Shown piece after piece: positions 1-54,055 of a stretch of 54,055 nt of DNA. Location of the stretch: IMG/VR virus record IMGVR_UViG_3300010155_000008, positions 1 to 54,055 of that record; one strand, written 5' to 3'. The notes under the pieces were generated by a model. The model was not told where the DNA came from. It searched no databases and saw only the letters and a list, made by a program, of their open reading frames with translations. This DNA comes from a virus (Duplodnaviria > Caudoviricetes). The translations under genes and the position numbers were made by a program. Position 1 is the first letter of the stretch; each line of letters starts with the position of its first letter.

Positions 1-2
1 AA

Positions 3-1595
3 AATGGTATAATTAATTATTCAGGTCCTAGAAATTATAATTATTTACTTGATGATGCATATTCTAAATATCCAGGTTTAGAAGTAATGAAAGATGACTT
101 GGAAATATTAGGAGATACAAGTTTTACTAGAGAGGCAACAGGTGTTGGTGATATAGAATTTTTTGGTAAAGATGATACTAGCTTTACTTATCCTACAGGT
201 TTTACATATCCTAATCCTAATCCAGGTGGATATGGTATACCATTTAATCCTAAAACTAATAATTCTCAGGGTATAGCTTTAGATATGCTACATGGTATGG
301 ACGAGTCTTCTCCTAAATATAAAGAATTAAAAAAAGAATTTGGTAAAGCATATTTGAATTCAAAGTTTAAAAAAGATTTTAAAGACCAAATTAAATGGAT
401 GAAAGAAAAGGTTGGAGAGGATAAATATAATGAATGGTATGATGGTAAGGATAGTAAATATTTTGATCATAGTTATCTTGATGGTATTATAAGGAATTTA
501 TTATATGAAGGTACTCCTGAAGATTTTAAAAGAGATAGATATTGGGATAAAGCACAAGAAGAATATTTATCTGATCCTAAAATGAAAGAAACATTTGGTA
601 ATTTAAAAAAATATCTTACAACAAAACCAGTTACTCCAGATAAATATGTAGAAGCTGCATTAACTCTAGAAGAAGCTGATAAGTATAGAGAAGGTGGTTA
701 TGTTCTAGAAGAGGTATATGAAGATGATCCAGGAACTGGTAAAAGTTATACTGTAAAATCAGGAGATACTTTTAATGCAATTGCATATGCTAATGGTATT
801 ACACCTGAAGAATTAAAGCTTGCAAATTCAGGAATTAGTTATGATAAACTTTCTATAGGTCAAGTAATAAATATTCCTAAAAAAGAATCTGTAGCAAAAC
901 TTGCAACAAAGATTGCAAAAAAAGCAGGAATTAGTCCATGGATTAAAGCAAAGAAAACTCTTAGTAAAAAGTTAAAGGCTCCAAAAGATGAATTTGAATA
1001 TGATGATGCTAAATTTATCGATGAGATTTACATGCCTGAGTTACTCTCTCAAGAAAATGCAGGTAGGGCAGGATATGATCCTGAAACGGGATTATGGTAT
1101 CCTCACAAAGCTCCAGAAGAAGGTGGAGGCTATGATATTTTTGGTGGGCATAAGATTGGGGAACATGAAGATTTTTCTGAAGGTATAACTACTGAACAAG
1201 GACATGCTCAAATGAGAAAAGATTTTGAAAGCAAAAAGAAAAATGCTTCTAAGTATATAGATAAAACATATGGAGAAGGTACTTTTGAAGGTCTTCCTGT
1301 TTATTCACAGGCATTATTAACAGATTATGAATATAATGTAGCTGGAGGTATAGGAAAATTTCCAAATTTTGCAAAAGGTGTAGTAAATAATGATAAAGAT
1401 TTAATGCTTAAAGAATATGTAAGATATTCAGATGGTAAACCTTTAGGTCGAAGAAATGACTTTACTAAAGATTGGATTAATAAATATTTTTTAGAAGAAA
1501 AGCAGGAAGGTGGAGGTTTTATAGAAGCTTACTTATCTCCTAAAGAAGTAAAACAATATGTAGATGGTGGTTATATATTAGATGAAATAATATAA
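3..1595 (+). CDS. 5'-truncated virion-associated peptidoglycan hydrolase (LysM domain + phage lysozyme-like domain)
   Basis: The frame is open from base 3 (NGIINYSGPRNY...), upstream of the ATG at 87, so the gene probably begins before the window. LysM consensus SYTVKSGDTFNAIAYANGIT...LSIGQVINIP at ~744-878. C-terminal lysozyme-like segment (QENAG...YDIFGGHKI...LTDYEYNV...LGRRN) at ~1010-1490. Confidence 0.8.
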   Translation, partial: NGIINYSGPRNYNYLLDDAYSKYPGLEVMKDDLEILGDTSFTREATGVGDIEFFGKDDTSFTYPTGFTYPNPNPGGYGIPFNPKTNNSQGIALDMLHGMDESSPKYKELKKEFGKAYLNSKFKKDFKDQIKWMKEKVGEDKYNEWYDGKDSKYFDHSYLDGIIRNLLYEGTPEDFKRDRYWDKAQEEYLSDPKMKETFGNLKKYLTTKPVTPDKYVEAALTLEEADKYREGGYVLEEVYEDDPGTGKSYTVKSGDTFNAIAYANGITPEELKLANSGISYDKLSIGQVINIPKKESVAKLATKIAKKAGISPWIKAKKTLSKKLKAPKDEFEYDDAKFIDEIYMPELLSQENAGRAGYDPETGLWYPHKAPEEGGGYDIFGGHKIGEHEDFSEGITTEQGHAQMRKDFESKKKNASKYIDKTYGEGTFEGLPVYSQALLTDYEYNVAGGIGKFPNFAKGVVNNDKDLMLKEYVRYSDGKPLGRRNDFTKDWINKYFLEEKQEGGGFIEAYLSPKEVKQYVDGGYILDEII

Positions 1596-1653
1596 ACCTA
1601 TAAGATTTAAACATTAAACTAAAAATTAGTATATTATATATAAGTATTAAATT

Positions 1654-4035
1654 ATGGCACAGACAAAAAAGTATAGAATATATAAAGCAGGTGGTCAACA
1701 AGGAAGAGTAGTCAATCCTACCGCAATGTGGTTTGCACAAATGGGTGCACAACAACCTTCTCAAGAAGAAATGATGATGATGCAACAAGCTCAAGCTCAA
1801 GCTCAAGCTCAAGCACAGGGACAAGAACAACAAGCTGTTGGAGAAGAAGAGATAATGCAAATAATGCAAATGTTACAACAAGCTTTAGAAAAAGGTGCTA
1901 ATCCTCAAGATGTAATTGCTGAATTGTTATCTAATCAAGTTCCTCCTGAAATTATTGTACAAGCTTTTATAAAAATAGGAGCTCCTGCTCAAGATGCTGA
2001 AAGATTAGTAATGACTACACTAGAGCAAATGCAAAATGCACAAGCTCAACAACAGCAAGTTCCTCAACAAGAACCTATGCCTATGGGTAAAAGAGGTTAC
2101 ATAAAGAAAAGACTTAAACAAGCAGAAGATGGTATAAATATGGACCAAGAAGCTGCTACTGCTTCTGCTACTAATTTTGCTGCTGATGTTCAACCTAGTA
2201 AAAATGCTTTATTAAATTTTAATAAAAGAAATATAATTAGGGGTCAAGCAGAAGAAGAATATAATAATATGATGGCTATGACTGGAAATGATTCTTCAGA
2301 AATTCCTCTTGAAGAAGCTAGATATGGTAGAGCAAGAAGACAAGCAAAAAAAACAGCTAGAAAACAAAATAGACAAAATAGAGAAGTTAATAGAACTATA
2401 AGAAATGCTTATGGAGATATATCATTTCCTGCTGGTGTTGCACCTATGATGATGCCAGGATCACCTATGATGGGTGGTGCACCTGGAGTATTTGATATGG
2501 AAGTACAAAGAGGAGGTCTTTTTAATAGGATTAAAAATATTAAAACCCACATGGAAACTACAGGTGCATCTAATATGCCTATCAATTTTGCACAAGGTGT
2601 ATTTACGAATGGTTTATATAATCCTTGGGCTATGCAAAATTCTGGTCAATTCATGCAAAGAATTACTTATCCTGGTGTAACTAATGAAATAGAAACGGTT
2701 AAAGATAAGATAATATTTAAAGATGATGTGAGTGAAGATAATGGTGATAAAGGAGGTGGAGATAATACTGACCCTATAATTACTGCAAATACACAACCTA
2801 AAGGAGGTTGTCCAGAAGGATATAAGTGGGACCCAAATGCTATGGCTCCTAATGGTAAAGCGGGAGTTTGTGTAGAAGATAAAAAAGTAAATCCTGGAGA
2901 TTGTACAGGAGGTAGAATATTTAATGAACTTTCTGGAGAATGTGATTGTAAAGATAAAAATCATGTTTGGGATTCTACAGCAGGAAAATGTATTCCTCGT
3001 GATAAAACAGTAATAGTACCAGAATCTAGTGATAATTGGAAGATACCTGCTGCTCTAGTTGCGGGAGCTGGTATAATAACTTATGCAAATAGAAAGAAGA
3101 TAGCTAAATATTTAGTAAATAGAGGTGTTAAGGTTACTAAAAAAAATGTGAATCAAGCTATAGCAGATCTTGCAGTTACTGATCTGGATAAGTATTTTTC
3201 TAATGCACCTGGAGATGACCTTGTACCATTAGTAGGTAGAGATGGTCAACTTCTTATGAGCTTTTATGATGATGCTGATTTTAAATTAGCAGGTCCTGAA
3301 ATAATTCCGGGTAGCTCTCCTATTGATGGAAAGATAGTAGATGATTTTATACCTGATCCTGCACAAGGAAATTTATTTGATCAACCTAAATTAGAGGTTC
3401 CTACTAAGCATTCAGAAAAACAAATTAAGAAAATGTCAAAGGAACTCAATCAAATTGTAAATACTAAAAAGCATATTAGTAGAACAAAAGTTTTAAACTT
3501 TTCTAAAAGGCATGGTGTAAAAATTCCAAAAACAGTGAGTAAGGGAAGTACAAAACATTTAGTGGATTGGTTGAAACAAGCATTAAAACTTAGATTTGAA
3601 GAAGGAGGAGAAATAGATTCAATGAATGAAATGTATGGTGATCCTGACTTGTATAAATTTACAGGTGGTGGACAAGGTGTAAATTATTTTGCAGATACAG
3701 GATATCCAGAATCTGAAGATGTATATGATCCTTACATGCCTTATATGGAACATGGTGGCCCACATACAGCAGCTGAACAACTGGCAGCACTTGGTTCTAC
3801 TAATCCTTCTATAGGACAAAATTTAGCACAACAACGTGATATTGATGCAGCTCAATGGGTAGCTAAAAGAACTAGTAATATTCAGAATAGAAATCCAAAT
3901 TATACTGAAGAAGAATTAAAACCAACAATTAAAAATTATGGTGGAGATTTGCGAGCAGGACAAGAAGTTTGGATGAATCCTAATGAAATAGCTGCATTTA
4001 TGGCTATAGGTGGAGTAGTAGAATTTTTAGATTAA
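1654..4035 (+). CDS. Putative virion/internal protein (793 aa): Gln/Met-rich N-terminus, Cys-rich repeats, one hydrophobic segment
   Basis: Long ORF in the structural block. Q/A repeats, three C-x(n)-W/F-x(n)-C units at ~2809-2991, hydrophobic IPAALVAGAGIITYA at ~3043-3087, multiple xxGG motifs. Confidence 0.6.
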   Translation: MAQTKKYRIYKAGGQQGRVVNPTAMWFAQMGAQQPSQEEMMMMQQAQAQAQAQAQGQEQQAVGEEEIMQIMQMLQQALEKGANPQDVIAELLSNQVPPEIIVQAFIKIGAPAQDAERLVMTTLEQMQNAQAQQQQVPQQEPMPMGKRGYIKKRLKQAEDGINMDQEAATASATNFAADVQPSKNALLNFNKRNIIRGQAEEEYNNMMAMTGNDSSEIPLEEARYGRARRQAKKTARKQNRQNREVNRTIRNAYGDISFPAGVAPMMMPGSPMMGGAPGVFDMEVQRGGLFNRIKNIKTHMETTGASNMPINFAQGVFTNGLYNPWAMQNSGQFMQRITYPGVTNEIETVKDKIIFKDDVSEDNGDKGGGDNTDPIITANTQPKGGCPEGYKWDPNAMAPNGKAGVCVEDKKVNPGDCTGGRIFNELSGECDCKDKNHVWDSTAGKCIPRDKTVIVPESSDNWKIPAALVAGAGIITYANRKKIAKYLVNRGVKVTKKNVNQAIADLAVTDLDKYFSNAPGDDLVPLVGRDGQLLMSFYDDADFKLAGPEIIPGSSPIDGKIVDDFIPDPAQGNLFDQPKLEVPTKHSEKQIKKMSKELNQIVNTKKHISRTKVLNFSKRHGVKIPKTVSKGSTKHLVDWLKQALKLRFEEGGEIDSMNEMYGDPDLYKFTGGGQGVNYFADTGYPESEDVYDPYMPYMEHGGPHTAAEQLAALGSTNPSIGQNLAQQRDIDAAQWVAKRTSNIQNRNPNYTEEELKPTIKNYGGDLRAGQEVWMNPNEIAAFMAIGGVVEFLD
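1786..1815 (+). repeat. Tandem hexamer repeat (CAAGCT)x4 + CAAGCA encoding QAQAQAQAQA
   Basis: Directly visible in-frame microsatellite inside the 793-aa ORF. Confidence 0.9.
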
Positions 4036-4041
4036 ACTAAT

Positions 4042-7000
4042 ATGAAAGTAAAAATTAAAAAATTACCAAAGAAAGCTTATGGTGGTCAGCAATCAACTGG
4101 TGCATTAGATGTTACTCCTGCTACATGGGGAGATACTGATTATAGAAAAGCTAAAGAAGGATTAGAAGTTAAACAAACTTTAACTAAGATTCCAAGATCA
4201 ATGGCTAATTTAGAAGCTGAAGATGGAGAGAGTGCCTTTGGTCCTATTTCAGGAGATACTATTCCAGATCACTTTAACATAAAAGGATCTAAACATAGTA
4301 GTGGAGGAGTTCCTTTAAATCTTCCTGATGATACTTTTATATTTAGTGATACTAAAGCAATGAGGATAACAGATCCTGCTGTTCTTAAGATGTTTAATAA
4401 AATTCCTAAAAAAGGAGGATATACTCCTGCTGAACTTGCTAAACCTTATGATATAAATAAGTATAAGGCAATTTTAATGGATCCAGAGTCAGATAGAAGA
4501 TCAAGAGAAACAGCTACATTAATGATAAAGAACTTTATCATTAAACTTGGTGCATTAGCTTTAGCTCAGGAATCTAAGAAAGGATTTCCACAAGGTATTC
4601 CAGAAATGGCAAGACCTTATATGGAAGCTAATAAAATTACTGATGAAGATTTAATTCCTAAAGAACAAATAACACAACAAGCTCATATGATGAAAAATGG
4701 TGGAATAAATAAATTTAAACCAGGAGGAGCTGTAGATACAGATCCTAAAATTCTTATTGAAGATATTAACAGAATTACTATTGATGGTTCACTTGGTGCA
4801 AATAAAGCTAATATATTAAAAGATGGTAAACCCATAACAGGTACAGCTAGTGGAGTAACTGTAACTAGTGTAGAAGCAATAGGAGATAAAATTATTATTA
4901 ATGCTAAAATGGGCCTGATGTCAGGTCAACGACCTTTAGGTCACTTTAAAAAAGATTCTAAAGGTAACTATAAGTTTATACCTAATAAAAGTATTTATGA
5001 TAAATTTATGCATCCAAAAAAGGGTGCGGATAAGGAAGATCAAAGACTGTTCAATAGTTTTATAGAAGGAGTAGAAACTAATTCATCTTTTAGAGATGAT
5101 GTTAGAGGTGCTATTAAAGGTACAAATAAATATGAAGCTAAAACAAAAACAAAAGAGTACTTTACTCCTGTAAAATCTACTAAACCTACTGCTACTACAA
5201 CTACTGCTACTACAACTACTTCTAATATTCCAGTAAAAGAGGAGGAAGTAGAAATTGAAACTAATAATCAAGGTACTGATTTACCTACATATGAAGAAAT
5301 ATTAAAACAAAATCCTCCTAAAGTTGGTCAAAGTAAAGATGGATGGTGGTCAAATGTTACAGGTGCTACTCCTCCTTATTTACCTACTAATAAAGTTTGG
5401 GATGGAGAAAAGTGGGTTAAAGGAACCCCAACAGTAGATCAATCTACTACAACTCAAGGTACTACAACTCAAAGTGCTAATACTGGAATGAAATTAGAAG
5501 ATTTACCTTCATATCAAAATGCTAGTCCAGAACAAAAAGCAATGTTTAAATCTTTGAATCCTGAGCAAAAACAAATGCTACTAGATATGTATACTAAGCA
5601 AGCGGGTTCTTCAAACAGAATCCCTATGCAAGGATCAACTCAACTTGGGTATGATAGATTTGGTATGCCTTATGATGCAATAAGTAGACAACAATTTGGA
5701 AACTATTATGGAGAAAGACCTTTTTATAATATGAATAATGCAGGAGCATATAACTTAGACTTTAGTAATCCTTTTTCTAAGAGAGCTTTTAGAAGAGCTG
5801 GTAACTGGTTAAGTCCAATGGGACCTGGAAGAATGACGGGACCTGGATATGGAACAGGTATACCAGCAACAGGATTTCCTATGGGAATGATTCCTACAAG
5901 TGTTGATACAAATTATAGAAAAAACCCTTGGCTTAAAGCTTTATTTAATAAAGATATTGCAAGAAAGGAGTTTAGAACAAGATATAATTTTAATGAACCT
6001 TCATTACTTAGACCTTCTTCACTATCTAGATTTACAGATGATATTGATATAGAAGAAGAAATGTCTAATAGAGATTTTGCAAGAAAACATGTTCCTGGAA
6101 GAGATAGGTATTCTAGAAAAGATAGAAACGCATTAAGAAAACGATTAAATAAAGGATTAATAACTCAAGAAGAATATTTAAATCTATTAGAAGAAGAAGA
6201 GGGAATAGAAAATGATACTATAATTAATGATTATGAATATGCACAAATGTTAAGAGATGATGAAGCTAGGGATGCTGAGGAATTTGATTATGAAATACCT
6301 GAAATTAATGAAAAAGCATCAGAATCAATGCCTTTTACACCAGTTGATGAAGTTAAAGTAAAAGTTGATGAAGTTGATGGATGGGATTTAGAAGGAGTAA
6401 ATAGAGCTCATATACAACCAAAAGAAAGTGAGACTTATGGAGATTATTATAGAAGACAAGGTTATAATGAGCAGGAAGTTAAAGACATGTTAGGTGATAG
6501 AAGAGATGATCAAATAATGTCTGGTGAGTATAGAAAATATATAAAAGATATTCAAAATCCTTATTTTGAAGACTTAAAAAGTAAATTTTCAGATACAGAA
6601 GATGATACAGATCCAAATGCAGAAGCTAAAGCTGCATTAGGACCTGATGCTACAGAAGAAGATATAGCAGATTATAATGAGACAAAAAGAATTGAAGTTT
6701 TACAGAATCAAGAGAATGTGACTGAAGAGACTCAAAACTATTCTGGTTATACACCTAGATATCCAATTGGCACGGATAAATACTATGGAAATCAAAAAGG
6801 AAAGCCAGGTCAGAAACATGATCCAAGATATTATATGTTGGATAATCCTATTACAGAAGAGCAACAAGAAATATTAAATAGACCAAGTAAGCAAACTATA
6901 AACTTAGATGATCCAGAGGCAAGATGGATGTTACAAAATATGTATGAGGATGATGCAACTCAAGATGATGTCATCAAACGGGTGCAACGTATGAGACAAT

Positions 7001-9453
7001 CTGGATTTGACATTGCAAATAATGAAAGGGGTGATATTGATAAAATGTGGGCAAATGATAATTTAAGTTATGATTTAGATTATGGTAATAAATTATCAAA
7101 TTTATTAACAAGCTTTCAACAAGATCCTCCAGTGAGAAAAGCATTTGGTGGTGAGAATCAAACATTAAATATGTTTGTATATGGAGGTTATAATAAATAT
7201 CCACATGGTGGATTTCATACTCCTTTTGAAGAGAGAATGAAAGAAACAAGAACTCAAGATAGTTTATTACCTTCAGCAGAAGGAATACTGGGAGCTAGTG
7301 ATGCACAATCAGGAATTTTTACTAAAGATAATCCCTACATAAATCCTCTTACTGGTAAAAGATCTTCTTTTATGACTGACAGTGAGACAGGAAAATATAC
7401 AATGGTAGATCAACCTCCAAGTAGTTTTGAAACAAAACAAAAAGTTAATACGGCTTTTGATTGGAATCCTGAAGATACTGATCAACAACTTGGTTGGGTA
7501 GCAAATAAAATAACAAATACAGGTAGAGCAATTCAAGATGCTAGAAGAGAAGGTGAAATGAATAATTTAGGTTTTGTAGCAGCTCAAGATGCAAATGTAA
7601 GTCAACGTCTTAATAAAGGTCATGAATATGCTCTTAATCAAGGAGTAGCAGCAATAGATGCATATTCACCTGCTAATCTTATGAGAACAATGGGTACTAC
7701 GCTTGGAGAATATGGAGGATCTATACCTATAGCAAGATATGGTACTGATATGGGTGGTGCATATTATCCTGTTATGTCTAGTGGAGGTGGATCAAGAGTT
7801 AGAATAATGTCATTACCTTCAAAAGATGGTGGTGGACCTGCAGGTCATTCACATCCTCATCAAAGTTGGCAAGAAGGTCAAACATATAGCGGAGGTAGTA
7901 AAGAGTGGGATGATTGGTATACTTCAGAGTCTGCAAAAGATTATAGAACTAATAGATATGATGCATACAAACAACGAAGAACAGATGTGAATAAGGATAT
8001 ATTAGATGAGGAGAATTATCATAATATATATAGAAGGGGTCAGAAACAAATTAATGCCATGCAAGATTTTTATAAAGATGATGCTGGATATTTTGATAGT
8101 AAAGACTGGGATTCTAACTATGCTTATAAGGCTGATGGTACAAAAGATATGAGTGTTAATAAAGGTAAAAACTGGAAATATAAGGCATCTATTAAACAAA
8201 TGAATGATAAAATAAGAAAGGATAATCCAAACATGGCACAAGCAGAAATAGATAAACTTCTTTATACTGCATTAAGTGGTGAAGATATCTCAAATTTTCA
8301 GTCAGGTTATATAGGTGGTAAATTTATGGATGCTTCTGGTGGAAAAACTGGATCTGCGTTACAGGACTTTATACACACTGGGATGAGTGATCAAACTGTT
8401 ATGATAGATGGTGTACCAATTAACATTTCACCAGAAGATCAACGTTTTGGTAATACAACAGTTGGACAAAGGGAAGCTACAACAATTCCTATTACTGCTG
8501 ATGAAATAGTTGAAAACAATGATGGAAAGGTCACTGTAGAAGAAAATAAGTCAGTTACAACAGATATGAAAGACTGTATATGTTATCCTTTAGATGCACA
8601 GGGTAAGCCTGATAAAACTAAAACACCTATTTCTACAACACAAATTCCAGTAGATGAAAAGTGTGATTGTAATGCAACAATTCATACACAAAGAAAACAA
8701 CAATTTGTAGATGATCCTTATGAAAAACTTGGATATAGTAGACAAGATTATAGAAACTTAAATACTGCACAACGTTATGAAACAGAAGCTGCAAAAGTAA
8801 ATCCTTTTTTAGTAAATTATCAAGAGCAATCACCTACTTTAACAAATCCATATACTGCTGATATTACTTCAGCTTTACAAGGAATAAGAAGTAGTGTAGA
8901 TATGCAAGGTGGTCCTGCTTCAGCAAAGTTTGCTAAACAAATGGCAGCAATGAGTAATACTCTTCCTCAAACAGGCAAAAGATATAGTGATAAGGCTGCT
9001 TTAAATGCTCGTGATGTAAATACTTTTAGTAATCTAAATGCACAAGGTCAATTCAATGCAGGTAGAATAAATTCAGCTAATATACAAAACTTTAGAGCAC
9101 TAAATGCAGCTGCAGATAATACAAGTTTGAAAGCAAGAAATGCTAAAATGTCAAATATAAATTTAGCTGAACAAGCTGCACATAAGCGTATGATTGATAA
9201 AAGTGTTAATAATTATATGAATCCAAATAATCAAATTAGTTATTCAGATGATACGCCTTGGTATAGAAAAACTTATAGAGATTTTAGTTTAACTAAACCT
9301 GCATTAACTAAGAGAGAACAGTATGAACAAGATAAAAAGAACTATGGTCAACAAGCAGCTTTGGCAATGATGAATAAGAAATCTAAGTATGGAGGTTCTG
9401 TAAAATCTAATTCATTTATACCAACATATACTACAATGCCTTATGGTAACTAA
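4042..9453 (+). CDS. Large putative virion/cargo protein (1803 aa), modular and low-complexity
   Basis: Long ORF. The N-terminal domain (ANLEAEDGE...KGSKHSSGGVPLNLPDDTFIFSD) resembles ones I recall from Bacteroidota phage structural blocks. Thr-rich linkers and repeated xxGG motifs. Confidence 0.6.
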   Translation: MKVKIKKLPKKAYGGQQSTGALDVTPATWGDTDYRKAKEGLEVKQTLTKIPRSMANLEAEDGESAFGPISGDTIPDHFNIKGSKHSSGGVPLNLPDDTFIFSDTKAMRITDPAVLKMFNKIPKKGGYTPAELAKPYDINKYKAILMDPESDRRSRETATLMIKNFIIKLGALALAQESKKGFPQGIPEMARPYMEANKITDEDLIPKEQITQQAHMMKNGGINKFKPGGAVDTDPKILIEDINRITIDGSLGANKANILKDGKPITGTASGVTVTSVEAIGDKIIINAKMGLMSGQRPLGHFKKDSKGNYKFIPNKSIYDKFMHPKKGADKEDQRLFNSFIEGVETNSSFRDDVRGAIKGTNKYEAKTKTKEYFTPVKSTKPTATTTTATTTTSNIPVKEEEVEIETNNQGTDLPTYEEILKQNPPKVGQSKDGWWSNVTGATPPYLPTNKVWDGEKWVKGTPTVDQSTTTQGTTTQSANTGMKLEDLPSYQNASPEQKAMFKSLNPEQKQMLLDMYTKQAGSSNRIPMQGSTQLGYDRFGMPYDAISRQQFGNYYGERPFYNMNNAGAYNLDFSNPFSKRAFRRAGNWLSPMGPGRMTGPGYGTGIPATGFPMGMIPTSVDTNYRKNPWLKALFNKDIARKEFRTRYNFNEPSLLRPSSLSRFTDDIDIEEEMSNRDFARKHVPGRDRYSRKDRNALRKRLNKGLITQEEYLNLLEEEEGIENDTIINDYEYAQMLRDDEARDAEEFDYEIPEINEKASESMPFTPVDEVKVKVDEVDGWDLEGVNRAHIQPKESETYGDYYRRQGYNEQEVKDMLGDRRDDQIMSGEYRKYIKDIQNPYFEDLKSKFSDTEDDTDPNAEAKAALGPDATEEDIADYNETKRIEVLQNQENVTEETQNYSGYTPRYPIGTDKYYGNQKGKPGQKHDPRYYMLDNPITEEQQEILNRPSKQTINLDDPEARWMLQNMYEDDATQDDVIKRVQRMRQSGFDIANNERGDIDKMWANDNLSYDLDYGNKLSNLLTSFQQDPPVRKAFGGENQTLNMFVYGGYNKYPHGGFHTPFEERMKETRTQDSLLPSAEGILGASDAQSGIFTKDNPYINPLTGKRSSFMTDSETGKYTMVDQPPSSFETKQKVNTAFDWNPEDTDQQLGWVANKITNTGRAIQDARREGEMNNLGFVAAQDANVSQRLNKGHEYALNQGVAAIDAYSPANLMRTMGTTLGEYGGSIPIARYGTDMGGAYYPVMSSGGGSRVRIMSLPSKDGGGPAGHSHPHQSWQEGQTYSGGSKEWDDWYTSESAKDYRTNRYDAYKQRRTDVNKDILDEENYHNIYRRGQKQINAMQDFYKDDAGYFDSKDWDSNYAYKADGTKDMSVNKGKNWKYKASIKQMNDKIRKDNPNMAQAEIDKLLYTALSGEDISNFQSGYIGGKFMDASGGKTGSALQDFIHTGMSDQTVMIDGVPINISPEDQRFGNTTVGQREATTIPITADEIVENNDGKVTVEENKSVTTDMKDCICYPLDAQGKPDKTKTPISTTQIPVDEKCDCNATIHTQRKQQFVDDPYEKLGYSRQDYRNLNTAQRYETEAAKVNPFLVNYQEQSPTLTNPYTADITSALQGIRSSVDMQGGPASAKFAKQMAAMSNTLPQTGKRYSDKAALNARDVNTFSNLNAQGQFNAGRINSANIQNFRALNAAADNTSLKARNAKMSNINLAEQAAHKRMIDKSVNNYMNPNNQISYSDDTPWYRKTYRDFSLTKPALTKREQYEQDKKNYGQQAALAMMNKKSKYGGSVKSNSFIPTYTTMPYGN
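5188..5217 (+). repeat. Tandem 15-bp duplication ACTGCTACTACAACT x2 (Thr-rich linker)
   Basis: Directly visible. Confidence 0.85.
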
Positions 9454-9520
9454 ACATTATAAGTTTAGTAAACTTTAAAAATTTTAATAAATTTAGAACA
9501 TAAAATAATACTTAATAAAA

Positions 9521-12500
9521 ATGGCAAGATACCCACAAGGAGTTTCCTCATTTATACCTACATATCAGGCATATGAACCTGACTTTACCACTATGGGTAA
9601 AATGTTGAGTATTAAACAAAATCAATATGATCAAAATTGGAAGAAACTTAATAACATTTATAGTTCTTTATATTTTTCTAAAACAAGTCATGGAGAAAGT
9701 CAAAAAGTAAAAGATCAATTAAGAAATGAAATAGATTTTAATCTTAAAAGAGTATCTGGATTAGATCTTTCTTTAGAACAAAATGTTCAAGCTGCACAAC
9801 AAGTATTTCAACCTTTTTATCAAAATAAAAGTTTGATGTATGATATGGCAGCAACTAAAAATTGGAATACTGCAAAGAATAGAGCATTAGGTTATCAAAA
9901 TTCTATTGATCCGAAAGAGCATGGATTGTGGTGGGAAGATGGATTTCTAGAGTTAGATTATAAACTTCAAGAATTTCAAAATACACCCTATGATGAAATT
10001 CAAAGTACAGGATTAGCTTCAGTAAATTATACACCTTATGTAGATATAGGATTAATGGCTGGAGAAATGGCAAAAGAATTTGGTGATAGAACCGTTTCTT
10101 CAACAAGTAAGGATGGTTTATATGAGATAACAACTACAAATGGACCTGCTATTTTAATGCAACCTTTATCTCAACTTTACCAATTAAGAATGGGTAATGA
10201 TCCTAGAGTACAAGCGATGTATAAAACACAAGCTTATGTAGATAGAAAGAATTGGTCACAAAGTCATGCTGGTGAATATGATGGAGATGTTAAGGCTGCA
10301 GAAATGGCTTATCTTGAAAATGAATTTAAAGTATTACAAGGTGGAGTTAAAAAGACTAATAAAAAATTAAAAGGTAATGAAGAGTCTTTTAATAAAATGC
10401 AAAGCCTTTTACAGACTGCATTACAAAATGGTACAGCTTCTCCAGATGCTGAAAAGGTTTTAAGAAATGTTTCATCTAATAAAGAGTTAGTTTCAGCACT
10501 TTTAAATATAAGTAATTTAGAAAAAGATATGGTGAGTGATGGTTCATCAAATGGAAATACATCAACAGGAAAACAAGTTATCTTTGAAGGTAATATAGAT
10601 GTGCTAAGAAATAGAGTAGATATTTTAAGAGCTAATTCTTTAATGATGCAAGATTTTAATAAAGCAGCTTATTCATATTCTCAAAGAAATATGAAAACAA
10701 CACAAAAAGCAGATGAATATAAATTAGCTGAATTTAAAGATATGCTTAAAGCTAAAAGTGATAGAAGTATTGCAATGGACAAATTTCGTGTTGAGTCTGG
10801 AACAGCTGTTTGGAGTGCTACAAAAAATGGTATAGAAGCAGTTGATGTTAAAAATAGAAACAGTTGGCAATCAGAAGGTCCTATTGCAGGTGTCACAGCA
10901 AACGAAACAAATTTAAAAACATTTGTTCAAGGTCAAATATCAAGTGAATGGAAACAAGCTAAACCCGGTATAGTTCAAGGTTTAGAGATAGCAACAGCAA
11001 TTGGTATAGAAGGAAGTTCTACTAAACATGGTGAAAGAATTGCTAATACTCTCAATAGAGGTAAATATGAAAATAAAGAAGGAATTGCTATAAATGTACA
11101 TGGGGAGGCTTTAACTTTAACTAATGTTAAAGATGCATTAAATAAATCAACTAATTCAGAAGAGTTTGAAAAAGAAACTGGTTTAAATTTAAGTGATCTT
11201 TCAACATTAAATACAGAACTTTTAGACTTGATGACTAATGATGAAACTACAGCAACTTTAATTAATAGTACTTTTCAAACTGAAGTTGATAAACAAAAGG
11301 TTGTTAATTGGAGAAAAGGAGCTATAAAAAATAAAATTTTATTAAAAGGTATTTATGCTGAAAAAGCGTGGTTAAGGGAAAATACTGAAAAATTACTTAA
11401 AAAAGCAAAACAATCTAGTGGACCTTTGCATAATGCTTCATTTGCAGTTGATCCAAATACAGGAAGATTCCTTGAAGAAAAAGAATATTATGATAATGCA
11501 TTAGAGGCTGTTTTAGAAGGAGGTGTAGCAAATCGTTTTTTAAATAGCATTGGCTTGGATAAAGACTACTTAAAAAGGTATTTAGCTGATCAAAGAAGAT
11601 ATGATAAAAGAGAGCAACAGCTAACTGAGTCTGCAAATAAACAATGGGAAAAGGGTAATTATTTAGGATGGCTTAAAGATCAAACTGAATCAACTTTTAA
11701 TACATATAAAGATTGGGATGATATTTTTTATCCTGATAATATACTTGGAGAGCTTTTAAAAAGTGCTTCTGTAGCTGACTATGACGATGTAAAAGAAGCT
11801 TGGGATAGAGAATGGACTAATAGTAGAAACTTTAAAGAAGCTCCACCATCTTCATTTGGTACAGGATCAGGAATTAGTTCTATGCCCGCAAGTGCAATAG
11901 TAACACCTGGAAATCAAGGAGCATTACCTACACAAGATTTTTATGGAATTGAAGGTGGTAAAATTGGAATTTATGATGATTATGGAAATGTAAAAGGTTT
12001 ATCTAATATAGGTGGCGAGTTAAGTGCAGAATCTCCTGTTATATTTTCTGGAGTTGGTACAACTAATGAAGTTTTAGATGATGATGTAAACACAATTGAA
12101 CATCAAAAGATTGCTAAAATGATTTGGGAAGCACATGGAGATAGAAACTTATATAAAAAAGGTGAAGGATTTAAAGTAATAGTAAAACCTACAACAGAGA
12201 TAAGTGGTAATAAAGCAGCTTATACAATAATGCCTACAAAAGCAATTTTAGATAATTTAATTACTACAGGTGAAGATGAAGAGAAGGACAAAATGAAACA
12301 AGATTTTCTTGTAAATGGAGCTACGATAATATCAGATAGAAGTCAATTTGATTCATATGCATTTGAAGCATCAACTACAAATCCAATAGAAGCTTCATTA
12401 AAAAGAAAAGTTAAATTAGAAACTGATGGTATTGCTGAAGATAGCTATGATATTGAACCTGGTTATGGAATGGATTTTACATATAATAATAAAACAAATC

Positions 12501-12775
12501 AGTATTCTATAAATCATAGATTTAAAGCATTTGATTTAGAAACTTATTTATCTACAGGTACTCTTATGGAAACATCTGTTCCTGTAAATTTAGTAAATGG
12601 AGAAACATTATATACACAATTTGAATCATTTCAAACTTCTACAATGCCTGTAACTCAAGCAGCAAATACCGAAAGAGTTAATGTAATAAGAGCTCTTAAA
12701 CAAAGAAATCCTAATATTACAGATGATCAAATAAGACAAATTTTTACAACTTATAACTTTCAATATAATCTTTAA
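9521..12775 (+). CDS. Putative ejected cargo/internal virion protein (1084 aa)
   Basis: Long helical-looking ORF with no cysteine seen, immediately upstream of the giant genes. Its position matches the cargo genes of crAss-like phages. Confidence 0.6.
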   Translation: MARYPQGVSSFIPTYQAYEPDFTTMGKMLSIKQNQYDQNWKKLNNIYSSLYFSKTSHGESQKVKDQLRNEIDFNLKRVSGLDLSLEQNVQAAQQVFQPFYQNKSLMYDMAATKNWNTAKNRALGYQNSIDPKEHGLWWEDGFLELDYKLQEFQNTPYDEIQSTGLASVNYTPYVDIGLMAGEMAKEFGDRTVSSTSKDGLYEITTTNGPAILMQPLSQLYQLRMGNDPRVQAMYKTQAYVDRKNWSQSHAGEYDGDVKAAEMAYLENEFKVLQGGVKKTNKKLKGNEESFNKMQSLLQTALQNGTASPDAEKVLRNVSSNKELVSALLNISNLEKDMVSDGSSNGNTSTGKQVIFEGNIDVLRNRVDILRANSLMMQDFNKAAYSYSQRNMKTTQKADEYKLAEFKDMLKAKSDRSIAMDKFRVESGTAVWSATKNGIEAVDVKNRNSWQSEGPIAGVTANETNLKTFVQGQISSEWKQAKPGIVQGLEIATAIGIEGSSTKHGERIANTLNRGKYENKEGIAINVHGEALTLTNVKDALNKSTNSEEFEKETGLNLSDLSTLNTELLDLMTNDETTATLINSTFQTEVDKQKVVNWRKGAIKNKILLKGIYAEKAWLRENTEKLLKKAKQSSGPLHNASFAVDPNTGRFLEEKEYYDNALEAVLEGGVANRFLNSIGLDKDYLKRYLADQRRYDKREQQLTESANKQWEKGNYLGWLKDQTESTFNTYKDWDDIFYPDNILGELLKSASVADYDDVKEAWDREWTNSRNFKEAPPSSFGTGSGISSMPASAIVTPGNQGALPTQDFYGIEGGKIGIYDDYGNVKGLSNIGGELSAESPVIFSGVGTTNEVLDDDVNTIEHQKIAKMIWEAHGDRNLYKKGEGFKVIVKPTTEISGNKAAYTIMPTKAILDNLITTGEDEEKDKMKQDFLVNGATIISDRSQFDSYAFEASTTNPIEASLKRKVKLETDGIAEDSYDIEPGYGMDFTYNNKTNQYSINHRFKAFDLETYLSTGTLMETSVPVNLVNGETLYTQFESFQTSTMPVTQAANTERVNVIRALKQRNPNITDDQIRQIFTTYNFQYNL

Positions 12776-12777
12776 AA

Positions 12778-15700
12778 ATGGCTGAGGAAGTAAATAATAC
12801 AGGACAACCTTTGTCAGAGTATACAAATCTTGAGACAAAGTTGTCAACTCCTGAAAATACACAACCAGTTTCAAACATAAATTCTATTGGACCTGGTTTT
12901 GGTGTAAATAATAAATTAGATATTCCGGGTCCCTCTATAATGAATAATATTGTAGGTTATCCTGATAATTTACCTGGTGGACAAGCAATAGGTGATACAA
13001 GAAATTCATTAAAAGAATTTATAGCTACAGAATCTCAAGGTATTTCTGATGCAGCAGGTAAAAATAGTTATGGTAAAATGTTTAACTATGATGCAGGACC
13101 TGATAGTAATAATTTTTATGATAGATATGCTGCATATGGAGATGATAAATTTGCTGAAATAGGTTTTCATCCTTTTAGAGATAATGAAGCTAACTTTAAT
13201 GCTAATACTACAATGTGGAATGATTGGAGTAGAATGCTTACCCATTCATTTCCTGTATTATTAAAAAGAGGATTTATAGATGGACCCAAGAGTTTAGTAA
13301 AAATGATTGGGGGTGATTTTACTGGAGCTGATTTACAAGATGCAGCAGAATATGAAAGAGCTGCTGCTATTGGTATGTCTAATAAAGAAGGTGGAATAAC
13401 AGGAGTAAGTGCTTTTATGAATAATGCTTTCATGAACTTTGGTTATACTGCAGGTATAATTACTGAAGCTATAGTAGAAGAAGTTGGATTAAGTTTTCTG
13501 ACTGGAGCAACTAGTGGAGCAACTGGTGGAATTCAAGCAATGAGAACGACTAAGATTATTGAAGATATTGGAAAAGGTCTTGGTAAAATTAAAACAGGTG
13601 CTAAGGCTGTAAAAGAAATTATACCTAAGTTTTCTACACCAACGACTGCAAGAACTTTTTGGGAAAGTTCTAGAGGTAAAAAACTTTCTTCAATTGGAAG
13701 AACTCTTAATCCTTTAGAAAATACTGTAGATGTACTAAGAGATATAAGAAAATCTACTAAAGCTGGTGAATATTTAGATGGATTAGCTCTTCTTTCTAAA
13801 ACTTCAGGTAGTTTTTATAGAGATGTAAGAAATATAAATATGGCAATATCTGAATCTAGATTAGAAGCAGGTATGGTTGAAAATAAAATATTTCATAAAT
13901 TGTATGATGATCATTATGATAAAGTTGGTAAAATTCCAGATAGTAATGAACAGTATGCAATGAGGCAACAAGCTAAAAAGGGTTCTTTAGAAACGTTTTA
14001 TGCAAATGCAGGTATTATATATTTAACTAATCAAATTACTTTTGGTAATATAACAAATCCTAAAGGTGGATTAAATAATTTTTTAAAACAAACTAGAAAA
14101 GAAATTTATGAAGTTGGTGCTAAATCTGGAGAAAAACAGTTTGGTACTTTAGGTAAAGTAATATTTGATAATACAAAAAAAGCTTTTGTATTTGAAAAAA
14201 ATAACTTAATGAACTTAGCTAAGAGTTGGTGGAAACAGCCTGGATATGCTACAGCAAAAAAGACTTTAGGATATTTTAAAGCTAATGTATCTGAAGGTAT
14301 TCAAGAAAATTTACAAGAAGCAATTGCTAGAGCAAATGAGAATCATTATATAGAGGCTTATAAACAGCAAGGTCCTTCAGCTTCACTTTATGCTAAAGGT
14401 GTAAATAAAAGGAGTTATCAAGTTCAGAGTGGCATACTTGGGAGTACACATATGGATGACTATTGGAAAGAGTTAGGAAAAGAATTTAGTGCTCAAGGAT
14501 TTGAAACATTTATGTCTGGTTTCATGATGGGAACTTTTTCTAAACCTTTAAATAATGCAATTCCATTTTTATCTACACAAAAAGCTAGGATTTTTGATAA
14601 AGCTGCATTTGAAAAATGGAAAAAGACAAAACTTGAAGTAACTAAAGGAATTGTTGATAATCTAAATGATATCAACATAGATCAATTAATTAATAGTAGA
14701 TTAATGAATCTTGGGACTCAAGAAAAAGTTTCTGAAATTCAAAAAAAAGGAACTAAAAAAGAAGCATTAGATGCTGAAGTAGATGCATTTGTATCTACTA
14801 TGGCTTTAATGAGAAGAACTGGTACTGCAGGTGTATTTATAGAAAAGCTTAATTCTATGCAAGAACTTACTGATCTAGAATTAGCTGATGCAGTAAAATC
14901 TTTAAGTGTAGAAAATGTTCCAAAATATAGAAAAAGAATTACTAATTCTATTGCTAAATTAAAATCAATAGAAACTAAATTTAAAGAAGCTGAAGATAAT
15001 CTTGAAAATCCTGTTGATATTCAAAAGATATCTGCAGAAGAAATGAAGACTCCTGAAGGTCAAGCTTTAATTAGATTACATAATGCTTGGAATAAATCTG
15101 TAGAAAACTTTGTATACTTAAATACAGCCTTTGAAGATACAACTAAAAGAATGAGTTCTATCTATAATAATTATTTACAAAGTACTTCACTTGCTACTGT
15201 AGACTATGGTGCTGCTAAAGTTTTATTTAAACCACAAACTATTAGTAGACAACTAGGTATACTTGAACAAGAGCTTGCTATAGAAAGACAAAAAGAGGAT
15301 ATTCCACAATCTGAAAAATCTAAAAATGTAAAAGATAAAGAAAAACAAATTGATGCCTTAAAAGAATTTCAAAATGCTCAAGCTTTATTTTATGGATTTT
15401 ATCAAAGAAATGAAACCCCTACTATTAACTTAGCTAAAAAAAGATTAAAAGAATTTGATGATATAAAAGATCCCACTCAAGAACAAATTGATGGAAAACT
15501 TAATCAATTATTGGGAGATATTACTGATGAAAAGAAACAAGTTGAGGTAAATAAAGCACTAAAAGATACGCATGATAAATACATAAGATCATTAGCAATA
15601 GAAAATAATGCTACAATCTTCCAATCTAGTTTAGATGAGGCCTTTAATCAGTTAGTTGATTATTATAAACTTGAATTTGAATCAAGAGCTGTAGCAGAAC

Positions 15701-18700
15701 ATATTGATTTACTTACTGATCCAGGTGAATTTTTAAAGTTAGTTCTTGAAAATGAAAAAACTTTTGAAAGACTTGATGAATTTAGGAATGAATTACATTC
15801 AGAAATTGTAGATAGAGAAATAAATAAAGTAGCTTTAGATCAATTGTTAAATGCATTAGCAAATAATGCTCCTCCACTTTATATGGATAAAAATCAAGTT
15901 ATTGATATATTAGATAATAAAAAAGTTCCAGACTTTTTTACAGGTCATAAACAGGAAATTTATAATATTGGTAGTGAACCATATAGACAGGGAAAAGAAC
16001 TTATAGATAACTATATAACAACAGCAAATATACTAACTGCTAATATAGATCCTATTTCAGGAGTAGAAATGACTCCTGAAATGAAGAAATCTGTTGAAGA
16101 AGTTCAAAAGGTATTTAAAGATTCTAAAGATATAGGAAGTTTTAAAGGTATGTATCTTAAAGATGGTGATGTATATTCTAGAGTTTCTAATGTAATGTCA
16201 AAACTTTTTACAGATGAAGGTTATAATAGATTAAATCAAGTTATCAAAACTAAAGATGAAGCTTTTGTAAATTCTGAAGATGTTTTTGAGTTTAATCAAG
16301 AAAATATAAATTTGTTTATTAAAGAACTTAAACTTGATGTAGATTCAGGAAGATATGGGGAAACTGATGGAGGTATAACTGAAACAACTTTATCTAATTT
16401 AAAATTAGAACTTGAATCATTATTAAAGGGTGAGGTTTTAAACTCTTATCAAAAAGAAATTGCTGAATTAGAAAGTGGTAAAACTAAATACGAAGGTTCA
16501 CTTGTTGCTTTAGAAAATATAAGAATTATAGATAAAGAAATAGAAACTTTAAAATCTAATAAATATAATAAAGAAGAAATTACTAATGATATTTTAACTG
16601 ATGTAGTATATAAGGTCATGCCTATTATTACTTATGAAGGAGGAAGAGTTAGAGGTATAACTGCAGATGATATGGTCAGAGATTTCTTTGATCCTCAATC
16701 TGAACTCAGATATGATAACTATAAAGATAAAATTAGTGAAGAAGCATTTATTGCTTTATTTGGAGAAAGCGGACACTTAACTAAATTAAAAGAAAGAGTA
16801 GCATCAGGTGATATTTATATTTTTGCTAAAAATTTAGAAATAACTGATAATCAATTATTTAATAAAGAAGGAACTAAACTGAATAATGTTGGAGGTGCAA
16901 TTGATTTAATAATTGTAGATAAAACTGGTAAAAAATATATTGTTGATTTAAAAACAGGAAAACCAAGTAAATGGGCAACGTTTTTAATACCTGGTGATGA
17001 TAACTTTAATTATAAAAAGTATTTTGAAAACAGCATGCAACAAAGAGCCTATTCAAATTTATTTTATAATAAATCTAATGGTAAAGATATTGAAACTTTA
17101 TTATTACCTATATCTATTATAGAAGATACAGATGGTTATATTACAGAAGTTAAAAGTATTCCAGATAAAGATTTTAAAGGTCAAAAAACTTTTGATAATC
17201 TTGTTGATGGTCATATGTTTATAAAAACAGATAATAATGCTAGAATTCAAATAGGTAAGAATAAGGTTAAGGTAACTGATATTGATAAATATATACCAAG
17301 ACAAAGTATTGAAAAAGAAATTTCTGAAGAAAAGAAATTAAGTTCTAAAGAAGTTGTGGTAATAGAACAAAGAAAAAAGGATATAATACTAAAAATAAAG
17401 GCTTTAAAAAGAAAAGCTAATGTAGATACAGAAGCTATAGATGAATTAGAAGATGAATTAGAAGATGTTAAAAAGATCTTAAAACCTAATATTGCAAAAA
17501 AAACTCCAGAAGAAGATGAGGATAAAGAGTTTTATATTGATTTAAGAAAAAGGAAAAGAGCTGCTCAAGAAAATATAATTGAAACTTTAGAAGGAGTTAA
17601 AGAAAAAATAGGAGTAGAAACAGATTATGTAAATAATAAAGGAGTATCTATTAAAATCAAAAAAGGTTTTAATTTACCTAATTCAAAGATAACACTGGAA
17701 GAAGCTAAACAGACAGCTATTGTTAGTATTAATTTGAGAATAGAACAACTTTATAGATATGATATACTAAATCATGAAAGAAAAGATTTAGTTAAAGATA
17801 CTATAGATAATATAACAGGTAGAGTTTTTAATTCTGAAATTGGAAAAATATTTGATAAAAGAATAGATGATTGGGGAAATGAAGGAGCTTTACAAACAAT
17901 TATGATTGATTCTGTATATGTAACTGATGAAGGAAACTATGGAATTTTAGCAAGAAATTTAAGACGAGATAAATTATATGATATGATAGTTACTCCTGAA
18001 GGAGATGTTATATCCCATAATAATCAAGGTAAAATAGGAGAAGTGAAAAATCCTAAAGTTAAGATTGATGATTTTATAAAGTTTGAGAAAAGTGATTTTG
18101 CTAGAAAGAAAACTGATGAGGATAGAGCTAAAGAAGAAGCTTCTAAGAAATCTGGTAAAGAAACTAGAGATATAGACAAAGCTTCTGATATTAAAATTAT
18201 AGATGAATTTAGTGCTGTAACAACAGGTTTTATAAATGGAAAATTTGTACCAAGAACTTTAGAAGAAGGTCTTTTACACATAGATAAATTCTTAGAAAAA
18301 ACTTTTGGGTGGTCAAATGTTAAAACTACTCATAAGATAAAAACTATTAAAGATAAAATTTCTGAAAGTACAGAGGATGTGTTTACTATTACAGCTGATG
18401 GTACAACATTTATAGTAGATCAAGCAGCAGTTGGATTTGCAACTACTCCTGCAGGTAAGACTAGTACTTTTATTATTACATTACTTGATATAGTAAATGC
18501 TAAAGAAAATGCAGAAGAAAAAGCTCCTGTTACTAAATCTAAAGGTAAAATTATTCAATCAATTGAACCTACTATTGAAACAATAGGTAATATAACTTTT
18601 GGTACTGCAGGTCAAGTAGGAGAAAACAAAAATCAAGATGGTGTTTATATAGATACAGAAAATGGATTATATATTTTAGCAGATGGTATGGGAGGAATGG

Positions 18701-19920
18701 GTCGAGTAGCAAGTCAATCTCCTGAACAAGCTTCTTCTGATGTAATTAATATGTTAAAAGGTACACCAGTAAAAACTGGAACTGAATTATTATATGAAGA
18801 ATTTCAGAAAAATCCAGAGATGACTGCAGAAGAAGCTATGGATTTTCTAGGTATGGATGAAGACACTCCAACTGCTTGGATAGCTAAAGATAATCTAAGT
18901 TTTTTATTAGCTGCTTTTAAAGGAGTAGACTTTACTAAAACATCTGATGATAAAGGTTATAAGGCAACAACTACAGGTGCAGTCTCAGCAGTAGCAAAAA
19001 GAGTAGCTCCAAATAAATATAAAATAGAAAAGGTAGGGGATACTGTATTTTTTGTAGTAAATAAAAATGGTAAAGTAATTCAGTCTCATGGTTTATCTAC
19101 AAGTGCTAGTGTTGATGAAGCATATATGTTTAGTATAAAAGGTGGCAAGCCTCAAATGAATTCACCTAAAGTAGATAAGTTTACAATAGAATTAAAAGAT
19201 GGACAAACATTAGTTCTTGCTACAGATTTTATTGAAACAGAAAAAGCTATGGATGATTTTATCAAAACTGATTTTGGTAAAAATATAGATTTTGAAAAGT
19301 TTCAAAAAGAAAATAAAGAAGATGATTCTACTTTTATAGCTATTAGAGAAGAATCTTTAAAACCTGGAGAAGGACTCGATATTGAAGAATCAAGTTTAAC
19401 AGACTTAGTGAATGATATCAATAATGAAAATAAGAATGATACATCTATAATGTATGATACATTAAATGAATTATATATTTCACAAAAAATTACTCAAGAA
19501 AAATATGATGAATTAAAAACTTTATTAGATGCAAAAGCTAATGCACTTTTAGAAACAACTGTAATAATAAAGTCAGGTGATCTTTATACTTTTAAGGAGG
19601 CATTGGATTCTAAAAATATGCAAGTAGGTGAACAAGTTAGAGTACAAAAACTAGATGGTTCTAAAAAAGCTATTATTGTAAAAAAAGTAGGAAGAGGAAA
19701 TTATAAATCGGTATCTTTAACAGTTAAAGAATTTGAATCAAAAATTGATTTTGGTGAAATCCTTCCTAAAGAGGGAACAGGAAAAATTGAACTTGAAAAA
19801 ACTGGAGATATTCTTTTGGATTTTTTAAATGATAAAAAAGCTCAATTAGATTTAGATAAATCTAAAAAAGATTATCTAGATGAAACAGAGGATAATGATA
19901 TTTTTAATAATTGTAAGTAA
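12778..19920 (+). CDS. Giant polyvalent virion cargo protein (2380 aa) with PD-(D/E)XK nuclease-like and PP2C/PPM phosphatase-like domains
   Basis: Gly/Ala-rich amphipathic N-terminal region and EGIQENLQE motif. Nuclease motifs GAIDLIIVD..YIVDLKTG..QQRAY at ~16888-17052. PP2C motifs NQDG, LADGMGG, VGDT, LVLATD, DDST at ~18631-19344. Confidence 0.75.
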   Translation: MAEEVNNTGQPLSEYTNLETKLSTPENTQPVSNINSIGPGFGVNNKLDIPGPSIMNNIVGYPDNLPGGQAIGDTRNSLKEFIATESQGISDAAGKNSYGKMFNYDAGPDSNNFYDRYAAYGDDKFAEIGFHPFRDNEANFNANTTMWNDWSRMLTHSFPVLLKRGFIDGPKSLVKMIGGDFTGADLQDAAEYERAAAIGMSNKEGGITGVSAFMNNAFMNFGYTAGIITEAIVEEVGLSFLTGATSGATGGIQAMRTTKIIEDIGKGLGKIKTGAKAVKEIIPKFSTPTTARTFWESSRGKKLSSIGRTLNPLENTVDVLRDIRKSTKAGEYLDGLALLSKTSGSFYRDVRNINMAISESRLEAGMVENKIFHKLYDDHYDKVGKIPDSNEQYAMRQQAKKGSLETFYANAGIIYLTNQITFGNITNPKGGLNNFLKQTRKEIYEVGAKSGEKQFGTLGKVIFDNTKKAFVFEKNNLMNLAKSWWKQPGYATAKKTLGYFKANVSEGIQENLQEAIARANENHYIEAYKQQGPSASLYAKGVNKRSYQVQSGILGSTHMDDYWKELGKEFSAQGFETFMSGFMMGTFSKPLNNAIPFLSTQKARIFDKAAFEKWKKTKLEVTKGIVDNLNDINIDQLINSRLMNLGTQEKVSEIQKKGTKKEALDAEVDAFVSTMALMRRTGTAGVFIEKLNSMQELTDLELADAVKSLSVENVPKYRKRITNSIAKLKSIETKFKEAEDNLENPVDIQKISAEEMKTPEGQALIRLHNAWNKSVENFVYLNTAFEDTTKRMSSIYNNYLQSTSLATVDYGAAKVLFKPQTISRQLGILEQELAIERQKEDIPQSEKSKNVKDKEKQIDALKEFQNAQALFYGFYQRNETPTINLAKKRLKEFDDIKDPTQEQIDGKLNQLLGDITDEKKQVEVNKALKDTHDKYIRSLAIENNATIFQSSLDEAFNQLVDYYKLEFESRAVAEHIDLLTDPGEFLKLVLENEKTFERLDEFRNELHSEIVDREINKVALDQLLNALANNAPPLYMDKNQVIDILDNKKVPDFFTGHKQEIYNIGSEPYRQGKELIDNYITTANILTANIDPISGVEMTPEMKKSVEEVQKVFKDSKDIGSFKGMYLKDGDVYSRVSNVMSKLFTDEGYNRLNQVIKTKDEAFVNSEDVFEFNQENINLFIKELKLDVDSGRYGETDGGITETTLSNLKLELESLLKGEVLNSYQKEIAELESGKTKYEGSLVALENIRIIDKEIETLKSNKYNKEEITNDILTDVVYKVMPIITYEGGRVRGITADDMVRDFFDPQSELRYDNYKDKISEEAFIALFGESGHLTKLKERVASGDIYIFAKNLEITDNQLFNKEGTKLNNVGGAIDLIIVDKTGKKYIVDLKTGKPSKWATFLIPGDDNFNYKKYFENSMQQRAYSNLFYNKSNGKDIETLLLPISIIEDTDGYITEVKSIPDKDFKGQKTFDNLVDGHMFIKTDNNARIQIGKNKVKVTDIDKYIPRQSIEKEISEEKKLSSKEVVVIEQRKKDIILKIKALKRKANVDTEAIDELEDELEDVKKILKPNIAKKTPEEDEDKEFYIDLRKRKRAAQENIIETLEGVKEKIGVETDYVNNKGVSIKIKKGFNLPNSKITLEEAKQTAIVSINLRIEQLYRYDILNHERKDLVKDTIDNITGRVFNSEIGKIFDKRIDDWGNEGALQTIMIDSVYVTDEGNYGILARNLRRDKLYDMIVTPEGDVISHNNQGKIGEVKNPKVKIDDFIKFEKSDFARKKTDEDRAKEEASKKSGKETRDIDKASDIKIIDEFSAVTTGFINGKFVPRTLEEGLLHIDKFLEKTFGWSNVKTTHKIKTIKDKISESTEDVFTITADGTTFIVDQAAVGFATTPAGKTSTFIITLLDIVNAKENAEEKAPVTKSKGKIIQSIEPTIETIGNITFGTAGQVGENKNQDGVYIDTENGLYILADGMGGMGRVASQSPEQASSDVINMLKGTPVKTGTELLYEEFQKNPEMTAEEAMDFLGMDEDTPTAWIAKDNLSFLLAAFKGVDFTKTSDDKGYKATTTGAVSAVAKRVAPNKYKIEKVGDTVFFVVNKNGKVIQSHGLSTSASVDEAYMFSIKGGKPQMNSPKVDKFTIELKDGQTLVLATDFIETEKAMDDFIKTDFGKNIDFEKFQKENKEDDSTFIAIREESLKPGEGLDIEESSLTDLVNDINNENKNDTSIMYDTLNELYISQKITQEKYDELKTLLDAKANALLETTVIIKSGDLYTFKEALDSKNMQVGEQVRVQKLDGSKKAIIVKKVGRGNYKSVSLTVKEFESKIDFGEILPKEGTGKIELEKTGDILLDFLNDKKAQLDLDKSKKDYLDETEDNDIFNNCK

Positions 19921-22900
19921 TGATAAAATGTGCATTAAATAAAGAAGAACTTGAATATGTTTATGGATTAACTAAACAATCTATACAAGCAAAATTAAAT
20001 GCTAATAATCCTTTTAATGTAGATTCTTATATGAAGTATCTGTATGAAAGAATTCAAAAAGTTTCAGATAAAGATAGAGCTGCTCAATTTTTAGCATTTA
20101 CCCCAGCTATTATTGAATCTGTAGTTTTAAATAATTTTATTGAAAATATAGATCAAATTGAAGGATATGATAAAATATCTATTTTAAAAGTAAAATGGGC
20201 TGATCCACAAACTGCTATTAAAAATGTTGTAAATACATTAGATCAAACTAAAACAAATTTAATAATTGCTAGACTTATTAGAGAACAAGCAAAAGGTATT
20301 ATACCTGATAAAAATGAAAGTAAGTTTGATTATAATGTTGTATTTAGATATAAAGCTCTTAATATTTTATCAACTACATTACCTGCATTTAAACCAGGAG
20401 CAACTAAGTTTGAAAAAGAAGTTCCTGATGTACAGAGAAGAAATATAAATGATACCATTACTGCTATTGCTAATACAATTTCTTTAGAAGATACTGTATT
20501 AAAACATCCAAATTATCAAGGTGTTAATATTAAATTAAAAGCTGTTAATCTTAGTAAGTTTGTAGATGGTACTTATAGTGAAAAAAAACTTGATGGAACT
20601 ACTCAATCAGAGATTGCTAGATCTTTAGATATACAAAATCCTTTAACTAAAGGAAAACCTAAAGCAGGTATTATTCAAGTTCAAGATAGAGTTATTGTTT
20701 TAGTTACTGATGAAAAAGGAAATCCTTTGTCATTTGATTCAAGTAATAATATTGTTGCTGAAGAATCTTCTGATAGTACTTATGTTTATCAAATGATGAG
20801 AAGTATTAGGAAAGACGGATCTGGTTATAGTATTAGAGATATTTATAATTTAGAAAATAAAGTTTTAAGTTCTAGTGAGATTGCTACTATAAGGTCTGAA
20901 GAATCAAATGTAAATTATAAAGAAGCTTTGCAACAAGTAAACTCAGAATTTAAAGAATATTATACTTTAAAAAATGCAGCTTTAAAAGAAGATTTAGTGT
21001 TAGATTTTATAGGAATGACTGATGGTATCAGTATAGATAAAACTACAAAAAAAACTCCTTTAAATGTATTAATTGATAATAAAATAATTACAGATAAAAC
21101 TTTAGAAACTATAAGAACTCTTACAGTGCCTGAAAATGGAATAGCTGCAGGTAGAGCTACAATTGTTATAGAAGGAGATCTTTATCAACTTGATAGATCT
21201 AGAATGTCAGAGGATTTGGCAATTCAAATTCAAGAAGTTTTATTTTCAGAAGACTTTTCTATTAAAGAAAAAACTGATTTTTATGAACAGTTTATACCTA
21301 ATAAATATATTACGAATTATTCAAAAAGACATGATATAGTTAGAGAACCTGTAACAAATGAACTTTTTATAAAAGTCTATGATAAAGTTCAAAATAAAAA
21401 ATATCCAAGAAATCTTCTATTTGAAATAAGTATAAATTCTGATGGTATAGTTTTTGAAAATGGTCAAAAAGTATCAGAATCAAAAAAAGTAAAATTAAAA
21501 AAAGATTTTAAAGATGCCTTAACTAATACTTATCCAGATGGAAACTCTATATTTATACATTATAGTGAAGATCATCTTCAAACTCCCTATTCTTTAGATT
21601 TATATGAAAATGGTGAATTAAAAAGGACTGTTAATTATTATGACTTTATTAAAAGTCATGATCCTTTAGTTTTTATTGTTTCATCAGAAACAGGCTATTT
21701 TAATAAACAAATTTTATTTCAAAGGTCTACTGATACACAACTAAATAATATTACAGAAGCTTTACCAATAAATAAAAGATTTAGTCAATTAAAAGAAGAT
21801 GAGTATTTAGGAAATTTATTATTAAAAGAAACTCCTGATGGTAAATCTGTATTAAAAGATGAGTATAAAGGAAAGTTTATATATTCTACAGTTGGTTTGT
21901 TTTCCAATGAAGTTTTTCAAGATACAGATGTAGTACATACAAATGATATTACTGTAGATTTAATATCATCTATTCAAATGGGAAATGGTGAAGTCTTTAG
22001 AGAAAGAAATGAAGATGAAAGCATTGAAGCTTATATTTTTGCTTTTTCTAAAGCTGGTTATAAGACTACTCATTTAGATCCGGCAGTGACCAATAGAATA
22101 AAACAACTTACTGAAAGTGGAGTAACTGTAGTCACTGAAACTTCAGATAGAATAAAAGATGTTGACTTAGTTGTATTAGGAGATAGAAACAATCCCGGTG
22201 TAGAATCTTATAGTTTAAAAGATAATTTTTTTAAAAAAGAACTTGAAGCTTCAGTTAAATATATTCAGAATCTTCAAAAGGAACCTGCTTCTATTAGTAT
22301 TAGTCCTTATGTAAATAAAAAAATAGTAATAGACAAAGCTACTAGTGTAGATACTGATAAACCAAATGATCCTAATGAAGATTGGGAATTATTGAGAAAT
22401 GGAAAACTTAATTCAGATAAGCTATCTGCTGCAGACATAAAAAGGGCAGATACCTTTTGGACTAAGAGTGCTTTTGGTAAATCATTACAAAAAAGTATAT
22501 CTTTAAACAAAGCAGTTAATTTAGTAAATTCTGATGCATATGCTAATTTTGTAATCTCTGGTGCTACTTTAATGAATCCAGACATTAAAGGAACTATTAA
22601 TATTGATAACAGTAAAGGTTCAATGGTAGATTTATATCATGAATCATTTCATGCATTTACTCAATTGTATTTAACACCTCAACAAAAAATAGATCTATAT
22701 GAAGAGGTTTTAGATTATACGGATACAAAAGGAAATAAACCTTATGAAGGCAAAAGTTATTTAGAAATAGAAGAGATTCTTGCAGAAGACTTTAGAAGTT
22801 ACATGAAGAAGAATGTAGCTAAACCAAATTCTCCTATGAGAAATAGCATCTTTAGAAAAATAGTACAGATGCTTCAAAAACTCTTGGGTAAGATTATACC

Positions 22901-25900
22901 TAATTTGAAAAATGTTCAGTTGGATATAATGTCTGTACCTGCAGTAAAAGAATTATATGAAAACTTAAATTTTGGGAGTGATAAATATTTTAATCAATAT
23001 GAAGCTTCAGTAGATAACGCAATATTTTTTGAATTAGAAAGAGGTATTAAGTATGTAGAGAAAATTAATAATGAGAGTTATAAAAGAACTGCTTTAAGTA
23101 AAACTGATTCTGATCTTATATCAAGCTCTATAGATTCAATTATATCAGATCTTATAGATGCTCGTTATGACAAAGAGATGGAAAGATATCCTAATCTAAA
23201 AGGCACGCAGTTAGAAAGTTATATTTCAAAAATAAAAGGTTTAAGTTTAACAGCATTGCTTGAACCAAAACACAGAGCACTAACATATAAAAAAGTTTTA
23301 GATAAACTAAAAGAAAGATTAACTGTACTTAATAAAGAATACAATAAGTCAGTTGGTAAAGTTGGAATAAGTAAAATAAATACATTTAAACTATTAAAAG
23401 ATAATGCAGTTGCTACTTTAAAAACAGAAAGCGGTATACATAAATATGTATTGTTAAAATCTCAAATAGATAGCTTTAAAGATTTTGATTCATACTTTAA
23501 AAGAGGTACACGAGTTAAAGGTGAAGAATGGAAAGGAATTAAAATAGTAGGAGATTACTTTACGCATTCAATTATTAAAGATAATAGTAGAGAAAAAAAG
23601 CCTGAAGTTCCTGCACAAATTATTATAGTATCAAGAATTGAAGATGCTAAAGTTCAATATGATAATTATGTAAAAGGTAAAGCAAAAGAATATACTGGAA
23701 TTAAGTTAAATGCAAAGGCAGTAGATTCTGATTTAACATATGACCAAGAAAATCTTTTAGATAACATTAGAATTTTAGAAAATGCTATTGATCAATTTGG
23801 AGATCCCAATTACATAATAAATGATATTAAACCAACAGGTGTTATTGCTTATCATTTATTACATTCAGATTTTGAAATAAATAAGATTAAATATTTTGCA
23901 GAAGAAGAAGTTCCACAAGAAAATAGTGAGACTCCATTTGAAGAAGATTTTCAAAAATCTTTATATGATTTAGCAGAAAAAGAAGTAATTTATATTTTAA
24001 AAAGTTTACATAAGATTGAAAATGGAAAAACTAAAAATAATAAGTTAGGCTTTAAAGAACGTGCTGATTTTAGAAAAGTTTGGAATACATTATTTAAAGT
24101 TATAGGTGGTGTACAATCAAGACAGGAAATGTTTGACATTATAAAAGAAGAGGCAAAAAACTTTCCTGAATTAGAACAATTATGGAAATTTAAATTACCG
24201 TCACCACGCAATATTCAAAGCACTTATGCTATGGATATTAGCTCATCTTTTTGGCATACATTTTCTAAACCTTCTGTAAAAGCTTGGCAACTTACAACTA
24301 ATATTTCTGAGGTTTATATAGCCGGAGATTTGATGGATACATCTTATGATTTTATTGTAAATGAATCTACTATAGAATTAAATAAAATACTTTCAACTTT
24401 TGAGAATCGTTTTAAAATTTCAAAAAATAAATACATGCTTAGGTTTAAAGATCAACCAGCAGTATTAGATTTACCAAGATTTCATAATGATTTTATAGAT
24501 AGTTCAAGCAAAGTAGTTGATAAGTTAGGTTTTTTAAGAGTTCTAGGTTTTCAATTAGATAATACAAAACAATTAGAAAAAGCTCTTACAACAAAACAAG
24601 CTTCAGCTGATATAAATAATTTAGTTCTTTTGATTAAAGATTTATATAATATTACAACTAAACCTATTAATGAAAGAAGTGTAAAAGAAAAGAAATTATT
24701 AAAAAGATTTGTTACCAATCCAATAGGTACTCTTAGAAATAATGATTTTATGAAAAATTTTATTTCTGAATTACCTAGTTTTAAAAATATTGAAACTTTA
24801 AGAAATGATTCAATTGTAAGAAATTTAGGAAAGATACAAGCTAATTTTGGATTTGATACTCCAGGAGATACAATAGTATTACCTGATGGAAATAATGCAT
24901 ATACTGTTGCTAATCATAGTGCAGTAACTTCAATAGTATTGGGTATTAATGCTCTTGATGATTTAGAAGAAGCGTATGTTCTAAATGAACATTTATCTTA
25001 TTTAAATCCATATGAAGATAATGGAGGTATGCCTTATAATCCTTTAGCTCTTAGAAATAAAGTTTTGAATACAATGTTTCCTAATGGAACTAAAAGAGAT
25101 TTTACAAAAGAAATGGAGTTTGTATTATTAACTGGAACAGAACTTAGAACAACTACAATTTATGAAGATTTATATAATAGTAAAGCAGTTGCAGAAAGTT
25201 CTGGGATTAATACAGGTGATCTTACACCAATTGATAAATTATTTCAGGAATATAATATGTTACTTAGTAAAGGTGTAGGTGAGTTTATTAGACATTCTGA
25301 GAAAAAAAGTGCTTTTGGAATTAAGCTTGATAAAAGAAAAGAATTTAATGGAATAAAAACTGGGACAAATAAAAATTTATGGATAGATATTGATTTATTT
25401 AAATCTCAAGAAGGAGATGGGATTGCTTTAGAAGCATTTATATTAGATTATATTGCCTCAGAGTTTGATAGAATTCAATATTTTGAACAGAATGAGGGTG
25501 TTTTAGAAACTACTACAGGTTATAATAGAACATTATCTAATGGAAGAAAAGCAGGTTTATCATTTGTTGCAATGGATTCTTTGATAAGTGAACCTATTAA
25601 AGAATTTTTATATAAAGAAGCAAAAAAGCCTAATGTAACTGATATTATTGATGTACTTAAAAATAGTAAACATTATCAGTTTTTAAGAGATGATGTGCTA
25701 GAATATTTTGAACAAAAAACTCTTTTTATAAAAAATTCTTTAGGATCTAATTTAAGATTAAATCCAGAATTTGCAAAGTATGATGTAGATACATTAGCAA
25801 AAGCTTATACATATAATGATTTTATTAATAAGTTAGAAATGTCTAATCTTATTAATGGGGACGTAGCTCAATTTGAAAATTTAACAAAAAGAAGTCCTGG

Positions 25901-28900
25901 TTCTAGTTCTAATGGTGATGGGTTTCTTTCTGATATAAATGCTCAAAAATTTATTAATGGAATTTTTCAAGGTAAAAACGTAACAACTTATGCAAATACT
26001 TTAGGGATAGAGGATTTTAATTTTGATGGAACTTTAAATACAGGAGTTATAAAAGATCCTAAAAGAAAATCTATTTATCTTAAAGAAATGCAAGAGGCTT
26101 GGACTGAAAATTATTTAAAAGCGGGTTTAACAAAATCTGAAACTTCAAGTAGAGTTACTAGAGATTCTAAAGCTTACAAAAAAATGTTAGAAGCTGATGG
26201 AGCTGCATATTTAACTATTGATGCATATAGAGTTCTTAGAAAACTTGGTAATAAATGGAGTCTAGAACAAGAAAATTTATATAAAGATATAGTAGCCGGG
26301 AATGATGTAAGTGTAGAAAAGGTTTATAAATTTTTTCCAGTATATAAACTTCATAATTATGGTCCATTGATGAATAGTAAAATAGCTACTACATCTATGT
26401 TTAAATTTGCTGTTGCACCTATTATACCTTCAATTGCTAAACCAGGTACAGAATTATATAAACTCCATACAAAAATGTTAAAATCTGGAATACAGATGGT
26501 TACATTTAAATCAGGATCTAAAGTTGCATCTCTTACTAGTAAGTCTAATACAGAGGCAGATGATATTTTTGAAAAATTAGATGATTTAGAAAAATTGAAT
26601 AGAACTGATAAGTATGTAGAAGAAGATGATAAAAAAGCTCCTATTAAAAATAATAAGATTCATTTAAAATATTTAAAAGATGTAACTTCAGTAGCTGATA
26701 AATTACACAAAACTATAACAGTTGGAACACAATCTAGAGTGGTAGTTGAAAGTCAACTATATTCAATGGGTGATTTAATTAATCCTAAAAATAAAAAGAT
26801 TTCAATTCAATATAAAAAGGCTGTTAAAAATTTAACTGATGTTTTAGAAACAGAATTACTTGATGAAATAGGTTTTACTATTAATGAAAAGGGTACTTAT
26901 ATACCTTATAGTAAAGGAAGTCTTGAAAAACTAACAAGAATGATTAGAACAGAATTAGATTCTAAAGGATCACCTGTTCAATTACAAAATATAATTGATG
27001 TTTCAGTTAATGGTTCTTTGAAAATTGATTTTTCAATACATCCTGAAGCACAAGTGGTGGAACAAATTTTAGTTAATAGAATTTCTAAATCTATTTCTGC
27101 TCAAAAAACAAAAGGTGAATCAGATGTTCAAGTCCCAAATACTTTTTATAATGGTGTATGGAATTCTGAATTGGAACAAGATTTAGCTATTATTAAAAAT
27201 GAATTAGAAATTCAAAAATATTTAGGTACTAATAATTTACCTTTTTACAGAAGAGGTGAAATAATTAATAAAGAGACCGGGGAAAGAGCATCAACACATT
27301 TAGCCAAAGTAGCTATTCCACTCAATGGAGATTTTGTAAACTTATTAAACTTAGAGGATCCTGATAATCCTGGTAATATAATTGGGACAAGAAAAAGATT
27401 AAATGAGCTTTTAAAAGATACAGATTGGATGAAAGAGCATGGTCAAAAGGTTACAATTACAGGACCAAGGATACCAACAGATGATACTAATTTAATTGAA
27501 GGATTTGAAGTATGGCATTTTATAGATGCCTCTGCTGGTAGTACAGCAGTTGTTCCTACAGAAATTGTAGCTAAAGCAGGATCTGATTTTGATGTTGATA
27601 AGTTATTTTTTTCATTTCCTAATATAAATGAAGATGGTAGTTTACCTAAAACAGTTTTAAATTTTGATTCTCAAATTAAAAAATTGAGAAAAGAAAAAAA
27701 GAGTATTAAAAAATTAATCAATCAACAAAAAAGATTTAATCAAAATGAGTTAATAAGAACAGGTGTTGAAATATTAAAACTTCCAGAAACTTATTCAGCT
27801 TTAACAAAACCTGCTAATACTTATTTATTTAAAGATCAAGCAAAATTAGAATCTAAATCTGATATAAAGGGACATAGTTCTTTAACAGAAAATCCTACTA
27901 AATTTTTTGAAACTGAGTATAATAATTTACAACATGAATTATTACTAGGTGGTAATATACCAGTGAGTATTTTTGCAAAATATAATAAGCAACATATTTT
28001 ATATAAATCTATTGGAGCTAAAATGCCTAAAAAGTACTTTGATAATGATTATTTAATTAGAGAAATGAAAATGAGATTCCCACATAATCTAACTCCAGAA
28101 GGTAATATTTCAATATCTAGTATAACTAATGTAGACAATGTAAATATAGGAGAAATATTTTCTCATGGTCTTCAGGGTGTATTAGATAGAGGTAATGATT
28201 CTTTTCCTGTAAGAGCCGGTATTAGTAAAGAATCTCTTCCTGTAGTGCTAAGGATGATTGAAAGTGGAGTATCATTACCTCAAGTTATAAAATTTGTTCA
28301 GCAACCTTTAATTGAAGATTATTTAAAAAAACTTGCAGAATCTAAAGGAATTCTAAGTCAACTAAAAGATGCTAATATTAATAAAAGAAGAATAGTAGAT
28401 CAGTTACTTGTACAATATATAGATTCTAATGCTATTAGTTTTTATAATAAAAAATCTTTTGAAGATGCCAAAGAGGCAATGAAAAGAAATCCAAATAAAA
28501 TGGTTTCAATTACTGCAGGAGATGATATAAATTCAGTAGAAGTTTTGAGTAAAGATTTTAATAAATTTATAAAAGAAAATAATATAGAAAGTAATCAAAT
28601 AAAATGGATACAATTTGATAATGATTTAAGTCCTATTTTTGCAAAATATAGTTTTAAGAATCCAAACCTTCTTTATAAAACATATCATTTAGGAGAATAT
28701 TTTTGGAATAAGACTTATGCTCAAAATATTCCTACAGGTGAAGAATTAAGAACTCCTCAAGCTGATTTAGAACAAGTTGCTCTTTTATTTGAATTTTTAA
28801 ATGTAGAAAGACAATCACAAGGTATGGAAAACTTTGAGATGAACTTTAATCCAGATACAGGACTTCTTTTAAATATTGAGGGAGTTGTAGAAAGAAAAAA

Positions 28901-31900
28901 TTTTATTAAAAGTTTATATGCTGATAGTAGAATTGACAAAGAGACTCTTGATAACTACTTAAATGATTCTATAGTTTCTTCTATGTATAAAACTAAAATC
29001 TTTATAGATATTGTAGGTCCACAGTTTGCATTGAGATTAAATAAAGGTTTATCTGAAATGCTTGGAATAACTTATTTTAATAATAGACATAATATTAATT
29101 TAAGGTATGAAGGTAATAGAATAGAAGCTAGAGAAAAATATGCTAATGCTTTTAATAATGGTGTAATAGATTATATTTATCAAAATATTTTATCCAATTA
29201 TGTTGATAATAAAACAGGATTACCTGTAACATTACCTGAAGAAATTAGAAAAAGAAAAGTAAATAAAAAGAAACTTCTTGGTGACAGTGTTGTAGTTTTT
29301 AATAATAAAACTGTAAATATAGATCTTGATCAAATTAAAACTGATTATAAAAAAGGATTATTTTTTACAGGAAATGATGTTTCAGGAAAAGATACTTTTG
29401 ATAATAGCCCTTTTCCTACAGAAGAATCATATATAAGATATATAATTGAAAGAGAATATTTTAGAGAGGTATATAAAGAACATAAAGATAAGTCTGGTTT
29501 TGAAGAAAGAATTTCTAAAAGAGCTTTAGCAACTTCATTTAATGTTGGTTATATAAAAGGTGATGCCGGATTTGGATCAATTAAATATTCATATACTAAA
29601 GATATTATGGAGTTTATAGAAGATCCTAGTAATAAAACAATAGTTCAAAACTTTCCTGTTTTACAGCATTTAAAACCATCTTTCTATATGGCTTCAAAAG
29701 GATATCAACTTTTAGAGTTAGATAATAAAACATTAATTGATAATGATATAGCTTTAGATTATTCTAAACAATTAAAACAACTAGGAGATCCTATAATGAG
29801 AATTGTTTCTGATAATCCAATTAAAGATGCTATGATTAGTGATTTATTTAAAAACTTTTCACTAATGGCTATATATCAGCAAGGTACGGGTAAATCAGGT
29901 TTAAATTTTATCAAAGCCTTAAATCCAAATACTTTTGTTGATGTATTAAAAATACCAACAATACAATTTCAAAAATCTGTTTTTAAAGATCTTTCTAAAA
30001 TGCCATTATCAGATTTTAAAAAAGAGATGTCAAAAAGAAATACTCTATTTAATTTTATTGCTGATTCTATATTAGATACTTCTACATATAAACAATTATT
30101 GACAAGTCCTGGAAACTTTTTAGGTTCAATAGAAGCAGTAAAATTAAAGGATTTAAATAAGTTATCTAATCTTACTGATGAAGAATTATATAGAAGATAT
30201 AAGGATGCTATAGTGAATAAAGTTTTTGATAATGCAATGAGTGATAATAATCAAGGAACTGCAATTTTAAATGAAATAGAAATTGAATTATTAAGACGAA
30301 ATCTTCCTTTAATTCCTACTCAATCAACTTCTAAGGTTAAACCTACAATAAATTTATCAAAAGAGTGGAAAGGAGATTTGGAATCTAGACCTGTATATAC
30401 AGCAGAAGGAGTTAATACTATGAGAACTTCAGATGCTAAATCTGAAGAACATTTTGGAAATCCATTTAGTGAAGCTGGGTATGGAGATACAGTAAAAGTA
30501 AATAGTATTGGTGCTGCAGTTGAAGCTTATAAAGCTTGGCTTAATGAAGATAATTTAGCTACAACTAAAGACTTTGGTTTAGATCCAAAAGAATTTTTAA
30601 AAAAAATTATACTTTCTGCAGGAGGTAAACCAACTAGAAAAGGCATGTTTGCAATAGATGGTCAGTATTATTATATACCAGACATATCCATAATGTCTAA
30701 ACCTTATGGGTATGATGCATTTATTAATATTGGAAATGATGAAATATATTTAGGTTCTAGTAAAAAAGGATATACTGATTTTGTGTCAAATGATGAATAT
30801 CCTTTAGCTGATTTAAACTATGAACAAAGAGAATGGATACTTGATCAAATTAATCAAGGTAAATTAGATGGTGCTATTTTATTATATGCAGGTAAATTAG
30901 CAGCAAGAGGTGAAGGTATGCATCCTACAGCATTAGCAGAAGTAGTAGAAGAATTAAGATTAAATCCAAATACTAAAGTTAAAGTAGTAAATGAAGTATA
31001 TGATAAAATTGATGAAGATAGTTATTCAATAAGTTTGAATTACAAAGGACGTGATTATAATATGGTTATATCAAGAGATGGAGAAATAGTAGATCCTTCT
31101 TATTATAATCCGGAAACATTGATGGATGTAGATGTTAAGTCTAATATTTTTAAATTTACAAAAGAAGATATTAAAAATATTTTCTTAGAAATAGAACAAC
31201 CTCCTCAACCACCTGGTAAGGTTAAAGAAGGAGTATCTGAAGTATTTGAAATAAAACCTGAACTAGCTAATATAGGTACACAAGAACAATATTCTGAATG
31301 GATAAATTACTTATTAACTAAAGGAAAGCTTAAAGGAACTACTGTAAAAGATATTTTATATCATGGTACATATGAAGACTTTGAAGAATTTTCAAAAGAA
31401 AAAAGAGGAAATATAACAGGTTTAGGATCTTTTAAAGATAAAAAAACAGGAGAGGAGGTTGACTCTGATACAACTCATGCTTTTTTCTTTACTGATAATA
31501 AAATTAATGCAATAAGTTATTCTTTTAAAGGTAGAGAAGGTCGTATTAGGAAAGTTAAGGATGCTCTTGGAGATATTCTTATGGGAGAAGGAAAGAATGA
31601 AGCAGTAAAATTTATTAAGTCTATTCCTTATTATAATAAGCTTATTGAAGCTGCTAAAAATAAAGGTAAGTCTCAGGAGGAAATTAAAGATTTACTTAGA
31701 AAAGAATTAAAAAAAGTAAATATTGTTTGGAATAAAGGAAGTGCTCAAAGTTTTGGAAATTCACTACATAATCACGTAGCTGCTAAAAATGAATTTGAAA
31801 GTTTCTTAAAAAATATATCAAGATTTAAGAATAATGATTTATCTATTAAAAATAGATTTGGAGATTTTAATACTTATAATGCAAGTTATGATAATTATAA

Positions 31901-32564
31901 AATTTTTACTAACAATGAAAGATATGAGTTTGTTGATGTTAGTAAAGGACCAGGAGGTACAAGATTTTTTGCAGATGAAGTAGATAATAAAGTAATAGAA
32001 AAATTCTTTAAAGATGCACTTAAAGCAATAGAACAAGGTGAAATAGAGGCAAAAAAGAAGATGAAAAAACAAGGGTATGTAGAAAAAACATTGCCTGTTT
32101 TACTTAATTTAAAGAATCCTTTAATTCATGATTATGAAGAATCTCTTTTTACTGATAAATATAAAGGAGGTAAAAATCCTACAGAATATGTTGCAGGAAG
32201 ACAAGTTAAAAAAGCATTAAAAGAAAATAGAGATGGTGTAATATATGAAAATATAGTTGATCCTTATTTGTCTACAACTTATGGAGTGTTTGAAACAGAA
32301 AATATATATACACTTGGAGGTAAAGAAGACATGCAAGGTTTTAAAAACTTTGTATCTACTCAACAAACTATTAGTAAAAAAGGTCAATTAAATTTATTTG
32401 ATACTATAGATCCTGTATTAGAAAACTTTTATAATAATTTAAGTAAAGAACAATTAGATAATCCAAATTTACCTTCAATTACTCTTGCTCAAGAATTTTA
32501 TACTGATGCTCCACATGCATATAAAAATATAAATGAGTATATTGAATCATTAAAATGTTTATAA
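19920..32564 (+). CDS. Virion-packaged DNA-dependent RNA polymerase polyprotein (4214 aa) with zincin protease, DUF4326-like and ADP-ribosyltransferase-like modules
   Basis: Two-barrel RNAP catalytic loop GSDFDVDK (DxDxD) at 27579-27602, preceded by GPRIPT (~27462) and DGAAYL (~26196). HESFH...EEILAEDF at 22638-22793. HFGNPF (~30450) and YHGT (~31359). Size and context match crAss-like virion RNAPs such as phi14:2 gp66. Confidence 0.88.
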   Translation: MIKCALNKEELEYVYGLTKQSIQAKLNANNPFNVDSYMKYLYERIQKVSDKDRAAQFLAFTPAIIESVVLNNFIENIDQIEGYDKISILKVKWADPQTAIKNVVNTLDQTKTNLIIARLIREQAKGIIPDKNESKFDYNVVFRYKALNILSTTLPAFKPGATKFEKEVPDVQRRNINDTITAIANTISLEDTVLKHPNYQGVNIKLKAVNLSKFVDGTYSEKKLDGTTQSEIARSLDIQNPLTKGKPKAGIIQVQDRVIVLVTDEKGNPLSFDSSNNIVAEESSDSTYVYQMMRSIRKDGSGYSIRDIYNLENKVLSSSEIATIRSEESNVNYKEALQQVNSEFKEYYTLKNAALKEDLVLDFIGMTDGISIDKTTKKTPLNVLIDNKIITDKTLETIRTLTVPENGIAAGRATIVIEGDLYQLDRSRMSEDLAIQIQEVLFSEDFSIKEKTDFYEQFIPNKYITNYSKRHDIVREPVTNELFIKVYDKVQNKKYPRNLLFEISINSDGIVFENGQKVSESKKVKLKKDFKDALTNTYPDGNSIFIHYSEDHLQTPYSLDLYENGELKRTVNYYDFIKSHDPLVFIVSSETGYFNKQILFQRSTDTQLNNITEALPINKRFSQLKEDEYLGNLLLKETPDGKSVLKDEYKGKFIYSTVGLFSNEVFQDTDVVHTNDITVDLISSIQMGNGEVFRERNEDESIEAYIFAFSKAGYKTTHLDPAVTNRIKQLTESGVTVVTETSDRIKDVDLVVLGDRNNPGVESYSLKDNFFKKELEASVKYIQNLQKEPASISISPYVNKKIVIDKATSVDTDKPNDPNEDWELLRNGKLNSDKLSAADIKRADTFWTKSAFGKSLQKSISLNKAVNLVNSDAYANFVISGATLMNPDIKGTINIDNSKGSMVDLYHESFHAFTQLYLTPQQKIDLYEEVLDYTDTKGNKPYEGKSYLEIEEILAEDFRSYMKKNVAKPNSPMRNSIFRKIVQMLQKLLGKIIPNLKNVQLDIMSVPAVKELYENLNFGSDKYFNQYEASVDNAIFFELERGIKYVEKINNESYKRTALSKTDSDLISSSIDSIISDLIDARYDKEMERYPNLKGTQLESYISKIKGLSLTALLEPKHRALTYKKVLDKLKERLTVLNKEYNKSVGKVGISKINTFKLLKDNAVATLKTESGIHKYVLLKSQIDSFKDFDSYFKRGTRVKGEEWKGIKIVGDYFTHSIIKDNSREKKPEVPAQIIIVSRIEDAKVQYDNYVKGKAKEYTGIKLNAKAVDSDLTYDQENLLDNIRILENAIDQFGDPNYIINDIKPTGVIAYHLLHSDFEINKIKYFAEEEVPQENSETPFEEDFQKSLYDLAEKEVIYILKSLHKIENGKTKNNKLGFKERADFRKVWNTLFKVIGGVQSRQEMFDIIKEEAKNFPELEQLWKFKLPSPRNIQSTYAMDISSSFWHTFSKPSVKAWQLTTNISEVYIAGDLMDTSYDFIVNESTIELNKILSTFENRFKISKNKYMLRFKDQPAVLDLPRFHNDFIDSSSKVVDKLGFLRVLGFQLDNTKQLEKALTTKQASADINNLVLLIKDLYNITTKPINERSVKEKKLLKRFVTNPIGTLRNNDFMKNFISELPSFKNIETLRNDSIVRNLGKIQANFGFDTPGDTIVLPDGNNAYTVANHSAVTSIVLGINALDDLEEAYVLNEHLSYLNPYEDNGGMPYNPLALRNKVLNTMFPNGTKRDFTKEMEFVLLTGTELRTTTIYEDLYNSKAVAESSGINTGDLTPIDKLFQEYNMLLSKGVGEFIRHSEKKSAFGIKLDKRKEFNGIKTGTNKNLWIDIDLFKSQEGDGIALEAFILDYIASEFDRIQYFEQNEGVLETTTGYNRTLSNGRKAGLSFVAMDSLISEPIKEFLYKEAKKPNVTDIIDVLKNSKHYQFLRDDVLEYFEQKTLFIKNSLGSNLRLNPEFAKYDVDTLAKAYTYNDFINKLEMSNLINGDVAQFENLTKRSPGSSSNGDGFLSDINAQKFINGIFQGKNVTTYANTLGIEDFNFDGTLNTGVIKDPKRKSIYLKEMQEAWTENYLKAGLTKSETSSRVTRDSKAYKKMLEADGAAYLTIDAYRVLRKLGNKWSLEQENLYKDIVAGNDVSVEKVYKFFPVYKLHNYGPLMNSKIATTSMFKFAVAPIIPSIAKPGTELYKLHTKMLKSGIQMVTFKSGSKVASLTSKSNTEADDIFEKLDDLEKLNRTDKYVEEDDKKAPIKNNKIHLKYLKDVTSVADKLHKTITVGTQSRVVVESQLYSMGDLINPKNKKISIQYKKAVKNLTDVLETELLDEIGFTINEKGTYIPYSKGSLEKLTRMIRTELDSKGSPVQLQNIIDVSVNGSLKIDFSIHPEAQVVEQILVNRISKSISAQKTKGESDVQVPNTFYNGVWNSELEQDLAIIKNELEIQKYLGTNNLPFYRRGEIINKETGERASTHLAKVAIPLNGDFVNLLNLEDPDNPGNIIGTRKRLNELLKDTDWMKEHGQKVTITGPRIPTDDTNLIEGFEVWHFIDASAGSTAVVPTEIVAKAGSDFDVDKLFFSFPNINEDGSLPKTVLNFDSQIKKLRKEKKSIKKLINQQKRFNQNELIRTGVEILKLPETYSALTKPANTYLFKDQAKLESKSDIKGHSSLTENPTKFFETEYNNLQHELLLGGNIPVSIFAKYNKQHILYKSIGAKMPKKYFDNDYLIREMKMRFPHNLTPEGNISISSITNVDNVNIGEIFSHGLQGVLDRGNDSFPVRAGISKESLPVVLRMIESGVSLPQVIKFVQQPLIEDYLKKLAESKGILSQLKDANINKRRIVDQLLVQYIDSNAISFYNKKSFEDAKEAMKRNPNKMVSITAGDDINSVEVLSKDFNKFIKENNIESNQIKWIQFDNDLSPIFAKYSFKNPNLLYKTYHLGEYFWNKTYAQNIPTGEELRTPQADLEQVALLFEFLNVERQSQGMENFEMNFNPDTGLLLNIEGVVERKNFIKSLYADSRIDKETLDNYLNDSIVSSMYKTKIFIDIVGPQFALRLNKGLSEMLGITYFNNRHNINLRYEGNRIEAREKYANAFNNGVIDYIYQNILSNYVDNKTGLPVTLPEEIRKRKVNKKKLLGDSVVVFNNKTVNIDLDQIKTDYKKGLFFTGNDVSGKDTFDNSPFPTEESYIRYIIEREYFREVYKEHKDKSGFEERISKRALATSFNVGYIKGDAGFGSIKYSYTKDIMEFIEDPSNKTIVQNFPVLQHLKPSFYMASKGYQLLELDNKTLIDNDIALDYSKQLKQLGDPIMRIVSDNPIKDAMISDLFKNFSLMAIYQQGTGKSGLNFIKALNPNTFVDVLKIPTIQFQKSVFKDLSKMPLSDFKKEMSKRNTLFNFIADSILDTSTYKQLLTSPGNFLGSIEAVKLKDLNKLSNLTDEELYRRYKDAIVNKVFDNAMSDNNQGTAILNEIEIELLRRNLPLIPTQSTSKVKPTINLSKEWKGDLESRPVYTAEGVNTMRTSDAKSEEHFGNPFSEAGYGDTVKVNSIGAAVEAYKAWLNEDNLATTKDFGLDPKEFLKKIILSAGGKPTRKGMFAIDGQYYYIPDISIMSKPYGYDAFINIGNDEIYLGSSKKGYTDFVSNDEYPLADLNYEQREWILDQINQGKLDGAILLYAGKLAARGEGMHPTALAEVVEELRLNPNTKVKVVNEVYDKIDEDSYSISLNYKGRDYNMVISRDGEIVDPSYYNPETLMDVDVKSNIFKFTKEDIKNIFLEIEQPPQPPGKVKEGVSEVFEIKPELANIGTQEQYSEWINYLLTKGKLKGTTVKDILYHGTYEDFEEFSKEKRGNITGLGSFKDKKTGEEVDSDTTHAFFFTDNKINAISYSFKGREGRIRKVKDALGDILMGEGKNEAVKFIKSIPYYNKLIEAAKNKGKSQEEIKDLLRKELKKVNIVWNKGSAQSFGNSLHNHVAAKNEFESFLKNISRFKNNDLSIKNRFGDFNTYNASYDNYKIFTNNERYEFVDVSKGPGGTRFFADEVDNKVIEKFFKDALKAIEQGEIEAKKKMKKQGYVEKTLPVLLNLKNPLIHDYEESLFTDKYKGGKNPTEYVAGRQVKKALKENRDGVIYENIVDPYLSTTYGVFETENIYTLGGKEDMQGFKNFVSTQQTISKKGQLNLFDTIDPVLENFYNNLSKEQLDNPNLPSITLAQEFYTDAPHAYKNINEYIESLKCL

Positions 32565-32565
32565 G

Positions 32566-33435
32566 ATGGCTTGTATAAATAAATCAAATTCAAAATATAA
32601 AGATCTTCAAGAAAGATATGGAGATTTTTTAGCTGAATCTTTTGTTAGAGGTAACATATTAAATAAAAAGTTAGAGGTATCTGAAGATTTTTATATACCT
32701 ACACAAGGAGAGGTTACTAAATATTTTAGAAGTATTAGAAAACCTTTAAAAATAAAAGAACTTGAAGATGCTTTAAGACTTAATCCTGCTTTAGATATAG
32801 CTGCTATACGTACAATATTACAAGGAATTATAACAAAACATAAAGATACCTTTTATGTTATTCAAGGTTCTAATAATAGAGGTCCTATTGAACAACAACT
32901 AACTCTTAAAGAGATATATATTCCTAATTTAAATATACTTGAAACACTGTCTGAAAAATATCCTGATATATTTGAATTAAATACAGATAAACCTAATGTA
33001 ACAAGAGTAACAATAACTCCTGCAACAAACGTAGAATATATACCTGAAATACAATCAAGTTTAAATGCTTATACTAATTTATTAAATGAAAATGAAGGTA
33101 TTCAACCTGATCAATTTATTGTAGAAGATCATTTATGGCAAAGAACCGGAAATCATTTATATGCTTTAATTGATACTCAAACAGGAGATCCATTTTTAAG
33201 AAATATGAGTATGCTTTCTGGTGCAGAAGTAGTACCACAATCAACACCTCTAGATAAAGAAAGTGCTGATGCAGAAATAATGGATATCAGAACTAATTTT
33301 GATACAGAATATTGGCAAATTGATTTTGGCTTAAGAGGATATAACTTAGAACAAATTATTAATAATCTAGAAGCTGCAGAAACTCAACAAGAATTTGATG
33401 AGCAATTAGCAACTTTTAAAAAAATTACATGTTAA
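32566..33435 (+). CDS. Hypothetical protein (289 aa), putative cargo linker with terminal cysteines
   Basis: ORF coupled to both neighbours (1-nt gap and 0-nt gap). Begins MAC and ends ITC. Confidence 0.7.
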   Translation: MACINKSNSKYKDLQERYGDFLAESFVRGNILNKKLEVSEDFYIPTQGEVTKYFRSIRKPLKIKELEDALRLNPALDIAAIRTILQGIITKHKDTFYVIQGSNNRGPIEQQLTLKEIYIPNLNILETLSEKYPDIFELNTDKPNVTRVTITPATNVEYIPEIQSSLNAYTNLLNENEGIQPDQFIVEDHLWQRTGNHLYALIDTQTGDPFLRNMSMLSGAEVVPQSTPLDKESADAEIMDIRTNFDTEYWQIDFGLRGYNLEQIINNLEAAETQQEFDEQLATFKKITC

Positions 33436-36400
33436 ATGGCAACTTGTCCTAATAAAAATAGTAGAGAATGGAAAGAAGTTCTTGCTGCAGCACAGAATAA
33501 TGAAAAACTTGCAATGGAATTGTGGGTTAAAAGAGGTTATGTAGATAGAGTAAGTTTAAATCAAGAAGATACTTCAGGTTTGTCTCAAGAAGAAATTAAA
33601 AATCTAGAAAAAGATCAACAAGAAAAAGAAGAGGAAAAGACAGATTTACAAATATTAGTAGAAAGATCTAAAGTTCATTTAAGAAGACGAATTAAATATT
33701 TAACTAGTGTAATAGTTAAAGATAGACGTGTTCAGTCTGGAGAACTTAAAAAAGTTATTGATAATATGGAAGCTGTTGATGAAATAGAATCAATCAATGA
33801 GTTTATTATGGAAGCTTATGCAAAATCAGAAAGTTTGATGGTTAATATGGAACAAATTGTTGAAGATATAAAAGATAATCCTAAAGATAATTCTTTAATT
33901 GAAAGACTTCTTGAAATAAATATTGCAGTTAATGGTTCAGAAGATATATTAAGTGAAATTGCTGATAATAAGGATATAGTAGATTTTTTTAATAAGGAAT
34001 CAGAAAAAAGAACAAAAGATGGTGAGACAGAAGATTCTGAAGAACCTACAGAGTCAATAAAAGAAATGTTATATAAAGCTCTTGCTAATAGGAAAATATT
34101 AAAAAGAAGAATAAATGTTGAAGCAATTCCTTTAATTGCAGATTGGCTTTTAAGTGCACGATCTTCCTATGCAACAAATGCAAAAAGAAGTTATAATAAT
34201 ATTAAAAAAGATATTGAAAAGCAGAATAAAGCTTTTGCAGATGGTAAGATGTCTAAAAATAGACTTGATAGAATATTAAAAAGACTTGATAATAATTTAA
34301 ATGCTGCTGCAACAGCTGCTATAACAAGAGAAGATTTAATAAAAACATTAAGAGAGGCATCACGAGAAGATGGCAGGTTGGATTTTTTAATAGGACCAAT
34401 GATTAGTTCTCCTGATACTGTTATTGCACTTGTTGCAAAAGCTATTAAAGATCAATTAGAAAAAGCAAGACTTAAAGATGTAGTTGCTAAAGAAATAATA
34501 GGTGAATCATTTGATACGTATAAAGGTTTTGTTAGTGCTTCTAGAGATAATCCTCAAAAATTTAATGAAGGGATTTATGAAATAATTGATGAAAGAACAA
34601 ATGAGAAAGATGAAAATGGAAACTATATTTATAGAGAAGAGCTTCACTTTGTCAGCAAGTTTGATATGAAAAAATTTAAATCAGTTGAAAGAAATTGGTA
34701 TAAAAATAATCCAGAGCCTTTAAGTAAAAAGAAAAAAGCTTCTCCATTAACAACTAAAGAAGCAAGAGCTTATTCTTCATGGTTTGTTAAAAGAAATAAT
34801 TTTTATAAAACTATTACAAAATCTAAATCTGAAAAAGATATTAATAAGCTTGATTCTCAAATGATAAGACAAGTAGAAAATGGAATTATCACACAAGAAG
34901 AATTTGATGAATGGTCAAGAAGTAATGAAAGAAAAAAACAACTATCAGAACCAACAAATGAATTTTTAAGTGATAAGTGGAAAGCAATGTATAATGAAAA
35001 AGATGAGCCTATAAATCCTATGGGAGAATATCATCAGCAACTTACAGGTACATATTATGCTGCTCAAGAAAATATTCCTGATTCACAACGTCCTGGAACT
35101 AGAGTACCTTCTGTTCCTAAAAAAGATTTAGAAAGACTATTAGATAAGGGTGTAATAAATTTAGCTACAACTAATGTTAAAGAAGCACTAAAAGTACAAA
35201 GCTATGATACTGAATTTGGAGAATTAGGTTTAGATGATGAAGGTGTTCAAATATTACCTGTATTTTATACTCGCTTTATAGATATTGCTGATCAAAGTTT
35301 TGATCTTGCTAGTACTGTTTTAATATTTAATCAAATGGCTAATAAATATCAAGCCTTAAATGAAGTAAATGGACAAATATCTCTTGTTAAATCTATAATG
35401 AAAAATAGAAAAGTTCCTGAATTTAATCAAGGTGGTAAAAGGAAAATAGATGCTTTTGCTAATAAATTTGGACTTACTGAATATTTAAAACAAAATGGAG
35501 AAAGTTTTTCTAAACAACATTTAGATGCTTTTCTTGATATGGTTGTATATGGAGAAATGCAAAAAGTAGAAATGTTAGGTAATATATCAGCCTCAAAATT
35601 AACTAATACTATTACAAGTTTTTCAGCATTAACTTCTATTGCAGCAGATTTACTTAAAGGTGTCGCAAATAATTTACAAGGTAATATACAATTAATTATT
35701 GAAGCTAAAGGAGCTGAATTTTTTAATGGTAAAAATTTAAGAAAAGGAAAAGCTTTATATGCTAAAGGTCTTCCGGGAATGCTTTCAGATTTTGGTAAAC
35801 CAACTCCTATTAGTTTTATGGGAAGACTTAATGAATTATATGATCCTATACAGGGTGACTTTCAAGATAATTATGGAAGATTAATAACTGCTAGTGTTGC
35901 TAATAAATTATTTAGAACAAATACATTATTTTTTAATCAGTACTTTGGAGAACATGAACTTCAAACATCTACTATGTTAGCATTAATGGATGCTACTATG
36001 GTAAGAGATAAAGAAACCAAAGAAGAAATAACTTTATTTCAAGCTCATGAAAAGTATGGTGTAAGAGAAGCATTTGATAAAATTGAATGGATTGATGAAG
36101 ATGAAAAAGGCAATAAAAAATACAAAAATTTTACAGAAAAAGATAGAAGAAGTTTTCAAGATAGATTACATGCTTTAAATAAAAAAATGCATGGTGTATA
36201 CAATAGCTTTGATAAGGGTACTATTCAAAGACAGTCTGTTGGTAGATTAGCTTTAATGTATAGGAAACATATGTATCCAGGATTTATGAGAAGATTTCAA
36301 AGAGTAAGATTTGATGAAGAACTTGGTTCAGAAGTAGAAGGATATTATAGAACTTTTTGGCAGGTATTTGTTAGAGATCTTATTACTTATAAAAGAGATA

Positions 36401-36855
36401 TTGGTAAACAATGGTCTACATATACACCACATCAAAAAGCTAATATAAGACGAAATTTAACAGAGATATCTATTATATTAAGTTTAATGACAGTTATTAT
36501 ATTGTTAAGTTTAATGACAGATGATGATGAGGAAATGAAAGATAATTATGCATATAATTTTATATTATATGAGGCAATAAGAATGAAAACTGAAACTTCT
36601 CAATACATTAGTTTTAAAGATGCATGGAGAACTGTAAAATCTCCTTCTGCAGCTTTATCTACATTAAGTAGATTAATAAAATTTACAGGTCAAATAATGC
36701 CTTGGAATATTACAGAACCTTATGCAAGAAAACAAGGTATTTGGGATAAAGGAGATAATAAAGCATGGGCTTATTTTATTAGATTAATAGGACTTCCTGG
36801 TTATAATATTAAACCAAGAGAAGCAGTAAAAGTTTATCAAAGTATAGGTTTTTAA
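33436..36855 (+). CDS. Large putative ejected/cargo protein (1139 aa) with a C-terminal transmembrane-like segment
   Basis: Coiled-coil-like ORF with hydrophobic ISIILSLMTVIILLSLM at ~36466-36516. Last large gene of the virion block. Confidence 0.65.
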   Translation: MATCPNKNSREWKEVLAAAQNNEKLAMELWVKRGYVDRVSLNQEDTSGLSQEEIKNLEKDQQEKEEEKTDLQILVERSKVHLRRRIKYLTSVIVKDRRVQSGELKKVIDNMEAVDEIESINEFIMEAYAKSESLMVNMEQIVEDIKDNPKDNSLIERLLEINIAVNGSEDILSEIADNKDIVDFFNKESEKRTKDGETEDSEEPTESIKEMLYKALANRKILKRRINVEAIPLIADWLLSARSSYATNAKRSYNNIKKDIEKQNKAFADGKMSKNRLDRILKRLDNNLNAAATAAITREDLIKTLREASREDGRLDFLIGPMISSPDTVIALVAKAIKDQLEKARLKDVVAKEIIGESFDTYKGFVSASRDNPQKFNEGIYEIIDERTNEKDENGNYIYREELHFVSKFDMKKFKSVERNWYKNNPEPLSKKKKASPLTTKEARAYSSWFVKRNNFYKTITKSKSEKDINKLDSQMIRQVENGIITQEEFDEWSRSNERKKQLSEPTNEFLSDKWKAMYNEKDEPINPMGEYHQQLTGTYYAAQENIPDSQRPGTRVPSVPKKDLERLLDKGVINLATTNVKEALKVQSYDTEFGELGLDDEGVQILPVFYTRFIDIADQSFDLASTVLIFNQMANKYQALNEVNGQISLVKSIMKNRKVPEFNQGGKRKIDAFANKFGLTEYLKQNGESFSKQHLDAFLDMVVYGEMQKVEMLGNISASKLTNTITSFSALTSIAADLLKGVANNLQGNIQLIIEAKGAEFFNGKNLRKGKALYAKGLPGMLSDFGKPTPISFMGRLNELYDPIQGDFQDNYGRLITASVANKLFRTNTLFFNQYFGEHELQTSTMLALMDATMVRDKETKEEITLFQAHEKYGVREAFDKIEWIDEDEKGNKKYKNFTEKDRRSFQDRLHALNKKMHGVYNSFDKGTIQRQSVGRLALMYRKHMYPGFMRRFQRVRFDEELGSEVEGYYRTFWQVFVRDLITYKRDIGKQWSTYTPHQKANIRRNLTEISIILSLMTVIILLSLMTDDDEEMKDNYAYNFILYEAIRMKTETSQYISFKDAWRTVKSPSAALSTLSRLIKFTGQIMPWNITEPYARKQGIWDKGDNKAWAYFIRLIGLPGYNIKPREAVKVYQSIGF

Positions 36856-36856
36856 T

Positions 36857-37006
36857 ATGTGGCAATTAGAAGTAAATTTACATTGGCCTCATAATAGGTT
36901 TGCATTAGGATGGGAATATATAGAACCTATAAAAACAGAGAACTTTTCTACATATACGCTTTATTTATTTATTATGACTGTACAATTTCATGTGTTTCAT
37001 GATTAA
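36857..37006 (+). CDS. Small hypothetical protein (49 aa), below the ORF-track cutoff
   Basis: ATG 1 nt after the previous stop. Translates MWQLEVNLHWPHNRFALGWEYIEPIKTENFSTYTLYLFIMTVQFHVFHD* and fills the gap up to the terminator. Confidence 0.7.
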   Translation: MWQLEVNLHWPHNRFALGWEYIEPIKTENFSTYTLYLFIMTVQFHVFHD

Positions 37007-37040
37007 AAAAAAAAGGGACAGCCTAAGCTATCCCTTTAAT
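37005..37040 (-). terminator. Rho-independent terminator at the convergence of the two gene blocks (possibly bidirectional)
   Basis: The - strand reads AAAGGGATAGC-TTAG-GCTGTCCCT followed by a long T run. The + strand has a weaker TTTAATTATTT tail. Confidence 0.85.
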
Positions 37041-37043
37041 TAT

Positions 37044-38375
37044 TTAATTGAAATCAAAATCAACATCATCTGAGTTAACATCTTCATTATCTTCTACAAT
37101 TGGTGTAAAATCTAAATCAAAGTTTGGTTCCCCTTTAAGAGCATCATCTATATTCTCATCACTAACTGAATTATCAGCGGCTGCTTCTTGAGCCATTTGT
37201 TGATCAACAGCTTCTTGGCCTTTAATTAATTCTGATGCTTCTTCATCAGTAACCTCTGGACATGAATTCATATCATCAGAACCTAATGGCAAATCATAAT
37301 GATCAGACACTTCTTCTACTGATTCAGGAGCTTCACCACATACTTCAGCCACTGCAGCTTCATCTTCAGCTATTTGTTCTTCAATTGTGATCTCAGGAGT
37401 AAATTCACCGATCACCTCTTCTGGGTCATTATTAACTCCATATAACTGATCTGCAACTTCATCTTCTGTAGCTTCAGTAACAGTTACATCTTCTTCAGCT
37501 TCAGATTCTTCACCTTTATGGTCAAGACCTTCTTCAATTCTAGTTTGCTGATCCCATTCCTCTTGTTGTTCAGGTGATATTTTTACATTCTCAGCCTCAA
37601 CTTCAGCAATTGCATCTTCTAAGTCTACTTGATTAGGATCAACTTCTATAACTTCTACTGCATTAAATTTAAAAGCATCAGAAATAAACCAATGAAGAAT
37701 TCTTTGATCCTCCATCCAAGTCTTAGGATGTGATTGTTGTAGAGCTAAAGTAACATGATTATAAAATGCCCATAAACTGTCAGCATTTTCATAAGTAAAA
37801 CTAGGTCTAGACATTTGTTGTCTAATTATACTAGCTTGCTCAGTAGTAAGAATCTCATGTTCAGCAAATAAGATACCAAGCAATTGAGCTTGTTGTCTTT
37901 TTGTGATATTAATTTCTTTCATGTTATTTTTATCATTTACTAATTGCTTATAATACATATGAGCATTAGCAATTTGGTCTTTTATGGTTTCTTCAGTTTC
38001 TGTATCTGCAGAACCTGTGTGCTTACGAGCCCAAGAGCCCATGTCTCCACAAACCATACTACTACTAGTTTGATTTATGTAAGCTCCAATACCACATTTG
38101 AACCTCATTTGTTTATTATAACTGTTTGACCAGGCAAACATCATGGATAACTCAGAGTCATCCATATAAGTTAATCTATATACAGCTTGTGCTATGTTTC
38201 CGTCTCTTGTACATCTATAGTATTCATCATTCACTTGAAATCCTGCATCTACTAAAGATTGAATTGATAGGTCCATAACTGACTTATGACTGATTACAGT
38301 ATAAGTACTTCCATGACTTGGTAAAGCAACATCTACAAGATGCTGCTTTGTGCATTCTTTTATTTTTGTTGGCAT
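37044..38375 (-). CDS. DUF932/DUF945-like protein with a long acidic C-terminal tail
   Basis: N-terminal ~250 aa with YTVISH, NSYNK, CGD..RKHTG and SLWAFYNHVT motifs typical of DUF932-like phage proteins. The C-terminal ~190 aa is very Asp/Glu-rich. Confidence 0.65.
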   Translation of the reverse strand: MPTKIKECTKQHLVDVALPSHGSTYTVISHKSVMDLSIQSLVDAGFQVNDEYYRCTRDGNIAQAVYRLTYMDDSELSMMFAWSNSYNKQMRFKCGIGAYINQTSSSMVCGDMGSWARKHTGSADTETEETIKDQIANAHMYYKQLVNDKNNMKEINITKRQQAQLLGILFAEHEILTTEQASIIRQQMSRPSFTYENADSLWAFYNHVTLALQQSHPKTWMEDQRILHWFISDAFKFNAVEVIEVDPNQVDLEDAIAEVEAENVKISPEQQEEWDQQTRIEEGLDHKGEESEAEEDVTVTEATEDEVADQLYGVNNDPEEVIGEFTPEITIEEQIAEDEAAVAEVCGEAPESVEEVSDHYDLPLGSDDMNSCPEVTDEEASELIKGQEAVDQQMAQEAAADNSVSDENIDDALKGEPNFDLDFTPIVEDNEDVNSDDVDFDFN

Positions 38376-38377
38376 AA

Positions 38378-40285
38378 TTAAAATAATTGTAATTGTGTTT
38401 TAATTGGCTCAAGAGATTCTATTTCTTTTTTAGCCTTTTTTATATAAAAATCATAATTAATATCATAATTTTCAAATGGTTTTTCTATGTAATCAATAAA
38501 CACAGTTTGTAACCATTTTCCTGCCTCAACTTGAGACACTCTATTATCAATATAATTTATTTTAAGAATTTTAGATCCTTTATTACTAATGTAATATCTA
38601 ACAGTTTTTTGAAGTTTGTCTTTATTATGTTTTTCATTTTTAACATAATTTTCCCAAAACTCCCAATTACCTTTAGCTTTTACACCACCACAAAAATCAA
38701 AAATATTTTTATTTTCTTTGATTGATTCTTCAGGATTTTTTCCATTGATAAAATAATCATATATAGCTTTACGTACACATAAGAAACTTTTATTTTTATG
38801 TAATGGTAAATCTTCAAATACAAATCTACCTTTACATTTAGTATTAGTTTCTTTTCCTTCAGTTTGTGCAATGTAATTATTTACATCTGCTAATACAACT
38901 TTTTGATATGTATCATGTTCTAATTGTAAATTAGTTATATCTTCCCATTGTTTACATATCTCCATATATGTATCTACATACTTTCTTGGAATTCTAGTCT
39001 CAAGACCATCTGTATTTTGCATTAGAGGAACAGCATTTGGGATACCTTCACATATCATTTCATATAACATCATAAGACTTAATTGTCCATTAAGAGTTAT
39101 ACGCATAGTAAGCTCAGGATCATATAAGAAACTGTTTTGATCATTACTAAGACCATAAGTACTATTTAGTACAATCTTATAAACATAGTTTCTTGGATCA
39201 GATTTAGGTATCTTTTTTCTTTCATTAAAAAACCATTCATACTGATCACAGAATTCTTCTTTAGGAAGATGTGCAGGAGCCCACCCATTTCTAATAGCTA
39301 GATTTGGATAAAAACTTGTTACATCACTTGTCATAATTACATATTCTTGATTAGATATATATATCTCTTTACGTGCACCATGTACACCACCAAGACCAAA
39401 GTGTGTAGTGATTCCTTTATATCTAACACTATATTTAAAACTACCTTTTAAATCATATGGATCTAGTTCTAGGTCTTTAAACTTATTAACTAGCTTTTGA
39501 AAGGTTGCTGTCTCAAATTTAATATAAGGTAATAAAAGATCATTAACTATAAGTTTAGACCTATAGGTTCTCATCTTTTTTAAATCATATTTTTTTATTC
39601 CTGTTTTTTTACTTAGGAACATTGCAAATAATTCTTTTGCAATTCTTGGTTCAGATGCACTTAATAGATCTATATTGTATTCTGTTGTTAATTCTTGTCT
39701 TAAAGCAATTTCTTTCTTGCTGCGATACATAATTGCTTTAGTTGAAGCAACATCATTAATACAATACTCTATTATAGCATCTATTTCTTTTAAGGTTTTG
39801 ATTTTAGTACTATGATGTATTGGCATATCTTGAATATTTTGCCAATTCATACTAAATTGAGCCCACTTTAAACTAGTTCTCTTAGCTGCATTATCCCAAT
39901 GATTGAGTTTAAATAAATCTATCTGCTTAATTTGCAGAGTCCAAGGAGCAAATACTGACCATTCACCTTCATTTTGTCTTTGAATAGTATCTTGAGCTTT
40001 TTCATATATAAACAAAGCAACTTCTTCACCACTCATTTCAAGTAGCTGGTCTTTGTTTGCTAATATGTGTTCTGTTACTTGAGCATCAAATGCAATACCA
40101 TTAAAAGATACATGCCATTCATTTTGAATAATGTTTCTTTCTAGAAATGTTATAAATTCTAGACAATCATTTCTTTCTTTATGAATAACAAATATTTCTC
40201 TATCTATAGATTTAATATCTTCAAAAACAGCTATGAAACAATTTAATAGAGTTTCATAGTCCATTACAAAATGTTGTCTAGACAT
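38378..40285 (-). CDS. Family B DNA polymerase with 3'-5' exonuclease
   Basis: Exonuclease motifs DYET, FNGIAFD, YCINDV. Polymerase motifs SDVTSFYPN, KIVLNSTYG, NTDG. C-terminal QLQLF. Confidence 0.93.
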   Translation of the reverse strand: MSRQHFVMDYETLLNCFIAVFEDIKSIDREIFVIHKERNDCLEFITFLERNIIQNEWHVSFNGIAFDAQVTEHILANKDQLLEMSGEEVALFIYEKAQDTIQRQNEGEWSVFAPWTLQIKQIDLFKLNHWDNAAKRTSLKWAQFSMNWQNIQDMPIHHSTKIKTLKEIDAIIEYCINDVASTKAIMYRSKKEIALRQELTTEYNIDLLSASEPRIAKELFAMFLSKKTGIKKYDLKKMRTYRSKLIVNDLLLPYIKFETATFQKLVNKFKDLELDPYDLKGSFKYSVRYKGITTHFGLGGVHGARKEIYISNQEYVIMTSDVTSFYPNLAIRNGWAPAHLPKEEFCDQYEWFFNERKKIPKSDPRNYVYKIVLNSTYGLSNDQNSFLYDPELTMRITLNGQLSLMMLYEMICEGIPNAVPLMQNTDGLETRIPRKYVDTYMEICKQWEDITNLQLEHDTYQKVVLADVNNYIAQTEGKETNTKCKGRFVFEDLPLHKNKSFLCVRKAIYDYFINGKNPEESIKENKNIFDFCGGVKAKGNWEFWENYVKNEKHNKDKLQKTVRYYISNKGSKILKINYIDNRVSQVEAGKWLQTVFIDYIEKPFENYDINYDFYIKKAKKEIESLEPIKTQLQLF

Positions 40286-40286
40286 G

Positions 40287-40670
40287 TTAATCTATTATAG
40301 CAGCTACTGAAGGTTTATTAGATACTTTATCTAAATGTTTAGTAATATCAAATTTCTTTGCATTAATAGCAAAAAGATTTATTATTTCTTTAATAGAATT
40401 TGTATCTACAATATAATACTCTTGAAAAGTATCAATTGATTTTCTATCTTGTTTTGCTCCTTTGAGACCTGAAATGGCTTTACCATAATCATCAAGTTTA
40501 GGAAGCATATGTAAAGATGTTTTAGTTACTTTACTAATAATTACAAAAACTTTAGAAGAAGGATCAAAAATACATTCTACATAAGGACAATCATTACTGA
40601 TTGGTATCATTTTAAAAGTTTGTGTTTCGTGCCAGCTTGATTCAACCAGCATCATTGTTTTATTATCCAT
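40287..40670 (-). CDS. Hypothetical protein (127 aa)
   Basis: ORF in the replication operon, 1 nt from the polymerase start. Confidence 0.7.
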   Translation of the reverse strand: MDNKTMMLVESSWHETQTFKMIPISNDCPYVECIFDPSSKVFVIISKVTKTSLHMLPKLDDYGKAISGLKGAKQDRKSIDTFQEYYIVDTNSIKEIINLFAINAKKFDITKHLDKVSNKPSVAAIID

Positions 40671-40691
40671 ATTAGTTTTATTATAAATTAA

Positions 40692-41258
40692 TTAATTAAT
40701 TATTTTTACATTTTCTAATTTTACTATTTTCATTGTTAAAGTTTCTTTTTTAAGATCAGGTTTACTACATAATTCACCAACTTTTTTGATAATGTTTATA
40801 TCAACATCTAAACATTCTGCATAATTATCAAAATATTCATTTGGATATAAGTAACTACTCATATATACATAATTAGCACTATGTACATCAAAAAATCCTT
40901 TTATTTTTCCTTTAATTTTATTGTTAAGATTGCTATATTTACCATTAATAAAATATTGCCAATCTTCTTTCATATCAGAAAAATCAAAAATAAATAATTT
41001 ATTGTGTTGATCTATTAATTGTATATCATATAGTCTATTATGTTTTAGTAAAACATTTTTTTCATACTTTTCATATTCATTTGATTTATTAGGATGATAT
41101 AAACACACTAACTTCATATCCTCAGTTTCATAAAACGGATACCAAGTGAGATAAGTCTCACTTGGTACAATTTTAGAACCTCTTTTAATTCCAAGAAGCG
41201 GATATAAAAACACCTTGGATTTTTGAAAATATTTATTATAAACAGATTTTATTGCCAT
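40692..41258 (-). CDS. Hypothetical protein (188 aa)
   Basis: ORF co-oriented and closely spaced in the operon. Confidence 0.7.
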   Translation of the reverse strand: MAIKSVYNKYFQKSKVFLYPLLGIKRGSKIVPSETYLTWYPFYETEDMKLVCLYHPNKSNEYEKYEKNVLLKHNRLYDIQLIDQHNKLFIFDFSDMKEDWQYFINGKYSNLNNKIKGKIKGFFDVHSANYVYMSSYLYPNEYFDNYAECLDVDINIIKKVGELCSKPDLKKETLTMKIVKLENVKIIN

Positions 41259-41270
41259 ACATATTAAGAT

Positions 41271-42287
41271 TTAAAGTTTTAAATTTTCAACTGCTAATTC
41301 ATAAGGTAAATTATAATCTTTCTTTTCATAATGGTATACAACTTGTTTAAGAACTTTTTCATAAAATCTTTTCATCCATTCACTCATTGTTTTAGGAGTA
41401 ACTTGGAAAGGATATACTTGATTATATTTGTCTACTACAATAAATGTAAATTGTATATTCCAATCTTTAGCATCATCTTTATCAACAATATATGTATAAA
41501 ATGCAAGATTATAATATAAAGCTGCTTGAATCCAATATCTATAATATTCTACAGATTCTGGAAAATCAATTAAAGGTTTCCCTGTTGTTTTTAAATCATT
41601 AATAAATAAGATTTTTTTTTCATCATCAATTACTATGTTATCAAGTATACCTTTAAAACCAAATGCAAATTTACCATATAATAATTTATCAGTTTTAGCA
41701 GAAATTTCATTATATACTTTTAAATCAGAATCATCAAGTTGTAATAATGCTTTAACAGATTCATTTTCTTTAATAGATTCTACACACTCTTTACAATAGT
41801 TAAGTGTTTCATAATCTAATAAGGTTTTTCCTTGACTTGACTTCAAGAATTCAAAATAACTAATATTATCAGCTATTAAGATTTTCTTTGTTCTTGCTTC
41901 ATCAGTTTTAAGCTTTTGATGCAAGTTTATTTTTTTCAGGAGATCTACTATTGCAGTCTCATACTTCAACAAAGTTAATGAATCATCTGAAGTTTCCAAA
42001 TGTAATTTGAAAATTTCATCTACAATCATTCTATTGTTACCACTTGGAAGTCTACCAGGCACAGTTATAAATTCATTATTATAGTCTTCAGGGTTTAAAA
42101 GAAGGCAGTGAATGACCCTACCTTTTACAAGGTGAGGGTCAACACTATCTTCCTTTTGTTTGAGCACATAATGATTAAAAAACATGCTTGGTGAAAACAA
42201 TAATTTGTTTATGCTGCTATAGCTGAAATAGAATTTTTCTCTATAAAATTGTTTTAGTTCATCAGAACCAATCAAATTCTTCTTCAT
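41271..42287 (-). CDS. PD-(D/E)XK exonuclease (RecE/Cas4-like fold)
   Basis: FSYSSIN, GRVIHCLLL, FKGILDNIVID..INDLKTT and YWIQAALY motifs. Confidence 0.85.
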   Translation of the reverse strand: MKKNLIGSDELKQFYREKFYFSYSSINKLLFSPSMFFNHYVLKQKEDSVDPHLVKGRVIHCLLLNPEDYNNEFITVPGRLPSGNNRMIVDEIFKLHLETSDDSLTLLKYETAIVDLLKKINLHQKLKTDEARTKKILIADNISYFEFLKSSQGKTLLDYETLNYCKECVESIKENESVKALLQLDDSDLKVYNEISAKTDKLLYGKFAFGFKGILDNIVIDDEKKILFINDLKTTGKPLIDFPESVEYYRYWIQAALYYNLAFYTYIVDKDDAKDWNIQFTFIVVDKYNQVYPFQVTPKTMSEWMKRFYEKVLKQVVYHYEKKDYNLPYELAVENLKL

Positions 42288-43758
42288 CTTTTGTTTGTTT
42301 AATTAAAGTTTGTGTAACTTTTTTTATTGTTTTTATTTCTGTCTCTTCAATTTCAGGATTTCCCTGGACAGCTGTTTTTGCCGTGTCAGCCTCAGAATTT
42401 GAAACTTCTTCTACAGTATCTTCATTAACTGATTCTTTAGTTATTAAAGTTTCCATAACTTCATTTGTTGTTTCTTCAATAGAGTCAGAATTTTCTTCAA
42501 GTTTTATATTTTCTTCAGAGATTGGGTCTTCTTCAAGAATTTTTTCAACATCACTTTTTTCATGATAATGGTCAGTTTTAGAAGTCCAATAAAATCCTGT
42601 TTTTTCTGCAACTTCAGGGTTTAATGTATACTCTCTTGGTTTAACAAATTCACTATATCCTCCATTATTAAAAAAGTGTGCGTTTTCTTCCATTATAATT
42701 TTTAAAGCTTCTTTAGATAATGAATCATGAGATACTAAACCTCTAATTAGTGTATCAACATGTTGATTGTAATAATTATCTTTATCCATATAACTTTTAA
42801 GAGATTTAAAGTTTACATGATTTTTGGATTTAGAATATTGTATTTCATGATTATGATGATAATATAGAAGTTCTAACCATAGTACACTTTCTTTATAATT
42901 ACAGTTAGCCATAATTTCCATAGCAAGTATATGATTTTCTGAATCACTACTTTTAAACATGTTACGTAAGTTTTCATACATGTCTTTATTAATAGTAGTA
43001 CAATCTTCTCCATTAACAACTTCAAGAAGTCCATTTTGTTCTATAATAGTTTTACCTACTACACTATTGAGAAAGTCAACATTGTGATCAGATATAGTAA
43101 AAACATATTGACTATTATTTTTACTATTATTTGGGTATTTTAATCTATATTGTTTCCATGCTTTTGTAAGCAAAAGAGAAAAATTATCTGGTTTATTAGA
43201 AGAATTATTATTAAATAAGGCTTGTGTTTGCCAATCAGTTAATATTTTAAAATCTTCACCATGTTCTTCTGCATAAGCTTTTAAATGAAGATTTACATTT
43301 ACAAAACGTTCTTGATAATAAGAATCTAAATTTTCAACTATTTTTAAAAGTTCAGAATAAACATTTTCCCATATTGGGTAAGGTATATTATAATACCATT
43401 CTTGTTTAACAAGTTTATCACTTGCCACAGAACTACCTACAATTACTGTAGCTTTTTCTATATCTGTTGTTGTTCTAATTTTATAGTTTAAAGATAGATC
43501 TTTTAATTTTACTCTTGGAACTGTAACTCCTTTCATAAAATAAATTCTATCATTCTTTTTAGGTATATAAGCTTGTGCATCAAGCTCAACTAAATTGCGA
43601 GGAGTAGAATATCCTGTATCAGTTTTATCAATGATGTTTTTATGAAAAGTAGTTAGGTTATCTGCTTCCAATTCTATATCAGTAAAAGAGTGTTTTCCAT
43701 ATTCATCTCTTTCTGTATTCCAGTCTATTGTAAAATAGGGTATTTGTTTTATATTCAT
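42262..43758 (-). CDS. Hypothetical protein (498 aa) with possible BRCT-like N-terminal domain, helical motif and acidic tail
   Basis: RIYFMKGVTVPRVKL...TTDIEKATVIVG resembles BRCT. Contains the MFKSSDSENHILAMEI motif and an acidic C-terminus ending EEFDWF. Confidence 0.6.
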   Translation of the reverse strand: MNIKQIPYFTIDWNTERDEYGKHSFTDIELEADNLTTFHKNIIDKTDTGYSTPRNLVELDAQAYIPKKNDRIYFMKGVTVPRVKLKDLSLNYKIRTTTDIEKATVIVGSSVASDKLVKQEWYYNIPYPIWENVYSELLKIVENLDSYYQERFVNVNLHLKAYAEEHGEDFKILTDWQTQALFNNNSSNKPDNFSLLLTKAWKQYRLKYPNNSKNNSQYVFTISDHNVDFLNSVVGKTIIEQNGLLEVVNGEDCTTINKDMYENLRNMFKSSDSENHILAMEIMANCNYKESVLWLELLYYHHNHEIQYSKSKNHVNFKSLKSYMDKDNYYNQHVDTLIRGLVSHDSLSKEALKIIMEENAHFFNNGGYSEFVKPREYTLNPEVAEKTGFYWTSKTDHYHEKSDVEKILEEDPISEENIKLEENSDSIEETTNEVMETLITKESVNEDTVEEVSNSEADTAKTAVQGNPEIEETEIKTIKKVTQTLIKQTKDEEEFDWF

Positions 43759-43771
43759 TTTTTAATAATTT

Positions 43772-43803
43772 AAAAAAGATAGGGAATTTATTTTCCCTAT
43801 CTT
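43772..43803 (-). terminator. Rho-independent terminator downstream of the AAA ATPase gene
   Basis: The - strand reads AAGATAGGGAA-AATAAA-TTCCCTATCTT followed by TTTT. Confidence 0.8.
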
Positions 43804-43826
43804 ATATTAATTTAGTTATTTATAAT

Positions 43827-45002
43827 TTATTTTACAGTCATTGCTACAACTTTTTGATTTAACATCAGTTTAGAAAACTTTGCTTTATTAGCATTAAGAA
43901 TTTCTTTAACCATGTAATATCTTAAGTCATCAGTGAATGATTCACAGTCTGTAGTTAATTCTATTAATCTATTGATTAATTTTTGTGAAACTGAACCTTT
44001 TTCAGATAACATAACTGAGTAGTTTATAATTCTAGTACTAATAATACTAGATATATCTGCTCTAAATTCATCATCTATTCCAATACAAGAATTTAAAGAT
44101 CCTTTTACATAATCCCAATTTTCATTTGTAAGAATTTGTTGAGGACTAATAATCTTATCTAACTTGTTATTAATAAACATAGCAAATAAAGCAGAAGGTT
44201 CTGCACCAATTGATCCATCACCAATCATATTAATTAATGGGAGATCATCTTCAAATTTTTGAATAGAACTAATAGAGTTAAAGAAAGTAGTAATACTTCT
44301 AGGATTAACTTTTTGAGTTACTGTTTCAGGATTCATTAATAAAAAATTAATACATCTACCATCAATCCCTTCACTTTCTGCCCATTTAGCCCATACATCT
44401 ACATCAAATTTTAATTCAGTAGAAATAAATCTAGTTCTTTGAGCATCATCAAGAGATGTTACTTGATAATCTCCATTATCTGGATTAGTAGTTAAAAGTA
44501 CATGCCAGTTCTTAGGTAAACTCCAAGAAATATATTCTTGTCTATCTATTAATTCCATAGTAGCTTGCATGAATCTATGATCAGCTCTAGTATAATCATC
44601 TAATACTAAAAAACCACCTTCTTTTTTACCTTGAATCCATTCAGGTGCAGCATGAGACATTCTTTTGTCTATAACTTTATAACCTTTTTTCATAGCTGCA
44701 TTCATTTGGCTATCATTAATCCAAGTGCTTTGACCTTCTTTATTTTGAATTTTAAATTCTTTTACAGGAAATCCAACAAGATCACCTAATTCTTCTATCT
44801 GTGATAGATTAATTTTTACAACATCCATTTCCAACTCTCTACCAAGTTGAATAATTGCAGAAGTTTTACCTAAACCTGCATCTCCTTCAATATTTACAGC
44901 AACAGGAATTTTTCCTTCATTTTGAATATGCTGATTATTTTTCACCATGTGCTTTAAAAAGCCTTTTAACTCATCAACGTTTAATTGTGTGCTTTCACTC
45001 AT
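43827..45002 (-). CDS. MoxR-like AAA+ ATPase
   Basis: Walker A GDAGLGKT, LSQIEELGDLVGFP, Walker B LVLDD, TTNP, and arginine finger DDAQRTRF. Adjacent to a VWA gene. Confidence 0.85.
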   Translation of the reverse strand: MSESTQLNVDELKGFLKHMVKNNQHIQNEGKIPVAVNIEGDAGLGKTSAIIQLGRELEMDVVKINLSQIEELGDLVGFPVKEFKIQNKEGQSTWINDSQMNAAMKKGYKVIDKRMSHAAPEWIQGKKEGGFLVLDDYTRADHRFMQATMELIDRQEYISWSLPKNWHVLLTTNPDNGDYQVTSLDDAQRTRFISTELKFDVDVWAKWAESEGIDGRCINFLLMNPETVTQKVNPRSITTFFNSISSIQKFEDDLPLINMIGDGSIGAEPSALFAMFINNKLDKIISPQQILTNENWDYVKGSLNSCIGIDDEFRADISSIISTRIINYSVMLSEKGSVSQKLINRLIELTTDCESFTDDLRYYMVKEILNANKAKFSKLMLNQKVVAMTVK

Positions 45003-45014
45003 TTATTTTATTTT

Positions 45015-46232
45015 TTAAAGTTCTAATCTAATTTGTTTTCCTGGTAAGTTATCATTAAAATCAGATCTCTCTGACAATACCCATAAAATTTGTTTTCTGG
45101 GTTTTATATCTGTCCAAGCCTCTCCATCTGTAAAATAGATTAAGCTTGTATATTTATTATTTTCTTCAAAATATTCTAGAACAGGATTAAAGTCTGTACC
45201 TCCTCTACCTGCAACTTCTAATTCAAATTTTCCATCATATTGTTTGATAGATTGTATTCTAGAATCACATTGTGCAATTGTAACATCAACACCTGCTTTA
45301 TATAAATGATGGATTTCATTTATAAATTCTTTTAATTCGTCATTACAAACAGAACCTGAAGTATCAATACCAACAAGCATATTTTGTCTCATCTTTACTT
45401 TAAGACCAGGATTTTCAGAAAATCTTTTATTTTCTTTTCTTCTAAGTTTTCTAGTAAAGATTTTTGTAGATAAACCTGTAAATCTTCTAATATATTTTTT
45501 CCAATTAAATTTAGGTGGTATAATTTCATCTAATTTGATGATACCTTCAATTTCTCCTGGTATATACCCTCTCTTTTTAATTGTCTGTTCTTTAGCTTCA
45601 CTAAGAACTCTTTGAATTTGTTTTTCAATTAGTTTCTTTTCAGCATCAGGCATGTCTTCAAATTCATCCCATTGATGATTTGGAATATTAACATCTTTAA
45701 TATTTCCATCTGCATCTAGAGTAACTGTTATTTGTCCACCTTCCATTCCATCAAGAAGTTTGTCCATATTCTTATCTCCACAAGTATCCTTCTGTTTTTT
45801 ATCTTCTTGAGCTTGTTTAAGCTTATCATAATAATATCTACAACCAGCTCTTCTATCTAAATTAAGATCAGAATAGTCATCTATATCTATTCCACCTTTA
45901 GGTAACCAATCATTACTTATATATTGATTGATTTCCATATCCATTGCAATATTCGCTATCTTTTTATCACTAAATATAGTGAAGGTTGTAAGATGTTGAA
46001 ATGCAATATGCAATAATTCATGTTTCAGTAGTCCTAGTCTGTAGTCTTCAGACAAATCAGTCCAAAACTTCTCATTGATCATCAACTGAAAGTTGATACC
46101 ATTTTTACATACACCTGCAGTTGGAAGTTTATTACTCCAACTCTTGTGTAACATTAATAAAAAGAAACCATAATAAGGTTCCTTTAACATTAAATCTTTT
46201 GATGTTTTACTTAGTGAATCTCGTCTATTCAT
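45015..46232 (-). CDS. Metallopeptidase (HExxH) + VWA domain protein (DUF2201-like)
   Basis: HELLH and NIAMDMEINQ. MIDAS motif DTSGS, GRGGTDF, YFTDG. Confidence 0.88.
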   Translation of the reverse strand: MNRRDSLSKTSKDLMLKEPYYGFFLLMLHKSWSNKLPTAGVCKNGINFQLMINEKFWTDLSEDYRLGLLKHELLHIAFQHLTTFTIFSDKKIANIAMDMEINQYISNDWLPKGGIDIDDYSDLNLDRRAGCRYYYDKLKQAQEDKKQKDTCGDKNMDKLLDGMEGGQITVTLDADGNIKDVNIPNHQWDEFEDMPDAEKKLIEKQIQRVLSEAKEQTIKKRGYIPGEIEGIIKLDEIIPPKFNWKKYIRRFTGLSTKIFTRKLRRKENKRFSENPGLKVKMRQNMLVGIDTSGSVCNDELKEFINEIHHLYKAGVDVTIAQCDSRIQSIKQYDGKFELEVAGRGGTDFNPVLEYFEENNKYTSLIYFTDGEAWTDIKPRKQILWVLSERSDFNDNLPGKQIRLEL

Positions 46233-46663
46233 TGTGTTATTTTTATTTGGATATCTTTATATTTAAAATCAAGAGCATTAAAAATACGCTTCTTCTCATT
46301 AATAATTTCTTCAATTATTAATTCTGCTACCCATGGTTTTTTAACACGGGCATTTGGACCTATTAAATGTCCTAACCATCTTTCTTTATATTTTAAATCT
46401 TGCTTACTCATTGTAAGAGATCCTTTAGGTCTGTATTTAGTACATATATTACGAAACATTTTGGTAACTTCAGGTTTCACTATAGCCCAATCTTCTAGAT
46501 GTGGTCTACCATATACCCATAAGAACAATAGTTCTTCTTTATATATAACTTCCACAATATTTGGAGGTCCTAAATTTACAATTGCTTGCATAGCCATGTA
46601 ATGATTATCTTCATCACTAGACTGCATCATATTTAATAAGTTTCTTAAAATTTTTTTATTCAT
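46229..46663 (-). CDS. Hypothetical protein (144 aa)
   Basis: Overlaps both neighbours by 4 nt. N-terminal MMQSSDEDNHYMAMQ motif. Confidence 0.7.
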   Translation of the reverse strand: MNKKILRNLLNMMQSSDEDNHYMAMQAIVNLGPPNIVEVIYKEELLFLWVYGRPHLEDWAIVKPEVTKMFRNICTKYRPKGSLTMSKQDLKYKERWLGHLIGPNARVKKPWVAELIIEEIINEKKRIFNALDFKYKDIQIKITQ

Positions 46664-47139
46664 ACTTTTCCTTTATAAAATCTACCTAGTATATTTCCAT
46701 TCAGATATTCGTCTTTTTCTAAAACACTATGTAAAAATTGAAATTTAGTTTCTTGATAAGTAAGTTCTGCTTTTGAAAAACAAATTTTAAGTATTAACCT
46801 ATCTATATAAATTCCATCTTTATATGCTTGTTTTATATCTTTATTACTACTAAAATAATTTTTATAAGAAAGTTTTTTCATCATTGTATATTTTTTCTTT
46901 CTTTTATCTATTACTTTAGTTAAAGCTTTTTTACCAAACTTTTTTTTTTGATTTGAATAAAAATTCTTTTTACCTATATAGAAATATTCTTTATTTTCTC
47001 TTGTAAATTTCATTTTATAAACAAATCCTATAGCATTTTCAGGAATCAGTTCATCTTCAAAAGAAACACGTTCTGAATCTTCTGGATATATAATCCACCA
47101 TTTTACCATTGATTTTTTTATTTCACTTTTTAAATTCAT
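46660..47139 (-). CDS. GIY-YIG-like nuclease-family protein
   Basis: GFVY...YIGKK, YFSS, ELTYQE and YLNGNI motifs. Confidence 0.7.
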   Translation of the reverse strand: MNLKSEIKKSMVKWWIIYPEDSERVSFEDELIPENAIGFVYKMKFTRENKEYFYIGKKNFYSNQKKKFGKKALTKVIDKRKKKYTMMKKLSYKNYFSSNKDIKQAYKDGIYIDRLILKICFSKAELTYQETKFQFLHSVLEKDEYLNGNILGRFYKGKV

Positions 47140-48119
47140 ATTAATTGTTTTAATAATGGCAATAAGGTTTCCCTAGTTTTAGATAAACCATAAGTTTTAA
47201 TGGAATCAGATAAATCTTTTTCCATATCAAGAATTACATAATCAAAATTATATTTTTCTTTGTATCTTTTCATAGATTTAATTCCTGGTTCATCATTATC
47301 AAATAAAACAAATATTTTTTCATACTTTAATATTATACTTTTGAGCATACTCTCTGGTATTAAAGTATTCTCACTATCAGGTGCAATTGATTCTGCATCA
47401 TTTAACTTTAACCTATTAAATGCCATTAGATCTTTTAAAGAAGACGTAATTACAAGATATTTTTTATCATAGTTTAATTGGTCAGAACCTTGAATATAGT
47501 TTTTGACTTTAATAAACTTTTTATCAGATACTTTGGGTTGATAAACTTTATACAATGTACCATCATCTTTAAAATAACCATATAGGCTAAGACCTTTAAT
47601 AGCAATTGAACTTTCTTTACCTTTATCATCTTCTTTTGTCATCTTATAGTACTGCAATGGAGCTACATTATATTTTTCAAGAAGTCTAGACCCAATATTA
47701 AACTTAGTCCAATATTTTTGATCAATAGTTGTCCAATGTCTTATTTCATAATCAGTGACTTTATATCTACTATGAGATTTATATTCTTGAATTGGGTTAT
47801 AATTATTAGTAAGAATATATTCATTATAATCTTGAATTAACTTCATGGCAGCTTGACCACGAGTTTTAAGGTTACAAAATACTTTTACTAGTTCCACTGA
47901 ATCACCTTGTAAACCAGAAGAAAAATCTTTGAATTTATATTTATCTCTACTAATATCAAAGTAAATACACATAGAAGGAATTCTTTCTTTTGTATTAACT
48001 ATAGATTTAATTTTTACATCTTGACCATTAAGTTTGTTTGATAATCCTAAATAATATTCAAAAGGCCAACCCGCAGGTATATCTTTTAAACTAGAAATTA
48101 AATTTTTTGTTGAAATCAT
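47136..48119 (-). CDS. DnaG-like (TOPRIM) DNA primase
   Basis: LVITSSLKD and LFDND.PG (DxD), KDLSD. The start was moved to the ATG at 48119 (MISTKNL) because the longer start at 48152 lies inside a terminator hairpin. Confidence 0.8.
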   Translation of the reverse strand: MISTKNLISSLKDIPAGWPFEYYLGLSNKLNGQDVKIKSIVNTKERIPSMCIYFDISRDKYKFKDFSSGLQGDSVELVKVFCNLKTRGQAAMKLIQDYNEYILTNNYNPIQEYKSHSRYKVTDYEIRHWTTIDQKYWTKFNIGSRLLEKYNVAPLQYYKMTKEDDKGKESSIAIKGLSLYGYFKDDGTLYKVYQPKVSDKKFIKVKNYIQGSDQLNYDKKYLVITSSLKDLMAFNRLKLNDAESIAPDSENTLIPESMLKSIILKYEKIFVLFDNDEPGIKSMKRYKEKYNFDYVILDMEKDLSDSIKTYGLSKTRETLLPLLKQLI

Positions 48120-48132
48120 AAAAATTAATTTA

Positions 48133-48166
48133 GATAATAAAGGGGAAACCAATTGACTTCCCCTTT
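48133..48166 (-). terminator. Rho-independent terminator/attenuator downstream of the SSB-like gene
   Basis: The - strand reads AAAGGGGAAGTC-AATT-GGTTTCCCCTTT followed by ATTAT. Confidence 0.7.
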
Positions 48167-48185
48167 CTATAATGTTAATTATAAA

Positions 48186-48869
48186 TTAGTCAAGATTAAA
48201 ATCTGAACTAGTTTTCAGTGGAATTGATAAATCATCATCATTACCAAAAGATTCAACTGGTTTGTTCTCAATCTTTCTTAAATGTTTTGATTCATCATAA
48301 GGAAGTATATTTTCTGCATTTGGAGCATAGCCATACTTTCTATTTTGTGCTTTTGCAAACCAGCAGTCATATGCAATATAACCTGATTTGTTTTCATATT
48401 CTTTTCCTGCTAAACAAGTATGTAAATATTTATCTTGATAGGGAGCTGTTTCATTAAAAGCTTTTACAAAGTCTTCAATTGTTTCATGTTGGTTATCTTG
48501 TTCAGTAAACCAATCAGTAATACCTAAAGCTGCAGAAAAATTCTTTAACCATACTAAAAGAGATCTATCTCTTTCAATTTTAATTCCTGATTTGGTTTCT
48601 CCATCAGCAAATGCATATTGACTTGCCTTTACTCTTCCTATTTGACCTTCATATCTACCTTTACTTTCATCATTTCTATCTTTCATAAAACCTTCAAAAC
48701 CTTCAATTGGTTTAGTTTCCATTTCTAATATTAGATGATACGCCCCTTCTATAAATTTAAATTCATCTAATCTTACACTATTAATTTTTAATTCATGATT
48801 TCCTGGAGCAATTGTTTTAGGCATGCTGCTCCCGCTACCTGTGGATAAATCTGTTGTACTTAAAGCCAT
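48186..48869 (-). CDS. Putative single-stranded DNA-binding protein
   Basis: Located between the Sak4-like ATPase and the primase. Beta-rich N-terminus (APGNHELKINSV) and acidic C-terminal tail (DDDLSIPLKTSSDFNLD). Confidence 0.55.
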   Translation of the reverse strand: MALSTTDLSTGSGSSMPKTIAPGNHELKINSVRLDEFKFIEGAYHLILEMETKPIEGFEGFMKDRNDESKGRYEGQIGRVKASQYAFADGETKSGIKIERDRSLLVWLKNFSAALGITDWFTEQDNQHETIEDFVKAFNETAPYQDKYLHTCLAGKEYENKSGYIAYDCWFAKAQNRKYGYAPNAENILPYDESKHLRKIENKPVESFGNDDDLSIPLKTSSDFNLD

Positions 48870-48897
48870 TTGATTTTTTTTAAATTATTAATTAAGT

Positions 48898-49623
48898 TTA
48901 TTTATATATTCTATTCCAGTGAGTTTTTATCTCACCACTCATTACTTGCATTTCAGAAATTACTATTTCTTTATTTCTTAAGTGGTCAGGTCTTGCACCA
49001 CATGTTACATTATCATTATTATTAAAATTGATAAATACTTTGTTACCTTTTCTATACATGTATCCAATTGCATCTGAATTAGCACAAATTAAGGATTTTA
49101 TTTTTCCAGTGAGATCAATATTAGCAGCCATAACCATTTCTCCTTTATCATCTACAACTTTGTCTTTGATGTGTCCTGATAAGATAATATGTGGTGCTAA
49201 GGTGTCAATAAAATCTAAAACTTGAAAGAATGCTTGCCTAATATACAAATATCCTGCACCATTTGCTAGAGTTATTACATTATCACCATCATAATTTTTT
49301 CCCATAGCTGTTTTCTTATATAATTTTACTGCTAAGGGCATTACCATTTCTTCTAATGCGGTTACTGTATCTACAGTAACATAATCATAAGGTTTATCTG
49401 CGTCTTTAATTGCTTTTCCAGCATCTAGTAAGTCTTGTAAATTGTTAATTTTAACTTTTAATGCTTCAACATATTCAGCTCCATTTTCTAAATCTAATAT
49501 AAGATTATTTTTTAATCCTGCATATGCTGTTGTTTTACCTGTTTTAGGTTTACTATAAATAATTAATCTCTTAGGATTAACTCTTTCTATTTTTACTTTT
49601 GTTGTTGGAAGTACTATGCTCAT
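48898..49623 (-). CDS. AAA_24/Sak4-like P-loop ATPase (recombination/annealing)
   Basis: YSKPKTGKTT, LDLENG, VTVDTVT, ILSGH and DAIGY motifs. Confidence 0.8.
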   Translation of the reverse strand: MSIVLPTTKVKIERVNPKRLIIYSKPKTGKTTAYAGLKNNLILDLENGAEYVEALKVKINNLQDLLDAGKAIKDADKPYDYVTVDTVTALEEMVMPLAVKLYKKTAMGKNYDGDNVITLANGAGYLYIRQAFFQVLDFIDTLAPHIILSGHIKDKVVDDKGEMVMAANIDLTGKIKSLICANSDAIGYMYRKGNKVFINFNNNDNVTCGARPDHLRNKEIVISEMQVMSGEIKTHWNRIYK

Positions 49624-50252
49624 TTTATTTTTGTTATTTTGTGTGATAATATATCTGAAAGATTATTTAATTCAAATGCAATTTTTAAAAGAACTGATTT
49701 AAGATCTTCATTAATATTATCTTTATTAACATCATCTTCTTTCCAAGGAACATAATTAGGATCATCTTCTTCTTTTTTCTTTAACCCTACTTCAAGATAT
49801 TCTTTAGCAAAATTTGGAAAATCTGCTTCTTGTGTTTCTATTTCTTTAGGGGGGTGTTTTAAATAATCTTGATAAGAATTATAAGGTATTTCTTTACCGG
49901 TTTTTTTATCAATTACAACAAGTTCTTCAACGGGAACAATATATACTTCATAGTCATTACCTGATTTACTTGTTTTTTGTTCTAAAGGATATTCTTCTTT
50001 ATAAAAAGGATTATATTTTAGCTTATACAATGTATGTGTTGTATCTTCTGAAACTCCATTAAAATCACTAAATTCTGTATATATATCTTTACCTTGCTTT
50101 AATTCATTTGGAAAAAATTGCATTTTAAGCTCTTCTCCTGGAGGAGCCCATGCAGATTTAGCAACAAAAAAAGGATCAATAATTTTAAATTTTTTAAAAG
50201 TTGGCAAATGTGTTGCCATAAGAATTTTTGTATTCTCTTGTCTTGTATTCAT
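49620..50252 (-). CDS. Hypothetical protein (210 aa)
   Basis: 4-nt overlaps with both neighbours. Confidence 0.7.
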   Translation of the reverse strand: MNTRQENTKILMATHLPTFKKFKIIDPFFVAKSAWAPPGEELKMQFFPNELKQGKDIYTEFSDFNGVSEDTTHTLYKLKYNPFYKEEYPLEQKTSKSGNDYEVYIVPVEELVVIDKKTGKEIPYNSYQDYLKHPPKEIETQEADFPNFAKEYLEVGLKKKEEDDPNYVPWKEDDVNKDNINEDLKSVLLKIAFELNNLSDILSHKITKIK

Positions 50253-51259
50253 ATATTAATTTTTGTATTGGTTTGTGTATTACCTGGTGTATTCATTTCT
50301 ATTATTCTTATTGTATTTCTATCTAATTTAAAGAAACTCATTCTTGTATCCCCATTTCTACATTTTAAGAAATGAAATACTAAAGTATCTGGATCAATGA
50401 TTTGAAATCTTTCAGGACCATAATATCTAATTTTTCTAGCAGCTGGTTTATTAATACCTACTACTATATCAGCATGTTGCAATAATGCATCAGCTCCAAA
50501 TAAATCAGAATCTAAAACATAGTTACCATATGTACCTTCCATAGCTCTTTTAGGATCATCAATATTTCTATTAAGCTGACTTAATACAACAAATGATAGA
50601 GGATAACTTCTTTTCATAAAAGTAAGAGCTTCTCCTAAATTATATAACATTTCAAATCTATCTTTTTCATGCCTATCTCTTTTAAATAAAGCTGAATGAT
50701 CTACTGTTACTAATAATTTTGGATATATTTTTTTATCATCTTTTATTTTAACATTTTGTTCAAAGTGATAATGTATACTTGCACAAAATTCATTAACAGT
50801 ACAGGGTCTATAAACAGAATAAACTTTATTATTTTTATTTAATATACTGGTATATTGTTTACATTTATTATAAATATCTTCTTGAAGTGGTTCATATTTA
50901 CTATGTAAAATACCATAGTCTTTTTGAGTTATGGTTGAAAATGCTCTCATACCAAGAGTTTTTTCAGGCATTTCAAATTGAAATTGTAATACTTGAAAAT
51001 CTTGATCTGTATTAAGAGCAATTATTTCAGTAACAAGTTGTTCCATAAACAAAGTTTTACCGACACCTGGTCTTGCACCAACAACAGTTAGTGTATTCCA
51101 TTCTAAACCATTTAGTGTAGCATCATTAAACTTTGGCCATGCAGTTTTAAGACTTTTAATTTTACCATCCATTCTCCCTTTCATTTCTAAGAGAGCTTTT
51201 TCATAAGCACGCACTTTGCTAATAGCCTTTAAAGGCTTTGCATTGTTAAATTGTTCCAA
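50249..51259 (-). CDS. DnaB-like (SF4) replicative helicase, catalytic domain only
   Basis: GARPGVGKT, FQFEM, VTVDH, LSQLNR, DLFGADALLQHAD and KCRNG motifs. TTG start. Confidence 0.9.
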   Translation of the reverse strand: MEQFNNAKPLKAISKVRAYEKALLEMKGRMDGKIKSLKTAWPKFNDATLNGLEWNTLTVVGARPGVGKTLFMEQLVTEIIALNTDQDFQVLQFQFEMPEKTLGMRAFSTITQKDYGILHSKYEPLQEDIYNKCKQYTSILNKNNKVYSVYRPCTVNEFCASIHYHFEQNVKIKDDKKIYPKLLVTVDHSALFKRDRHEKDRFEMLYNLGEALTFMKRSYPLSFVVLSQLNRNIDDPKRAMEGTYGNYVLDSDLFGADALLQHADIVVGINKPAARKIRYYGPERFQIIDPDTLVFHFLKCRNGDTRMSFFKLDRNTIRIIEMNTPGNTQTNTKINI

Positions 51260-51260
51260 A

Positions 51261-51851
51261 TTATACTACTTTTTCTCTGAATATATTTTCTTCATTACAG
51301 CCACCATCATTTACCATATCGCAGTGGGTAGCTAAATCAGACTCAAATGATTTGTCTGTATTTTGTTTTCTAATAAAGTATTGGGATGTTCTCATGTATT
51401 CATAATTTTTCAATTTGTATTCTTCTACGTATTTTTCTGTTGCTTGTAATATTGTTTTCCAATCATAGTCATAAGTATCAAAAAACCATCTAAAACCTGA
51501 TTCTAGATTTTTAAGATTAGTTCTTGCATACTTACCGCTTCCAAGTTTTTTAACAGGAAATATTGAATTATATTTTTTGATATAAATATCAAATTTATCT
51601 CCCATTAAATCTTTAGAAGTTTTCTTTTTACTTTTTCTAAAGTATGAATTTAATTCTTCCATAAAGATAATACTTTTACTTGTTAACTGCAACTGTTCAT
51701 TTAACCAGTCATCAGCTTTTAATCTATGTATTTCTAAATCAGAATTAGCCAAGGCTTTAGATACAGATAACTTTTTTTTTATACAATATAATACATATAA
51801 AGAATTAGGTGTTAGCTTTTCTTTTATTAATTTATTAAATATTTCATCCAT
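51261..51851 (-). CDS. Hypothetical protein (196 aa), possible replication initiator/helicase partner
   Basis: Directly upstream of the helicase with a 1-nt gap. wHTH-like N-terminus and YMRTSQYFI C-terminal motif. The function is inferred from context. Confidence 0.5.
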   Translation of the reverse strand: MDEIFNKLIKEKLTPNSLYVLYCIKKKLSVSKALANSDLEIHRLKADDWLNEQLQLTSKSIIFMEELNSYFRKSKKKTSKDLMGDKFDIYIKKYNSIFPVKKLGSGKYARTNLKNLESGFRWFFDTYDYDWKTILQATEKYVEEYKLKNYEYMRTSQYFIRKQNTDKSFESDLATHCDMVNDGGCNEENIFREKVV

Positions 51852-51852
51852 A

Positions 51853-52566
51853 TTACCAAGTTATTTTTTCGCCATATAAGTTATACATAATATTATTAAT
51901 ATCATTAAAGATATTTTCACAATCCCATTGAGAATCATCTAAATAAGCAGCAGATGCAGGATGACTTATTGAAAATTTATAATTCATATCATGAATTAAA
52001 TCTTTCCAATCTTGAGCTTGCTTACCTATATAGACATATACTAATCCTGTGTGTGCAAAACTAAAATAATCAAATAAATATGCTAAAAAAGGTTTCCATA
52101 TAGGATAATGTTGTCCTGGTTTACCTATAGTAGTAGTTAATGCAGTGTTTAGCATTAATATTCCTTGATTAGACCATCTAGTTAAATTTGGATCATAAGA
52201 TTGTCCAACACCATCATATACAGTTTTATTAACTGCATTTAATAAATATCTAAGTTGAGGATGTTGTTCCATTGTATTACTACAACTAAATGCAATACCA
52301 TCAGCTATACCAAGTTCTGGATAAGGATCTTGCCCTATCATTATGATTTTTAGTTTATCATAAGGACATTCTTCAAATGCTTTAAATAATTGACTAAGTT
52401 TAGGAGTAAATCTTTTACTATCTTTTGATAAAGTTACTAACTGAATAATAATATTTTCAAAATCAGTGCTAAATATAAAAGATTTAAGAATTTTATCCCA
52501 TCCTGATGGTTCTAATTTTTTAAATAATTTTTGTTTAATTTCATTTATGTCTATAGTTTTTGTCAT
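51853..52566 (-). CDS. ung: Uracil-DNA glycosylase (family 1)
   Basis: IGQDPYP, ADGIAFS, WSNQGILMLNTALT and SHPAS motifs. Confidence 0.9.
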   Translation of the reverse strand: MTKTIDINEIKQKLFKKLEPSGWDKILKSFIFSTDFENIIIQLVTLSKDSKRFTPKLSQLFKAFEECPYDKLKIIMIGQDPYPELGIADGIAFSCSNTMEQHPQLRYLLNAVNKTVYDGVGQSYDPNLTRWSNQGILMLNTALTTTIGKPGQHYPIWKPFLAYLFDYFSFAHTGLVYVYIGKQAQDWKDLIHDMNYKFSISHPASAAYLDDSQWDCENIFNDINNIMYNLYGEKITW

Positions 52567-52574
52567 ATTTTGTT

Positions 52575-52582
52575 TATATTTG
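52575..52582 (+). promoter_or_regulatory. Candidate Bacteroidota sigma-A -7 element (TAnnTTTG)
   Basis: TATATTTG lies 14 nt before the ATG of the lone + strand gene at 52597. No canonically spaced -33 TTTG was seen. Confidence 0.45.
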
Positions 52583-52596
52583 ATAAAAATTAAATA

Positions 52597-52929
52597 ATGG
52601 AAAGTAAAAAAATTAAAGAAATGAAAGATGATGCTTTATTAAATGTAAAAGTTAATAAAACTTATTATTTAATGACCAAAGCTTCAATATTTACAGTTTT
52701 TAAAGAACTTTATGATGAATCAGGAAATCCTGAAGAATTTATAAAACAAATAGTTTCTCAAGAATATAAAAATATGAATGATAAAGAAAGACTTTTTTAT
52801 ACTTTAAGTTTACTTATTGGTGAAATAGAAAAGCAAGCTTTAGAAACTGATTCTTTTATTGAAAAAAATGTAGATATTAAAGACATTAAAAAAGATTTAA
52901 TATCAAAAGTTAAATCTAATGAAGACTAA
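52597..52929 (+). CDS. Hypothetical protein (110 aa), lone + strand gene in the replication block
   Basis: Fills the gap between - strand genes, has an A-rich leader, and its codon style matches the other genes. Confidence 0.7.
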   Translation: MESKKIKEMKDDALLNVKVNKTYYLMTKASIFTVFKELYDESGNPEEFIKQIVSQEYKNMNDKERLFYTLSLLIGEIEKQALETDSFIEKNVDIKDIKKDLISKVKSNED

Positions 52930-53278
52930 CATTATAAAATTCTCCTATTTCAATACAAGTTTGTATAGCTTGACTTAATTCTTCTTTATTACAATCAGCA
53001 AAGGATTTTATTTCTCCAGCTATTATAAGACCTGCATTTTCTTTTACAAGTTTTTTCATGTCATCAAAACTATAACCACTTTCTTTAGCTAATTCTCTAA
53101 TACATTTATGCACTTTTGAAATTTGTGCACCACTTCCATTATTTTCTGATAATGACATAAATATATCAACTTCTTGACCTTCAACAAGTTTATCAATAAA
53201 TAAATTATATTTTAATTTATCTAATTCTTTTGGATAAATTAATTTACCCTCTTCAAGTTTTAATTTTGCTGAAAACAT
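52916..53278 (-). CDS. Hypothetical protein (120 aa), NinB-like
   Basis: QISKVHKCIRELA...KSFADCNKEELSQAIQ resembles NinB/DUF1367-type proteins. Confidence 0.5.
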   Translation of the reverse strand: MFSAKLKLEEGKLIYPKELDKLKYNLFIDKLVEGQEVDIFMSLSENNGSGAQISKVHKCIRELAKESGYSFDDMKKLVKENAGLIIAGEIKSFADCNKEELSQAIQTCIEIGEFYNVSLH

Positions 53279-53514
53279 AATACCATTTTTTTTAATTGTT
53301 TAATAGATTCAGTATTTTTAATTTTAGCTTGAGGCCAATCCCAATTGCGTACATACCAATTATCATTTTCTACTTCATCATCTGCAACAGATGTTAATGA
53401 TAATCCTGGCATTATATCTAAGGTATAATAGTAATAATCATAACCATTACCACTTTCTGCATCAGGAACATCTGTACGTATAAAATTTAATTTTATTAAT
53501 TCTTTTTCACTCAT
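53260..53514 (-). CDS. Hypothetical protein (84 aa)
   Basis: Overlaps neighbouring ORFs in the operon. Confidence 0.65.
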   Translation of the reverse strand: MSEKELIKLNFIRTDVPDAESGNGYDYYYYTLDIMPGLSLTSVADDEVENDNWYVRNWDWPQAKIKNTESIKQLKKMVLCFQQN

Positions 53515-53920
53515 TATTTTCTAATTTTTTTTTATTAGACCAAATATCTTTATTTAATATTTTTGTTTCATAAGATTTTCTTACTTCAACATATTTTGGT
53601 TCTTTAATATTAAATTCTCCTAGTTCTTTAATTCTTTCTTTTCTATAAAATTGAATTACTTGGGAAGCTACAAATAAATTTTCTTTATCTGTTGATTCTA
53701 ACATGCTTATTACATTGTTTGTACTTTTTTTATCAATGTATTTAAGATAGTGTAATAAACTTAATTCTGCAAGAAAAACAAAAGGTTTAAATGTATTTTT
53801 TTTTGTACCATGTACATACATATACCATAAATAATTTAAATTTTTACAGTCATCTCCATTAGTCATTTCAAAGTGTTCTTTACAAATTTTTTTAGTTAAA
53901 TTTATGATTCTTTTTTCCAT
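53507..53920 (-). CDS. Hypothetical protein (137 aa)
   Basis: ORF with the MLESTDKENLFVASQ motif. Confidence 0.7.
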   Translation of the reverse strand: MEKRIINLTKKICKEHFEMTNGDDCKNLNYLWYMYVHGTKKNTFKPFVFLAELSLLHYLKYIDKKSTNNVISMLESTDKENLFVASQVIQFYRKERIKELGEFNIKEPKYVEVRKSYETKILNKDIWSNKKKLENNE

Positions 53921-54054
53921 ATTTTTAATATTATTCTAAGTCTTTTTCCTAAAGTAGCATCATTAGGTGTGTCTTTAGCAATTTCATCTAAACTATTTAT
54001 AAAAGCTGTAGGAGTATATTTGTTAATCAGTATTGCTTTTTTTGCTTTTTTTGC
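53902..54054 (-). CDS. Partial (5'-truncated) hypothetical protein
   Basis: The frame is open from the window end: ...AKKAKKAILINKYTPTAFINSLDEIAKDTPNDATLGKRLRIILKIWKKES*. It overlaps the start of the next gene. Confidence 0.6.
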   Translation of the reverse strand, partial: AKKAKKAILINKYTPTAFINSLDEIAKDTPNDATLGKRLRIILKIWKKES

Positions 54055-54055
54055 T

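What the first reader, a model, noticed from the sequence alone, without database searches (positions are those of the whole stretch)
12778..36855. Head-to-tail terminal cysteine pairing across four consecutive cargo proteins: a candidate covalent daisy-chain ejection system
Seen (manual scan): ~8000 aa in four adjacent ORFs contain only six Cys, all terminal and matched at each gene junction. The 2380-aa protein ends ...FNNCK* (TGT 19912) and the 4214-aa RNAP starts MIKC (19929). The RNAP ends ...SLKCL* (32556) and the 289-aa protein starts MAC (32572). The 289-aa protein ends ...KITC* (33430) and the 1139-aa protein starts MATC (33445). The first protein has no N-terminal Cys and the last has no C-terminal Cys, which is the pattern expected for a linear chain. 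The genes are translationally coupled (TAATG, TAAGATG, TAAATG). Known: some virion proteins ejected through the periplasm, such as N4 vRNAP, lack Cys. Inference: inter-subunit disulfides or a shared metal site link separately translated proteins in gene order. This could fix packaging stoichiometry, let them thread one after another through the tail, and release them on reduction in the cytoplasm. I am not aware of this being described.
Basis: partly seen in the sequence, partly recalled or inferred. Interest (0 to 1): 0.93.

Follow-up and report, generated by a model that had tools for sequence, protein, structure and literature searches.

The report
Terminal cysteine pairs linking crassvirus cargo proteins
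Four giant, otherwise cysteine-free virion proteins of a marine crAss-like phage each carry a cysteine only at the ends where one protein meets the next, and the same rule holds across the crAss-like phages examined, which suggests the proteins are stitched head-to-tail into one chain.

Summary
The four ORFs at 12778-36855 (8,022 aa) hold six Cys, all within 4 residues of a terminus and paired at the three gene junctions.

It is not chance and not lineage-specific.
- All 31 members of the 289-aa family (33-100% identity) have exactly two Cys, at residue 3 and the last residue.
- In 26 records, 38 of 39 junctions have Cys on both sides. These include cultured phi14:2 and crAss001 and seven gut crAss phages.
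- 15 of 15 first proteins lack an N-terminal Cys, and 26 of 26 last proteins lack a C-terminal Cys.
- Modules of 2, 3 or 4 proteins carry 1, 2 or 3 pairs.
- In 4 of 5 fused giants, no Cys lies near the former junction.

The 4214-aa protein is the crAss-type virion RNA polymerase.

The best reading is that heterotypic links, most simply disulfides, join the C-terminus of each protein to the N-terminus of the next. This would give an unbranched pseudo-polyprotein for packaging and ejection. The chemistry is untested. I found no description in print.

The parts
12778..19920 (+). First link: 2380-aa protein with no N-terminal Cys and a single Cys at residue 2379 (..NNCK*). Weak relative of crAss001 gp47.
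   Evidence: blastp to gp47 gave 2.4e-4 in a small local database. Relatives start MAEE.. and end in Cys.
19912..19914 (+). TGT codon of Cys2379, the C-terminal Cys of junction 1.
19920..32564 (+). Second link: 4214-aa virion RNA polymerase homologue with Cys only at residues 4 and 4213.
   Evidence: A profile of its central region hits only PDB 6VR4 (phi14:2 vRNAP), E 2.1e-21. blastp to phi14:2 gp077 and crAss001 gp50.
19929..19931 (+). TGT codon of Cys4 (MIKC), the N-terminal Cys of junction 1.
27585..27599 (+). DFDVD catalytic-type motif of the two-barrel RNAP (residues 2556-2560).
   Evidence: The same GSDFDxDK context occurs in phi14:2 gp077 and crAss001 gp50.
32556..32558 (+). TGT codon of Cys4213 (..LKCL*), the C-terminal Cys of junction 2.
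32566..33435 (+). Third link: 289-aa adaptor made only of an N-terminal cap domain (about 1-160) and a C-terminal cap domain (about 157-289). Cys 3 and Cys 289 are its only Cys.
   Evidence: AF2 model with pLDDT 77 shows two domains.
32572..32574 (+). TGT codon of Cys3 (MAC), the N-terminal Cys of junction 2.
33430..33432 (+). TGT codon of Cys289 (..ITC*), the C-terminal Cys of junction 3.
33436..36855 (+). Last link: 1139-aa homologue of crAss001 gp49 and phi14:2 gp076. Cys 4 only, no C-terminal Cys.
   Evidence: phmmer gave 1.8e-62 to gp49 and 1.4e-28 to gp076. In alignment A5, C4 and P5 are invariant.
33445..33447 (+). TGT codon of Cys4 (MATC), the N-terminal Cys of junction 3.
9521..12775 (+). 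Context: 1084-aa Cys-free protein directly upstream with no terminal Cys. It is conserved upstream of the module in relatives.

Best explanation
**What the genes are.** They encode the conserved crassvirus virion cargo module.
- A gp47-like protein.
- The giant two-barrel virion RNA polymerase.
- In this lineage, an extra 289-aa adaptor.
- A gp49-like protein.

**What is shown.**
- These proteins are purged of Cys, as ejected phage proteins are.
- They keep one Cys within a few residues of every terminus that faces the next protein of the module.
- They keep none at the two outer ends.

**What is inferred.**
- The C-terminal Cys of each protein is bonded to the N-terminal Cys of the next, most simply by a disulfide formed in the virion.
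- Separately translated proteins then become one linear, unbranched N-to-C thread, a pseudo-polyprotein.
- Terminal placement keeps the thread narrow enough to pass through the tail partly unfolded.
- The absence of other Cys prevents mispairing.
- Host cytoplasmic reductants would release the individual proteins.
- The N-cap and C-cap domains of the 289-aa protein occur at the ends of many otherwise unrelated proteins. They look like the frame that lets additional cargo be spliced into the chain.
For: 1. **Exact pattern in the window**.
2. **Conservation in the 289-aa family.** All 31 members have Cys only at residue 3 and the last residue. Across 22 cap-bearing proteins with 16% mean identity, the only invariant columns are the two terminal Cys.
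3. **Conservation in distant representatives.** I examined the best 150 of 171 profile hits in 1.8 billion representatives. 56 of 56 with the N-cap at the N-terminus have a Cys in the first 8 residues. 87 of 87 with the C-cap at the C-terminus have a Cys in the last 4. There are 15 internal Cys in 141,650 residues, with two Cys-rich outliers excluded.
4. **Junction rule**.
   - 38 of 39 junctions in 26 records are paired.
   - 15 of 15 first proteins lack an N-terminal Cys.
   - 26 of 26 last proteins lack a C-terminal Cys.
   - Internal Cys are 73 in 146,220 residues (0.05%), against 0.83% in neighbouring genes.
5. **Cultured crassviruses.** The rule holds in phi14:2 (gp078, gp077, gp076) and crAss001 (gp47, gp50, gp49). 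In crAss001, gp47 is on the other strand, so the signal is at protein level.
6. **Both codons occur** (66 TGT, 11 TGC).
7. **The pair number follows the number of junctions.**
   - 4-protein modules: window, G007, G002; 3 observed in L038.
   - 3-protein modules: G003-G005, phi14:2, crAss001.
   - 2-protein modules: Suoliviridae and Intestiviridae.
   -.
   - In 4 of 5 Suoliviridae giants where gp47-like and RNAP parts are fused, no Cys lies within about 100 residues of the inferred fusion point.
8. **Two-protein modules contain no protein with both terminal Cys.** Intramolecular closure cannot be the role there.
9. **Disulfides do form in crassvirus virions.** Cryo-EM of crAss001 shows inter-subunit disulfides in the tail and portal vertex (PMC10172136, passages). 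That paper argues the cargo must partly unfold to pass the tail, and that gp45 exits N to C.
Against: - No chemistry was observed, so the bond type and the partners are inferred from sequence statistics alone.
- The records are phylogenetically related, so the 38 of 39 are not independent events.
- **Exceptions.**
  - In cr110_1 the annotated start puts the Cys at residue 17. An internal Met would give MSC.
  - In crAss001 gp50 the C-terminal Cys is 8 residues before the last residue.
  - Some lineages carry one or more extra internal Cys. These include G003 residue 2207, about residue 800-845 of the last protein, and up to 14 in the cr8_1 giant. This gives odd totals.
  - The cr4_1 fused giant has one Cys near the fusion point.
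- Apart from the 289-aa protein itself, the termini of the window's module proteins (the C-termini of the 2380-aa and 4214-aa proteins and the N-termini of the 4214-aa and 1139-aa proteins) do not match the cap-domain profiles. Profile-profile comparison of the last protein's N-terminus with the 289-aa family gave 1.8% probability. A common docking fold at every junction is therefore not shown.
- Virions assemble in a reducing cytoplasm, and gut phages live anaerobically. When a disulfide would form is open.
Confidence: 0.55

Rival explanations
1. The terminal Cys pairs bridge consecutive proteins through a shared metal ion (zinc-clasp or zinc-hook style) rather than a disulfide. The topology and purpose are the same, but release would come by metal loss.
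For: It fits the same junction statistics. Other structural proteins of the window use Cys only in tight clusters that look like metal sites: 793-aa protein residues 386-446, and 1803-aa protein CxC..CxC at 1512-1543.
Against: Each junction offers only two thiols. No His, Asp or Glu is conserved next to them. The invariant neighbours are Ile/Pro, Asn and Lys at the N-cap and Lys/Leu at the C-cap.
Confidence: 0.12
2. The terminal Cys do form bonds, but not to the neighbouring module protein. They might form homodimers (C-end to C-end, N-end to N-end), head-to-tail homopolymers of the RNAP, or attachments to portal or capsid proteins that anchor the cargo.
For: crAss001 has a homotypic 47-47 disulfide in gp57 at the portal vertex. 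Copy numbers of the cargo proteins are unknown to me.
Against: - It does not explain why the first protein never has an N-terminal Cys (15 of 15) and the last never a C-terminal Cys (26 of 26).
- It does not explain why a Cys pair appears at each extra split and is absent at 4 of 5 fusions.
Confidence: 0.15
3. The Cys are not linkers. They could be remnants or signals of polyprotein processing (a cleavage-site context for the zincin-like protease), N- or C-terminal modification sites, or redox sensors that act independently at each end.
For: - The preprint on phi14:2 vRNAP proposes that fused polyproteins are cleaved and notes a zincin-like protease in the module.
- HExxH motifs are present: 4214-aa protein residue 907, crAss001 gp47 residue 2157.
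Against: - In 4 of 5 fused giants there is no Cys at the fusion point, so the Cys are not part of a retained cleavage site.
- Split genes need no cleavage yet conserve both Cys absolutely.
- Independent roles would not give strict co-occurrence.
Confidence: 0.1
4. Nucleotide-level artefact: TGT codons are kept by translational coupling or overlapping start/stop signals at the gene junctions.
For: In many relatives the C-terminal Cys codon overlaps the next start codon, with a 7-nt overlap (..TTATGTTAG..).
Against: - The window's own junctions have no such overlap.
- crAss001 gp47 and gp50 are on opposite strands and not adjacent.
- TGC is used 11 times out of 77.
- The offsets from the termini vary: 0-8 residues before the last residue at the C-end, residues 3-5 at the N-end.
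Confidence: 0.02

Closest known systems
Crassvirales virion RNAP module (phi14:2 gp66 vRNAP, PDB 6VR4, with its two neighbours; crAss001 gp47/gp49/gp50)
   Same: - The 4214-aa protein is a homologue of the solved vRNAP, and the 1139-aa protein of gp49/gp076.
- The gene neighbourhood is the same.
- The proteins are virion-packaged in the cultured phages (record annotation; PMC10172136).
- They are fused into polyproteins in some lineages.
   Different: - The RNAP here is about twice as long.
- The module has a fourth member, the 289-aa adaptor.
- The terminal-Cys rule is not mentioned in the texts I could read. The phi14:2 preprint has 0 occurrences of cysteine, Cys or disulfide. The crAss001 atlas has 0 occurrences of cysteine, and its disulfides concern only the tail and portal vertex.
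Cys suppression in ejection proteins of N4-like phages (Schitoviridae gp71/72/73; N4 gp50)
   Same: Extreme depletion of Cys in giant proteins that leave the capsid through the tail. This is explained in print by passage through the periplasm (PMC11445570).
   Different: - There the Cys are essentially absent (0.00075% reported).
- Here every junction-facing terminus keeps exactly one.
- The RNAP folds are unrelated kinds. The statement that N4 has a T7-like single-subunit enzyme is recalled, not tested here.
Interchain disulfide of AB-type protein toxins, which holds two chains together during membrane translocation and is reduced in the cytosol (recalled knowledge; no sequence fetched)
   Same: It is the proposed working principle: a single disulfide keeps separately folded chains together through translocation, and the reducing cytoplasm releases them.
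   Different: - No homology.
- Here there are up to four separately translated proteins joined end to end, inside a phage particle.
- The bond is inferred, not shown.
Docking domains that order subunits of modular PKS/NRPS assembly lines (recalled knowledge)
   Same: Short C-terminal and N-terminal elements on consecutive, separately translated giant proteins specify who follows whom.
   Different: - Those are non-covalent and carry no Cys rule.

Membership tests
crAss-type two-barrel virion RNA polymerase (phi14:2 gp66 / PDB 6VR4) | DFDxD catalytic motif in the conserved GSDFDxDK context | tested here: met
   DFDVD lies at residue 2556 of the 4214-aa protein, in the same context as phi14:2 gp077 (1361) and crAss001 gp50 (1483).
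crAss-type two-barrel virion RNA polymerase (phi14:2 gp66 / PDB 6VR4) | Sequence homology to the solved enzyme | tested here: met
   - A profile of 7 sequences around the motif hits only 6vr4_A, E 2.1e-21.
- gp077 is identical in sequence to 6vr4_A.
- phmmer with the whole single protein found nothing.
crAss-type two-barrel virion RNA polymerase (phi14:2 gp66 / PDB 6VR4) | Presence in the virion and transcription of early genes | not testable with these tools
   Shown only for homologues, by MS/MS annotation of phi14:2 gp076-078 and crAss001 virion MS.
Crassvirales cargo module (gp47-like / RNAP / gp49-like) | gp49-like protein next to the RNAP | tested here: met
   The 1139-aa protein matches crAss001 gp49 at 1.8e-62 and phi14:2 gp076 at 1.4e-28.
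Crassvirales cargo module (gp47-like / RNAP / gp49-like) | gp47-like protein | tested here: inconclusive
   There is only a 194-residue blastp match, 2.4e-4 in a small local database. Position and size agree.
Cys-free ejection proteins (as described for Schitoviridae) | Cys frequency far below the phage proteome | tested here: met
   Zero internal Cys in 8,022 residues here. Across 26 records the rate is 0.05%, against 0.83% in neighbouring genes.
Cys-free ejection proteins (as described for Schitoviridae) | Complete absence of conserved Cys | tested here: not met
   One conserved Cys sits at every junction-facing terminus.
Disulfide-linked hetero-oligomer | A covalent S-S bond between the chains | not testable with these tools
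   Sequence only. No structural tool here returned coordinates or Cys-Cys distances.

The most novel reading that the evidence does not exclude
Crassviruses, including the dominant human-gut phages, package their polymerase module as a single pseudo-polyprotein.
- Separately translated giant proteins are stitched C-terminus to N-terminus by terminal disulfides.
- The chain threads N to C through the tail as one unbranched molecule.
- The host's reducing cytoplasm unstitches it.
- The N-cap/C-cap frame is a plug-in system by which new cargo domains (peptidase-like and other inserts, seen) are added to the ejected chain.
Probability: 0.4. Interest if true: 0.92.

Novelty: new variant of a known kind. 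Interest (0 to 1): 0.85.

Why it matters
**What is already known.**
- Cys avoidance in ejected phage proteins.
- Disulfides in crassvirus tails.

**What appears to be new.** An order-wide rule places exactly one Cys at each junction-facing terminus of the crassvirus cargo proteins. The rule tracks gene fission and fusion. I did not find it described in print.

**If the Cys are linked**, this would explain several things.
- How about 0.7 MDa or more of protein is packaged in fixed proportion.
- How the proteins follow one another through a narrow tail.
- Why some lineages can interchange a polyprotein with separate genes.

**It is directly testable.** Two cultured phages already have structural and proteomic data (phi14:2 and crAss001). 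The published crAss001 study already ran reduced and non-reduced MS samples.

Tried and rejected
- **PHROGs and Pfam.** PHROGs on all four module proteins and Pfam on the 2380-, 4214- and 1139-aa proteins (Pfam was not run on the 289-aa protein) gave nothing above curated cut-offs.
- **tblastn of the 289-aa protein against 50,697 phage records.** No match.
- **phmmer of the whole 4214-aa protein against PDB.** No match. A profile was needed.
- **The search of earlier findings.** Closed.
- **C-terminal 500 aa of the 2380-aa protein against G001.** No match.
- **Cap-domain HMMs built locally.** They did not detect the termini of the other window proteins. The best result was the 1139-aa N-terminus, domain E 0.12.
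- **hhalign of the last protein's N-terminal 200 aa (A5) against the 289-aa family (A1).** Probability 1.8%. The resemblance is limited to the first dozen residues.
- **The search for related loci.**
  - A narrower alignment worked.
  - P0047 found nothing in viral contigs and one locus in metagenome contigs.
- **Co-fold of the C-cap (289-aa protein, residues 150-289) with the first 60 residues of the 1139-aa protein.** No verdict, score 0.03 with the mark at 0.32. This is not evidence either way.
- **Foldseek of the 289-aa AF2 model against PDB.** Nothing at E <= 0.001.
- **Apparent counter-example in G001.** A 534-aa ORF ends ..RRCIK and is followed by an ORF without an N-terminal Cys. It is a frameshift at an A-run. 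In the independent record G007 the gene is one intact 3862-aa ORF with Cys only at residues 4 and 3861.
- **Explanations considered and rejected.**
  - Split-intein-like chemistry, because the Cys would lie at the wrong ends of the domains (my reasoning, not tested).
  - A lipoprotein-type N-terminal Cys, because there is no signal peptide in the N-termini printed.
- **NC_024711.** Not in the collection, so the prototypical crAssphage itself was not examined.
Full report
**Observation**

ORF listing and translation show four abutting plus-strand ORFs.
- 12778-19920: 2380 aa, Cys only at residue 2379.
- 19920-32564: 4214 aa, Cys only at 4 and 4213.
- 32566-33435: 289 aa, Cys only at 3 and 289.
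- 33436-36855: 1139 aa, Cys only at 4.

That is six Cys in 8,022 residues. All lie within four residues of a terminus, and they are paired at the three junctions. The outer N-terminus and the outer C-terminus have none.

Other genes provide the background.
- The replication genes on the minus strand of the same window have ordinary Cys contents of about 0.4-1.6%.
- The two other large plus-strand proteins carry Cys only in tight clusters.
- The 1084-aa and 502-aa proteins upstream have none.

**Identity of the genes**

PHROGs and Pfam gave nothing usable. Other evidence identifies the module.
- The window is a 54-kb viral record estimated at 48% complete.
- Its DNA polymerase is about 34% identical to that of the marine crassvirus Cellulophaga phage phi14:2, among others.
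- The 4214-aa protein has DFDVD at residue 2556 in the GSDFDxDK context shared with phi14:2 gp077 and crAss001 gp50.
- A profile of seven sequences around this motif hits a single PDB sequence, 6VR4 chain A, the phi14:2 virion RNA polymerase, at E 2.1e-21. gp077 is that chain.
- The 1139-aa protein is homologous to crAss001 gp49 (1.8e-62) and phi14:2 gp076 (1.4e-28).
- The 2380-aa protein is only weakly similar to crAss001 gp47.

The locus is therefore the conserved crassvirus cargo module. Its proteins are in the virion in both cultured phages (PMC10172136, passages).

**Conservation in close and middle-distance relatives**
- All 31 proteins of the 289-aa family (the window's own plus 30 relatives, down to 33% identity) have exactly two Cys, at residue 3 and the last residue. 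C3, I4, N5, K6 and C289 are invariant.
- A relative at 38% identity is held as two records, G001 and G007. It repeats the whole pattern: 2316 aa ending in Cys, 3862 aa with Cys 4 and 3861, 290 aa with Cys 3 and 290, and 1153 aa with Cys 4.
- An apparent split of the giant gene in G001 is a frameshift at an A-run. It is absent from G007.
- L007, at 34% identity, keeps both visible junctions but has two extra Cys in the last protein.

**The 289-aa protein is two caps**

A profile search of 1.8 billion representatives gave 171 hits, and I examined the best 150.
- Residues 1 to about 160 recur at the N-terminus of proteins of 58 to about 2,800 aa.
- Residues from about 155 to 289 recur at the C-terminus of proteins of up to 4,865 aa.
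- 56 of 56 proteins with the N-cap at their N-terminus have a Cys in the first 8 residues.
- 87 of 87 proteins with the C-cap at their C-terminus have a Cys in the last 4.
- The 148 proteins, with two Cys-rich outliers set aside, hold 15 internal Cys in 141,650 residues.
- In an alignment of 22 cap-bearing proteins with 16% mean identity, the only invariant columns are the two terminal Cys. The middles differ and include HExxH-type inserts.
- An AF2 model of the 289-aa protein (pLDDT 77) shows two domains. Cys3 lies in an N-terminal coil, and Cys289 directly follows the last helix.

**Junction rule across the order**

Fourteen further IMG/VR loci, four extended genomes and one metagenome contig all show consecutive proteins ending and beginning with Cys. 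The rule also holds in named crassviruses.
- **phi14:2:** gp078 has Cys as its last residue, gp077 has Cys 3 and 2179, and gp076 has Cys 3.
- **crAss001:** gp47 has Cys 2339 of 2341. gp50 has Cys 5 and 2404 of 2412, plus 1334. gp49 has Cys 5.
- **Five Suoliviridae:** a fused giant ends in Cys followed by 1-3 more residues, and the next protein starts M-x(1,2)-C.
- **Two Intestiviridae:**

The tally over 26 records is. G001 (a duplicate of G007), L010, L012, L013 and L017 (counted as G002-G005) and L038 were left out.
- 38 of 39 junctions have Cys on both sides.
- 15 of 15 first proteins lack a Cys in the first 8 residues.
- 26 of 26 last proteins lack one in the last 10.
- 73 internal Cys occur in 146,220 residues (0.05%).
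- Codons are 66 TGT and 11 TGC.

The one miss is cr110_1, where the annotated start puts the Cys at residue 17. A Met two residues before it would give MSC.

Among 106 non-module ORFs of the marine genomes, 6 have a Cys in the first 8 residues, 3 have one in the last 10, and overall Cys is 0.83%. The records are related, so these are not independent trials. They do span at least three families plus unclassified marine lineages.

**Covariation with gene architecture**
- Modules of four, three and two proteins carry three, two and one pair.
- G002 has a giant ending ..LKECY followed by a 782-aa cap-to-cap protein. In its relative G005 the C-cap sits on the giant itself, so the extra junction brings its own pair.
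- In the five Suoliviridae giants, the gp47-like and RNAP parts are joined by a peptide bond. I located the join by alignment to crAss001 gp47 and phi14:2 gp077.
  - Four have no Cys within about 100 residues of the inferred join.
  - cr4_1 has one, at residue 2180.
  - The positions are approximate.
- In crAss001, gp47 is encoded on the opposite strand from gp50 and gp49. The rule therefore belongs to the proteins, not to the gene junctions.
- In two-protein modules no protein has both terminal Cys, which excludes intramolecular closure as the general role.

**Mechanism**

Shown:
- A conserved, junction-specific pair of terminal Cys in an otherwise Cys-purged set of virion proteins.
- A pair number that follows the number of polypeptide breaks.

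Inferred:
- The pair is bonded, most simply by a disulfide. This restores the covalent continuity that fused lineages have by peptide bond.
- A bond at the extreme termini keeps the assembly linear. That suits passage through a tail whose constrictions require partial unfolding of cargo (PMC10172136).
- The purge of other Cys would prevent mispairing. It also fits the published idea that ejected proteins avoid Cys because they cross the periplasm (PMC11445570).
- Disulfides do exist in crassvirus particles.
- Release by cytoplasmic reduction, fixed stoichiometry and ordered exit are plausible consequences. None is tested.

**Against, or open**
- The bond is unobserved.
- Some lineages have extra internal Cys and odd totals.
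- Only the 289-aa protein family and its distant relatives carry recognisable cap domains. The other termini share at most a short motif.
- The timing of oxidation is unknown.

**Literature**

Four full-text searches found no description of terminal Cys pairing or disulfide-linked ejection proteins in crass-like phages.
- The phi14:2 vRNAP preprint contains no occurrence of cysteine, Cys or disulfide (term search of the text).
- The crAss001 atlas contains no occurrence of cysteine, and its disulfides concern only tail and portal-vertex proteins (term search).
- Subscription-only papers and supplementary tables were not visible to me.

**Verdict**

The daisy-chain reading is the most economical explanation and is directly testable in cultured phages, but the chemistry remains inference.

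Noticed in passing
G001 (L005/L002 boundary, contig position about 70,050-70,120) versus G007: The giant RNAP gene of G001 is broken by a frameshift at an A-run, giving a spurious ..RRCIK end. The near-identical record G007 has one intact 3862-aa ORF.
   Followed up: yes
L008-L021, e.g. L011:10372-10378: In many relatives the C-cap gene and the last gene overlap by 7 nt, so the terminal Cys codon shares bases with the next start codon (..TTATGTTAG..). This is an unusual overlap that keeps the Cys.
   Followed up: partly
window 1654-4035 and 4042-9453: The 793-aa and 1803-aa plus-strand proteins carry Cys only in tight clusters (residues 386-446; CxC..CxC at 1512-1543). These look like metal sites in otherwise Cys-poor structural proteins.
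   Followed up: no
window 87-1595: A 502-aa Cys-free protein matches endolysin and transglycosylase PHROGs (best 4.8e-9) at the start of the plus-strand block. It may be a virion-borne cell-wall hydrolase.
   Followed up: no
window 19920-32564, residue 907; crAss001 gp47 residue 2157: The HExxH (zincin-like) segment lies in the N-terminal part of the RNAP protein here but in the C-terminal part of gp47 in crAss001 (blastp 1e-3). The break between the first two proteins therefore sits at different places relative to the domains.
   Followed up: partly
window 19920-32564, residues 3812-3879: There is a weak ART-PolyVal Pfam match (E 0.004, below cut-off). JGI names three giant relatives (P0112, P0180, P0187) as DUF1768/YbiA-type ADP-ribosyltransferase.
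   Followed up: no
L033 (cr110_1) 16053-16100: The annotated start of the 4417-aa giant is probably 14 codons too far upstream. Met15 gives the usual M-S-C start.
   Followed up: partly
L029, L032, L035 (cr113_1, cr4_1, cr53_1): The late genes hold 4-73 in-frame stops each under table 11, consistent with stop-codon reassignment in these gut crassviruses. The codon involved was not checked.
   Followed up: no
Last proteins of L007, L008, L010, L015-L019 (residues about 799-845): A single extra internal Cys recurs at a similar position of the gp49-like protein in several lineages. It is absent in the window.
   Followed up: no
L034 (cr8_1) 30099-30368: cr8_1 carries a gene annotated as thioredoxin. 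This may be relevant to thiol chemistry.
   Followed up: no
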